Shown here piece by piece: positions 1 to 64,000 of a stretch of 64,000 nucleotides of DNA. The notes beneath the pieces were generated by a model, which worked only from the letters and a program-made list of their open reading frames with translations, was not told where the DNA came from and made no database searches. Location: positions 24,414,225 to 24,478,224 of the forward strand of contig CM120640.1 in the NCBI GenBank assembly GCA_051362555.1, read 5' to 3'. The position numbers and the translations under genes are program-made. The first letter of the stretch is position 1. The number at the start of each line of letters is the position of its first letter. The stretch is from Lingula anatina (Eukaryota > Animalia > Brachiopoda).

Positions 1-827
1 CACAGGGAATTATCCTTGATAAAAAATTGATACTTTATACTACGTACACAGGAAATTCAATTATCAGTAGCATTTAGATACTGAATATTTTATGTTAGAT
101 TATAGCATGAGATACATGACGAAAACCATTTTATAAACTACAAATGCAATTCTATGTCAGATCTTTAAAATTTTAGATCCCAGTGACTTAGAAATATATA
201 AATCTATACAACCTCCATGTTTGAAAGATAGGCTTTTATATTTTAGAAACCATCCTTAAAATGTGATTTTAAAGGATCATTTCTGAACAACAAGTAGACT
301 GAAGGCTTGTGACATTTAAGCTTAAAACAAAAGAAAACCAATGTCAATGATTAGATGGTAATTTCAGCCTGTTATTTGAATTCACAAAGGCTCCTATCGA
401 TTCCTTTATCATGATTGTGTAAACTTTGTTATAGCAGCATACATTTGTAAAGGCTATGCACTCAATATAGACTCATCAAGTTATTGAGCAATTTTATAAA
501 TGTCAGCAATATATCTAGGCAACAGATTGTCTCACTTATGAACATGTGAAATCAAATTATCAGATATTCTCACTAGTACAGACAGAAGTGTATAAACAGA
601 AGGTAAAACTTGGTTGAATTAGGCTCTTGTCCCAGCATCGTTCTGTTTAAGAAGTTTATATTGGAAGACAAATGTGTGCAGTCAAGTAGCTTAACATGTC
701 TAAACATAGACTTGCATGCCAATCTTTAGCAGCATTAAGAAATCAGTCTTTCTGTGTAAAATCTGATTATTTAACATGATAGCTATATAATCCGGATGTC
801 TGACGGATGACTTATTTTATTTCTCAG

Positions 828-2737
828 CACCAAGCCAGAGTAGTCAAACCTTGAGCAACATGCGTACAGTGGAACTTGAAAGAGATGAACAGGGCTCCTT
901 AGGCATCAGCATTGCAGGAGGCATTGGAAGTCCAATAGGAGACACGCCCGTTTTGATAGCTAATCTTCAACCAAATGGGCCAGCGCAAAAGACAGGAAAA
1001 CTCAAGGTATTTCCACTTTGATTTAACATGTCATGGTTCTGTACTGTACAGAAAAAGAGAACATTTGAATATTGTCAAATCTCCTTTATCTTCAAAATTT
1101 TTAATCACCATTATATTTTTTCCAACTGTTGAATAGCATCTGTGAGTAATTCATTAAAGCAAAATCATTTTATACCTGATTTTAACAGAAAAAAAAATAG
1201 AATTGCTAGTTTTGTATTAAAGAGTTTTCTGTCCTTTTTACATTAGGTTGGTGATCATATCATGAGTATAAATGGTCAACCCACAGAAGGTTTGACTCAT
1301 CATGAAGCAGTCCAGCTTTTGAAACAATTTCAAGGAACTATCTCCTTGGTTGTCACTCAAGGTGAGGGAAAATACATTTAATATTTAACATATAACTAGC
1401 AAGTGTTAAACCTATTTGGACTGAAAGATATTTAATGCAAATTTAAATCTAGAATCAAAATTTTACTTATTACAATCCTTATTTTACTTGAAACCTCAAA
1501 AAAGGGGCTGCTCATGGGATATTTGTTTAAAGCTCCCTATTCCCTTTGCATAAAACCTGTGCTACTGCTCATGTGAAATATGTAATGAATACATTTGTAT
1601 GCAAATTGAAAAGGCAAGGAATGCATGCAACCATACATCTGTAGCAGGTTATTTAAGTCCAGTGTGACAACCACTGGGAGTGCAATTATAATTCTCAGCT
1701 AGACACATCCTGCTCACGTCTAGGCCAGACAGATATGGCCCCATTCTGGCCCACAACAGTTTTCTGTAATTGTTTCATATGGTTTTTATATGAGTGATAT
1801 GATGTCATTGCACATTGACACAAAATGTAAATCAATTGATGTTTATGGTCAAAAGACTAAAATTTATTTTTGAAAATTATATTTTTTCTACATTTATCAT
1901 TTGATGTCAAAAAAATTCACATCTGTGCAATGTTTACTGGGAGGGTATAGAATGCAGTACATGTGGTCTGAAGCTTCTTCAAAATAGTTTTAAACTTGGT
2001 TAGGAGAATTTGTTTATTACCATTTTCTAGAGAAAATACCATATTATATGAGATCTTCAATTATGTGAAATTATTATTGATTTATTTTATTTCAATTTGA
2101 TTTATCTAATCATTTATTTATTTCATTATTTATTGCTTCAGTAACTGCAGTGAGTATTATCAGCGTTTGCTATTGTCACTCTGGGTAACTTTATTCTTCT
2201 CCTTTTCAAAAGGTGAGGATGTTGTATTAGAAGTGAATGGGCACAGCAAAGTGTATGAACTGCCTAGCAACCAGCCAGAGCCAGAGGAAGATATGCCACA
2301 GGAAATATCTGGGTGAGTGACCAGATATTAAATTACATAAGTACAGCAGTATCAGTTTTAACGTATAAGGTTAAGGTGGTGTATTACGTAGTGTTGATAG
2401 AATTTTGGATCAAAACAATATCTATTACATTCAAGCTGATCAGAGATGTCCTATTACATTTTTCAGGCAGCAGCAAGTGAAGACCATATCTCTAGAGCGT
2501 GGGCCAGATGGTCTGGGATTTTCCATCGTTGGAGGGCATGGCAGTCCACATGGAGACCTGCCAATTTATGTGAAAACTGTGTTTGCCAAAGGAGCAGCAG
2601 CAGAAGATGGGAGGCTAAAACGTGGGGATCAGATACAAGCTGTCAATGGAGAAAGTCTAGAAGGAGTTACTCATGAGGAAGCAGTTGCTATTTTAAAGCG
2701 AGCTAAAGGAAAGATTGAATTGACTGTATTAACGTAG
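828..2737 (+). CDS. MPDZ: 3' end of multiple-PDZ-domain protein (MPDZ/PATJ family), last two PDZ domains; exons 828-1006, 1247-1361, 2213-2312, 2467-2737; 5' part lies outside the window
   Basis: GT-AG exons join in frame: ...[49 protein letters not shown]|[26 protein letters not shown]... and [52 protein letters not shown]...TVLT*. The latter closely matches the terminal PDZ domain of MPDZ/PATJ as I recall it. Confidence 0.85.
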
Positions 2738-3954
2738 GTCTACACTGATCTTAAAGATATACAGCAGATAATTTCAAGCCAACAACATTTTTCTGAAAAA
2801 CGTAACATGCATATTTTGTCAGCATTTGTCAAGGTTAAATGTTTCCTCCAATCTTGTTGACAATTAAAGTATTAAAATTTGATCAAAAACATTCACCGAA
2901 TAAAGATTTCAGATAAGTTTTACAAAATTGAGTTACAACTAACTTCATGCGGTTGTGCTCTGTAGACAAACAAAAATCAGATCATGAAGATTATGTTTAA
3001 AATATTGCTATATCATTTTCAAAATAAAGAAAATATCGTAAATATTTAATTATATTAGTATTATTAATATAAGTGAACAGAATGGAAGTGAGGATGGTAA
3101 GAGTAAAGACTGAAGATTTTGCATTTTATCAACAGATCTGAGGTCAGAATGCTTCATTAAAATTTAGACGTCACTATCTTATCAAGTGCATTACAACAAA
3201 CAGGAACTAAGCTGTGGAAGACCTGTAAGATAAATTTATCACAGCTAAAAATTTTATCATCACAAAAAAAAAAAATGCATTGGGAGCACACATACTGTCG
3301 GTATCAGACTTGTCTTCCTAAAGTAAACTTTCCATCCTTAAATGAAGAGACATATAGGAATGAGTATATATCATGAAGACCACACATTTTAAAGATTCAC
3401 CTCCATTAATATCTAGATGACAAAATGATTATAGTGTATAGACATACACTAGGTTGCATTTACTACAGGAAGTACTTGTATTATGTAGTACTAAGAATGA
3501 CTGGTGTTCAGCATTATTTGTCGAGCCAAAGTTGCAAGATTGAATGACATGAACATTACTTGACTTAGTTTATTAGAAATGAAGGTTTTGTTCATTTGAG
3601 ACAACTTGTAGAGTCAAACCAAAGTAAACATTGAGATCACAAGTTTTTTAAATTAAAGATTAATCTTCACTTTTCTCTTGCTGAAAATTTTTATATTAAT
3701 TAGTGATTTTATTTCAATGGGTTGTAAAATTGTCTCTGCTGAAGAGAGGGATGTACATAGTCTGTAAGTATAGTCTGTATATTTTAAATGGATACAGAAG
3801 GTAGCCATCCTTCACAGATGCTTTGCTAGAATAGCTTTTCTCCAATATGTTAAAATGTTAATTTTTTTGTCAGTATTTATGCGAGTATGCACTATCATAA
3901 GTAAAACTTCACTTTTAATAATTTTTCACAAAATACAAAATGTGCAAAACTTGA

Positions 3955-3960
3955 AATAAA
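3955..3960 (+). terminator. Candidate polyadenylation signal of the MPDZ-like gene
   Basis: AATAAA followed about 25 nt later by a GT/T-rich tract (ttttgttctttgtgtt), just before the convergent CCDC152 stop. Other AATAAA hexamers exist in the UTR. Confidence 0.35.
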
Positions 3961-4101
3961 ATTTATCAAAACAGTGAAAACTGATTTTGTTCTTTGTGTT
4001 CACATATTAGATCAAGAAAAAAATCACTTGGTATTAATTAGTCTTAACAAATATTTCTTTTAACTATTGTAATTTATCTTTTATTATGATTATTATTATT
4101 A

Positions 4102-7100
4102 TTACATTCTTTTAAACCTTTTGCTAAGTGGGTACTTGTCACTGGCAGGACTAATGTTGGAGCATGACGCATTTCTTTGGTTCAGTTTTTGTTCTAATAC
4201 CAAAATGGTTCTTTTCAAGGATGAAACTTCCTTTTCATGTTCTTCCTTTATGTGTTTCAGTTTCTGGAAGTTAAAATTTGAAAAGGTGCACTTTTAACTT
4301 AGATTCTTCAATCCTCAAAATTAAGTGAAGGAAAAAAATCTGAAAAAATTTAGACTAAAGCTTTTGCTACCTTGAGCTCACAAGTTATTTCACCATTGTC
4401 AAACTTTTAAATCTAGAATCAAAATGAAATCTGCAATTTTTACCACTGGATTATCATTGCCCTCCCCCCCCCCCCCCCCCCCCTTCAAAATAATGCCTTA
4501 CCTTTCTGAATATCTCACTGCCAGCAGAGTTTCCTTGACCTGTTTGTTGGATTTTGGCATTTTGTTTCTGAATTTTCAGCAATTTTCCATCGTACTTGTA
4601 AAAATGTAAAAACTGATTAAATTTTCCTATAAGGAACTATTGTTCAGTCTTTTCAGAACTTACCTTAACATATTCAAATACCAAGATACTGCTTTGTCTA
4701 AATTTATTTATTTAATTTATTTCATGAGACGTCTAAATGCTACTTTTAAAAAAGAAAATATCCATAACCAAACTGTCCATTAGACATTTTAGTGAAAATT
4801 TCAACAAATTTAAGGTATTCTACAAGATTCCCAAGCCACATCTGAATTGCCACACAAAATATTTTCTCCAACTCGACAGGCCCCTGCACTTGAATTTTCA
4901 GCATTTCTAATTTTCAAGTGACTTAGTTCTTAAGAATCATGATTCATTTAGACAGCCATAGTCTTCCTGACATTTCAGACGAAATAATGACATTGTGTAC
5001 ATTTTAGATGGGTTTTATTATTTTAAAGTTCTGCATTGGGAGGATAAGTAGCTTTGCAGAATATTCGGACAAAAATAATAATGGAAATTTGGAAATTTTC
5101 AAATGCATATAGTATACTCATAATTTAAATGCGAGGTCAAAAAGAAAATGGTTACCTCTGATCTTAGTCCAACTAGTTCTGCCTGTTTATCCTTCTCCAG
5201 CTGTGACATTTGATTTTTCAGTTTCTCAACCAACACCATCTTCTCTGACACAATTGTTTCTAGACGATCAATTTCAGCTTGACCTATTTTAGAATTAAAA
5301 TTCAAATTATAATCCAGATGACTATTAAAACTATTACAGTCTCAAGACATTGTACTGCATTAAACAATACGTCATGTACTGGTTTTATTTTTCACCAAAC
5401 TACTGAAACAGGATCCATGATCAACACTTGAGTATATTTGTTATTTCCACATTTTCTCCCTTAAAATTACAGTTTCTGGACCCAGCAACTGTGCAAATCA
5501 AAACGACTTGCTATAGGGACTCTTTTTCTACTTACACTTTTGCATCACATTTTTTTCAGTAGACGTCAACTCCTGTTGATGCTGATTCATAAGCTCAACC
5601 AATTTTGCTTGCATACTGTCAACTTTTTCTTGGTGATCCTAGGATGAAATTTATTATTGCTACAATTAATGAATAGACTAAGCAACTTAAGACAAATTCC
5701 AAATGCTGAAGATAAAGGGCAGTTTATATGCAGTTCTTTTTTTTATCTTGACATAACTTATTTTCAAAATTATACAGTTTCACAATTTCGTGGTAGTTTT
5801 ATTTACATGGCAAACCTGTGAACCCTCTCCCAATTTTGGGAAATAAATATTGATGTTCAAACTTTTGCTACTTTTCTTAATATTCTTTTAAATACTTTTT
5901 AAATACAGTTTTCTTTCTTACTTCTGGCTTCCCCAATTTGGTCCTGAGATAATCATAACTACCTGATTTCTTTTGATATCATCTTCTTCCATTTCTTTTA
6001 ATCTTTGTTTTAATTTTCTGTTTTCATCTGTTTTCAATTTTGGAAAAAAAGTTACCATTACTTTTCCATTACAGAAATAGTTTAACATATAATATCAAAG
6101 ATCAATATCCTTTTTTAAGTAACTTGTTTTTCCTGGCAATATATAAAGTTGGTTACTGATAGTTTAACAGTCTAAAGATTCATGGTTTTGAAACTTTCTC
6201 GTGTTTGTTCAAGGAATCTTTGGTCCAAAGTATCAATAGCAAATGCTTTCAAAAAAATTAGTACCTTCACAGTCACATCTTTTACTTAAAGATCCTTGAA
6301 TCTGGTCCACCATACATCTCAGGTGCCTTATTTCTTGAGGTGAAAAAAAAAATGAAGCTTAAATTAATGCACTCAATAAACATTAAACCTTTTAGCAAAA
6401 CTTCAACTTTCCATAAAATTTCAGCACCTTTCCCTAAATCTAAAATCACCATATTTTTTTATCCAAAACAGCTTACATAATTATTTCTTAATTATAAGCT
6501 TTTTTCAGTTTCATTCAACTTTCTAGATTCTGGACAGATGTAAATTCTACTGTTTGGTACATGTATGTTCAGTAAGATATATACAGGGTATGCAGGGGCA
6601 GATCCAGGATTATTTGAAGGGGGAGGGGGGGTCCGCGAATGCCAAACCGACTCCCCCCCCTCACTTGGCGTGGGGTTAGGGGCCCATCAGAACATTTTTT
6701 GGTATTTAAGAAGACGACCGGTGCCATTTGGTATGGTTTAGGACTATGATTAAGCTTGTCAAAATTCTAATTTCAAGAGTGGACCAGATACCGAAGGGGG
6801 GGTCTGGACCCCTTGACCCCCCCTCTAAATCCGCCACTGTACAGTATATATGTACCATTTTTCAAAAATGTCTTGCTTTCTTCTGCATCTTCACAACATT
6901 TTCTGAGGATATTAACTTCCTTTTCCAGCAGTTTCTTGTTGGTATCTGTATCAATCATCAGCTGAAATATGTTAACTTTTATTTTAATTTTTTAAAGTGT
7001 AATCCTAGCCAATTAGCGTAAATGACCTGTTTAATATTTATCATTTAAAGAAAAAAATAGACTTAACAAATAAATGTGCTTTAACAAATTTTACATTGGT

Positions 7101-7383
7101 ACATTCTTTTTCTGTAATTGTCTAACCAATGCTAGCACACTCTATATTAACGCTAATTGTCAAATATAGCATGACTAGCAAAATTGATTATGTCGTCTGC
7201 TTTTGCCAATTTACAACTTTCAAGGTTGCATTAATTTTTTAAGCTAAAATGTCTTATCATTATATTATACAAAAAATTGATATTCTGCTATGATACCTTA
7301 TTCCACTGGGCAATTTCTTCTGCAACTGCATCTATATCGACACGCATAACAACCTTTTTCTCAGTTTCGTTACTTTTCGCCAT
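4102..7383 (-). CDS. CCDC152: Coiled-coil domain-containing protein 152-like, about 247 aa; exons 7297-7383, 6856-6961, 5963-6027, 5536-5638, 5156-5283, 4502-4594, 4102-4263
   Basis: Seven phase-compatible GT-AG exons run from MAKSNETEKKVVMRVDIDAVAEEIAQWNK to ...KDKQAELVGLRSE|YDGKLLKIQKQ...SEIFRK|KLKHIKEEHEKEVSSLKRTILVLEQKL...SKRFKRM*. This resembles the recalled human CCDC152 C-terminus (KEKQNEIIKLQLEFDAKLARVQ...IYRRKLQHFQEEKNKEIAILRNTIRDLEQRL). Confidence 0.75.
6593..6839. mobile_element. Non-autonomous hAT-like MITE in a CCDC152 intron
   Basis: GC-rich island with imperfect terminal inverted repeats CAGGGGCAGATCCAG ... CTAAATCCGCCACTG (rc CAGTGGCGGATTTAG) and internal G/C runs. No clean 8-bp TSD was seen. 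Confidence 0.55.
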
Positions 7384-7720
7384 GTTTTGTGGTCCAAACT
7401 TTTCTTTTTATTTTGCAACCGAAAGTGGCGCCATCTATCAATCGTGATTTGAACAACGGAACAAAATCCGAATCATAACTACACGAAGCATACACTCTTG
7501 ATGTCATTTGCCCACTTTTTCGAGACACATTATTAAATTTTCATTTATATATATTACAACGAGAAGCCATCTAGTGTTTCTATATTATCAAATGTATTAT
7601 AATTACCTCAGTTTGGTCATGTTTAATATTTCTTGGTCCCTTGACGAACTGCTGTTATGTGCAGTCGAGCTTCATTCTGTATAGGCGGGTGTTTTGATAA
7701 ATAAGTAAACGTTTCAGTGG
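7384..7720. promoter_or_regulatory. Probable bidirectional promoter region between CCDC152 (-) and SPICE1 (+)
   Basis: Head-to-head genes with locally CpG-richer DNA. TGGCGCCA (E2F-like) at 7426-7433; TTTGAA (CHR-like) at 7448-7453 abutting CAACGG (Myb-like) at 7454-7459; GGCGGG near 7684. Confidence 0.4.
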
Positions 7721-8747
7721 ATCATTTTGAATGGTATGTCACGATTATTGTTTAAGAATGTGTGTTGTCGAGGAATTTATAGTGCAATCAATTTAGCATA
7801 TATGATAGCATGCCTAATATATTATTGTAAAACTATCCAGCATTCAGTTATTTGCGAAATATCTGAATTAATTACCTCTCCAGTTTTGACATTATTAGTA
7901 GTTGTAGTAGTAGTAGTAGTAGTAATAGTAAAGAGGCCTTATTTGTAAATAATTCTTTACTGGAATGTTTAGAAAAATATGTCAGTGAGGGCCAAGAATA
8001 AGATTTTGGTTTTCATTTGAGACTCGGAGGGTAATAGTAGACTTAAAAATTATAAGTATAGTGCTGTTGTGTCGACGTCTTACTAGTAATACCAGTCTGT
8101 AGCATACAAAAGACAAATGCACTTGGCAAAAGACTTTGGGGGTGATTCGAAAAATCAATTGTCAACCTGGGGCGCAACACTAGCCAGCGACACTGTCTTA
8201 TGTACAAACATTTTTTCTTTACCTATAGAAATGGGTGAAATGGGCTGTATCTTAATAATTGTGTAGGCCTTTATTGAAGCATGGTTTTATTCCTCAATGT
8301 TGCTGGCAGGAAGAAAGGGTTCAGGTGTCGAGAAATAATTATCAAGGGAACAAATTGATTTCATCAGTACTAGTATTTCATGGTACAGCCATAACAACCG
8401 GTTAAAAAGGCCAGAGAAATAACCCTTTAGCTGGAGATCCTAACATCTGTTTATGTAAATTATGGATGATATTAAAGGGTCAAATCACCAGTTACATACC
8501 ACAATATCACTGAGTAGACCTACCAGTACTTGAATCCGTGTGTAACACAGGTACAAACTTTAACACCTGAAAGAGCCTTGGAAAACGATTGGACATTACT
8601 ATTTAATCATTTTCCATTAAGTCACAAAGAGACATACAGTAGTATGTCCATTGCAGATTTGTTGCAAATCATTTTATTTTCAGATGTACCTTTTATAGTT
8701 CAAAGTCCTATTGACATCAGTACAATCCATCAACACTAGCAGTCAAG

Positions 8748-11700
8748 ATGTCATTTATGAGAACAACAAAGGCAAAGCGAGCAACACCAGCTCTAAGTCA
8801 TAAAAACAAAGTAAAGAAGAAGCCCAGAAAACCACAGTGGGATGTAAGTACAGGAGGTAGTGGTTTGATGAATAATTAATATTAGCATTTTCATGTTGTA
8901 TTTTTCAAATATCAGTAGATAATTAAATTGAACTAAAAATTAAAAGGCAATATTACGGGAAAATAATGAGTGTTTTATGTGAAATCGCAAACATTTTTTT
9001 CGGATTATACAACTTTTGTATAAAAATTTGAATTAACAAACTAATATAAAAATTTGAAATAACAAACTAAAAGACTGTACAGATTTTTTTCCTTTTATAA
9101 AATTTTGGTTAAATTCACAATTTTTTTAGGATACTGTGAACGATCTAACTGTTTACAAAGCAAGTCCTGAGGAAGTTGTAAGTTTGATGATAAGTCATTT
9201 GAATTGAACAATATATAGTATAGTATATTAAGAAAATCAATTTTTGTTCCATTAAATTGGACTGTATTTATGCAAAATAATTCTTGCCAAATAGATCAGA
9301 AGAAAAAATAAAGCATTACAAACCATTTGATATAATTTGATACTATCACCAACTAGCATTAACAGTGAGTTGAGGAAATAAGTATTTTAATTTGCCCTCT
9401 ATTTAGCAACGAAGAAAGGCAGTTCACAAGTCGAATAATTTAGAGGAAGTTAAGGAAGAACTCCAAAAAAAATCTATTGCAGCTGGTGAGTGAATCTTTG
9501 GGATTTTCAAGTATTTTTTCAAGTTTGATGGTATGTCCTTATGTAATGTGCTCGACTATATCTATAGCATTTTAAATCTTTGCTTTTACTTTTATCCTAA
9601 GCTTTATATTTTTTTACGTTTTTCAAGCAAGGAGAAGGCAGAATTCAAGCAGGACCTCACAGCAATCTGCCTTAATAAAAGAAGTGTTATATGATCAAAG
9701 CCAGGTAAAGTATATGCCTTGAAAGTACATACCATTAATAGTTTCAAGCAATTTTCTGGACATGGACTGATGTATGCTAGTAGGAAGCAGCAACATCAGC
9801 TTTATTGGATATATGGCAAATAAAATAACAGGCTTATCAAATGCTTTTAATACGAGCATTGTTTTCATTTATGGTCACAATAAAATAGTTGCATTGTGAT
9901 TGGTGATATTTTGTATGGTACTGATTGTTAGAACATCTTTATTTTAATAAAATATATTGAAAGTTTAACTTTACAAAGTAATAGTCTGATATACCTGTTG
10001 ATATTTAAATGACTTCATTTTAATATGTTTTTATATTCAAGTTGTTGGATGTGCTCTCGAGATCAGATAGAACTATGGCAGTCGTGAAAGACTTGTTTGG
10101 AGATGCACCACCAGTAAGATTGATAAAAAAATATTTTTTCAACTTCTCATTTTCATACATCATGAAACCCAGTAAGGATCCTTTTGTAAATGAACTGGAT
10201 AGATATGTTTTTGAAAAATGTGTAGCTGTAACAAAGTGACAGAATAAGTTTAAATGATATTTTTGACAGATGTTTTATTTTATGAAATTTTTCAGCGTTA
10301 CAAAGGTATTCCCAACATAACATGTGTACCAGACCAGACAAACCAATCCTTAATGAACAGGTAATGTGAATCACTTGTTTTTCGATAAGCAATGTTTTAA
10401 ATTTTAAACATACATATAGATCATATAGATGGGCGAAACATCAACATCATTCCACGTTTGATTTAAAGGTGAAACTACTTTAATTCACAGCTTCATTTTC
10501 TGAAAAAAAAATGTTATTTGCATTATTTTTTACGTTTAGGTCAGAAGGACTGATATATCAGGAACCAGAAATATCCACCCAGATGGACATGCTCAGTCAG
10601 TCTCATATGGATAAAAGTGCACTGAATGAAATGGATGAGGAACAGTCTGAAGGTACCAAAAGATTTTATTTCACAATTCAAACAAAAAAAAAAACATTTG
10701 GTAAAGCTTTTCTTGTGTGATTATTGGCCCTGAAAAGAGCCTTTAAGAGCAATGATCTACTGAGGAGAGTAGATTCTGGGCTGGGTTTGCAGGAGCATTT
10801 CCATCATTTGTTGCTTTGAGTATTTGGCATGATCATAATAAAGTTGTCGAAGCTGCTCTGCTACAACTATCCTTGTCTTCAAGGTGTAAGTTAAAGACTT
10901 CTTCTTCAGTTTCTTGCCCCTGGAGTAGCGTACTTTCATGTCCTGCAATTTACTGTCAATGAGCTTGATCTGAGCCAAAGCTTTGAAGAACTTGGTTTCT
11001 GTTTCAAAGTACAGGGCAGGTAGTGTGTCAAGTGGGATCCCTGACAACGCAGAGTTCTTGCTTTCCATCCTTTCTGTTGAGTTACAATGTATTTGGTGTT
11101 CTCTTAATGATGGTCAGAGAATGAGTATCGAATAAGGAGAATCCAGCTTTATATATACAGCTGGATTCAAGAAATGACACCTGGTGCCATCCCAAGGGAA
11201 AAATCTTGGTTGCTATGGAAATAGAGTAGGTGTCACTGGGTATAACAGGTTGACCTGAGGAGATGATAATGATCAGAAGTTAATGAGTTAATGACCACTA
11301 TAAGGACTAATCAGGACTGTTGTAGCAGTAACCAGATTATTAACTAATTCATTAAACTGGAGAAAAGAACCAGAGGTTAAGTGGGATCTGATATCAGATA
11401 AAGTTAAATGTTTTCCAGACCAAATCTGATAAAATTTATTCAGGAATTCTTAATGTTAACAAAAATCCTTAGGTATTTGGCATCATTCTTTTGGCCTCAG
11501 GCAAGATTTTGCCTAGTAACGGCTGATGCTTATCCCAGCTGAGCAATGATCCACAGCTACCCATTCACTTGTTGTTATTAATTATCTAAGGTGGACATGT
11601 TAAGGGTATATTTGTACTGTCCATGTTTAAATCTGTACCTTAGTCTTTCCTCTCTCTTCCAGCAGTCTTGTGCTGTTAGCAGTTATCAAAATGTGTCATA

Positions 11701-14700
11701 TGATAAAATTAACATTTATACTATTGTGTAACTGCTAGAAGACCCTGGGAAAGAGCACACATTTCTGTGTCTACATCACCTGAAAAACTACTGATCATTC
11801 CTTATTTATACCTTTAATAAAACAATAAAGGCCTTCAAATAAAAGTACTAGTACCTGATTTTGATACTTTTTTACCAGAATTATACAATTAGACAGTGTA
11901 AACATTACAGGGAACAATTAAATCAAAATTCTTCAGTTCAAAATGGCATAAAACATCAAATCTAAGTGCAGGGATGGGTTGCACAGTGATTCAAGAGAGA
12001 AAAGAATGTTTTTTCAAGAAAATTTTATTTGGGGGATAAAATTCCAGAAAGGATAATTTTTACTTTTATGATGGGAAGTGTTTCCAAGGCAACCAAGATT
12101 GTGTTGTCACTGCTAGTTAGGTTGAAAATCAGTGCATAGAACTATTATCTTTGATGCTGTTATGTTTTTAAATGTTATATTTATTCAATGATAAAAATTA
12201 TGTCAAATATACTTATTCCATTTTTTCTTATGTTAAAATTGCAACAGTAAATCAACATGACAATATCAAATGTTTTAATGAAAATAATTTGACTTATTGA
12301 ACTAATGCTTAATTTTTCTTTAAATAAAAACCACTCGACAATATATTAAAATCACGGTTAAGATTTTATATTATTAGTATGACTGACATTTCTTGCCTGA
12401 GAACAAGTGATATCTGCTTACTGCTGTGAAATTTTCTTCCATCAGCAGTGAAGGTTTTTTTTTTCTTTTTTTGTCATACAATTGAACATTTCTTTTCTAG
12501 ACGAGATGTGGGTTATAACTTATAGTATTGAATATCATAGGCTCCATTCAGAATAGGGGATTAACTAGTGCGAGTGTCAAATATGGCCAACCCACTTGAG
12601 TACTTCCCCACGGGATATCTGTTCATTGTCTATTAGTGGATTAGCCTTGTTGTGGGTCGCCATATTTGACCCTCAGACTAGTGAGTCCCCTATTCTGAAT
12701 GGGGCCATATTTAAGGTAAGATATTTTAGGACCAGGATTAATAAATTTCCTTTTTAAAATGATAATAAAAGGTGTGATTTGACAACAGATTATAATTTTA
12801 AAATTTTTTTCCGTAATTATATGTTTACTAAATCATTGAATTAAAAATGGAATATCACAATGAATCAGAATACATGGAAGGGTTGAATAGTAGGGCATGA
12901 GTAGGAAAATATTGCTTTATTCACAAATAAATTTCATTTTGGTGGGTTATCATTTTTGAGTACTTAAATAAAATTAAAGAAAAAAAAATTGACATTTGGT
13001 AAAGCTTTTCTTGTGTGATTATTGGCCCTGAAAAGGGCCTTTAAGAGCAATGATCTGCTGAGGAGAGTAGATTCTGGGCTGGGTTTGCAGGAGCATTTCC
13101 ATCATTTGTTGCTTTGAGTATTTGGCATGGTCATAATAAAGTTGTCGAAGCTGCTCGGCCACAACTATCCTTGTCTTCAAGGTGTAAGTTAAAGACTTTT
13201 TCTTCAGTTTCTTGCCCCTGGAGTAGCGCACTTTCATGTCCTGCAATTTACTGTCAATGAGCTTGATCTGAGCCAAAGCTTTGAAGAACTTGGTTTCTGT
13301 TTCAAAGTACAGGGCAGGTAGTGTGTCAAGTGGGATCCCTGACAGCACAGAGTTCTTGCTTTCCATCCTTTCTGTTGAGTTACAATGTATTTGGTGCTCT
13401 CTTAATGATGGTCAGAGAATGAGTGTGGTAAGAAGGAGAATCCAGCTTTATATATCCCGCAAAGCTACTAGTACTGATCTAGCTTCAAGAAATGACACCT
13501 GGTGCCTTCCCAGGGAAAAATCTTGGTTGCTATGGAAATAGAGTAGGTGTCACTGGGTATAACAGGTTGACCTGAGGAGATGATAATGATCAGAAGTTAA
13601 TGAGTTAATGACCACTATAAGGACTAATCAGGACTGTTGTAGCAGTAACCAGATTATTAACAAATTCATTAAACTGGAGAAAAGAACCACAGGTAAAGTA
13701 GGATCTGATATCAGATAAAGTTAAATGTTTTCCAGACCAGATCTGATAAAAAGTATTCAGGAATTCTTAATGTTGACAAAAGCCCTCGGGTTATTGGCAT
13801 CATTCTTTTGGCCTCAGGCAAGATTTTGCCTGTTAACAGCTAATGCTTATCCAAACTGAGCAATGGTCCACAGCTACCCACTCACTTGTTGGTATTAATT
13901 ATCTAAGGTAGACATGTTAAGGGTATATTTGTACTGTCCATGCTTAAATCTGTACCTTAGTCTTTTCTTCTCTCTTCCAGCAGTCTTGTGATGTTAGCAG
14001 TTATCAAAATGTGTCATATAATAAAATTAACATTTATACTATTGTGTAACTGCTAGAAGACCCTGGGAAAGAGTACAAATTTCTGTGTCTACATCACCTG
14101 AAAAACTACTGATCATTCCTTATTTATACCTTTAATAAAACAATAAAGGCCTTCAAAGAAAAGTACTAGTACCTGATTTTGATACTTTTTTACCAGAATT
14201 ATACAATTAGACAGTGTAAACATTACAGGGAACAATTAAATCAAAATTCTTCAGTTCAAAATGGCATAAAACATCAAATCTAAGTGCAGGGATAGGCCGC
14301 ACAGTGATTCATGTATAGAAAAGAATGATTTTTCAAGAAAATTTTATTTGGGGGGATAAAATCCCAGAAAGGATAATTTTTACTTTTATGATGGGAAGTG
14401 TTTCCAAGGCAACCAAGATTGTGTTGTCACTGCTAGTTAGGTTGAAAATCAGTGCATAGAACTATTATCTTTGATGCTGTTATGTTTTTAAATGTTATAT
14501 TTATTCAATGATAAAAATTATGTCAAAATATACTTATTCCGTTTTTTCTTATGTTAAAATTGCAACAATAAATCAACATGACAATATCAAATGTTTTAAT
14601 GAAAATAATTTGACTTATTGAACTAATGCTTAATTTTTCTTTAAATAAAAACCACTCGACAATATATTAAAATCAAAGTTTAAGATTTTATATTATTAGT

Positions 14701-17700
14701 ATGACTAACATTTCTTGCCTGAGAACAAGTGATATCTGCTTACTGCTGTGAAATTTTCTTCCATCAGCAGTGAAGGTTTTTTTTTTCTTTTTTGTCATAC
14801 AATTGAACATTTCTTTTCTAGACGAGATGTGGGTTATAACTTATAGTATTGAATATCATAGGCTCCATTCAGAATAGGGGATTAACTAGTGCGAGTGTCA
14901 AATATGGCCAACCCACTTGAATACTTCCCCACGGGATATCTGTTCAGTGTTTATTAGTGGATTAGAAGGCAAGCTTTGTTGTGGGTCGCCATATTTGACC
15001 CTTAGACTAGTGAGTCCCCTATTCTGAATGGGGCCATATTTAAGGTAAGATATTTTAGGAACAGGATTAATAAATGTCCTTTTTAAATTGATGATAAAAG
15101 GTGAGATTTGACAACAGATTATAATTTTTAATTTTTTTTTCGTAATTATATGTGTACTAAATCATTGAATTAAAAATGGAATATCACAATGAATCAGAAT
15201 ACATGGAAGGGTTGAATAGTAGGGCATGAGTAGGAAAATATTGCTTTATTCACAAATAAATTTCATTTTGGTGGGTTATCATTTTTGAGTACTTAAATAA
15301 AATTAAAGAAAAAAAAATTGACATTTGGTAAAGCTTTTCTTGTGTGATTATTGGCCCTGAAAAGGGCCTTTTTGAGCAATGATCTACTGAGGAGAGTAGA
15401 TTCTGGGCTGGGTTTGCAGGAGCATTTCCATCATTTGTTGCTTTGAGTATTTGGCATGGTCATAATAAAGTTGTCGAAGCTGCTCTGCCACAACTATCCT
15501 TGTCTTCAAGGTGTAAGTTAAAGACTTTTTCTTCAGTTTCTTGCCCCTGAGGTAGCGCACTTTCATGTCCTGCAATTTACTGTCAATGAGCTTGATCTGA
15601 GCCAAAGCTTTGAAGAACTTGGTTTCTGTTTCAAAGTACAGGGCAGGTAGTGTGTCAAGTGGGATCCCTGACAGCACAGAGTTCTTGCTTTCCATCCTTT
15701 CTGTTGAGTTACAATGTATTTGGTGCTCTCTTAATGATGGTCAGAGAATGAGTGTGGAAAGAAGGAGAATCCAGCTTTATATATCCCGCAAAGCTACTAG
15801 TACTGATCTAGCTTCTAGAAATGACACCTGGTGCCTTCCCAGGGAAAAATCTTGGTTGCTATGGAAATAGAGTAGGTGTCACTGGGTATAACAGGTTGAC
15901 CTGAGGAGATGATAATGATCAGAAGTTAATGAGTTAATGACCACTATAAGGACTAATCAGGACTGTTGTAGCAGTAACCAGATTATTAACAAATTTATTA
16001 AACTGGAGAAAAGAACCACAGGTAAAGTAGGATCTGATATCAGATAAAGTTAAATGTTTTCCAGACCAGATCTGATAAAAAGTATTCAGGAATTCTTAAT
16101 GTTGACAAAAGCCCTCGGGTTATTGGCATCATTCTTTTGGCCTCAGGCAAGATTTTGCCTGTTAACAGCTAATGCTTATCCAAACTGAGCAATGATCCAC
16201 AGCTACCCACTCACTTGTTGTTATTAATTACCTGAGGTGGATATGTTAAGGTTATACTTGTACTGTCCACACTTAAATCTGTACCTTAGTCATTTCTTCT
16301 CTTATGACTTTTATGCTATTGTGAAACAGCTAAAAGACCCTGGGAAAGAGTATAAACTGTGGCAATTTATTCTGCAAAGCTATCCGTCTTTCCTAATTCA
16401 GACAATAAAACCGCTCAAATAAAAGAACCTGATTTTGATATTTTTACTAGAATTATACTAGAAGACATGGTGTTGTAAACATAACAGAAAACAATTAAAT
16501 CAAATTGTTCAGTTCAAAATGGCATAAAACAGCAAATCTAAGTGCAAGGATGGGCCACACAATGTACCATGAAGAGAAAACAATATTTCAAGAAATTTTT
16601 GATTTAGGGTATAAAACCACAGAAAGGATAAATTAAACATTTATGACAGAGTCTTTCCAAGGCAACCAATATTGTGTTGTCACCTTTCGTTAGGTTGAAA
16701 GTAAATGTGTAGAACTATCATCTATGATACTGTTATGTTTTTAAAAGTCATATTTATTCAGAAATAAAAATTATGTCGAAATAAAATTATTCTATTTTCT
16801 ACTCATATTAAATTTTCAACAATAAATTAGCATGACTTCATATTTAAACTTTTTAACAACAATAATTTGACTTATTGAACTAATGCTTTATTTTTTTAAT
16901 AAAAGCCTTTCAACAATATATTAATCAAGGTGTTGATTTTATATTATTATTATGACTAACATGTCCCGGCGTTGTGGGGGAATTTTCTATATCTGCTTGT
17001 TACTTTGAAAGTTTCCTACATTGGCAGTAAAGGTTGAAGTTTCTCCACTCTTTTTATACAATTGCACATTGCTTTTCTGGTCTGGATGTGGGGTATCTTA
17101 TTGAATGTGATGTTCAAGTTAAGATATTTTTGGAGCTGGACTTAATAAACATCCTTCATAAATTGATAAAAAAGAGGTGTCATTTGACAACAGATTAAAA
17201 TATTTTTCCATAATTTTAATGTTCAATAAATCATTGAATTAGAAATGGAATAACAAAATGAATTGAAATATATGGAAGGGTTGAAAAATTGGCCATGAGT
17301 AGGAAAATGTCGCTTTATTCTCAAATAATTTCATTTTGGTGGATTAATTCATTTTTTGAGTACGTAAATAAATGTAGAAAAAATATGACATTTGGTACAG
17401 CTTTTCTTGTGTGATTATTGGCCCTGAAAAGGGCCTTTAAGAGCAATGATCTACTGAGGAGAGTAGATTCTGGGCTGGGTTTGCAGGAGCATTTCCATCA
17501 TTTGTTGCTTTGAGTATTTGGCATGGTCATAATAAAGTTGTCGAAGCTGCTCGGCCACAACTATCCTTGTCTTCAAGGTGTAAGTTAAAGACTTCTTCTT
17601 CAGTTTCTTGCCCCTGGAGTAGCGCACTTTCATGTCATGCAATTTACTGTCAATGAGCTTGATCTGAGCCAAAGCTTTGAAGAACTTGGTTTCTGTTTCA

Positions 17701-20700
17701 AAGTACAGGGCAGGTAGTGTGTCAAGTGGGATCCCTGACAACGCAGAGTTCTTGCTTTCCATCCTTTCTGTTGAGTTACAATGTATTTGGTGCTCTCTTA
17801 CTGATGGTCAGAGAATGAGTGTGGAAAGAAGGAGAATCCAGCTTTATATATCCCCCAAAGCTACTAGTACAGATCTAGCTTCAAGAAATGACACCTGGTG
17901 CCTTCCCAGGGAAAAATCTTGGTTGCTATGGAAATAGAGTAGGTGTCACTGAGTATAACAGGTTGACCTGAGGAGATAATAATAATCAGAAATTAATGAG
18001 TTAATGACTACTCTGAGGACTAATTTGGACTGTTACAAGTAGTAACCAGGTAATTAACTAATCTACAATTTGAATTTAGAACCAGAGGTTAAGTAGGATC
18101 TGATATCAGATCTGCAATTCTGCAATTCTCAATATTAAGGAAAGTCCCCAGGTAATTGGCAGCATCCTTTTGGCCTTGGGCAAGATTTGGCCTGTTAACT
18201 GCTAATTTTTATCCAAACTAGGCAATGGTCCACAGCTCCTCATTAACTTGTGGTTTTAATAATCTTAGCTAGACATTTTAAAGGTATACTATCCACATTT
18301 TAATCTCTACCAAAGTCATTTTTTGTCATTTCAAGACCCAGCTGTCTTGTAGCATTAGCAGTTACACAGTTATATAGAACAAATGCAAGTAACAATTATA
18401 CAATTTTGTAAAAGCTGGAAGACCTCTAGAAAATAGTACAAATTTTATACCTAATTTGACTTACTGAGTTCATGTTTTGCAAAATAAATTTAATGTAGAA
18501 ATGTTCAACAGTATATTAAGATCAATATTATAAATAAAGACTGGCATATCCATGCTTTGCCCTATCTTATTATAATATTTTCATCCATCAGCAGTTAACA
18601 TTAGAGTTACTTCGCCCTTTTAATCATTCAATTGCACATTTCTTTTCTGGACTGGATGTGAGGTACTGTATTGAATATCAAAATAAAGTTTACATATTTT
18701 TGGGACTTACAGAAATTTCCTCCTTAAAAATAAAATGACATTGAACAACATTATGTTACACTGTGGACAAATATTTTCATAATATTTAGGTTAAGCGAAA
18801 CATCAATTATAATACACTTCCGAGTTATCATTTATCTAAACTTTTGCAGTGTCGACTTTTGGACAAATAAGGGAACGACAAATTTCAAAATTGAAATGAT
18901 TTATTGTTGATTAATCTTGCAATGAAAACCTTTCCTCAAGGTATCTGTGTACTAGTACTTTACCAAGCAAATGAGCCAAACTTGCACATAAATTATGGAC
19001 ATTATCAACTTCAGTATTTTGACTATGGCTAAGAAAGGCATTACTTAGCCTTCACAGAAAGTCATGACTGATGATATATCATTGATTGTTATAAGTTGAA
19101 AATAAATTTGAATGCATTCGGATAATGTTTTAACTGGTATAAGCAATCACACTGTTGGTTAATGGCTGATATATTTATTTTAGGAAGTAATTGGTTTGAG
19201 GAGTAACTTATTGACCTCTGAATAAGTAATTGGGCTAAGGAGAGGTTAATCCACCCCTGCTTGGGTTATTAAGCACTCAGTAATGTAATTAACCTGTTAA
19301 CTACTGATGATTTTCATCTCCTAAGGTGAACTACTCAGTACCTGTGACACCTACTCTATCTCCATAGCAACCAAGATTTTCCCCTGGGATGGCACCAGGC
19401 GTTATTTCTTGAAGCTAGCTGTATATATAAAGCTGGATTCTCTTCCTTTCCACACTCATTCTCTGACCATCAGTAAGAACACAGCAAATACCTTGTACCT
19501 CATCAGATAGGATGGACAGAAAGAACTCTGTATTATCAGTGATCCCACTTGACACACTACCTGTCCAGTACTTTGAAACAGAAATCAAGTTCTTCAAAGC
19601 TTTGGCTCAGATCAAACTCATTGACATTAATTTGCAGGACATGAAAGTTCGCTACTCCAGGGGAAAGAAACAGCAAAAGAGGTCTATAACGTACAACTTG
19701 AGGACAAGGATAGTTGTTGCCGAGCAGCTTCGACAGCTTTATCACAACCATGCCAAATATTCTAAGCAAAAAATGCTGGCGATGCTTCTGCAAACCCAGC
19801 CCAGAATCTACTCCCCTCAGTAGTATTCTGCAAAAAAAAAGGCCCTTTTCAGGGCCACTAAACTGATCCAGGAAAGCTATACCACATATAGTTTTGTTTT
19901 TTAAAAAAAGAAAAGTAGTAAAAGTGATAACCTTAACAAGTAAAGTACAGCTTCCTTTCTGTTGCTTATTAATATATATTGCTCTCCTTTATGTTACTTT
20001 ATATTTTATTAAACTATAAAGCCCCTCAGGGGCAACTGATTTAAAGGATATATGAATTTAGCATTGATTATATTGTTTGATGGTTGTTTGTTTTGTTGTG
20101 GCAGAAGTTCTAGTCCTAGGCCATTTGACTTTTTTAAATAGTGTTTGTTATGAGTATTTTATATTAATTTTTTGTAGAAGAAAGCACAGACTTACAATAC
20201 CAACCTCAGATTGACTTGGACAGGTTTAGACATTTTCTTGAGAAGGAGAGGGCTGACCCTCAAGAGCTGAGTACTATCCAGGGAAGTCAAGTCACTGCAG
20301 TGCCACTGTCTGTGCAGCAAGGCCAAGCATCCAGTACATTTGTCCAAGGAAAAAAACCAGGTGAAATTTTTTCGCGTGATTTTTGAAAAAAAGAGAGCTT
20401 TTTTAACATTCTAGTTTATTCAAACTTTGAAAAAGTGTTGCTTTTTAAAACAAACATATAGATTTATTGTGTTATTAAATTGACTAAATATAAGTTCCTA
20501 CAGTTCCTGCCACATCTGGTGGGCCATCACACTCACTGCCAACTGGAGATGAGGCAGTGTATACACCCAAACATACTGGTGATAGCTCGGGCGCTATCAA
20601 TGGAACAGAAAAAGCTAAGAGAAGCAAAAGTAGGATGAACAAGTCCCAGTCCCCTCTGAATGTATCAGGACTGACAAATATCACAGCACTTAAGCAGGTC

Positions 20701-23700
20701 AGTGTAATGTATTGTTTAGGTGAACTGAAAACCAAGGTTGTATGAATAAGAATTTTCCTTGACATGAAATAGTTCAAATTTAAGTAGATTGAAGCTTGTG
20801 ATAAGGTTTAATTCAATTATAGTAACATGACAGCATAAATAACAAGGGTTTAAGGATTACCTTCATACTGCTGGTTTGCATAAAATCTTTTACCATTTTA
20901 TATTTATTTTGATTGAAATAAATTGCCAGTAACAAATTCCACGACATAACAAGATTGGGGTTGAAGTTTAAAATCATTTTGGACAAAAAACTATGAAATC
21001 AGCTGTGTTAGATATGGTATGTGACTGTTGGTTTGACTGCAGGTATTGGTATCACTGGAGAATGAGCTGGCAGACTATGAACAGAAGACTGGCAGACAGC
21101 CTGCAGCAGAGAGATTGTACACTGACACATTCTCTGGGTACACAGTGGCCATTGTAGATGCAGTGACAAGACTGGTTAGATATCTCAAACAGGTATACTG
21201 GGTCACTATTCTGAAAGGAAAATATTGGTATTGCCAGTGCTCACTAGTCATTTTGCCTAAATCTCTTACAGCATTCTGATTAATTTGATATTATGTTAAC
21301 AGTCATAATGAATATATTTTATAATTAAACAGATGGAAAAAAGTCCCGTTAAAAAAAGCTATCCTGTTTATATTTGCTATGAATTTGGCATGATATCAGA
21401 GCTATTTAGTTACTTCTGCTATAGAATATTAAAGGATTTACTCTATTTTAAGACTGAAATCCAACTAGCCGCAGAGATGACAGTTAGAGAGCAGCTGTCA
21501 CAAGAAGTGCAGCATTTAAACCAGCTAGTTGATGCAGTAACTTCAGTGAGTTACAGTATTTATAGTGCAAATTTGCATGTTGATAATATATTTTAAAGTC
21601 TTCTTATTTTTAAGTCTTTCTATTGGTAAATTTCCAATCACATGTATAATAAATTTTGTGTTTATTTCCACAATTTTTGGTTAAATTGTGGTTGTGTTAC
21701 ACTTTTCTTTTCAAAATTAATCTTGAAGTCATGTCTGATTTTAGGACATCATCAGTACACAAGAGGAGAATGTCAAAATAAGAGAAGAATTCGCCAAGTA
21801 CAAGCAAAACACAGATGAGCAGTTTAACTATCTTAAGGTTTGATTTTCCAAGTTCTTTGAACTAATTAAGTTTTTGATTTTCGATCTTATGAAGTTTTTT
21901 TTAATGTAGCAGGTGTTAAAGCAGAGTTATCATTTTTCAGAAATAAAACTTTGTGATATATATTATTATAGATATTATAGATTATATATTATTATAAACA
22001 AACAGGAGTTTTTTTATGTCATTCTTGCCTGAAATAAATTTAAGAAGCTTTACTATATTTACGATCTAGAACATGTATTCAGAGATGAACAAAAGACCCA
22101 TGAATTTATCAACTCCATCAACTGTAAACAGTGGAAGGAGGAGGTCGGAAAATAGACAGGGTAGGCAGATTGACTTCTCAGATCAAGACTAGGAATAACT
22201 CAAGTACTCAGCAAAATTTCATGGTCTATCAGTCATTTCTCTTCAGTCATAGCCATGGTCATCTTTTTCACACTTCTTTATTATTGAAGAATTTTATCAG
22301 TTGACTTTACTGTAAGCCTTTTTCTCTGCCCTGTTTATTGAAGATTCCCCTTCAGTTGATGAGCTAGCCAATCAGATGACAGAGGTTTTGAGTTCAGGGC
22401 CACATCAGAAGAGACCCGCTCCTCCAGTGATATCTACAGCAGCAACCACAGCAAGAGTGGATTCTTATGGTAATAAAAGCTGGAATCCAAAAATGACATC
22501 TTACACTGACAAAATTTCTAATATTTATTTTGTGGAACTTTGTAGAATTTTTCAATTTGATTGCAGAATTCTCATCTTGTGTTGTAAAGTAAGTCATAAG
22601 TATAATATTTATAGCTCACACCATGGATGCAACTTCAACCCATGCTTGACGTATGTACTTCCAGGATATAACAGTGCTATGCCAGGGACTGGTAATCTTC
22701 CCACCTGGTCCTCTGACAGCACCACAGCCCACGTCATTGTCCCGAGACCAGCGCCCCTAGTGACGCTGGACCATACTCATGGACATCAGCCACAACAACA
22801 GCCTTTGCAGACAGTACAGTCAACAGTGCGTGGACCCAGTCCTTCCCTTTCCCAGCAAAATATTTCAATGCCAGAGTATGCCTCACTTCCAGTCTCACAG
22901 CCTCAACAGTCCACACAGCAGTGGCGGCCTCTGAAGGAAGTCACCAACACTCAGCACCTGCAGGCTGCAGTGACTGAGGAGTCCAGGGAAAAGCTATTTA
23001 AGTCACAAATTTTACAAATAGCACAACAGGTATGGAATGTTGTTGAAGTATACCTTATTTAATATGGTTTGATTCATTTAATATTGTTGGTCTTCTCTGT
23101 GTCAGTTGATTGTAGGAAAATAGAACAAGTGGGGACTTATAAGAATTTTTTATATCCAATGCATTTGACATCATCAGCATTTTTAAATTGTTTGAATACT
23201 ATTTATGTGCTGTTTTAAATGTATGTGTGTACCACCACTAGGTTGCAGTGCTGAATGAACAGCACAGCCAAGCACAGGACAGACTCCAGCAGCTACAGAG
23301 GGGTCTTTCACCAACTGGCCAGCTACAAGAGAATGGTCAAACATTAGACAAGGCAACAGCTCAGGGACAACAGTCTAATCTCCAGGTAAGCTGTCTAGCA
23401 CAGAAGCAATTTCATACTGAATGCTTTAGAAAACTTAAGAATTTTTGCTAAAACAAACAAAGAAGTGCAAGAGTGCACCAAGATGCTTGCTAGTTTTAAA
23501 AAAGCCTTAGTCTTTAGGGAGTGATTTACATAAGATTGGCTTTGTTGATGATGTTTTTTACATGAATCTGTGGGTAGGTTCTTGCATATTAATGTGGAAA
23601 AGATGTAGCACAACAAAGGCGTTTTTATTCAAGAGACATGTTTTAACATTTTACAGTTTGTTTTGCTTCTGTTACAGACAATGAAACCAAATGCTGGTCA

Positions 23701-24867
23701 TGGTGACAAAATGGAGAAAGAAAATCCATCTTTGCAGATACAGGAGTTAAATAAACAGCTTAAAGAAGCACAACAGAAAATGGCAGTTATATTGCAACAG
23801 CAGACAGTAAGTATTTAGTTTAACTTAATGTTAATAGAAAATATTTTAGAAATCTAATTTGGCAATATACATTCTTCTAAAAAAAGTTTTTAAACACCCC
23901 AGTCTTCATTTTCCTACATTTAGGTTAATCTGTAGTCCCTCTTGATTCATTAGACAGTATTTTAAGTGGACTTAAAGCTGCTCAGTGACATGGCTAGCAT
24001 TACAAAATTGTTAGATTTATTTTTTAACATGTTTTTACCGTGTTTTAGAGAGCAGCCGTATCTCCTCCCATATCCCCTATACCAACAGAGAGTGCTAGGA
24101 ACACACTGCAAACACCTACTTACTCTGTGCAGCCTCAGGTAAGAATAGATAATTTAAAAAAAAGGGAAAACAAGTTCCATTGACAAGATGTTGTTTAAAG
24201 ATATTTGTTTATCAATGTGTGAATGATTTTTTCTTTCTGAAGTAGGAAGCCAATCGGCTAAATAACTGCAATAAATAATAAGTGTTTGTTCATTTCATGA
24301 GAGATAATATGTGTAGTATAACACTTTATTTTCACCTTCAGTGTTTTAAAATGTTTAAAAAGTACCCCATTATCTTTTGCAGCAGACATTACAACCTGGT
24401 CATAAAGGAATAACTGTAGCATTACCAAGGATAGAAGAGCTGGAGATATCTGCCACAAGTACGCCTTCTCCAAAGTCAGTTGAAAGCAGACGCAGCGGGT
24501 TGGTATATATATATTTTCTCATTTATGAAATAAAATAGTTTGTATATACCACGTCAGAAGTGTGTTATTTGACTTTGTATTTTGGAGGTTTGAAATTGTG
24601 AGTTATTTGAAAAGGAAATATTTCATATTTCACTGTTATGTTTTCATAAGTTTTCCAGTGAAATGGTTCAGTATGATTATTAGAATTCGTAGACTAAATG
24701 TCTGTCTGTGTAATCTGTGTACAACAACCCAAGCTGGTTACAATCCATCAATTTACTAGTAATACCCTCAATTCAGATGTCAAAAAATGTTCACCTAATT
24801 TTGCAGGATGCATGGACAAGTTCCTATAGTGTCAGTGTACAGTGGCCAAGGCAACCATTTTAGCTGA
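8748..24867 (+). CDS. SPICE1: Spindle and centriole-associated protein 1-like (SPICE1/CCDC52); exons include 8748-8843, 9130-9177, 9407-9485, 9628-9704, 10042-10113, 10296-10360, 10540-10652, [9.5-kb intron], 20178-20360, 20504-20697, 21043-21192, ~21453-21545, ~21745-21837, ~22070-22160, ~22344-22469, ~22665-23028, ~23242-23385, ~23678-23806, ~24049-24138, ~24383-24500, ~24807-24867
   Basis: MSFMR...KVKKKPRKPQWD|DTVNDLTVYKASPEEV|QRRKAVHKSNN, LIKEVLYDQSQ|LLDVLSRSD..KDLF, and ENELADYEQKTGRQ...FSGYTVAIVDAVTRLVRYLKQ|TEIQL match recalled human SPICE1 blocks ([32 protein letters not shown]...LCRLVRYLKESEIQL). The last exon's frame and stop (24863 or 24867) are uncertain. Confidence 0.85.
10705..10741 (-). 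terminator. Histone-type 3' stem-loop (10726-10741) plus purine-rich downstream element (10705-10715), copy 1
   Basis: Minus strand reads TTAAA-GGCTCTTTTCAGGGCC-AATAA-TCACA-CAAGAAAAGCT. The T variant leaves a U-G pair in the stem. Confidence 0.85.
10757..11068 (-). CDS. Nested intronless 103-aa basic protein of unknown function, copy 1
   Basis: Intact ATG-to-TAG ORF conserved in five copies, with TATA box upstream and histone-type stem-loop 15 nt after the stop. Confidence 0.85.
   Translation of the reverse strand: MESKNSALSGIPLDTLPALYFETETKFFKALAQIKLIDSKLQDMKVRYSRGKKLKKKSLTYTLKTRIVVAEQLRQLYYDHAKYSKQQMMEMLLQTQPRIYSPQ
11118..11222 (-). promoter_or_regulatory. Core promoter of copy 1: X-box (11209-11222), TATA box, TCATTC initiator
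   Basis: Minus strand reads ATTTCCATAGCAAC ... TATATATAAAG ... CTCATTCT about 30 nt downstream of TATA. Confidence 0.7.
12540..12706. mobile_element. 167-bp MITE, PIF/Harbinger (Tourist)-like
   Basis: About 55-bp imperfect TIRs (GGCTCCATTCAGAATAGGGGA... / ...TCCCCTATTCTGAATGGGGCC), flanked by a 3-bp ATA duplication. It is absent from the paralogous spacer near 17105. Confidence 0.8.
13003..13039 (-). terminator. Histone-type stem-loop (13024-13039) plus downstream element, copy 2
   Basis: AAA-GGCCCTTTTCAGGGCC-AATAA-TCACA-CAAGAAAAGCT on the minus strand. Confidence 0.85.
13019..13366 (-). CDS. Nested small-protein gene copy 2; stop-loss allele (115 aa), possibly non-functional
   Basis: TAG>CAG extends the ORF through the stem-loop (QIIALKGPFQGQ*). 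The protein is otherwise nearly identical to copies 1, 3 and 4. Confidence 0.7.
   Translation of the reverse strand: MESKNSVLSGIPLDTLPALYFETETKFFKALAQIKLIDSKLQDMKVRYSRGKKLKKKSLTYTLKTRIVVAEQLRQLYYDHAKYSKQQMMEMLLQTQPRIYSPQQIIALKGPFQGQ
13416..13539 (-). promoter_or_regulatory. Core promoter of copy 2: X-box (13526-13539), TATA, initiator
   Basis: ATTTCCATAGCAAC, TATATAAAG and CTCATTCT on the minus strand. Confidence 0.7.
14861..15035. mobile_element. Second copy of the Tourist-like MITE (175 bp), co-duplicated with the unit
   Basis: Same TIRs, ATA flanks and insertion context as 12540-12706. Confidence 0.8.
15332..15368 (-). terminator. Histone-type stem-loop (15353-15368) plus downstream element, copy 3
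   Basis: CAAAAA-GGCCCTTTTCAGGGCC-AATAA-TCACA-CAAGAAAAGCT on the minus strand. Confidence 0.85.
15384..15695 (-). CDS. Nested intronless 103-aa protein, copy 3
   Basis: Intact ORF with the same promoter and 3' signals as the other copies. Confidence 0.85.
   Translation of the reverse strand: MESKNSVLSGIPLDTLPALYFETETKFFKALAQIKLIDSKLQDMKVRYLRGKKLKKKSLTYTLKTRIVVAEQLRQLYYDHAKYSKQQMMEMLLQTQPRIYSPQ
15745..15868 (-). promoter_or_regulatory. Core promoter of copy 3: X-box (15855-15868), TATA, initiator
   Basis: Same motifs as copy 2. Confidence 0.7.
17399..17435 (-). terminator. Histone-type stem-loop (17420-17435) plus downstream element, copy 4
   Basis: TTAAA-GGCCCTTTTCAGGGCC-AATAA-TCACA-CAAGAAAAGCTG on the minus strand. 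Confidence 0.85.
17451..17762 (-). CDS. Nested intronless 103-aa protein, copy 4
   Basis: Intact ORF with the same promoter and 3' signals as the other copies. Confidence 0.85.
   Translation of the reverse strand: MESKNSALSGIPLDTLPALYFETETKFFKALAQIKLIDSKLHDMKVRYSRGKKLKKKSLTYTLKTRIVVAEQLRQLYYDHAKYSKQQMMEMLLQTQPRIYSPQ
17812..17935 (-). promoter_or_regulatory. Core promoter of copy 4: X-box (17922-17935), TATA, initiator
   Basis: Same motifs as copies 2 and 3. Confidence 0.7.
19358..19463 (+). promoter_or_regulatory. Core promoter of copy 5: X-box 19358-19371, TATA 19422-19432, TCATTC 19456-19461
   Basis: ATCTCCATAGCAAC fits RTHNYYATRRNAAC; TATATATAAAG follows; the PyCATTC cap-site motif lies about 30 nt downstream of TATA. 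Confidence 0.7.
19512..19823 (+). CDS. Nested intronless 103-aa protein, copy 5 (inverted, diverged paralogue)
   Basis: 20 amino-acid differences from copy 1 (83/103 identical by hand count), with no indels and the same start and stop positions. Confidence 0.85.
   Translation: MDRKNSVLSVIPLDTLPVQYFETEIKFFKALAQIKLIDINLQDMKVRYSRGKKQQKRSITYNLRTRIVVAEQLRQLYHNHAKYSKQKMLAMLLQTQPRIYSPQ
19841..19878 (+). terminator. Histone-type stem-loop (19841-19856) plus downstream element (19868-19878), copy 5
   Basis: AAAAA-GGCCCTTTTCAGGGCC-ACTAA-ACTGAT-CCAGGAAAGCT, 17 nt after the stop. Confidence 0.88.
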
Positions 24868-26848
24868 GGAATTTGGAGAAGAGTTTGTGTTAAACTTTGC
24901 CAGTCAATTTTCTCACAACAAAAAGACCTAGAGATCTGTTAAAAAGTTTCCCTGAATATTTAAGGAGATCGCACAGACAAGTTAAAGTGGAACATGCTAG
25001 TGTGTTGTATATAATATGAAAGTATCCCCATACAAGACATCTCCATTGTTATTTATCACAAAAACAAATTTAAAATCAGAATGAAAAATAAATAACCCAG
25101 TATGAATTGTAAATATTCATATTTTATGATTCTTCAGTAATTCTATGTTGGATTTAACCAAAAAATAGACAAAAGATGTAATATACTTGTAATTTTCTTT
25201 TTTTTTTTTGAATATCACTATGTTTTGCACATTTGCTGTTTTTTATATTTCTAAAAGTAGAGCAATGCTACAGATTTCATTGCCAATTATTGTTTGTCAG
25301 AAGCATAATAAGCAGTATAATACATCAATATACTTAATATATTACTAAGTTCCAGTGGATTCTGAGTATCTCGGAATGTGTGAAATGGGATTTTGTTGTA
25401 AAATGAGCTCAATAAAAGTTCTCTTATTTGATGTGAAAGTATTTCAGGGAAACCATCACGTTGCTTTTTCCACGAAATTTGATTAATTTTTGTCCTGGAA
25501 GAGCTTCTTGAGTGTGTTTTGTCATAGGAAGTGAACGCCAATCCAAAAGTATGTTGGGCAGGGAGGAGACTCCCTGACACTTGGTCTCCTTTCACAAGAA
25601 AAAAGAAAGACAAATATCACTCAAAATATTATGTGCACAAAGTTGCTGCATATTTTTGCTTTATATGACCCATATATTTTATAATCACATTTGGGTTAAA
25701 GAAATCCGAAATATGTGGTTACATCATGCACATATTTTTGGTGGAATTATCTTGACATACAAAAAAAAATGAAAAAGTCAGTGACTTGCCTACCTACTTG
25801 GCATACATCTGGTGTGGAGTTCAATCCTTTGTTTGTAAGCTCAGGTTAATCAGTGTGTTTCTTTAGGTATACACTATCATCTGGTTTTCACTGTAAATAA
25901 AACTATAACCCGTTCTTGTCAAATTTGAGCTGTTTTTATTTATTTACAATATCACAGGGTAGTCTTTACTGATAAGCTGTCTCCAAAAATCTTAAGTCCT
26001 ATTACCTTTAAACCCACATACTGGTCACTTCAAGTGCAAAAAGATCTGTTAAAGTAACACATTTACAGAACCAAAATTTTCCCCTTGTGCAATAAAATAG
26101 GATCCCTATTTAAAAAAGAAACTTAATAAAGGGTCAAGTTCAACCAAGTTGGTACAAAGAATTTGACAACATGTCATTTTAGTAGGTTTGTTCGAGTTCT
26201 TTGATTGGCTTTAGTTCTCAAAAAAAGTGGCCAAAGACCATCATACATCATTTTTGAGAAAAAGTATAAAATTCATTTAAATTGTTGTTGTCGGTGTTTG
26301 ATGGTCCATGATTTTTCCTCATGGGCTTATACAAATCCAATACGATACTGAGATCAAATAATATAAAAAGTAAAACGTTGTTCATTTTTTCAAGAGCGCC
26401 TGATAAAAATTCTGCCAGATAGAGATATTAGTGACTAGTTATTTAAACAGTGACTGTCTTGTTCGGCCCATAACCTTTTCTAGCAATCATTAATGGTATA
26501 AAATACATGACTTTTGGGATCTAAGATTTAGCATTATTAAAAAACATAATTCAATTTACAATTTTTTTAAAAATGATCTCTGAAAAGAATTATTTGGGGT
26601 CTTTAGAAAAAGTCTGGTCTTTTTCTTTCTCCCAGTCCATCAGATGTCTCTTGAATATCCTTCAGGCAGCATCTAGATGAGTACCACAGGCTCAAACAAA
26701 TAATTTTACTATAGGCCTTCAGCTGTTGCTCCATCTCCCCCAAGCATTTATTTTCGGCATATGGCCCAGAAATCTTACATAATGAGAAATGATATTAGAA
26801 TTACTTTTTCAGTCAAGTAAACGAGGGTACACCTTAGAGCAGTGTGCC

Positions 26849-27370
26849 TTTTTTTATGTACAGAAACAGATGTGTCTGTACATATAGCTGTCACCTGCGT
26901 CTGTCGTCGCCGTCACCGTACACTTTTACCGATAACACGCTAAGTGGAAAACCGTTTATTCTTTTGGCTTGAAACTGAGAGAACTGATGAGTATTCATAA
27001 TATGCAGGTCAAGTTCGAAAATCAGCATGTTCGGGCCATATATATGGAAGTTATGCTGTTTTTTCACTTTTTTCAGCATTTATGCAACACAGATAACATG
27101 ATAAGTGAAAAACCGTTTTTCCTTTTGGATTGAAACTTACAAAACTGATGAATATCCATAATATGCAGGTCAAGTTAGAAAATTGGCATGATCTTGCCAT
27201 TTTTTATGAAAGTTTTTCGTTTTTTTTTTTTAATTTTTTTTTTCACTTTTTTCAGCACATATGCAACACCTATAACACATTCTAAGGAAAATTGATTGGC
27301 CAATTGTCATGAAATTCACAGGAGTGATCAATGTTACTGAAATACAGATTCAGTTTTGAAAATAAGCTTG
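26849..27370 (+). mobile_element. Non-autonomous Helentron/HINE (DINE-1-like) element, 5' part with internal ~160-bp tandem repeats
   Basis: A T-run start, a 10-bp inverted repeat TATGTACAGA/TCTGTACATA (26855-26884), a (CGT/GTC)n-like microsatellite, then core repeats starting at 26931, 27092 and ~27271 (degenerate). The 3' end was not identified. Confidence 0.6.
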
Positions 27371-29331
27371 ATCAGTTAAGATTAAGTGAAGTTATAATTT
27401 TTTTGTATATAAGTGTTTTTTCCTCAAATTTAATTCTCAGGCATGTTAACAGTCTCATTTTTGAACTAATTAGATATGTAAAGTTGTTCTTTTGACATTT
27501 TCTGCATCTTAACAATATTGTTAGTTGATTATCTAAAAATGATGGTAAACCTATTATTGTGTAATTAAGTGTCAAAAATGGGAAAAACTCCTGTCTTTAC
27601 AGTTTGTCAAATTAAGAATCTCAGAATGGAGCACATTGGACATTTAAAATTGTTTCATTGATATTTTTCTTATGTCAACAATTTTCTTAGTTGATCATTT
27701 AAAAATGACAGTAAACTGATTATTTTGTTTTATGTAAAAAAAGGTGCTGAAAATGGTAAGAAAATCATTTCAATACAGGTATCTCTTGTTTACATTTTGG
27801 CATTTTGAAGGTGGGACTCTTAACTTCCATGCCCTTGAAGAACTTTTCATGTCACATTTTCTGAATATCCATGATACTTTTATTTTATTATTAAAAATTG
27901 ATGGTCATTATACTGTTAAGCATTATGTAATATTGCATCAAAATGGAAAAAAAACTATTTTGGACACTGATGACCATCAAGGGAAACCCATGTTACTTAT
28001 GGTACTTACTGAAAAGTGCAACTTGTGTTGGAAAATCAGTGCGATTGTTTTCTGTTTTGTAAGCAATGCAGTTCTATAGTGCTATATGATGGTACTGTAT
28101 GGATGGCAGTCAGTACGAAATTGTCCCTTGGGTGATCACTAATTAAATTAAGGTCTATAAAGTCACTTGCCTTGTTATTAATTTTCAATTGGCCATTAAA
28201 TGAGATTACATAAAATACTTGTTGAGATTTCCCTGCAAAGTCCCATAGGTTTAGCTCTCTTAACTGTGTCACATAATTAGGATTTGGTGATAATTATGCA
28301 GGTCAATGTTGTTTAATATTGCAAATAAATTTACAACAGAAAAAAAATTGTGTTACGCCAACATTAATGCTATAGATGAATAACAGTTCCTTATTTTTTT
28401 CAAACTCAGTGGGGTTATTCATATCATGTTTATACAGCTAGATTAAAAGTTTGAATAGCAGCTTTATTGGAATTTTTTGTTATGTTTTATTATTATTTTT
28501 TTTTTAATTATTTTTCAAACACTAGCATCTTCAAGATGTGACTTTTAACTCCCATCCACCAGAAGCGCTGGGCATTTTCTGTATTTCCACATGAGCAATT
28601 GTATTGGATTTTATGTCTTTAAATATTATGTAATATTTTTTTATACACTGTCATTTTTCACATATTGGGATTTACATTATGTGAATTTGAACTTTCACAT
28701 ATGGTCCTGAAAATGTAATTTTTTTTCACCATGTTACCTGTTGTGGATGGTTAAATTTAAAGGAATAATAACTGTTCGTTTTGGCCAAAAATGGAATTTT
28801 CCTGGAGTAAACAACAATTTCCCCATACTTAAGAATGGTTAATGAATCAATTTAAATTGTATTGGGTGAAAAAAATTTAGTGGAATTTCCCTTTTTTGTA
28901 GTTAGTAAGTGACTTTTTTTCTTATTTATGTTTTGGGTAAAAAACAGTATGGAGAGTTTTTCAGTCTGGTAAAGGACTACTCAATATGGGTTTACATGTA
29001 ATTTGTTTTTCGAGGTTCATCAAGAAGGATATAAAACATTGCAATAGCATGGCATTATTAATTTATAAACCTTCTTTGCACCATGAAAACATTTTTTTAC
29101 AAACTTTACAAACATTCAGGTCTAAAATAATGAAAAAGTTAAGCTTATGAATCATAATCATTGTGTCACACTAGTATGAATTTTTGTTTGATCAGTTTTT
29201 TTCTAATTTTTAAACAAAAAGGGTGATAAATTGGCAAAACAATTTATCTTACAATCTGTCATCATTTTTCAAATATTGTGATTTTCATTACGTATGTGAA
29301 TTTGAACTCTCCTGGTCCTGAAACTTTTATC

Positions 29332-29425
29332 TTATTGCAGGGGCGGATTGAGACCATCTTCTGGGCCTTCTGGAAGACGTTCAGATTTTAATGTCTGGAT
29401 GGGGTCGCTCATCATCTTCTTTGTC
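29332..29425 (-). other. Putative terminal exon of a minus-strand transcript that runs through the array
   Basis: It follows the last repeat intron (polypyrimidine-AAG acceptor), begins like a repeat exon and then becomes unique sequence. After a phase-2 junction it reads (R)TKKMMSDPIQTLKSERLPEGPEDGLNPPLQ*. Confidence 0.4.
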
Positions 29426-32400
29426 CTTTAAAAAGAAATGTAAAACAAGATTAGATTTTTTTCTATTTACTCATGTCACCACCCCCAAAAAATAAAATTT
29501 ACTAACCTTAGCTTGGATCCAAGAGTGAAGTCCATGTATGGGTGGGGTCGTTCATCATCTTCTTTGTCCTGTAAAAAGAAATGAAAAACAAGATTACCTT
29601 TTTTCAATTTACCCATGTCACCACCCCCAAAAAGTAAAATTTACTAACCTTAGCTTGGATCCGAGAGTGACTTCGATATCTGGGTGGGGTCGCTTATCAT
29701 CTTCCTTGTCCTGTAAAAAGAAATGAAAAACAAGATTAGATTTTTTCAATTTACCCATGTCACCACCCCCCAAAAAATAAAATTTACTAACCTTAGCTTG
29801 GATCCAAGAGTGACATCGTTGTCTGGGTGGGGTCCCTCATCATCTTCTTTGTCCTGTAAAAAGAAATAAAAAACAAGATTAGATTTTTTCAATTTACCCA
29901 TATCACCATCCCAAAAAAATAAAATTTACTAACCTTAGCTTAGATCTAAGAGTGAAGTCCATGTATGGGTGGGGTCGTTCATCATCTTCTTTGTCCTGTA
30001 AAAAGAAATGAAAAACAAGATTACCTTTTTTCAATTTACCCATGTCACCACCCCCAAAAAGTAAAATTTACTAACCTTAGCTTGGATCCAAAAGTGACTT
30101 CGATGTCTGGGTGGGGTCGCTCATCATCTTCCTTGTCCTGTAAAAAGAAATGAAAAACAAGATTAGATTTTTTCAATTTACCCATGTCACCACCCCCCAA
30201 AAAATAAAATTTACTAACCTTAGCTTGGATCCAAGAGTGACTTCGTTGTCTGGGTGGGGTCCCTCATCATCTTCTTTGTCCTGTAAAAAGAAATAAAAAA
30301 CTAGATTAGATTTCTTTAATTTACCCATATCACCATTCCATAAAAATAAAATTTACTAACCTTAGCTTGGTTCCAAGAGTGAAGTCCATGTCTGGGTGGG
30401 GTCCCTCATCATCTTCTTTGTCCTGTAAAAAGAAAAAAAAATTTTAGATTTTTTTGCAATTTACCCATCTTAAACCCCCCCCCCCCCCAAAAAAAAAATT
30501 TACTGACCTTAGCTTGGATTCAAGAGTGGCATCCATGTCTGGGTGGGGTCGATCATCATTTTCTTTGTCCTGTAAAAAGAAATGAAAAACAAGATTAGAT
30601 TTTTTCTATTTACTATCCCACCACCCCGAAAAAATAAAATTTACTAACCTAAGCTTGGATCCAGGAGTGAAGTCCATGTCCGAGTGGGGTCGCTCATCAT
30701 CTTCTTTGTCCTGTAAAAAAAAATGAAAAACAAGTTTAGATTTTTTTATTTTCCCATTCCACCACCCCCAAAAAATAAAATTTAATCACCTTAGCTTGGT
30801 TCCAAGTGTGAAGTCCATGTCCAGGTGGGGTCGCTCATCATCTTCCTGTAAAAAGAAATAAAAAACAAGATTAGATTTCTTTAATTTACCCATATCACCA
30901 TTCCATAAAAATAAAATTTACTAACCTTAGCTTAGTTCCAAGAGTGAAGTCCATGTCTGGGTGGGGCCCCTCATCATCTTCTTTGTCCTGTAAAAAGAAA
31001 AAAAAACATTAGATTTTTTTGCAATTTACCCATCTTAACCCCCCCCCCCCCCCCCCAAAAAAAAAAATTTACTGACCTTAGCTTGGATTCAAGAGTGACA
31101 TCCATATGTGGGTTGGGTCGTTCATCATCTTCTTTGTCCTGTAAAAAGAAATAAAAAACTAGATTAGATTTTTTTCAATTTACCAATCCCAACACCTCCA
31201 AAAAATAAAATTTACTTACCTTAGCTTAGAACTAAGAGTGACATCCATGTCTGGGTGGGGTCGCTCATCATCTTCTTTGTCCTGTAAAAAGAAATGAAAA
31301 ACAAGATTACCTTTTTTCAATTTACCCATGTCACCACCCCCCAAAAAATAAAATTTACTAACCTTAGCTTGGATCCAAGAGTGACTTCGTTGTCTGGGTG
31401 GGGTCCCTCATCATCTTCTTTGTCCTGTAAAAAGAAATAAAAAACTAGATTAGATTTCTTTAATTTACCCATATCACCATTCCATAAAAATAAAATTTAC
31501 TAACCTTAGCTTGGTTCCAAGAGTGAAGTCCATGTCTGGGTGGGGTCCCTCATCATCTTCTTTGTCCTGTAAAAAGAAAAAAAAATTTTAGATTTTTTTG
31601 CAATTTACCCATCTTAAACCCCCCCCCCCCCAAAAAAAAAAAATTTACTGACCTTAGCTTGGATTCAAGAGTGGCATCCATGTCTGGGTGGGGTCGATCA
31701 TCATTTTCTTTGTCCTGTAAAAAGAAATGAAAAACAAGATTAGATTTTTTCTATTTACTATCCCACCACCCCGAAAAAATAAAATTTACTAACCTAAGCT
31801 TGGATCCAGGAGTGAAGTCCATGTCCGAGTGGGGTCGCTCATCATCTTCTTTGTCCTGTAAAAAAAAATGAAAAACAAGTTTAGATTTTTTTATTTTCCC
31901 ATTCCACCACCCCCAAAAAATAAAATTTAATCACCTTAGCTTGGTTCCAAGTGTGAAGTCCATGTCCAGGTGGGGTCGCTCATCATCTTCCTGTAAAAAG
32001 AAATAAAAAACAAGATTAGATTTCTTTAATTTACCCATATCACCATTCCATAAAAATAAAATTTACTAACCTTAGCTTAGTTCCAAGAGTGAAGTCCATG
32101 TCTGGGTGGGGCCCCTCATCATCTTCTTTGTCCTGTAAAAAGAAAAAAAAACATTAGATTTTTTTGCAATTTACCCATCTTAACCCCCCCCCCCCCAAAA
32201 AAAAAAAATTTACTGACCTTAGCTTGGATTCAAGAGTGACATCCATATGTGGGTTGGGTCGTTCATCATCTTCTTTGTCCTGTAAAAAGAAATAAAAAAC
32301 TAGATTAGATTTTTTTCAATTTACCAATCCCAACACCTCCAAAAAATAAAATTTACTCACCTTAGCTTAGAACTAAGAGTGACATCCATGTCTGGGTGGG

Positions 32401-35400
32401 GTCGCTCATCATCTTCTTTGTCCTGTAAAAAGAAATGAAAAACAAGATTACCTTTTTTCAATTTACCCATATCACCATCGCAAAAAAATAAAATTTACTA
32501 ACCTTAGCTTAGATCTAAGAGTGACATCCATGTCCGGGTGGGGTCGTTCATCATCTTCTTTGTCCTGTAAAAAGTAATAAAAAACTAGATTAGATTTTTT
32601 TCAATTTACCAATCCCAACACCTCCAAAAAATAAAATTTACTCACCTTAGCTTAGATCTAAGAGTGACATCCATGTCTGGGTGGGGTCGCTCATCATTTT
32701 CTTTGTACTGTGAAAAGAAATAAAAAACAAGATTAGATTTTTTCAATTTACCCATATCACCATCCCAAAAAAATAAAATTTCCTAACCGTAGCTTGGATC
32801 CGAGAGTGACTTCTATGTTTGGGTGGGGTCGATCATCATTTTCTTTGTCCTGTAAAAGGAAATGAAAAACAAGATTAGATTTTTTCTATTTACTATCCCA
32901 CCACCCCAAAAAAATAAAATTTACTAACCTAAGCTTGGATCCAGGAGTGAAGTCCATGTCCGAGTGGGGTCGCTCATCATCTTCTTTGTCCTGTAAAAAA
33001 AAATGAAAAACAAGTTTAGATTTTTTTAATTTACCCATATCACCATTCCATAAAAATAAAATTTACTAACCTTAGCTTGGTTCCAAGAGTGAAGTCCATG
33101 TCTGGGTGGGGTCCCTCATCATCTTCTTTGTCCTGTAAAAAGAAAAAAAAAATTAGATTTTTTTGCAATTTACCCATCTTAAACCCCCCCCCCCCCCCCC
33201 CCCCATAAAAAAAAAAAAAATTTACTGACCTTAGCTTGGATTCAAGAGTGGCATCCATGTCTGGGTGGGGTCGCTCATCATCTGCTTTGTCCTGTAAAAA
33301 GAAATGAAAAACAAGATTAGATTTTTTCTATTTACTATCCCACCACCCCAAAAAAATAAAATTTACTAACCTAAGCTTGGATCCAGGAGTGAAGTCCATG
33401 TCCGAGTGGGGTCGCTCATCATCTTCTTTGTCCTGTAAAAAAAAATGAAAAACAAGTTTTGATTTTTTTTTTCCCATTTCACCACCCCCAAAAAATAAAA
33501 TTTACTCACCTTAGCTTGGTTCCAAGTGTGAAGTCCATGTCCAGGTGGGGTCGCTCATCATCTTCCTGTAAAAAGAAATAAAAAACAAGATTAGATTTCT
33601 TTAATTTACCCATATCACCATTCCATAAAAATAAAATTTACTAACCTTAGCTTGGTTCCAAGAGTGAAGTCCATGTCTGGGTGGGGTCCCTCATCATCTT
33701 CTTTGTCCTGTAAAAAGAAATAAAAAACTAGATTAGATTTTTTTTAATTTACCAAACCCCACACCTCCAAAAAATAAAATTTACTCACCTTAGCTTAGAT
33801 CTAAGAGTGACATCCATGTCTGGGTGGGGTCGCTCATCATCTGCTTTGTCCTGTAAAAAGAAATGAAAAACAAGATTAGATTTTTTCAATTTACCCATAT
33901 CACCATCCCAAAAAAATAAAATTTACTAACCGTAGCTTGGATCCAAGAGTGAAGTCCATGTCTGGGTGGGGTTGCTCATCATCTTCTTTGTCCTGTAAAA
34001 AGAAATAAAAAACAAGATTAGATTTTTTGCAATTTACATATCCTAACCTCTCCCCCCCCCCCCCCCCCAAAAAAAAAAAAAAAAATTTACTGACCTTAGC
34101 TTGGATCCGAGAGTGACTTTCTTTGTCTGGGTGGGGTCGATCATCATTTTCTTTGTCCTGTAAAAAGAAATGAAAAACAAGATTAGATTTTTTCTATTTA
34201 CTATCCCACCACCCCCCAAAAAAATAAAATTTACTAACCTAAGCTTGAATCCAGGAGTGAAGTCCATGTCCGGGTGGGGTCGCTCATCATCTTCTTTGTC
34301 CTGTAAAAAGAAATGAAAAACAAGATTAGATTTTTTCAATTTACCCATAATATCAACCCCCAAAAATACAATTTACTAACCTTAGCTTGGATCCAAGAGT
34401 GACTTCGATGTCTGGTTGGGGTCACTCATCATCTTCTTTGTCCTGTAAAAATAAATGAAAAACAAGATTAGATTTTTTCAATTTACCCATCCCACCACCC
34501 CAAAAAAATAAAATTTACTCACCTTAGCTTGGATCCAAGAGTGAAGTTCATGTCCGGGTGGGGTCGCTCATCATCTTCCTTGTCCTGTAAAAAGAAATGA
34601 AAAACAAAATTAGATTTTTTCAATTTACCCATGTCACCACCCCCCAAAAAATAAAATTTACTAACCTTAGCTTGGATCCAAGAGTGACTTTGTTGTCTAG
34701 GTGGGGTCGCTCATCATCTTCTTTGTCCTGTAAAAAGAAATAAAAAACAAGATTAGATTTTTTGCAATTGACCCATCTTAAACCCCCCCCACCCAAAAAA
34801 AAAATTTACTGACCTTAGCTTGGATCCAGAGTGATTTCGATGTCTGGGAGGGGGTCGCTCATCATTTTCTTTGTCCTGTAAAAAGAAATGAAAAACAAGA
34901 TTAGATTTTTTCAATTTACCCATCCCACCACCCCCCAAAAATAAAAATTATTAACCTTAGCTTGGATCCCGGAGTCAAGTCCATGTCCGGGTGGGGTCGC
35001 TCATCATCTTCTTTGTCCTATAAAAAGAAATGAAAACAAGATTAGTTCAATTTACCCATGTCACCGCCCCCCAAAAAATAAAATTTACTAACCTTAGCTT
35101 GGATCCAAGAGCGACTTCGTTGTCTGGGTGGGGTCGCTTATCATCTTCTTTGTCCTGTAAAAAGAAATGAAAAACAAGATTAGATTTTTTCAATATATCC
35201 ATCCCACCACCGCCAAAAAATAAAATTTACTAACCTTAGCTTTGATCCAAGAGTGAAGTCCATGTCCGGGTGGGGTCCCTCATCATCTTCTTTGTCCTGT
35301 AAAAAGAAATGAAAAACAAGATTAGATTTTTTGCAATTTACCCATCTTAAACCCCCCCCCCCCCAAAAAAAAAAAAATTTACTGACCTTAGCTTGGATCC

Positions 35401-38400
35401 AGAGTGACTTCGATGTCTGGGTGGGGTCACTCATCATTTTCTTTGTCCTGTAAAAAGAAATGAAAAACAAGATTAGATTTTTTCAATTTACCCATCCCAC
35501 AACCCCTAAAAAATAAAAATTACTAACCTTAGCTTGGATCCAGGAGTGAAGTCCATGTCCGGGTGGGGTCGCTCATCATCTTCTTTGTTCTGTAAAAAGA
35601 AATGAAAAACAAGATTATATTTCTTCAATATACACATCCCACCACCGCCAAAAAATAAAATTTACTCACCTTAGCTTAGATCCAAGAGTGACATCCATGT
35701 CGTGGTAGGGTCGCTCATCATCTTCTTTGTCCTGTAAAAAGAAATGAAAAACAAGATTAGATTTTTTCAATATACCCATCCCACCACCGCCAAAAAATAA
35801 AATTTACTAACCTGAGCTTAGATCCAAGAGTGAAGTCCATGTCCGAGTGAGGTCGCTCATCATCTTCTTTGTCCTGTAAAAAAAATGAAAAACAAGTTTA
35901 GATTTTTTTATTTTCCCATTCCACCACCCCCAAAAAATAAAATTTACTCACCTTAACTTGGTTCCAAGTGTGAAGTCCATGTCCAGGTGGGGTCGCTCAT
36001 CATCTTCCTGTGAAAAGAAATGAAAAACAAGATTAGATTTTTTCTATTTACTATCCCACCACCCCAAAAAAATAAAATTTACTAACCTTAGCTTGGTTCC
36101 AAGTGTGAAGTCCATGTCTGGGTGGGGTCCCTCATCATCTTCTTTGTCCTGAAAAAAGAAAAAAAAATATTAAATTTTTTTGCAATTTACCCATCTTAAA
36201 CTCCCCCCCCCCCAAAAAAAAAAATTTACTGACCTTAGCTTGGATTCAAGAGTGACTTCGATGTCTAGGTGGGGTCGCTCATCATCTCCTTTGTCCTGTA
36301 AAAAGAAATGAAAAATAAGATTAGATTTTTTCAATTTACCCATGTCCCATCCCAAAAAAATAAAATTTACTAACCTTAGCTTGAATCCAAGAGTGAAGTC
36401 CATATGTGGGTGGGGTCGCTCATCATCTTTGTCCTATAAAAAGAAATGAAAAACAAGATTAGATTTTTTCTATTTACTATCCCACCACCCCAAAAAAATA
36501 AAATTTACTAACCTTAGCTTGGTTCCAAGTGTGAAGTCCATGTCTGGGTGGGGTCGCTCATCATCTTCTTTGTCCTGTAAAAAGAAATGAAAAACAAGAT
36601 TAGATTTTTTCAATTTACCCATAATATCAACCCCCAAAAATACAATTTACTAACCTTAGCTTGGATCCAAGAGTGACTTCGATGTCTGGTTGGGGTCACT
36701 CATCATCTTCTTTGTCCTGTAAAAATAAATGAAAAACAAGATTAGATTTTTTCAATTTACCCATCCCACCACCCCAAAAAAATAAAATTTACTCACCTTA
36801 GCTTGGATCCAAGAGTGAAGTTCATGTCCGGGTGGGGTCGCTCATCATCTTCCTTGTCCTGTAAAAAGAAATGAAAAACAAAATTAGATTTTTTCAATTT
36901 ACCCATGTCACCACCCCCCAAAAAATAAAATTTACTAACCTTAGCTTGGATCCAAGAGTGACTTTGTTGTCTAGGTGGGGTCGCTCATCATCTTCTTTGT
37001 CCTGTAAAAAGAAATAAAAAACAAGATTAGATTTTTTGCAATTGACCCATCTTAAACCCCCCCCACCCAAAAAAAAAATTTACTGACCTTAGCTTGGATC
37101 CAGAGTGATTTCGATGTCTGGGAGGGGGTCGCTCATCATTTTCTTTGTCCTGTAAAAAGAAATGAAAAACAAGATTAGATTTTTTCAATTTACCCATCCC
37201 ACCACCCCCCAAAAATAAAAATTATTAACCTTAGCTTGGATCCCGGAGTCAAGTCCATGTCCGGGTGGGGTCGCTCATCATCTTCTTTGTCCTATAAAAA
37301 GAAATGAAAACAAGATTAGTTCAATTTACCCATGTCACCGCCCCCCAAAAAATAAAATTTACTAACCTTAGCTTGGATCCAAGAGCGACTTCGTTGTCTG
37401 GGTGGGGTCGCTTATCATCTTCTTTGTCCTGTAAAAAGAAATGAAAAACAAGATTAGATTTTTTCAATATATCCATCCCACCACCGCCAAAAAATAAAAT
37501 TTACTAACCTTAGCTTTGATCCAAGAGTGAAGTCCATGTCCGGGTGGGGTCCCTCATCATCTTCTTTGTCCTGTAAAAAGAAATGAAAAACAAGATTAGA
37601 TTTTTTGCAATTTACCCATCTTAAACCCCCCCCCCCCAAAAAAAAAAAAATTTACTGACCTTAGCTTGGATCCAGAGTGACTTCGATGTCTGGGTGGGGT
37701 CACTCATCATTTTCTTTGTCCTGTAAAAAGAAATGAAAAACAAGATTAGATTTTTTCAATTTACCCATCCCACAACCCCTAAAAAATAAAAATTACTAAC
37801 CTTAGCTTGGATCCAGGAGTGAAGTCCATGTCCGGGTGGGGTCGCTCATCATCTTCTTTGTTCTGTAAAAAGAAATGAAAAACAAGATTATATTTCTTCA
37901 ATATACACATCCCACCACCGCCAAAAAATAAAATTTACTCACCTTAGCTTAGATCCAAGAGTGACATCCATGTCGTGGTAGGGTCGCTCATCATCTTCTT
38001 TGTCCTGTAAAAAGAAATGAAAAACAAGATTAGATTTTTTCAATATACCCATCCCACCACCGCCAAAAAATAAAATTTACTAACCTGAGCTTAGATCCAA
38101 GAGTGAAGTCCATGTCCGAGTGAGGTCGCTCATCATCTTCTTTGTCCTGTAAAAAAAATGAAAAACAAGTTTAGATTTTTTTATTTTCCCATTCCACCAC
38201 CCCCAAAAAATAAAATTTACTCACCTTAACTTGGTTCCAAGTGTGAAGTCCATGTCCAGGTGGGGTCGCTCATCATCTTCCTGTGAAAAGAAATGAAAAA
38301 CAAGATTAGATTTTTTCTATTTACTATCCCACCACCCCAAAAAAATAAAATTTACTAACCTTAGCTTGGTTCCAAGTGTGAAGTCCATGTCTGGGTGGGG

Positions 38401-41400
38401 TCCCTCATCATCTTCTTTGTCCTGTAAAAAGAAAAAAAAATATTAAATTTTTTTGCAATTTACCCATCTTAAACTCCCCCCCCCCCAAAAAAAAAAATTT
38501 ACTGACCTTAGCTTGGATTCAAGAGTGACTTCGATGTCTAGGTGGGGTCGCTCATCATCTCCTTTGTCCTGTAAAAAGAAATGAAAAATAAGATTAGATT
38601 TTTTCAATTTACCCATGTCCCATCCCAAAAAAATAAAATTTACTAACCTTAGCTTGAATCCAAGAGTGAAGTCCATATGTGGGTGGGGTCGCTCATCATC
38701 TTTGTCCTATAAAAAGAAATGAAAAACAAGATTAGATTTTTTCTATTTACTATCCCACCACCCCAAAAAAATAAAATTTACTAACCTTAGCTTGGTTCCA
38801 AGTGTGAAGTCCATGTCTGGGTGGGGTCCCTCATCATCTTCTTTGTCCTGTAAAAAGAAAAAAAAATATTAAATTTTTTTGCAATTTACCCATCTTAAAC
38901 TCCCCCCCCCCCAAAAAATAAAATTTACTCACCTTAGCTTAGATCTAAGAGTGACATCCATGTCTGGGTGGGGTCGCTCATCATCTTCTTTGTCCTGTAA
39001 AAAGAAATGAAAAACAAGATTAGATTTTTTCTATTTACTATCCCACCACCTCAAAAAAATGAAATTTACTAACCTAAGCTTGGATCCAGGAGTGAAGTCC
39101 ATGTCCGGGTGGGGTCGCTCATCATCTTCTTTGTCCTGTAAAAAGAAATGAAAAACAAGATTAGATTTTTTCAATATACCCATCCCACCACCGCCAAAAA
39201 ATAAAATTTACTAACCTGAGCTTAGATCCAAGAGTGAAGTCCATGTCCGAGTGAGGTCGCTCATCATCTTCTTTGTCCTGTAAAAAAAATGAAAAACAAG
39301 TTTAGATTTTTTAATTTTCCCATTCCACCACCCCCAAAAAATAAAATTTACTCACCTTAACTTGGTTCCAAGTGTGAAGTCCATGTCCAGGTGGGGTCGC
39401 TCATCATCTTCCTGTGAAAAGAAATGAAAAACAAGATTAGATTTTTTCTATTTACTATCCCACCACCCCAAAAAAATAAAATTTACTAACCTTAGCTTGG
39501 TTCCAAGTGTGAAGTCCATGTCTGGGTGGGGTCCCTCATCATCTTCTTTGTCCTGTAAAAAGAAAAAAAAATATTAAATTTTTTTGCAATTTACCCATCT
39601 TAAACTCCCCCCCCCCCCAAAAAAAAAAATTTACTGACCTTAGCTTGGATTCAAGAGTGACTTCGATGTCTAGGTGGGGTCGCTCATCATCTCCTTTGTC
39701 CTGTAAAAAGAAATGAAAAATAAGATTAGATTTTTTCAATTTACCCATGTCCCATCCCAAAAAAATAAAATTTACTAACCTTAGCTTGAATCCAAGAGTG
39801 AAGTCCATATGTGGGTGGGGTCGCTCATCATCTTTGTCCTATAAAAAGAAATAAAAAACAAGATTAGATTTTTTTCAATTTACCAATCCCAACACCTCCA
39901 AAAAATAAAATTTACTCACCTTAGCTTAGATCTAAGAGTGACATCCATGTCTGGGTGGGGTCGCTCATCATCTTCTTTGTCCTGTAAAAAGAAATGAAAA
40001 ACAAGATAAGATTTTTTCAATATACCCATATCACCATCCCAAAAAAATAAAATTTACTAACCTTAGGTTGGATTCAAGAGTGACTTCGATGTCTGGGTGG
40101 GGTCGCTCATCATCTTCTTTGTCCTGTAAAAAGAAATGAAAAACAAGATTAGATTTTTTCTATTTACTATCCCACCACCTCAAAAAAATGAAATTTACTA
40201 ACCTAAGCTTGGATCCAGGAGTGAAGTCCATGTCCGGGTGGGGTCGCTCATCATCTTCTTTGTCCTGTAAAAAGAAATGAAAAACAAGATTAGATTTTTT
40301 CAATTTACCCATAACATCAACCCCCAAAAATAAAATTTACTAACCTTAGCTTGGATCCAAGAGTGACTTCGATGTATGGGTGGGGTCGCTCATCATCTTC
40401 TTTGTCCTGTAAAAAGAAATGAAAAACAAGATTAGATTTTTACCCATAACATCAATCCCCAAAAATAAAATTTACTGACCTTTCCTTAGATCCAAGTGTG
40501 ACTTCGATGTCTGGGTGGGATCGCTCATCATCTTCCTTGTCCTGATAAAAGAAATGAAAAACAAGATTTTTTCAATTGACCCATCTAACCCCCCTCCCCC
40601 TCCCCACCCCCCCTCCCCCCCCCCAAAAAAAATAATAATTTACTGACCTTTGCTTGGATCCAGAGTGACGTCGATGTCCGGGTGGGGTCGCTCATCATCT
40701 TCTTTCTCCTGTAAAAAGAAATGAAAAACAATATTAGATTTTTACAATTTACCCATAACATCAACACCCATAAAATAAAATTTACTAACCTTAGCTTGGA
40801 TCCAAGAGTGACTTCGATGTCCGGGTAGGGTCGCTCATCATCTTCTTTGTCCTGTAAAAAGAAATGAAAAACAAGATTAGATTTTTTCAATTTACCCATC
40901 CCATCACCTCAAAAAATAAAATTAACTAACCTTAGCTTGGATCCAAGAGTGTAGTCCATGTCCGGTTGGGGTCGCTCATCATCTTCTTTGTCCTGTAAAA
41001 AGAAATGAAAAACAAGATTAGATTTTTTCAATATACCAATCCCACCACCGCCAAAAAATAAAATTAACTAACCTTAGCTTGGATCCAAGAGTGTAGTCCA
41101 TGACCGGGTGGGGTCGCTCATCATCTTCTTTGTCCTGTAAAAAGAAATGAAAAACAAGATTAGATTTTTTTATTTTCCCATTCCACCCCCCCCCCCCCAA
41201 AAAAAAAAAAAAATTTACTCACCTTAGTTAGATCCAAGAGTGAAATCCATATGTGGGTGGGGTCGCTCATCATCTTCTTTGTCCTGTAAAAAGAAATGAA
41301 AAACAAGATTAGATTTTTTCAATATACCCATCCCACCACCGCCAAAAAATAAAATTTACTAACCTTAGCTTGGATCCAAAAGTGAAGTCCATGTCCGGGT

Positions 41401-43614
41401 GAGGTCGCTCATCATCTTCTTTGTCCTGTAAGAAAAAATGAAAAACAAGATTAGATTTTTTCAATATACCCATCCCACCACCGCCAAAAAATAAAATTTA
41501 CTAACCTTAGTTGGATCCAAGAGTGAGGTCCATGTCTGGGTGGGGTCGCTCATCATCTTCTTTGTCCTGTAAAAAGAAATGAAAAACAAGATTAGATTTT
41601 TTCTATTTACTATCCCACCACCCCAAAAAAATGAAATTTACTAACCTAAGCTTGGATCCAGGAGTGAAGTCCATGTCCGGGTGGGGTCGCTCATCATCTT
41701 CTTTGTCCTGTAAAAAGAAATGAAAAACAAGATTAGATTTTTTTATTTTCCCATTCCACCCCCCCCCCCAAAAAAATAAAATTTACTCACCTTAGTTAGA
41801 TCCAAGAGTGAAATCCATATGTGGGTGGGGTCGCTCATCATCTTCTTTGTCCTGTAAAAAGAAATGAAAAACAAGATTAGATTTTTTCAATATACCCATC
41901 CCACCACCGCCAAAAAATAAAATTTACTAACCTTGGCTTGGATCCAAAAGTGAAGTCCATGTCCGGGTGAGGTCGCTCATCATCTTCTTTGTCCTGTAAA
42001 AAAAAATGAAAAACAAGATTAGATTTTTTCAATATACCCATCCCACCACCGCCAAAAAATAAAATTTACTAACCTTAGTTGGATCCAAGAGTGAGGTCCA
42101 TGTCTGGGTGGGGTCGCTCATCATCTTCTTTGTCCTGTAAAAAGAAATGAAAAACAAGATTAGATTTTTTCTATTTACTATCCCACCACCCCAAAAAAAT
42201 GAAATTTACTAACCTAAGCTTGGATCCAGGAGTGAAGTCCATGTCCGGGTGGGGTCGCTCATCATCTTCTTTGTCCTGTAAAAAGAAATGAAAAACAAGA
42301 TTAGATTTTTTTATTTTCCCATTCCACCCTCCCCCCCCCAAAAAAAATAAAATTTACTCACCTTAGTTAGATCCAAGAGTGAAATCCATATGTGGGTGGG
42401 GTCGCTCATCATCTTCTTTGTCCTGTAAAAAGAAATGAAAATAAGATTAGATTTTTTCAATATACCCATCCCACCACCGCCAAAAAATAAAATTTACTAA
42501 CCTTAGCTTGGATCCAAGAGTGAAGTCCATGTCCGGGTGAGATCGCTCATCATCTTCTTTGTCCTGTAAAAAGAAATGAAAAACAAGATTAGATTTTTTC
42601 AATATACCCATCCCACCACCGCCAAAAAATAAAATTTACTAACCTTAGTTGGATCCAAGAGTGACTTCGATGTATGGGTGGGGTCGCTCATCATCTTCTT
42701 TGTCCTGTAAAAAGAAATGAAAAACAAGATTAGATTTTTTCAATTTACCCTTAACATCAACCCCCAAAAATAAAATTTACTAACCTTAGCTTGGATCCAA
42801 GAGTGAAGTCCATGTCCGGGTGGGGTCGCTCATCATCTTCTTTGTCCTGTAAAAAGAAATGAAAAACAAGATTAGATTTTTTCAATTTACCCATCCCATC
42901 ACCTCAATAAAATAAAATTTACTCACCTTAGCTTGGATCCAAGAGTGACATCCATATCAGGGTGAGGTCGCTCAGCATCTTCTTTGTACTGTAAAAAGAA
43001 ATGAAAAACAACATTAGATTTTTTCAATTTACCCATGTCACAATCCCCCCCAAAAAAATTTACTAACCTTAGCTTGGATCCAAGAGTGAAGTCCATGTCC
43101 GGTTGGGGTCGTTCATCATCTTCTTTGTCCTGTAAAAAGAAATGAAAAACAAGATTAGATTTTTTCAATATACCCATCCCACCACCGCCAAAAAATAAAA
43201 TTTACTAACCTTAGCTTGGATCCAAGAGTGAAGTCCATGTCCGGGTGAGGTCGCTCATCATCTTCTTTGTCCTGTAAAAAGAAATGAAAAACAAGATTAG
43301 ATTTTTTTATTTTCCCATTCCACCACCCCCAAAAAATAAAATTTACTCACCTTAGTTAGATCCAAGAGTGAAGTCCATATGTGGGTGGGGTCGCTCATCA
43401 TCTTCTTTGTCCTGTAAAAAGAAATAAAAAATTAAATTAGATTTTTTTCAATTTACCAATCCCAACACCTCCAAAAAATAAAATTTACTCACCTTAGTTT
43501 AGATCTAAGAGTGACATCCATGTCTGGGTGGGGTTGCTCATCATCTTCTTTGTCCTGTAAAAAGAAATAAAAAACAAGATTAGATTTTTTGCAATTTACA
43601 TATCCTAACCTCTC

Positions 43615-43645
<31 letters not shown>

Positions 43646-46600
43646 AAAAATTTACTGACCTTAGCTTGGATCCGAGAGTGACTTTCTTTGTCTGGGTGGG
43701 GTCGATCATCATTTTCTTTGTCCTGTAAAAAGAAATGAAAAACAAGATTAGATTTTTTTCTATTTACTATCCCACCACCCCCCAAAAAAATAAAATTTAC
43801 TAACCTAAGCTTGAATCCAGGAGTGAAGTCCATGTCCGGGTGGGGTCGCTCATCATCTTCTTTGTCCTGTAAAAAGAAATGAAAAACAAGATTAGATTTT
43901 TTCAATTTACCCATAATATCAACCCCCAAAAATACAATTTACTAACCTTAGCTTGGATCCAAGAGTGACTTCGATGTCTGGTTGGGGTCACTCATCATCT
44001 TCTTTGTCCTGTAAAAATAAATGAAAAACAAGATTAGATTTTTTCAATTTACCCATCCCACCACCCCAAAAAAATAAAATTTACTCACCTTAGCTTGGAT
44101 CCAAGAGTGAAGTTCATGTCCGGGTGGGGTCGCTCATCATCTTCCTTGTCCTGTAAAAAGAAATGAAAAACAAAATTAGATTTTTTCAATTTACCCATGT
44201 CACCACCCCCCAAAAAATAAAATTTACTAACCTTAGCTTGGATCCAAGAGTGACTTTGTTGTCTAGGTGGGGTCGCTCATCATCTTCTTTGTCCTGTAAA
44301 AAGAAATAAAAAACAAGATTAGATTTTTTGCAATTGACCCATCTTAAACCCCCCCCACCCAAAAAAAAAATTTACTGACCTTAGCTTGGATCCAGAGTGA
44401 TTTCGATGTCTGGGAGGGGGTCGCTCATCATTTTCTTTGTCCTGTAAAAAGAAATGAAAAACAAGATTAGATTTTTTCAATTTACCCATCCCACCACCCC
44501 CCAAAAATAAAAATTATTAACCTTAGCTTGGATCCCGGAGTCAAGTCCATGTCCGGGTGGGGTCGCTCATCATCTTCTTTGTCCTATAAAAAGAAATGAA
44601 AACAAGATTAGTTCAATTTACCCATGTCACCGCCCCCCAAAAAATAAAATTTACTAACCTTAGCTTGGATCCAAGAGCGACTTCGTTGTCTGGGTGGGGT
44701 CGCTTATCATCTTCTTTGTCCTGTAAAAAGAAATGAAAAACAAGATTAGATTTTTTCAATATATCCATCCCACCACCGCCAAAAAATAAAATTTACTAAC
44801 CTTAGCTTTGATCCAAGAGTGAAGTCCATGTCCGGGTGGGGTCCCTCATCATCTTCTTTGTCCTATAAAAAGAAATAAAAAACAAGATTATATTTTTTGC
44901 AATTTACCCATCTTAAACCCCCACCCCCCAAAAAAAAAAAAATTTACTGACCTTAGCTTGGATCCAGAGTGACTTCGATGTCTGGGTGGGGTCACTCATC
45001 ATTTTCTTTGTCCTGTAAAAAGAAATGAAAAACAAGATTAGATTTTTTCAATTTACCCATCCCACAACCCCTAAAAAATAAAAATTACTAACCTTAGCTT
45101 GGATCCAGGAGTGAAGTCCATGTCCGGGTGGGGTCGCTCATCATCTTCTTTGTTCTGTAAAAAGAAATGAAAAACAAGATTATATTTCTTCAATATACAC
45201 ATCCCACCACCGCCAAAAAATAAAATTTACTCACCTTAGCTTAGATCCAAGAGTGACATCCATGTCGTGGTAGGGTCGCTCATCATCTTCTTTGTCCTGT
45301 AAAAAGAAATGAAAAACAAGATTAGATTTTTTCAATATACCCATCCCACCACCGCCAAAAAATAAAATTTACTAACCTGAGCTTAGATCCAAGAGTGAAG
45401 TCCATGTCCGAGTGAGGTCGCTCATCATCTTCTTTGTCCTGTAAAAAAAATGAAAAACAAGTTTAGATTTTTTTATTTTCCCATTCCACCACCCCCAAAA
45501 AATAAAATTTACTCACCTTAACTTGGTTCCAAGTGTGAAGTCCATGTCCAGGTGGGGTCGCTCATCATCTTCCTGTGAAAAGAAATGAAAAACAAGATTA
45601 GATTTTTTCTATTTACTATCCCACCACCCCAAAAAAATAAAATTTACTAACCTTAGCTTGGTTCCAAGTGTGAAGTCCATGTCTGGGTGGGGTCCCTCAT
45701 CATCTTCTTTGTCCTGTAAAAAGAAAAAAAAATATTAAATTTTTTTGCAATTTACCCATCTTAAACTCCCCCCCCCCCCCCAAAAAAAAAAATTTACTGA
45801 CCTTAGCTTGGATTCAAGAGTGACTTCGATGTCTAGGTGGGGTCGCTCATCATCTCCTTTGTCCTGTAAAAAGAAATGAAAAATAAGATTAGATTTTTTC
45901 AATTTACCCATGTCCCATCCCAAAAAAATAAAATTTACTAACCTTAGCTTGAATCCAAGAGTGAAGTCCATATGTGGGTGGGGTCGCTCATCATCTTTGT
46001 CCTATAAAAAGAAATAAAAAACAAGATTAGATTTTTTTCAATTTACCAATCCCAACACCTCCAAAAAATAAAATTTACTCACCTTAGCTTAGATCTAAGA
46101 GTGACATCCATGTCTGGGTGGGGTCGCTCATCATCTTCTTTGTCCTGTAAAAAGAAATGAAAAACAAGATAAGATTTTTTCAATATACCCATATCACCAT
46201 CCCAAAAAAATAAAATTTACTAACCTTAGGTTGGATTCAAGAGTGACTTCGATGTCTGGGTGGGGTCGCTCATCATCTTCTTTGTCCTGTAAAAAGAAAT
46301 GAAAAACAAGATTAGATTTTTTCTATTTACTATCCCACCACCTCAAAAAAATGAAATTTACTAACCTAAGCTTGGATCCAGGAGTGAAGTCCATGTCCGG
46401 GTGGGGTCGCTCATCATCTTCTTTGTCCTGTAAAAAGAAATGAAAAACAAGATTAGATTTTTTCAATATACCCATCCCACCACCGCCAAAAAATAAAATT
46501 TACTAACCTGAGCTTAGATCCAAGAGTGAAGTCCATGTCCGAGTGAGGTCGCTCATCATCTTCTTTGTCCTGTAAAAAAAATGAAAAACAAGTTTAGATT

Positions 46601-49600
46601 TTTTTATTTTCCCATTCCACCACCCCCAAAAAATAAAATTTACTCACCTTAACTTGGTTCCAAGTGTGAAGTCCATGTCCAGGTGGGGTCGCTCATCATC
46701 TTCCTGTGAAAAGAAATGAAAAACAAGATTAGATTTTTTCTATTTACTATCCCACCACCCCAAAAAAATAAAATTTACTAACCTTAGCTTGGTTCCAAGT
46801 GTGAAGTCCATGTCTGGGTGGGGTCCCTCATCATCTTCTTTGTCCTGTAAAAAGAAAAAAAAATATTAAATTTTTTTGCAATTTAACCATCTTAAACTCC
46901 CCCCCCCCCCCAAAAAAAAAAAATTTACTGACCTTAGCTTGGATTCAAGAGTGACTTCGATGTCTAGGTGGGGTCGCTCATCATCTCCTTTGTCCTGTAA
47001 AAAGAAATGAAAAATAAGATTAGATTTTTTCAATTTACCCATGTCCCATCCCAAAAAAATAAAATTTACTAACCTTAGCTTGAATCCAAGAGTGAAGTCC
47101 ATATGTGGGTGGGGTCGCTCATCATCTTTGTCCTATAAAAAGAAATAAAAAACAAGATTAGATTTTTTTCAATTTACCAATCCCAACACCTCCAAAAAAT
47201 AAAATTTACTCACCTTAGCTTAGATCTAAGAGTGACATCCATGTCTGGGTGGGGTCGCTCATCATCTTCTTTGTCCTGTAAAAAGAAATGAAAAACAAGA
47301 TAAGATTTTTTCAATATACCCATATCACCATCCCAAAAAAATAAAATTTACTAACCTTAGGTTGGATTCAAGAGTGACTTCGATGTCTGGGTGGGGTCGC
47401 TCATCATCTTCTTTGTCCTGTAAAAAGAAATGAAAAACAAGATTAGATTTTTTCTATTTACTATCCCACCACCTCAAAAAAATGAAATTTACTAACCTAA
47501 GCTTGGATCCAGGAGTGAAGTCCATGTCCGGGTGGGGTCGCTCATCATCTTCTTTGTCCTGTAAAAAGAAATGAAAAACAAGATTAGATTTTTTCAATTT
47601 ACCCATAACATCAACCCCCAAAAATAAAATTTACTAACCTTAGCTTGGATCCAAGAGTGACTTCGATGTATGGGTGGGGTCGCTCATCATCTTCTTTGTC
47701 CTGTAAAAAGAAATGAAAAACAAGATTAGATTTTTACCCATAACATCAATCCCCAAAAATAAAATTTACTGACCTTTCCTTAGATCCAAGTGTGACTTCG
47801 ATGTCTGGGTGGGATCGCTCATCATCTTCCTTGTCCTGATAAAAGAAATGAAAAACAAGATTTTTTCAATTGACCCATCTAACCCCCCTCCCCCTCCCCA
47901 CCCCCCCTCCCCCCCCCAAAAAAAAATAATAATTTACTGACCTTTGCTTGGATCCAGAGTGACGTCGATGTCCGGGTGGGGTTGCTCATCATCTTCTTTC
48001 TCCTGTAAAAAGAAATGAAAAACAATATTAGATTTTTACAATTTACCCATAACATCAACACCCATAAAATAAAATTTACTAACCTTAGCTTGGATCCAAG
48101 AGTGACTTCGATGTCCGGGTAGGGTCGCTCATCATCTTCTTTGTCCTGTAAAAAGAAATGAAAAACAAGATTAGATTTTTTCAATTTACCCATCCCATCA
48201 CCTCAAAAAATAAAATTAACTAACCTTAGCTTGGATCCAAGAGTGTAGTCCATGTCCGGTTGGGGTCGCTCATCATCTTCTTTGTCCTGTAAAAAGAAAT
48301 GAAAAACAAGATTAGATTTTTTCAATATACCAATCCCACCACCGCCAAAAAATAAAATTAACTAACCTTAGCTTGGATCCAAGAGTGTAGTCCATGACCG
48401 GGTGGGGTCGCTCATCATCTTCTTTGTCCTGTAAAAAGAAATGAAAAACAAGATTAGATTTTTTCAATATACCCATCCCACCACCGCCAAAAAATAAAAT
48501 TTACTAACCTTAGCTTGGATCCAAAAGTGAAGTCCATGTCCGGGTGAGGTCGCTCATCATCTTCTTTGTCCTGTAAGAAAAAATGAAAAACAAGATTAGA
48601 TTTTTTCAATATACCCATCCCACCACCGCCAAAAAATAAAATTTACTAACCTTAGTTGGATCCAAGAGTGAGGTCCATGTCTGGGTGGGGTCGCTCATCA
48701 TCTTCTTTGTCCTGTAAAAAGAAATGAAAAACAAGATTAGATTTTTTCTATTTACTATCCCACCACCCCAAAAAAATGAAATTTACTAACCTAAGCTTGG
48801 ATCCAGGAGTGAAGTCCATGTCCGGGTGGGGTCGCTCATCATCTTCTTTGTCCTGTAAAAAGAAATGAAAAACAAGATTAGATTTTTTTATTTTCCCATT
48901 CCACCCCCCCCCCCCCCAAAAAAAATAAAATTTACTCACCTTAGTTAGATCCAAGAGTGAAATCCATATGTGGGTGGGGTCGCTCATCATCTTCTTTGTC
49001 CTGTAAAAAGAAATGAAAAACAAGATTAGATTTTTTCAATATACCCATCCCACCACCGCCAAAAAATAAAATTTACTAACCTTGGCTTGGATCCAAAAGT
49101 GAAGTCCATGTCCGGGTGAGGTCGCTCATCATCTTCTTTGTCCTGTAAAAAAATATGAAAAACAAGATTAGATTTTTTCAATATACCCATCCCACCACCG
49201 CCAAAAAATAAAATTTACTAACCTTAGTTGGATCCAAGAGTGAGGTCCATGTCTGGGTGGGGTCGCTCATCATCTTCTTTGTCCTGTAAAAAGAAATGAA
49301 AAACAAGATTAGATTTTTTCTATTTACTATCCCACCACCCCAAAAAAATGAAATTTACTAACCTAAGCTTGGATCCAGGAGTGAAGTCCATGTCCGGGTG
49401 GGGTCGCTCATCATCTTCTTTGTCCTGTAAAAAGAAATGAAAAACAAGATTAGATTTTTTTATTTTCCCATTCCACCCTCCCCCCCCCAAAAAAAATAAA
49501 ATTTACTCACCTTAGTTAGATCCAAGAGTGAAATCCATATGTGGGTGGGGTCGCTCATCATCTTCTTTGTCCTGTAAAAAGAAATGAAAATAAGATTAGA

Positions 49601-52600
49601 TTTTTTCAATATACCCATCCCACCACCGCCAAAAAATAAAATTTACTAACCTTAGCTTGGATCCAAGAGTGAAGTCCATGTCCGGGTGAGGTCGCTCATC
49701 ATCTTCTTTGTCCTGTAAAAAGAAATGAAAAACAAGATTAGATTTTTTCAATATACCCATCCCACCACCGCCAAAAAATAAAATTTACTAACCTTAGTTG
49801 GATCCAAGAGTGAGGTCCATGTCTGGGTGGGGTCGCTCATCATCTTCTTTGTCCTGTAAAAAGAAATGAAAAACAAGATTAGATTTTTTCAATTTACCCA
49901 TAACATCAACCCCCAAAAATAAAATTTACTAACCTTAGCTTGGATCCAAGAGTGACATCGATGTATGGGTGGGGTCGCTCATCATCTTCTTTGTCCTGTA
50001 AAAAGAAATGAAAAACAAGATTAGATTTTTTCAATTTACCCTTAACATCAACCCCCAAAAATAAAATTTACTAACCTTAGCTTGGATCCAAGAGTGAAGT
50101 CCATGTCCGGGTGGGGTCGCTCATCATCTTCTTTGTCCTGTAAAAAAAAATGAAAAACAAGATTAGATTTTTTCAATTTACCCATCCCATCACCTCAATA
50201 AAATAAAATTTACTCACCTTAGCTTGGATCCAAGAGTGACATCCATATCAGGGTGAGGTCGCTCAGCATCTTCTTTGTACTGTAAAAAGAAATGAAAAAC
50301 AACATTAGATTTTTTCAATTTACCCATGTCACAATCCCCCCCCCAAAAAATTTACTAACCTTAGCTTGGATCCAAGAGTGAAGTCCATGTCCGGTTGGGG
50401 TCGTTCATCATCTTCTTTGTCCTGTAAAAAGAAATGAAAAACAAGATTAGATTTTTTCAATATACCCATCCCACCACCGCCAAAAAATAAAATTTACTAA
50501 CCTTAGCTTGGATCCAAGAGTGAAGTCCATGTCCGGGTGAGGTCGCTCATCATCTTCTTTGTCCTGTAAAAAGAAATGAAAAACAAGATTAGATTTTTTT
50601 ATTTTCCCATTCCACCACCCCCAAAAAATAAAATTTACTCACCTTAGTTAGATCCAAGAGTGAAGTCCATATGTGGGTGGGGTCGCTCATCATCTTCTTT
50701 GTCCTGTAAAAAGAAATAAAAAATTAAATTAGATTTTTTTCAATTTACCAATCCCAACACCTCCAAAAAATAAAATTTACTCACCTTAGTTTAGATCTAA
50801 GAGTGACATCCATGTCTGGGTGGGGTCGCTCATCATCTTCTTTGTCCTGTAAAAAGAAATGAAAAACAAGATTAGATTTTTTCTATTTACTATCCCACCA
50901 CCCCAAAAAAATAAAATTTACTAACCTAAGCTTGGATCCAGGAGTGAAGTCCATGTCCGGGTGGGGTCGCTCATCATCTTCTTTGTCCTGTAAAAAGAAA
51001 TGAAAAACAAGATTAGATTTTTACAATTTACCCATAACATCAACACCCATAAAATAAAATTTACTAACCTTAGCTTGGATCCAAGAGTGACTTCGATGTC
51101 CGGGTAGGGTCGCTCATCATCTTCTTTGTCCTGTAAAAAGAAATGAAAAACAAGATTAGATTTTTTCAATTTACCCATCCCATCACCTCAAAAAATAAAA
51201 TTAACTAACCTTAGCTTGGATCCAAGAGTGAAGTCCATGTCCGGTTGGGGTCGCTCATCATCTTCTTTGTCCTGTAAAAAGAAATGAAAAACAAGATTAG
51301 ATTTTTTCAATATACCAATCCCACCACCGCCAAAAAATAAAATTAACTAACCTTAGCTTGGATCCAAGAGTGTAGTCCATGACCGGGTGGGGTCGCTCAT
51401 CATCTTCTTTGTCCTGTAAAAAGAAATGAAAAACAAGATTAATTTTTTTATTTTCCCATTCCACCCCCCCCCCCAAAAAAAATAAAATTTACTCACCTTA
51501 GTTAGATCCAAGAGTGAAATCCATATGTGGGTGGGGTCGCTCATCATCTTCTTTGTCCTGTAAAAAGAAATGAAAATAAGATTAGATTTTTTCAATATAC
51601 CCATCCCACCACCGCCAAAAAATAAAATTTACTAACCTTAGCTTGGATCCAAGAGTGAAGTCCATGTCCGGGTGAGGTCGCTCATCATCTTCTTTGTCCT
51701 GTAAAAAGAAATGAAAAACAAGATTAGATTTTTTCAATATACCCATCCCACCACCGCCAAAAAATAAAATTTACTAACCTTAGTTGGATCCAAGAGTGAG
51801 GTCCATGTCTGGGTGGGGTCGCTCATCATCTTCTTTGTCCTGTAAAAAGAAATGAAAAACAAGATTAGATTTTTTCAATTTACCCATAACATCAACCCCC
51901 AAAAATAAAATTTACTAACCTTAGCTTGGATCCAAGAGTGACTTCGATGTATGGGTGGGGTCGCTCATCATCTTCTTTGTCCTGTAAAAAGAAATGAAAA
52001 ACAAGATTAGATTTTTTCAATTTACCCTTAACATCAACCCCCAAAAATAAAATTTACTAACCTTAGCTTGGATCCAAGAGTGAAGTCCATGTCCGGGTGG
52101 GGTCGCTCATCATCTTCTTTGTCCTGTAAAAAGAAATGAAAAACAAGATTAGATTTTTTCAATTTACCCATCCCATCACCTCAATAAAATAAAATTTACT
52201 CACCTTAGCTTGGATCCAAGAGTGACATCCATATCAGGGTGAGGTCGCTCAGCATCTTCTTTGTACTGTAAAAAGAAATGAAAAACAACATTAGATTTTT
52301 TCAATTTACCCATGTCACAATCCCCCCCCAAAAAATTTACTAACCTTAGCTTGGATCCAAGAGTGAAGTCCATGTCCGGTTGGGGTCGTTCATCATCTTC
52401 TTTGTCCTGTAAAAAGAAATGAAAAACAAGATTAGATTTTTTCAATATACCCATCCCACCACGGCCAAAAAATAAAATTTACTAACCTTAGCTTGGATCC
52501 AAGAGTGAAGTCCATGTCCGGGTGAGGTCGCTCATCATCTTCTTTGTCCTGTAAAAAGAAATGAAAAACAAGATTAGATTTTTTTATTTTCCCATTCCAC

Positions 52601-55600
52601 CACCCCCAAAAAATAAAATTTACTCACCTTAGTTAGATCCAAGAGTGAAGTCCATATGTGGGTGGGGTCGCTCATCATCTTCTTTGTCCTGTAAAAAGAA
52701 ATAAAAAATTAAATTAGATTTTTTTCAATTTACCAATCCCAACACCTCCAAAAAATAAAATTTACTCACCTTAGTTTAGATCTAAGAGTGACATCCATGT
52801 CTGGGTGGGGTCGCTCATCATCTTCTTTGTCCTGTAAAAAGAAATGAAAAACAAGATTAGATTTTTTCTATTTACTATCCCACCACCCCAAAAAAATAAA
52901 ATTTACTAACCTAAGCTTGGATCCAGGAGTGAAGTCCATGTCCGGGTGGGGTCGCTCATCATCTTCTTTGTCCTGTAAAAAGAAATGAAAAACAAGATTA
53001 GATTTTTTCAATTTACCCTTAACATCAACCAACAAAAATAAAATTTACTAACCTTAGCTTGGATCCAAGAGTGAAGTCCATGTCCGGGTGGGGTCGCTCA
53101 TCATCTTCTTTGTCCTCTAAAAAGAAATGAAAAACAAGATTAGATTTTTTCAATTTACCCATCCCATCACCTCAATAAAATAAAATTTACTAACCTTAGC
53201 TTGGATCCAAGAGTGACATCCATATCAGGGTGAGGTCGCTCAGCATCTTCTTTATACTGTAAAAAGAAATGAAAAACAACATTAGATTTTTTCAATTTAC
53301 CCATGTCACCATCCCCCCTAAAAAAATTTACTAACCTTAGCTTGGATCCAAGAGTGAAGTCCATGTCCGGTTGGGGTCGCTCATCATCTTCTTTGTCCTG
53401 TAAAAAGAAATGAAAAACAAGATTAGATTTTTTCAATTTACCCTTAACATCAACCAACAAAAATAAAATTTACTAACCTTAGCTTGGATCCAAGAGTGAA
53501 GTCCATGTCCGGGTGGGGTCGCTCATCATCTTCTTTGTCCTCTAAAAAGAAATGAAAAACAAGATTAGATTTTTTCAATTTACCCATCCCATCACCTCAA
53601 TAAAATAAAATTTACTCACCTTAGCTTGGATCCAAGAGTGACATCCATATCAGGGTGAGGTCGCTCAGCATCTTCTTTGTACTGTAAAAAGAAATGAAAA
53701 ACAACATTAGATTTTTTCAATTTACCCATGTCACCATCCCCCCTAAAAAAATTTACTAACCTTAGCTTGGTTCCAAGAGTGAAGTCCATGTCCGGGTGAA
53801 GTCGCTCATCATCTTCTTTGTCCTGTAAAAAGAAATGAAAAACAAGATTAGATTTTTTTATTTTCCCATTCCACCCCCCCCTCCCCCAAAAAATAAAATT
53901 TACTCACCTTAGTTAGATCCAAGAGTGAAATCCATATGTGGGTGGGGTCGCTCATCATCTTCTTTGTCCTGTAAAAAGAAATGAAAAACAAGATTAGATT
54001 TTTTCTATTTACTATCCCACCACCCCAAAAAAATGAAATTTACTCACCTTAGCTTGGATCCAAGAGTGACATCCATATCAGGGTGAGGTCGCTCAGCATC
54101 TTCTTTGTACTGTAAAAAGAAATGAAAAACAACATTAGATTTTTTCAATTTACCCATGTCACCATCCCCCCTAAAAAAATTTACTAACCTTAGCTTGGTT
54201 CCAAGAGTGAAGTCCATGTCCGGGTGAAGTCGCTCATCATCTTCTTTGTCCTGTAAAAAAAAATGAAAAACAAGATTAGATTTTTTCAATATACCCATCC
54301 CACCACCGCCAAAAAATAAAATTTACTAACCTTAGTTGGATCCAAGAGTGAGGTCCATGTCTGGGTGGGGTCGCTCATCATCTTCTTTGTCCTGTAAAAA
54401 GAAATGAAAAACAAGATTAGATTTTTTCTATTTACTATCCCACCACCCCAAAAAAATGAAATTTACTAACCTAAGCTTGGATCCAGGAGTGAAGTCCATG
54501 TCCGGGTGGGGTCGCTCATCATCTTCTTTGTCCTGTAAAAAGAAATGAAAAACAAGATTAGATTTTTTCAATTTACCCATAACATCAACCCCCAAAAATA
54601 AAATTCACTAACCTTAGCTTGGATCCAAGAGTGACTTCGATGTATGGGTGGGGTCGCTCATCATCTTCTTTGTCCTGTAAAAAGAAATGAAAAACAAGAT
54701 TAGATTTTTTCAATTTACCCATCCCATCACCTCAATAAAATAAAATTTACTCACCTTAGCTTGGATCCAAGAGTGACATCCATATCAGGGTGAGGTCGCT
54801 CAGCATCTTCTTTGTACTGTAAAAAGAAATGAAAAACAAGATTAGATTTTTTCAATATACCCATCCCACCACCGCCAAAAAATAAAATTTACTAACCTTA
54901 GCTTGGATCCAAGAGTGAAGTCCATGTCCGGGTGAGGTCGCTCATCATCTTCTTTGTCCTGTAAAAAGAAATGAAAAACAAGATTAGATTTTTTTATTTT
55001 CCCATTCCACCACCCCCAAAAAATAAAATTTACATACCTTAGTTAGATCCAAGAGTGAAGTCCATATGTGGGTGGGGTCGCTCATCATCTTCTTTGTCCT
55101 GTAAAAAGAAATAAAAAATTAAATTAGATTTTTTTCAATTTACCAATCCCACCACCCTAAAAAAATAAAATTTACTTACCTAAGCTTGGATCCAGGAGTG
55201 AAGTCCATGTCCGGTTGGGGTCGCTCATCATCTTCTTTGTCCTGTAAAAAGAAATGAAAAACAAGATTAGATTTTTACAATTTACCTATAACATCAACAC
55301 CCAAAAAATAAAATTTACTAACCTTAGCTTGGATCCAAGAGTGACTTTGATGTCCGGGTAGGGTCGCTCATCATCTTCTTTGTCCTGTAAAAAGAAATGA
55401 AAAACAAGATTAGATTTTTTCAATTTACCCATCCCATCACCTCAAAAAATAAAATTAACTAACCTTAGCTTGGATCCAAGAGTGAAGTCCATGTCCGGTT
55501 GGGGTCGCTCATCATCTTCTTTGTCCTGTAAAAAGAAATGAAAAACAAGATTAGATTTTTTTATTTTCCCATTCCACCCCCCCCCCCCCCCCCAAAAAAA

Positions 55601-58600
55601 AAAAAAAAAATTTACTCACCTTAGTTAGATCCAAGAGTGAAATCCATGTGGGTGGGGTCGCTCATCATCTTCTTTGTCCTGTAAAAAGAAATGAAAAACA
55701 AGATTAGATTTTTTCAATATACCCATCCCACCACCGCCAAAAAATAAAATTTACTAACCTTAGCTTGGATCCAAGAGTGAAGTCCATGTCCGGGTGGGGT
55801 CGCTCATCATCTTCTTTGTCCTCTAAAAAGAAATGAAAAACAAGATTAGATTTTTTCAATTTACCCATCCCATCACCTCAATAAAATAAAATTTACTCAC
55901 CTTAGCTTGGATCCAAGAGTGACATCCATATCAGGGTGAGGTCGCTCAGCATCTTCTTTGTACTGTAAAAAGAAATGAAAAACAACATTAGATTTTTTCA
56001 ATTTACCCATGTCACCATCCCCCCCCAAAAAATTTACTAACCTTAGCTTGGATCCAAGAGTGAAGTCCATGTCCGGTTGGGGTTGCTCATCATCTTCTTT
56101 GTCCTGTAAAAAGAAATGAAAAACAAGATTAGATTTTTTCAATATACCCATCCCACCACCGCCAAAAAATAAAATTTACTAACCTTAGCTTGGATCCAAG
56201 AGTGAAGTCCATGTCCGGGTGAGGTCGCTCATCATATTCTTTGTCCTGTAAAAAGAAATGAAAAACAAGATTAGATTTTTTTATTTTCCCATTCCACCAC
56301 CCCCAAAAAATAAAATTTACTCACCTTAGTTAGATCCAAGAGTGAAGTCCATATGTGGGTGGGGTCGCTCATCATCTTCTTTGTCCTGTAAAAAGAAATA
56401 AAAAATTAAATTAGATTTTTTTCAATTTACCAATCCCACCACCCCAAAAAAATAAAATTTACTAACCTAAGCTTGGATCCAGGAGTGAAGTCCATGTCCG
56501 GGTGGGGTCGCTCATCATCTTCTTTGTCCTGTAAAAAGAAATGAAAAACAAGATTAGATTTTTACAATTTACCCATAACATCAACATCCATAAAATAAAA
56601 TGTACTAACCTTAGCTTGGATCCAAGAGTGAAGTCCATGTCCGGTTGGGGTCGCTCATCATCTTCTTTGTCCTGTAAAAAGAAATGAAAAACAAGATTAG
56701 ATTTTTTCAATATACCAATCCCACCACCGCCAAAAAATTAAATTAACTAACCTTAGCTTGGATCCAAGAATGTAGTCCATGACCGGGTGGGGTCGCTCAT
56801 CATCTTCTTTGTCCTGTAAAAAGAAATGAAAAACAAGATTAGATTTTTTTATTTTCCCATTCCACCCCCCCCCCCCCCCCAAAAATAAAATTTACTCACC
56901 TTAGTTAGATCCAAGAGTGAAATCCATATGTGGGTGGGGTCGCTCATCATCTTCTTTGTCCTGTAAAAAGAAATGAAAAACAAGATTAGATTTTTTCAAT
57001 TTACCCATAACATCAACCCCCAAAAATAAAATTTACTAACCTTAGCTTGGATCCAGGAGTGAAGTCCATGTCCGGGTGGGGTCGCTCATCATCTTCTTTG
57101 TCCTGTAAAAAGAAATGAAAAACAAGATTAGATTTTTTCAATTTACCCATAACATCAACCCCCAAAAATAAAATTTACTAACCTTAGCTTGGATCCAAGA
57201 GTGACTTCGATGTATGGGTGGGGTCGCTCATCATCTTCTTTGTCCTGTAAAAAGAAATGAAAAACAAGATTAGATTTTTTCAATTTACCCTTAACATCAA
57301 CCCCCAAAAATAAAATTTACTAACCTTAGCTTGGATCCAAGAGTGAAGTCCATGTCCGGGTGGGGTCGCTCATCATCTTCTTTGTCCTGTAAAAAGAAAT
57401 GAAAAACAAGATTAGATTTTTTCAATTTACCCATCCCATCACCTCAATAAAATAAAATTTACTCACCTTAGCTTGGATCCAAGAGTGACATCCATATCAG
57501 GGTGAGGTCGCTCAGCATCTTCTTTGTACTGTAAAAAGAAATGAAAAACAACATTAGATTTTTTCAATTTACCCATGTCACCATCCCCCCCAAAAAAATT
57601 TACTAACCTTAGCTTGGATCCAAGAGTGAAGTCCATGTCCGGTTGGGGTCGCTCATCATCTTCTTTGTCCTGTAAAAAGAAATGAAAAACAAGATTAGAT
57701 TTTTTCAATATACCCATCCCACCACCGCCAAAAAATAAAATTTACTAACCTTAGCTTGGATCCAAGAGTGAAGTCCATGTCCGGGTGAGGTCGCTCATCA
57801 TCTTCTTTGTCCTGTAAAAAGAAATGAAAAACAAGATTAGATTTTTTTATTTTCCCATTCCACCACCCCCAAAAAATAAAATTTACTCACCTTAGTTAGA
57901 TCCAAGAGTGAAGTCCATATGTGGGTGGGGTCGCTCATCATCTTCTTTGTCCTGTAAAAAGAAATAAAAAATTAAATTAGATTTTTTTCAATTTACCAAT
58001 CCCACCACCCCAAAAAAATAAAATTTACTAACCTAAGCTTGGATCCAGGAGTGAAGTCCATGTCCGGGTGGGGTCGCTCATCATCTTCTTTGTCCTGTAA
58101 AAAGAAATGAAAAACAAGATTAGATTTTTACAATTTACCCATAACATCAACACCCATAAAATAAAATTTACTAACCTTAGCTTGGATCCAAGAGTGACTT
58201 CGATGTCCGGGTAGGGTCGCTCATCATCTTCTTTGTCCTGTAAAAAGAAATGAAAAACAAGATTAGATTTTTTCAATTTACCCATCCCATCACCTCAAAA
58301 AATAAAATTAACTAACCTTAGCTTGGATCCAAGAGTGAAGTCCATGTCCGGTTGGGGTCGCTCATCATCTTCTTTGTCCTGTAAAAAGAAATGAAAAACA
58401 AGATTAGATTTTTTCAATATACCAATCCCACCACCGCCAAAAAATAAAATTAACTAACCTTAGCTTGGATCCAAGAGTGTAGTCCATGACCGGGTGGGGT
58501 CGCTCATCATCTTCTTTGTCCTGTAAAAAGAAATGAAAAACAAGATTAGATTTTTTTATTTTCCCATTCCACCCCCCTCCCCCCCCAAAAAAAAAATAAT

Positions 58601-61600
58601 AAAATTTACTCACCTTAGTTAGATCCAAGAGTGAAATCCATGTGGGTGGGGTCGCTCATCATCTTCTTTGTCCTGTAAAAAGAAATGAAAAACAAGATTA
58701 GATTTTTTCAATATACCCATCCCACCACCGCCAAAAAATAAAATTTACTAACCTTAGTTGGATCCAAGAGTGAGGTCCATGCCTGGGTGGGGTCGCTCAT
58801 CATCTTCTTTGTCCTGTAAAAAGAAATGAAAAACAAGATTAGATTTTTTCTATTTACTATCCAACCACCCCAAAAAAATGAAATTTACTAACCTAAGCTT
58901 GGATCCAGGAGTGAAGTCCATGTCCGGGTGGGGTCGCTCATCATCTTCTTTGTCCTGTAAAAAGAAATGAAAAACAAGATTAGATTTTTTCAATTTACCC
59001 ATAACATCAACCCCCAAAAATAAAATTTACTAACCTTAGCTTGGATCCAAGAGTGACTTCGATGTCTGTGTGGGGTCGCTCATCATCTTCTTTGTCCTGA
59101 AAAAAGAAATGAAAAACAAGATTAGATTTTTTCAATTTACCCTTAACATCAACCCCCAAAAATAAAATTTACTAACCTTAGCTTGGATCCAAGAGTGAAG
59201 TCCATGTCCGGGTGGGGTCGCTCATCATCTTCTTTGTCCTCTAAAAAGAAATGAAAAACAAGATTAGATTTTTTCAATTTACCCATCCCATCACCTCAAT
59301 AAAATAAAATTTACTCACCTTAGCTTGGATCCAAGAGTGACATCCATATCAGGGTGAGGTCGCTCAGCATCTTCTTTGTACTGTAAAAAGAAATGAAAAA
59401 CAACATTAGATTTTTTCAATTTACCCATGTCACCATCCCCCCCAAAAAAATTTACTAACCTTAGCTTGGATCCAAGAGTGAAGTCCATGTCCGGTTGGGG
59501 TCGCTCATCATCTTCTTTGTCCTGTAAAAAGAAATGAAAAACAAGATTAGATTTTTTCAATATACCCATCCCACCACCGCCAAAAAATAAAATTTACTAA
59601 CCTTAGCTTGGATCCAAGAGTGAAGTCCATGTCCGGGTGAGGTCGCTCATCATCTTTTTTGTCCTGTAAAAAGAAATGAAAAACAAGATTAGATTTTTTT
59701 ATTTTCCAATTCCACCACCCCCAAAAAATAAAATTTACTCACCTTAGTTAGATCCAAGAGTGAAGTCCATATGTGGGTGGGGTCGCTCATCATCTTCTTT
59801 GTCCTGTAAAAAGAAATAAAAAATTAAATTAGATTTTTTTCAATTTACCAATCCCACCACCCCAAAAAAATAAAATTTACTAACCTAAGCTTGGATCCAG
59901 GAGTGAAGTCCATGTCCGGGTGGGGTCGCTCATCATCTTCTTTGTCCTGTAAAAAGAAATGAAAAACAAGATTAGATTTTTACAATTTACCCATAACATC
60001 AACACCCATAAAATAAAATGTACTAACCTTAGCTTGGATCCAAGAGTGAAGTCCATGTCCGGTTGGGGTCGCTCATCATCTTCTTTGTCCTGTAAAAAGA
60101 AATGAAAAACAAGATTAGATTTTTTCAATATACCAATCCCACCACCGTCAAAAAATTAAATTAACTAACCTAAGCTTGGATCCAAGAGTGTAGTCCATGA
60201 CCGGGTGGGGTCGCTCATCATCTTCTTTGTCCTGTAAAAAGAAATGAAAAACAAGATTAGATTTTTTTATTTTCCCATTCCACCCCCCCCCCCCCCCCCC
60301 AAAAAAATAAAATTTCACTCACCTTAGTTAGATCCAAGAGTGAAATCCATATGTGGGTGGGGTCGCTCATCATCTTCTTTGTCCTGTAAAAAGAAATGAA
60401 AAACAAGATTAGATTTTTTCAATTTACCCATAACATCAACCCCCAAAAATAAAATTTACTAACCTTAGCTTGGATCCAGGAGTGAAGTCCATGTCCGGGT
60501 GGGGTCGCTCATCATCTTCTTTGTCCTGTAAAAAGAAATGAAAAACAAGATTAGATTTTTTCAATTTACCCATAACATCAACCCCCAAAAATAAAATTTA
60601 CTAACCTTAGCTTGGATCCAAGAGTGAAGTCCATGTCCGGGTGGGGTCGCTCATCATCTTCTTTGTCCTGTAAAAAGAAATGAAAAACAAGATTAGATTT
60701 TTTCAATTTACCCATCCCATCACCTCAATAAAATAAAATTTACTCACCTTAGCTTGGATCCAAGAGTGACATCCATATCAGGGTGAGGTCGCTCAGCATC
60801 TTCTTTGTACTGTAAAAAGAAATGAAAAACAACATTAGATTTTTTCAATTTACCCATGTCACCATCCCCCCCCCAAAAATTTACTAACCTTAGCTTGGAT
60901 CCAAGAGTGACATCCATATCAGGGTGAGGTCGCTCAGCATCTTCTTTGTACTGAAAAAAGAAATGAAAAACAAGATTAGATTTTTTCAATATACCCATCC
61001 CACCACCTCCAAAAAATAAAATTTACTCACCTTAGCTTGGATACAAGAGTGAAGTCCATGTCCGAGTGGGGTCGCTCATCATCTCCTTTGTCCTGTAAAA
61101 AGAAATGAAAAACAACATTAGTTTTTTCAATTTACCCATGTCCCATCCCAAAAAAATAAAATTTACTAACCTTAGCTTGGATCCAAGAGTGAAGTCCATG
61201 TCCGGGTGGGGTCACTCATCATCTTCTTTGTCCTGTAAAAAGAAATGAAAAACAAGATTAGATTTTTTCAATTTACCCATTCCACCACCCCCAAAAAATA
61301 AAATTTACTCACCTTAGTTAGATCCAAGAGTGAAGTCCATGTCCGGGTGGGGTCGCTCATCATCTTCTTTGTCCTGTAAAAAGAAATGAAAAACAAGATT
61401 AGATTTTTTCAATATACCCATCCTACCACCGCCAAAAAAAAAATTTACTCACATTAACTTGGATCCAAGAGTGAAGTCCATGTGCGGGTGGGGTCGCTCA
61501 TCATCTTCTTTGTCCTGAAAAAAGAAATGAAAAACAAGATTAGATTTTTTTATTTTCCCATTCCACCCCCCCCCCCCCCCCCCCCAAAAAAATAAAATTT

Positions 61601-64000
61601 CACTCACCTTAGTTAGATCCAAGAGTGAAATCCATATGTGGGTGGGGTCGCTCATCATCTTCTTTGTCCTGTAAAAAGAAATGAAAAACAAGATTAGATT
61701 TTTTCAATTTACCCATAACATCAACCCCCAAAAATAAAATTTACTAACCTTAGCTTGGATCCAGGAGTGAAGTCCATGTCCGGGTGGGGTCGCTCATCAT
61801 CTTCTTTGTCCTGTAAAAAGAAATGAAAAACAAGATTAGATTTTTTCAATTTACCCATAACATCAACCCCCAAAAATAAAATTTACTAACCTTAGCTTGG
61901 ATCCAAGAGTGAAGTCCATGTCCGGGTGGGGTCGCTCATCATCTTCTTTGTCCTGTAAAAAGAAATGAAAAACAAGATTAGATTTTTTCAATTTACCCAT
62001 CCCATCACCTCAATAAAATAAAATTTACTCACCTTAGCTTGGATCCAAGAGTGACATCCATATCAGGGTGAGGTCGCTCAGCATCTTCTTTGTACTGTAA
62101 AAAGAAATGAAAAACAACATTAGATTTTTTCAATTTACCCATGTCACCATCCCCCCCCCAAAAATTTACTAACCTTAGCTTGGATCCAAGAGTGACATCC
62201 ATATCAGGGTGAGGTCGCTCAGCATCTTCTTTGTACTGAAAAAAGAAATGAAAAACAAGATTAGATTTTTTCAATATACCCATCCCACCACCTCCAAAAA
62301 ATAAAATTTACTCACCTTAGCTTGGATACAAGAGTGAAGTCCATGTCCGAGTGGGGTCGCTCATCATCTCCTTTGTCCTGTAAAAAGAAATGAAAAACAA
62401 CATTAGTTTTTTCAATTTACCCATGTCCCATCCCAAAAAAATAAAATTTACTAACCTTAGCTTGGATCCAAGAGTGAAGTCCATGTCCGGGTGGGGTCAC
62501 TCATCATCTTCTTTGTCCTGTAAAAAGAAATGAAAAACAAGATTAGATTTTTTCAATTTACCCATTCCACCACCCCCAAAAAATAAAATTTACTCACCTT
62601 AGTTAGATCCAAGAGTGAAGTCCATGTCCGGGTGGGGTCGCTCATCATCTTCTTTGTCCTGTAAAAAGAAATGAAAAACAAGATTAGATTTTTTCAATAT
62701 ACCCATCCTACCACCGCCAAAAAAAAAATTTACTCACATTAACTTGGATCCAAGAGTGAAGTCCATGTGCGGGTGGGGTCGCTCATCATCTTCTTTGTCC
62801 TGAAAAAAGAAATGAAAAACAAGATTAGATTTTTTCAATATACCCATCCCACCACCTCCAAAAAATAAAATTTACTCACCTTAGCTTGGATCAAAGAGTG
62901 ACATCCATGTCCGGGTGGGGTTGCTCAGCATCTTCTTTGTACTGTAAAAAGATATAAAAAACAAGATTAGATTTTTTCATTTTACCCATGTCACCATCCC
63001 AAAAAAATAAAATTTACTAACCTTAGCTTGGATCCAAGAGTGAAGTCCATGTCCGGGTGGGGTCACTCATCATCTTCTTTGTCCTGTAAAAAGAAATGAA
63101 AAACAACATTAGTTTTTTCAATTTACCCATTCCACCACCCCCAAAAAATAAAATTTACTCACCTCAGTTAGATCCAAGAGTGAAGTCCATGTCCGGGTGG
63201 GGTCGCTCATCATCTTCTTTGTCCTGTAAAAAGAAATGAAAAACAAGATTAGATTTTTTCAATTTACCCATAACATCAACCCCCAAAAATAAAATTTACT
63301 AACCTTAGCTTGGATCCAAGAGTGAAGTCCATGTCCGGGTGGGGTCGCTCATCATCTTCTTTGTCCTGTAAAAAGAAATGAAAAACAAGATTAGATTTTT
63401 TCAATTTACCCATCCCATCACCTCAATAAAATAAAATTTACTCACCTTAGCTTGGATCCAAGAGTGACATCCATATCAGGGTGAGGTCGCTCAGCATCTT
63501 CTTTGTACTGTAAAAAGAAATGAAAAACAACATTAGATTTTTTCAATTTACCCATGTCACCATCCCCCCCCCAAAAATTTACTAACCTTAGCTTGGATCC
63601 AAGAGTGACATCCATATCAGGGTGAGGTCGCTCAGCATCTTCTTTGTACTGAAAAAAGAAATGAAAAACAAGATTAGATTTTTTCAATATACCCATCCCA
63701 CCACCTCCAAAAAATAAAATTTACTCACCTTAGCTTGGATACAAGAGTGAAGTCCATGTCCGAGTGGGGTCGCTCATCATCTCCTTTGTCCTGTAAAAAG
63801 AAATGAAAAACAACATTAGTTTTTTCAATTTACCCATGTCCCATCCCAAAAAAATAAAATTTACTAACCTTAGCTTGGATCCAAGAGTGAAGTCCATGTC
63901 CGGGTGGGGTCACTCATCATCTTCTTTGTCCTGTAAAAAGAAATGAAAAACAAGATTAGATTTTTTCAATTTACCCATTCCACCACCCCCAAAAAATAAA
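29391..64000 (-). repeat. Tandem array of about 240 units of ~142 bp (62-nt exon-like + ~80-nt intron-like), with higher-order repeats; runs off the window end
   Basis: Minus-strand consensus: cag|GACAAAGAAGATGATGAGCGACCCCACCCGGACATGGACTTCACTCTTGGATCCAAGCTAAG|gttagtaaattttattttttgg(G-rich variable)gggtaaattgaaaaaatctaatcttgtttttcatttctttttacag. Three units span 427 bp (29538 to 29965). Confidence 0.97.

Follow-up and report, generated by a model that had tools for sequence, protein, structure and literature searches.

Can the 3' end that serves replication-dependent histone messages also serve genes of another kind? A 6-bp stem closed by a 4-nt loop is the binding site of SLBP, the element downstream of it pairs with U7 snRNA, and a mature replication-dependent histone mRNA, which has no poly(A) tail, ends 4–5 nt behind the stem. 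In metazoans, the combination of hairpin and downstream signal is regarded as essentially confined to histone mRNAs, and our literature search found no description of a non-histone gene family with a histone-type mRNA end. The question is raised by a stretch of 64,000 nt from Lingula anatina (the window), in which five non-histone genes with such ends had been proposed from the bare sequence.

Five intronless genes in a predicted SPICE1 intron

The whole five-gene cluster lies inside the inferred intron of a SPICE1-homologue host gene, for which a Pfam SPICE match of 42.3 bits was obtained at 21046-21192.

10757-11068, minus strand: copy 1 ORF, 103 aa, intronless; 76.7 bits to a family profile made without the window proteins
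13019-13366, minus strand: copy 2 ORF, 115 aa; usual stop now CAG
15384-15695, minus strand: copy 3 ORF, 103 aa
17451-17762, minus strand: copy 4 ORF, 103 aa; predicted two-helix hairpin (H16-53, H57-95)
19512-19823, plus strand: copy 5 ORF, 103 aa, inverted, older; 80% aa identity
10653-20177, plus strand: inferred GT...AG intron of the SPICE1-homologue host gene, from flanking exon frames and splice sites

Introns are absent: the ORFs are continuous in all five window copies and in the intact homologous loci. Copies 1–4 are mutually 97–99% identical and represent recent duplicates, so that the window amounts to about two independent observations rather than five. Comparison of copy 5 with copy 4 gave a dN of 0.091 and a dS of 0.277, and dN was smaller than dS in all four computable pairs (the pair L001/L012, being undefined, stands outside these four). 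The ORF is under purifying selection. No histone genes were seen in the 64-kb window or in the homologous loci examined, and an Rfam scan of the window found no U7 snRNA.

Histone-type signals at the 3' ends

The candidate stem-loops and downstream elements are located as follows.

10726-10741, minus strand: copy 1 stem-loop, U-G at pair 4, RF00032 23.3 bits
13024-13039, minus strand: copy 2 stem-loop, within the extended ORF, RF00032 29.4 bits
15353-15368, minus strand: copy 3 stem-loop, RF00032 31.0 bits
17420-17435, minus strand: copy 4 stem-loop, RF00032 28.7 bits
19841-19856, plus strand: copy 5 stem-loop, RF00032 38.8 bits, exceeding the gathering score
10705-10715, minus strand: copy 1 HDE-like purine-rich element
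13003-13013, minus strand: copy 2 HDE-like element
15332-15342, minus strand: copy 3 HDE-like element
17399-17409, minus strand: copy 4 HDE-like element
19868-19878, plus strand: copy 5 HDE-like element

The window holds exactly five matches to GGYYYTTTTCAGRRCC, every one on the coding strand of a copy, at a chance mean of 0.10 matches (0/100 shuffles reach five). With this signal at 5/5 copies, the proposed set of five intronless ORFs with a histone-type stem-loop and purine-rich element was confirmed. The second element, CAAGAAAAGCT or CCAGGAAAGCT, follows 10–11 nt behind the hairpin, the distance at which it had been described. Copy 1 does indeed pair U with G in its variant stem, at position 4. 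For the inverted copy 5, said to be ~81% identical to the others, we measured 81–84% across about 620–670 bp (88% in the ORF), and GGYYYTTTTCAGRRCC is still matched.

Two further claims held in part. The hairpin was expected 15–17 nt past the normal stop, which is the case in copies 1, 3 and 4 (15 nt) and in copy 5 (17 nt); in copy 2 the hairpin lies inside the ORF, which runs through it and ends 5 nt past it because the stop became CAG. Scoring with Rfam Histone3, suggested as a check, placed copy 5 above the gathering score (38.8 vs 34 bits) and copies 1–4 under it (23.3–31.0 bits). Local folding yields the hairpin for copies 4 and 5, while copy 1, in a 61-nt window, prefers an alternative helix.

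Upstream, a TATA+CATTC layout had been noted.

17813-17850, minus strand: copy 4 promoter-like TATATAAA and CATTC start motif
11155, 13454 and 15783, minus strand, and 19424, plus strand: same TATATAAA and CATTC layout in the other copies

We found it in 5/5 copies at near-constant spacing, with TATATAAA 32–33 nt ahead of CATTC and CATTC 55 nt ahead of the ATG. A TATA-like box is also present upstream of 23 of the 24 homologous loci checked.

A basic two-helix protein of an unnamed family

The window proteins are basic (pI 9.9–10.3, 19 K+R) and match no Pfam family. A structure model of copy 4 (pLDDT 89) predicts two helices of 38–39 residues and no strands, in line with the reported lack of a histone motif. 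Structure prediction had been named as the way to expose a divergent histone-fold or H1-type protein; the predicted two-helix hairpin is neither. Profile searching yielded no solved relative (one match, E 0.32), and Foldseek returned no match at E ≤ 0.001 against the PDB or against viral models. The best 50 rows of VIA-align (Z 9.2–10.5; best Z 10.5, rmsd 4.4, 92 aligned) are generic helical hairpins. Atlas gave leads only, at 0.77–0.78, for the window protein.

A word search with the single sequence found no relative of the window protein; relatives were found by HMMER. The top HMMER match, P0001, was dropped (a 3816-aa repeat protein aligned over 43 residues), and alignment A1 was built without P0027, P0061, P0066 and P0080, by length. 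No histone family occurs among the 25 listed of 61 weak Pfam families for 84 family members. All named members are mollusc proteins, namely Mya MAR_017281/4/7, Patella SNE40_012764/7, Mercenaria LOC123553738, Ruditapes LOC132749842, Dreissena LOC127850545, and proteins from Mactra and Mytilus, and neighbouring locus tags of mollusc members suggest clusters. By these comparisons, the window protein belongs to a large family without a name, of which it is a divergent member. It sits on a long branch and is without the acidic tail found in over half of the family, which we counted against the SLBP/U7 reading.

Conservation of the signals in homologous loci

Homologues lacking the hairpin had been named as contrary evidence. 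The hairpin follows the gene in 32/35 homologous loci, which were taken from one tight query with near-duplicates included and therefore represent far fewer than 35 independent cases. Among the three without it, one runs off the contig end and two (L034 and L035) are broken copies in which stops and frameshifts occur close to where the ORF starts. On the coding strand the 35 loci hold 34 hairpins, and on the opposite strand none (0.7 expected). Rfam Histone3 recognised 32/35 loci at E < 0.5; only 2/35 reach its gathering score, as does only 1/5 of the window copies, a further point against SLBP/U7 processing.

Several features that the search rule left unfixed are invariant over 35 distinct elements: A at −2 and −1, the C-G pair 5, and U1, U3 and C4 of the loop, in which only position 2 is variable. 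This pattern fits the contacts made by SLBP. The purine-rich element starts 12–15 nt behind the stem in 33/35 distinct elements, compared with 0–7/35 in eleven control windows. Of the six stem pairs, four are constant throughout the 29 aligned elements. Pair 4 shows compensatory changes in 3 of these elements and no pairing in 19. This frequent lack of pairing was also counted against the SLBP/U7 reading, as was covariation, which was not significant and not above shuffles (209/500).

The element can also be traced in read-through protein tails, being encoded in 21/37 long tails, distant clades included (shuffles: mean 0.24, maximum 2/37), in a scan designed after the DNA consensus was known. 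A first, stricter peptide scan of whole proteins gave a non-significant 7/210 (shuffles: mean 2.24, maximum 8). The gene of the relative L036 is repeated in tandem together with 5S rRNA and U1, the repeat unit measuring 2.14 kb.

Proposed 3' end processing

The hairpin and downstream signal are found on five genes and on nearly all relatives, so the histone message pathway likely runs a second kind of gene. We estimate a probability of roughly 0.75 that the messages of the five genes use SLBP/U7 processing and not polyadenylation, judging from sequence. The genes themselves have no introns, are duplicated in tandem and belong to an animal family without a name, whose products are small proteins with a predicted two-helix fold. 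By analogy with the known pathway, SLBP would bind the hairpin, U7 would pair with the purine-rich downstream element, and the RNA would be cut 4–5 nt past the stem; the mRNA would then be translated and degraded as histone mRNA is.

Most speculatively, and at somewhat less than even odds, dividing or cleavage-stage cells may need the basic coiled-coil hairpin protein in bulk and on the same schedule as histones, with chromatin or histones as its partner. We regard as doubtful the wider proposal that, in molluscs and their relatives, histone messages are not the sole class of protein-coding mRNA without poly(A), and that a second one comes from a multicopy family, SLBP/U7-processed and made in step with histones, whose product is an overlooked partner of chromatin or replication needed in bulk. 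On this proposal the family may, as histones do, also have a highly conserved variant with an intron (the P0266/P0268/P0270/P0271/P0273 subclade).

Alternative explanations

SLBP might instead bind the hairpin to regulate how the messages are translated or stored, as in oocytes, with the mRNAs mostly polyadenylated downstream and dual ends as in H2A.X-type genes. We consider this unlikely. AATAAA occurs 56–103 nt past the hairpin in copies 1–4, which counts against the SLBP/U7 reading, and many relatives have a mismatch at pair 4. Both signals, a stem-loop plus a poly(A) signal, are present in the bdelloid H2Abd histone variant genes (PMC2642717). Poly(A)-selected RNA was the source of the only reads: one of four runs gave four reads on the copy 4 stretch, which could stem from any of copies 1–4, and the other three runs gave 0 reads and had no positive control. 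No transcript end was seen in these reads, a point against the SLBP/U7 reading. However, 0/4 of these reads pass the hairpin (too few to weigh much), AATAAA lies downstream of only 6/31 homologous loci, and the fixed spacing of the downstream element in 33/35 elements is not something that SLBP binding alone needs.

It is very improbable that the gene is virus or transposon cargo using a histone-type end for expression in dividing cells, as its intronless, multicopy nature and unrelated insertion places (the SPICE1 intron; the 5S/U1 repeat in L036) might suggest. Viral contigs and phage records contained no relative and 0/21 viral hairpin matches have a family ORF, both in libraries poor in animal DNA viruses; no viral fold matched at E ≤ 0.001, and inspection by eye of the ORFs of at least 100 aa in the 35 loci revealed no mobile-element gene.

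We give scarcely any credence to the idea that the 3' end was captured once from a histone gene and has since been passively copied, through duplication and gene conversion, with no function of its own. Such a history would suit a multicopy, tandem family in which copies 1–4 are nearly identical and copy 2 has lost its stop; conservation of the element already largely refutes it. The element was kept although relatives have diverged to 21–31% protein identity to the window copies, the distance from stop to hairpin ranges between 15 and 173 nt, and the element is gone in the broken copies L034 and L035. A further reading, which basic charge and histone-like gene layout would allow, takes the gene for an ordinary histone-class member and its product for a histone, H1 or protamine-like protein that has diverged very far. 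This is next to excluded by the lack of Pfam histone families among those listed and of a solved relative by profile, and by the predicted strandless two-helix fold.

If SLBP/U7 processing of these messages is true, the histone-only rule is broken by a conserved family of non-histone genes that have the signal in full, and this family offers a natural test of the substrate needs of the pathway, in which stem pair 4 looks dispensable. It would also point to an overlooked protein produced on the histone schedule, and to a large gene family under-reported in poly(A)-selected mollusc transcriptomes.

Comparison with known systems

The window genes resemble replication-dependent histone genes (RF00032) in being intronless, with a TATA promoter, short UTRs and tandem or clustered copies, in the 6-bp stem and 4-nt loop soon after the stop with an A-rich 5' flank, in the purine-rich element at a fixed distance and, in one relative, in the linkage to 5S rRNA. 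They differ from them in their product, a predicted two-helix coiled-coil protein without a histone domain, in the frequent mismatch at stem pair 4 in relatives, and in that we infer their processing from sequence. Copies 1–4 share the hairpin and downstream AATAAA with H2A.X-type and bdelloid H2Abd genes, but those encode histones, and AATAAA is unconserved in this family. Known coiled-coil hairpin families include the ESCRT-III core, the ING N-terminal domain and prefoldin; the VIA-align Z of 9.2–10.5 is the range of a common helical arrangement. The mollusc hypothetical proteins, compared here as proteins, belong to the same family and are also unnamed and without a Pfam family; unlike them, the window copies are divergent and have no acidic tail.

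Five intronless genes with histone-type 3′ signals

Re-reading of the window recovered the five ORFs and five hairpins of the original prediction at the same positions, within an inferred intron (10653–20177) of a SPICE1 homologue that the cluster fills.

Genes in the window
10757–11068 (−): copy 1
13019–13366 (−): copy 2
15384–15695 (−): copy 3
17451–17762 (−): copy 4
19512–19823 (+): copy 5
8700–25400 (+): SPICE1 homologue, multi-exon, host of the cluster (Pfam SPICE)
830–2740 (+): 3′-terminal exons of a multi-PDZ gene, which we take to be MPDZ-like (2471–2731 matches Pfam PDZ with 76.8 bits)

The hairpin pattern matched exactly five times in the 64-kb window, against 0.10 matches expected. 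The proposed check with the Rfam Histone3 model likewise found all five hairpins (23.3–38.8 bits), copy 5 alone exceeding the gathering score of 34. All copies share one upstream layout: TATATAAA, 32–33 nt, CATTC, 55 nt and the ATG. Because copies 1–4 are 97–99% identical and copy 5 is 88% identical in the ORF, the window amounts to roughly two cases that are independent. Copy 2 (13019–13057) has CAG in place of the stop, and its lengthened frame crosses the hairpin and terminates 5 nt behind the stem, where the cut is expected; the copy may be impaired. AATAAA lies 56–103 nt downstream in copies 1–4. No histone genes were seen in the 64-kb window.

Spacers 1–2 and 2–3 hold a ~150-bp element with long inverted ends (12561–12707 and 14859–15037), which is like a small non-autonomous transposon. 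From 29391 to 64000 the window consists of a satellite (142-bp unit, ~243 copies, 84% matches) that continues past its edge.

The encoded proteins form a non-histone family

The absence of a histone motif noted originally held up: the window protein has no Pfam match and its predicted fold is non-histone. A HMMER search of 1.84 billion representatives (E ≤ 0.001) gave 87 matches, the first of which, a long repeat protein, was discarded. A profile of 84 sequences retrieved 263 proteins (the best 120 of 263 were listed), and one of 24 distant members retrieved 80. Window proteins score 73–77 bits against a profile built without them, most members of which had originally been found by the window query. 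Among the matches listed, every organism-named member is a mollusc hypothetical protein (Mya, Patella, Ruditapes, Mercenaria, Dreissena, Mactra, Mytilus), and all but one of the 20 clusters checked were unnamed. Five of the listed matches bear the JGI label “mitochondrial fission protein ELM1”, for which the Pfam annotations gave no support.

AlphaFold2, run with an alignment, predicts two helices (residues 16–53 and 57–95; pLDDT 89), for which Foldseek, VIA-align and a PDB sequence profile returned nothing beyond generic hairpins. Near-invariant family residues are F27, Q33, R47, Y48, A51, Y61 and R64. An acidic tail is present in 118 of the 209 members of 95–135 aa and absent from the window copies. 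Between copies 4 and 5, dN (0.091) is lower than dS (0.277); three pairs of relatives likewise gave dN < dS, and a fifth pair was undefined.

Several bivalves carry a very slowly evolving subclade (P0266, P0268–P0271, P0273, P0274, P0062, P0282). The gene calls P0062 and P0282 both depart from the consensus at one identical residue, where a valine would be expected from translation running on into an intron that begins with GT; these family members may therefore contain an intron.

Both signals are conserved in relatives

The stem-loop had been proposed for scanning behind homologous ORFs, and it was found there: 35 loci were drawn from metagenome contigs by a tight alignment of 16 members (a single query, near-duplicates included), and 32 carry the hairpin 3′ of the gene. 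It follows the stop by 25–39 nt (23 loci), 60–63 nt (6) or 173 nt (2), and in one locus lies within a frameshifted read-through. As for the other loci, in L025 the gene is truncated by the contig end and an upstream hairpin stands behind the apparent acidic tail of another copy; L034 and L035, which contain stops and frameshifts, no longer have a hairpin. The fetched loci contain 34 hairpins in all, every one of them on the coding strand (0.7 expected). With a cutoff of E < 0.5, Histone3 matched 19/20 and 13/15 loci in two sets, and two of these matches reach the gathering score. Protein identity is 39–81% among eight fetched loci compared and 21–31% to the window proteins.

Apart from the positions preset by the search rule (G1, G2, U6, A11, C15, C16), all 35 distinct elements agree at A(−2), A(−1), C5, loop U1, U3 and C4, G12 and G14, a pattern that fits the contacts of SLBP. 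Loop position 2 varies among these elements, and an element found later (L036) has A at loop position 4. The sea-urchin HDE is CAAGAAAGA. In all but two of the 35, a purine-rich element begins 12–15 nt past the stem (33/35). A simpler motif occurs in 25/35 and 26/35 in the two intervals over this site, versus 0–7/35 in eleven others. At L026:589–620, an imperfect second hairpin directly behind the first occupies the place of the downstream element.

Among 29 aligned elements, 19 lack a base pair at stem position 4, and covariation did not exceed that of shuffles, so support for the stem comes from identity with the histone consensus rather than from compensatory change. A large clade (L001–L021 and L036) has a fixed C–A or A–C mismatch at pair 4, with other positions constant, and offers a natural test of SLBP tolerance.

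In read-through gene calls, the protein tail behind the stop encodes the element. Tails of at least 35 residues behind the core occur in 37 of 286 proteins collected. The element can be read in 21 of the 37, whereas 500 shuffles gave 0.24 on average and never more than 2; the test was designed after the DNA consensus was seen, and some of the 21 duplicate fetched loci. The element thereby reaches clades without fetched DNA (P0013, P0084, P0061, P0227, P0240). An earlier, stricter whole-protein scan was not significant (7/210; shuffle mean 2.24, maximum 8).

A 15-kb contig (L036–L040) contains tandem 2.14-kb units:
L036:363–1897, repeated through L036–L040: a gene for U1 snRNA, a family gene followed by the hairpin and the downstream element, and, on the other strand, a gene for 5S rRNA

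This contig stands in the record of a bacterial genome, apparently as contaminating animal DNA. Razor shells have linked 5S–U1 units. For mussel histone arrays, linkage to 5S genes appears in the accessible text of PMC13525598.

Proposed processing and role

The analysis shows how the genes are built, that both signals and the distance between them are conserved, that broken copies have lost the hairpin, and that the predicted fold is not that of a histone. In family mRNAs, SLBP would bind the hairpin, U7 would pair with the downstream element, and the RNA would be cut 4–5 nt behind the stem, steps modelled on the known SLBP/U7 pathway (PMC10730174, available portion); we give this reading a probability of roughly three in four. 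Evidence against it includes the unpaired stem pair 4 and the AATAAA behind copies 1–4, although only 6 of 31 relatives have AATAAA within 200 nt. One poly(A) run, of which ~6% was sampled, contributed four reads, which lie between about 17442 and 17810, between the hairpin and predicted start of copy 4. Their first mates map to the + strand; under most stranded protocols this points to transcription of the gene's own strand. Three other RNA runs, without a control, gave 0 reads on this stretch. The reads show some transcription, not a transcript end.

A many-copy, intronless, poly(A)-less gene design is adopted where dividing cells need much protein fast. Since this design suits such a bulk need, we tentatively suggest that the protein most likely partners chromatin or histones in bulk, during S phase or in cleavage embryos.

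Comparison with histone genes

Accessible portions of two 2009 papers describe histone mRNAs as the sole known cellular mRNAs with a stem-loop end (PMC2642717) and SLBP as having no known non-histone target genes (PMC2781718). A 2026 preprint (10.64898/2026.08.17.745202) reports the histone stem-loop in 41–43% of SLBP-enriched regions in human cells, and its available text names no non-histone gene with a stem-loop. A term search of the available text of mollusc and annelid histone surveys (PMC12210499, PMC12153100) did not find the family. The arrangement is apparently undescribed in the literature searched, where we found no description of it (most subscription papers and all supplements lie outside this coverage). 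Bivalve histone genes have a stem-loop and a purine-rich element, according to the accessible part of PMC6210712. The arrangement reported here is real and conserved across the family: the window genes would work like replication-dependent histone genes but differ in their protein product, and it is there that membership of that class fails.

Follow-up and report, generated by a model that had tools for sequence, protein, structure and literature searches.

A tandem array of exon-intron units in Lingula anatina, likely part of a long spliced non-coding transcript

The 64,000-nucleotide stretch of Lingula anatina DNA analysed here (the window) contains an array in which exons and introns stand head to tail in at least 242 copies. 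Satellite DNA is usually regarded as lacking exon-intron structure, and where splice sites are preserved, the usual reason is that they serve a reading frame or an RNA encoded in the intron. In the array, 241 copies with a mean divergence of 12% have lost none of the five core splice bases, and neither reason is apparent. Splicing in vivo takes place exactly at the predicted GT and AG in RNA of the repeat family. RNA polymerase II likely reads the array from right to left as a portion of a long non-coding transcript, and we consider it reasonably probable that it represents a spliced, non-coding repeated-exon transcript with a layout like those of SNHG14 and Firre and with no known intronic cargo.

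Array layout and conservation of the splice signals

A tandem repeat with a period of 142, about 35 kb long and continuing past the window end, was found by TRF (Table 1), in line with the original prediction of an array of more than 34 kb with a ~142-bp unit. On the minus strand, 241 whole units were parsed, each made of an ~80-nt intron and a mostly 62-nt exon, besides an incomplete unit at the start and, at the other end, a last intron whose exon is truncated. Mean pairwise identity was 88%, the units fell into 38 clusters at six or fewer differences, and higher-order duplication blocks of 8, 16 and 51 units were seen. Exons measured 62 nt (190 units), 61 nt (34), 56 nt (8), 59 nt (7) and 63 nt (2). 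Shorter variants of a 62-nt exon had been predicted, and only the size of the deletion given as ~7 nt, which is 6 nt, needed correction. Length variation was also placed correctly in the middle of the intron, where positions 11-51 hold 540 of the 710 indel bases. PDZ and SPICE genes flank the array, and GC content is 33%.

Table 1. Features of the array and its low-coordinate border
Feature	Coordinates	Strand	Remarks
Array of exon-intron units	29391..64000	-	Period 142; 241 whole units; runs off window end
First complete 62-nt exon in window	63869..63930	-	Acceptor TACAG
Alternating 62/61-nt exons, units 96-108	48367..50217	-	260-aa stop-free stretch if spliced consecutively, in silico only
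Sister 62/61-nt block, units 146-160	40931..43067 (low end approximate)	-	Stop-free over 296 aa, in silico only
Last complete 62-nt exon	29507..29568	-	Reference exon for RNA reads; X1 depth 27-31; back-62 joints
Last intron, 81 nt	29426..29506	-	GTTAGT ... CTAAT ... TAAAG; skip-81 (CT..AC) joint, 10 reads; X1 depth 7-14
Truncated terminal exon	29391..29425	-	First 35 nt of unit exon; ends against dispersed repeat
Dispersed repeat adjoining low end of array	29256..29394	.	77% match to 28651-28728; joint 28647->29256, high depth

Donor GT, acceptor AG and the branch A of CTAAT were each present in 241 of 241 units, with parsing anchors that tolerated mismatches at the GT and AG letters. The surrounding letters varied. 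Donors were GTTAGT (149), GTGAGT (61), GTCAGT (22), GTTAAT (3), GTAAGT (2), GTGATT (2), GTATGT (1) and GTTAGG (1), and acceptors were TACAG (213), TATAG (9), TTCAG (7), CACAG (6), TAGAG (4) and ATCAG (2). Both the persistence of GT and AG among changing neighbors and the CTAAT branch-point motif had been predicted. Conservation at the splice positions exceeds that elsewhere in the unit: only 24 of its 142 columns are invariant, and the base-matched P was 3e-4 for the four GT/AG bases, 8e-5 when the branch A was added, and 3e-4 for all five sites with the hypervariable block excluded. Only 3 of 33 G's are invariant, two of them being the splice G's, and every further GT (five) or AG (six) dinucleotide in the unit is variable (142-237 of 241). 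Look-alike splice sites on the plus strand vary as well (219/241 and 228/241). A plus-strand splice reading (TACTAAC..AG) was rejected on this variation, on the location of the joints in minus-strand RNA and on the lack of plus-strand exon reads in run X1.

Copying was discounted by counting each allele once. The five core sites then held 0 alleles compared to 5.8-6.3 expected (p 0.002-0.003), and common alleles at ten consensus splice sites numbered 0 compared to 6.8-7.8 expected. Rare alleles, found in three or fewer units, showed no avoidance of the ten-site consensus (6 vs 4.7-4.9 expected), and at the five core sites there were 0 vs 2.6 expected (p 0.07).

Splicing of the repeat RNA

The poly(A) RNA-seq reads analysed carry the same species label as the window. 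Of nine runs so labelled, six (X1, X2, X3, X4, X7 and X9) were aligned, and array joints were assessed in four of these (X1, X2, X3 and X7). Exon-to-exon joints at the predicted sites were observed 21 times in three of the four runs, all from one study and all on minus-strand RNA, as the original prediction implied. They were joints skipping 81 nt, with a short side of only 25 letters (6 reads in X1, 4 in X3), joints going back 62 nt, which join 62-nt exons directly in seven reads (1 in X1, 2 in X2, 4 in X3), and a joint to a divergent 62-nt exon (4 reads in X1). Divergent sister exons thus seen keep the 62-nt length and the junction. Read strand was calibrated in X1 on a plus-strand SPICE-like gene. 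On the mate reporting minus-strand RNA, X1 depth was 27-31 on the reference exon vs 7-14 on the intron, and exon depth on the other mate was 0. Many reads are unspliced, with exon and intron depths of 10-16 and 5-12 in X3, and opposite-strand reads reached 4-8x in X2 and X3. X7, from a different study, had a flat depth of ~10 over the array and 0 joints.

Expression is low, at ~30x on one exon with all copies summed (X1). This sum is of the same order as one exon of the single-copy SPICE-like gene and, thus, each copy yields less than 1/200 of that gene. No reads in X1-X3 matched the one reference unit at 99% identity. Exon alleles 47G and 53A were carried by 9-10 of 27-28 X1 reads, yet by 0 of 241 units, and 23T by 15 of 29 X1 reads vs 2 of 241 units. 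In this one run, a third to half of the reads had alleles rare or absent in the array, so part of the RNA comes from copies outside the window.

The array shares ~4 bases (29391-29394) with the dispersed repeat at its low end. Loose read ends cluster at 29389-29396, with 1066 reads at 29394 in X7, and in that run the dispersed repeat has a depth of ~600x that stops at 29394. Depth was zero over 28951-29163 in three of four runs examined there. No proper last exon was found, because the array is truncated at the dispersed repeat and is followed by this stretch of zero depth. The sequence past 29391 was considered as a true last exon with a stop and rejected, since it is the dispersed repeat. 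Neither AATAAA nor ATTAAA occurs in any of the 241 exons.

Coding potential and alternative readings

Exon lengths of 62, 61, 59 and 56 nt are not multiples of three, and 63 nt was found in only 2 of 241 units. Splicing in silico gave 14,841 nt with 249-284 stops per frame and no array-wide reading frame. Consecutive 62-nt exons reach a TAA by the second exon, as predicted, but with the common 61-nt variant the stop disappears and the frame is regained. In silico, the two 62+61 runs in Table 1 are thereby stop-free over 260 and 296 aa, while the array as a whole still has no frame. One micro-ORF per exon was considered and rejected: the ATG at exon positions 11-13 is invariant, but a stop follows the first ATG in only 172 of 241 exons. 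A protein search with array ORFs and exon peptides found no relative; one weak match, P0121 (E 3.6e-5), was mainly to translated intron. A search with the SPICE exon gave no match among longer proteins.

The array could be the tail of a protein-coding gene starting outside the window, forming either a giant spliced 3' UTR or, through exon skipping, a variable repeat protein. The first one or two repeat exons would end the protein, or 62+61-nt pairs (41 codons) or single cassettes would be chosen. This reading is improbable. The first frame is open in most 62-nt exons and the second in each of the 34 exons of 61 nt, and among 1000 shuffles of exon order 3 reached 260 aa and 0 reached 296 aa. 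However, several 62-nt exons contain first-frame stops, and both long stretches go back to a single local expansion of a dimer, their blocks being related through a ~51-unit (7.3 kb) duplication; stop-free stretches of at least 80 aa numbered 21 compared to 20.5 in shuffles. pN/pS was 0.67 in two frames, but with p ~0.06 in each and an equal value in an antisense frame, and no coding signature was significant in any of the six frames. The seven reads joining 62-nt exons directly and the exon peptides without a protein relative also speak against it. Less probable still is a role as host for a small RNA released from the intron (a mirtron, a snoRNA or a stable lariat), with the exons discarded. 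It would account for selection on splice sites without a frame, and the repeated exons and introns in a non-coding transcript are a layout shared with SNORD115/SNORD116 and Bsr (PMC3413130). An Rfam scan of 29300-33000 (~25 units) gave no match near a gathering score; the best, mir-4922, lies on the 3' part of the intron, but its 24.7 bits (E 0.36) are far under the 82-bit cut-off. Fold tests gave no signal (z -0.06 to 0.84; introns 0.27-0.38), the middle of the intron is its most variable part, and in 80 nt the splice signals leave little space for a snoRNA. A box C-like exon motif was rejected since it lacked both a matching box D and support from Rfam.

Both refuting outcomes named with the original prediction were contradicted by the data: spliced reads exist, and the splice positions stand out in conservation. 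The prediction left a choice between a many-exon non-coding transcript and a satellite born from a gene, and the evidence leans to the transcript. The satellite remains the main alternative because no read could be assigned to this particular array copy, but we consider it rather unlikely. A few dozen diverged functional units of a source gene would have been amplified, as in a 'mirage' copying a whole intron, and the array would have no function of its own. Its intact splice sites would be inherited, with splicing only in low-level read-through or with the spliced reads coming from the source locus. Common (old) alleles stay clear of the splice consensus; rare (young) ones do so only at its core, and weakly. 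This pattern fits such a history, as do the 38 clusters, the low depth, the partial splicing, the truncated end and the alleles and whole exon variants that appear in reads and are missing from the array. On the other hand, no rare allele occurs at the five core sites, weak purifying selection yields the same allele-frequency pattern, and diverged sister exons in RNA retain their length and junction. Also, described mirages leave normal mRNA splicing undisturbed (PMC3087553), while here repeat joins repeat.

In the preferred reading, a spliced non-coding transcript, each 142-bp unit would consist of a genuine intron of 80 nt and a genuine exon of 62 nt. The unit may have arisen when a short intron, complete and with adjoining exon sequence, was duplicated in tandem, and may then have been amplified through unequal exchange, in the blocks of 8, 16 and 51 units. 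Transcription would start from a promoter past position 64,000, and a single transcript may carry all 240 or more exons. Units losing a core splice signal would be removed by purifying selection, because the spliced purine-rich 62-nt multimer, or dense spliceosome loading on nascent RNA, would be the purpose of the locus. By analogy with the RRD exons of Firre, the multimer could be a repeated protein-binding scaffold. More tentatively, the array may be one polymerase II gene of at least 242 near-identical exons, a satellite whose monomer is the smallest exon-intron unit that works, with selection on the spliceability of every monomer despite the lack of a protein frame and of intronic cargo, and with splicing itself, or the spliced 62-nt multimer, as its product; hundreds of spliceosomes and exon-junction complexes would then be loaded per RNA. 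If the array is one transcript, its exon count would, to our knowledge, be comparable to that of genes with the largest numbers of exons, such as titin. It would further offer a natural experiment, replicated many times over, on which positions of a short intron and exon are selected for splicing alone, and the array shows a route from a gene fragment to a satellite that stays spliceable. Shielding of the array by its introns from HUSH-type silencing was considered and rejected, since short introns protect little and splicing is dispensable (PMC8770142).

Comparison with known systems

No such array was described in the literature covered, including the satellite review PMC5615363; coverage of subscription papers was poor, and a 2007 study of how tandem arrays give rise to introns may be relevant. 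Pattern scans of metagenome contigs gave 0 matches. Coding exon arrays, such as exon 2 of Schistosoma SmPoMuc (PMC2576457) and those of DMBT, NBPF and LPA (PMC2588610), likewise repeat an exon with flanking intron in tandem and splice the copies consecutively. They encode repeat domains, with a 27-bp exon in SmPoMuc and units of ~1 kb or more, whereas the 62-nt exon of the array breaks the frame rather than keeping it. The chicken 'lumpy loop' repeat LL2R (bioRxiv 10.64898/2026.03.19.712899), ~360 copies of 446 bp that are ~86% alike and recruit splicing factors, is similarly a single-locus, strand-specifically transcribed repeat with many splice signals and few poly(A) signals. In LL2R, donors are in threefold excess and the RNA is thought by its describers to be left unspliced; in the array, donors and acceptors stand one to one and splicing is seen, though part of the RNA is unspliced.

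The amphioxus mirage minisatellites (Adh3 and globins BflGb6/9; PMC3087553) are likewise tandem duplications of gene sequence with splice signals under concerted evolution, and the 150-160 bp globin units are similar in size to the 142-bp unit. A mirage copies one boundary into few units (3 and 6 in BflGb6) and does not keep AG/GT in all repeats. The unit of the array, in contrast, spans both boundaries and the whole intron, has a donor, branch site and acceptor in 241 of 241 copies, and is joined repeat to repeat in three of the four runs, from a locus of origin that is not fixed; no host-gene exon was found within the window.

The hosts of SNORD115/SNORD116 (Snurf-Snrpn) and rat Bsr/RBII-36 (PMC3413130) are closer, being huge non-coding transcripts with tandem repeated exons and introns that are spliced, as in the array. 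Each SNORD115/SNORD116 host intron holds a box C/D snoRNA, while the ~80-nt introns of the array, with ~25 units scanned against Rfam, showed neither a known snoRNA or miRNA nor a fold signal, and the whole unit measures only 142 bp. Nor is the array, with its 33% GC and flanking PDZ and SPICE genes, a mammalian imprinted locus. Firre (PMC4820808) is also non-coding, with exons largely copied from a single repeat (7 of 13 in human, 11 of 23 in mouse), which is bound by hnRNPU and keeps the RNA nuclear. The RRD copies of Firre are dispersed, about ten in number, with unrelated sequence between them, whereas the array repeats exon and intron together; both have exons drawn mostly from one repeat that lacks a coding frame.

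Splice signals of the array

Tandem Repeats Finder returned a single array of period 142 that begins at 29,391 and runs off the window. Parsed on the minus strand from each donor to the next, it yields 241 whole units and, where the window cuts it, an incomplete one; at the low end, the final 81-nt intron leads into a 35-nt exon stub, cut against a dispersed repeat. Introns span 73–106 nt (mode 80), and the exon is 62 nt in 190 units, 61 nt in 34, 56 nt in eight, 59 nt in seven, and 63 nt in two. Units are 88% alike on average, the exon about as much as the intron, and blocks are duplicated at lags of 8, 16, and 51 units. The original prediction of exon–intron units, with a 62-nt exon, shorter variants, and length variation mostly mid-intron, was confirmed: intron positions 11–51 account for 540 of the 710 indel bases, the first ten positions for two, and the exon for 111.

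The splice dinucleotides were also said to persist while their neighbors vary, and this holds throughout the repeat. Donor GT, acceptor AG, and branch A are each intact in 241/241 units, with only 24 of the 142 columns invariant. Tested against background, the base-matched probability is 3e-4 for the four dinucleotide bases, 8e-5 with the branch A, and 3e-4 for all five sites once the hypervariable block is removed. Seven of 141 dinucleotides are intact in every unit, including both splice dinucleotides (P 0.002); the remaining GT and AG pairs all vary, as do look-alike splice sites on the plus strand. Since copies share history, 171 distinct alleles were each counted once. None falls on the five core sites (donor GT, branch A, acceptor AG) vs 5.8–6.3 expected (p 0.002–0.003). 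Across the ten-site consensus, common alleles show avoidance (0 vs 6.8–7.8 expected) and rare alleles do not (6 vs 4.7–4.9); avoidance of the five core sites by rare alleles is weak (p 0.07).

RNA from the repeat family

Raw RNA-seq runs were picked by species label, and nine were found. Reads from four of them were aligned at a likeness of 80 to 230 bases that contain a single complete unit, giving 107, 103, 82, and 1357 reads, many on the adjoining dispersed repeat. Strand was calibrated in run X1, where exons of the plus-strand SPICE-like gene carry first-mate-minus reads only (22x vs 0), so first-mate-plus reads represent minus-strand RNA. X2 and X3 come from the same study and library type, and the X1 calibration was applied to them; X7, from another study, looks unstranded.

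In X1, exon depth is 27–31 on the mate reporting minus-strand RNA and 0 on the other, with intron depth of 7–14. Three exon–exon joints of the repeat family were observed. One skips 81 with CT..AC ends, corresponding to GT..AG in the minus-strand sense (X1, six reads from two starts; X3, four from four; short side 25 letters). Another goes back 62 (one, two, and four in X1, X2, and X3; sides 65, 32, and 62), and the third joins 50 + 12 letters into a 62-nt exon whose 3' end has diverged (four in X1). Together these make 21 observations in three of four runs, all in minus-strand RNA and all from a single study, in which one read may count twice. The predicted junctions and strand were found for the family. 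X7 showed a flat depth of ~10 and no joint on the 230-base stretch. The second joint could come from tandem splicing or from a circle of one exon; given poly(A)-selected RNA and so small a size, the linear form is probably the better account. Another possible source of the joints is an intronless genomic copy.

Depth summed over all copies roughly equals that on a single exon of the single-copy neighbor gene, so each copy is expressed at a very low level. The family RNA is partly spliced, opposite-strand reads reach 4–8x in X2 and X3, and 28,951–29,163 has no depth in three of four runs. Exon alleles 47G and 53A occur in 0/241 units but in 9–10 of 27–28 X1 reads, and 23T in 2/241 units vs 15/29 reads. 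Loose read ends at both splice sites reveal diverged sister exons joined at exact splice sites. Because of these alleles and sister exons, family copies must exist beyond those in the window: on another haplotype, in the upstream part past the window, or at another locus. The RNA reads are assignable to the family, none being tied to this particular array. Loose ends among reads on 29400–29570 also show diverged introns keeping a branch-like motif; with the sister exons, they place an older and more diverse portion of the family outside the window.

Neighboring features and competing explanations

Five element copies lie at 10675–19932 within the SPICE-like gene, each with an intact ~103-aa ORF and 81–91% alike. 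Three scanned copies matched no Pfam family and the best ESM Atlas score, 0.77, was uninformative; they look like a nested small multigene family. Dispersed repeats at 26821–28950 and 29256–29394 reach ~1,800x in poly(A) RNA, strongly one-stranded in X1.

Features of the window
Feature	Position	Strand	Remark
Multiple-PDZ gene, end	1-2737	+	
Small gene	~3900-7400	-	coiled-coil-looking by eye
SPICE-domain gene	~7700-24200	+	
~103-aa ORF element copies	10757, 13019, 15384, 17451	-	first three ~2.3 kb apart
~103-aa ORF element, inverted copy	19467	+	
161-bp tandem	26931-27225		within dispersed repeats
Alternating 62/61-nt exon block	40931-43067		296-aa repeat ORF if spliced in order (in silico)
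Alternating 62/61-nt exon block	48367-50217		260-aa repeat ORF if spliced in order (in silico)

We consider it fairly probable that the array belongs to a long non-coding transcript, driven by a promoter beyond 64,000, in which each unit supplies the minimum of a functional intron plus exon and unspliceable units are purged by selection. The product could be a spliced 62-nt multimer or a crowd of splicing factors on nascent RNA, with a possible scaffold role. That all units form a single long transcript, one gene of at least 242 exons that stays spliceable while serving no reading frame and carrying no intronic cargo, is a more tentative proposal. The unit was presumably born from duplication of a whole intron. 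Selection may act at present, and the allele-frequency pattern fits weak ongoing selection and also a constraint carried over from the gene of origin. We judge a gene-born satellite that inherited its splice sites, which would share that pattern, to be rather unlikely. The original prediction named both a many-exon non-coding transcript and such a satellite, and is supported by the signals kept in every unit and the family joints.

That the array is the end of a coding gene, or builds a repeat protein by exon skipping, appears improbable. Consecutive splicing had been predicted to reach TAA by the second exon; this is true of paired 62-nt exons, but the common 61-nt variant lacks that stop and brings the frame back. 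No frame runs through the whole array: the 241 exons joined in silico (14,841 nt) contain 249–284 stops per frame. Order shuffles attain 260 aa in 3/1000 and 296 aa in 0/1000, and the two long stretches are related blocks that a single local expansion of a dimer produced; there are 21 stretches of at least 80 aa vs 20.5 in shuffles. Two sense frames and one antisense frame have a pN/pS of 0.67, which given the mutation spectrum is significant in none of them, and protein searches found no relatives of the array's exon or ORF peptides. P0121, a weak match in JGI/IMG and NCBI (E 3.6e-5), aligns mainly with the translated intron; it is a predicted protein with three 38-aa repeats and then unique sequence, and resembles the end of an intron that was repeated and translated in a different organism. 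AATAAA and ATTAAA are absent from exons and present in 25 and 10 introns, respectively. A purine-rich motif at exon positions 9–17 (e.g. 29552–29560) holds 6 of the 10 invariant exon columns; its ATG is invariant in 241/241 units and opens a short ORF closed in 172/241 exons, mostly of 16 codons. The motif may act as a splicing enhancer or provide a start codon. A host of intronic small RNA is very improbable, since an Rfam scan of 29,300–33,000 gave nothing near cut-off and folds of seven exon, intron, and unit sequences had z of -0.06 to 0.84.

Comparison with known systems

A limited literature search found no description of a comparable array. The SNORD115/116 and Bsr hosts share its layout but are defined by an intronic snoRNA, of which the Rfam scan of 29,300–33,000 found none (PMC3413130). 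Firre likewise has repeated non-coding exons, whereas the array is truly tandem with some twenty times more copies (PMC4820808). Unlike amphioxus mirages, the unit has both boundaries and repeat-to-repeat splicing (PMC3087553); in contrast to chicken LL2R, its splice sites are balanced and used (bioRxiv 10.64898/2026.03.19.712899); and unlike coding exon arrays, its exon breaks frame (PMC2576457, PMC2588610).
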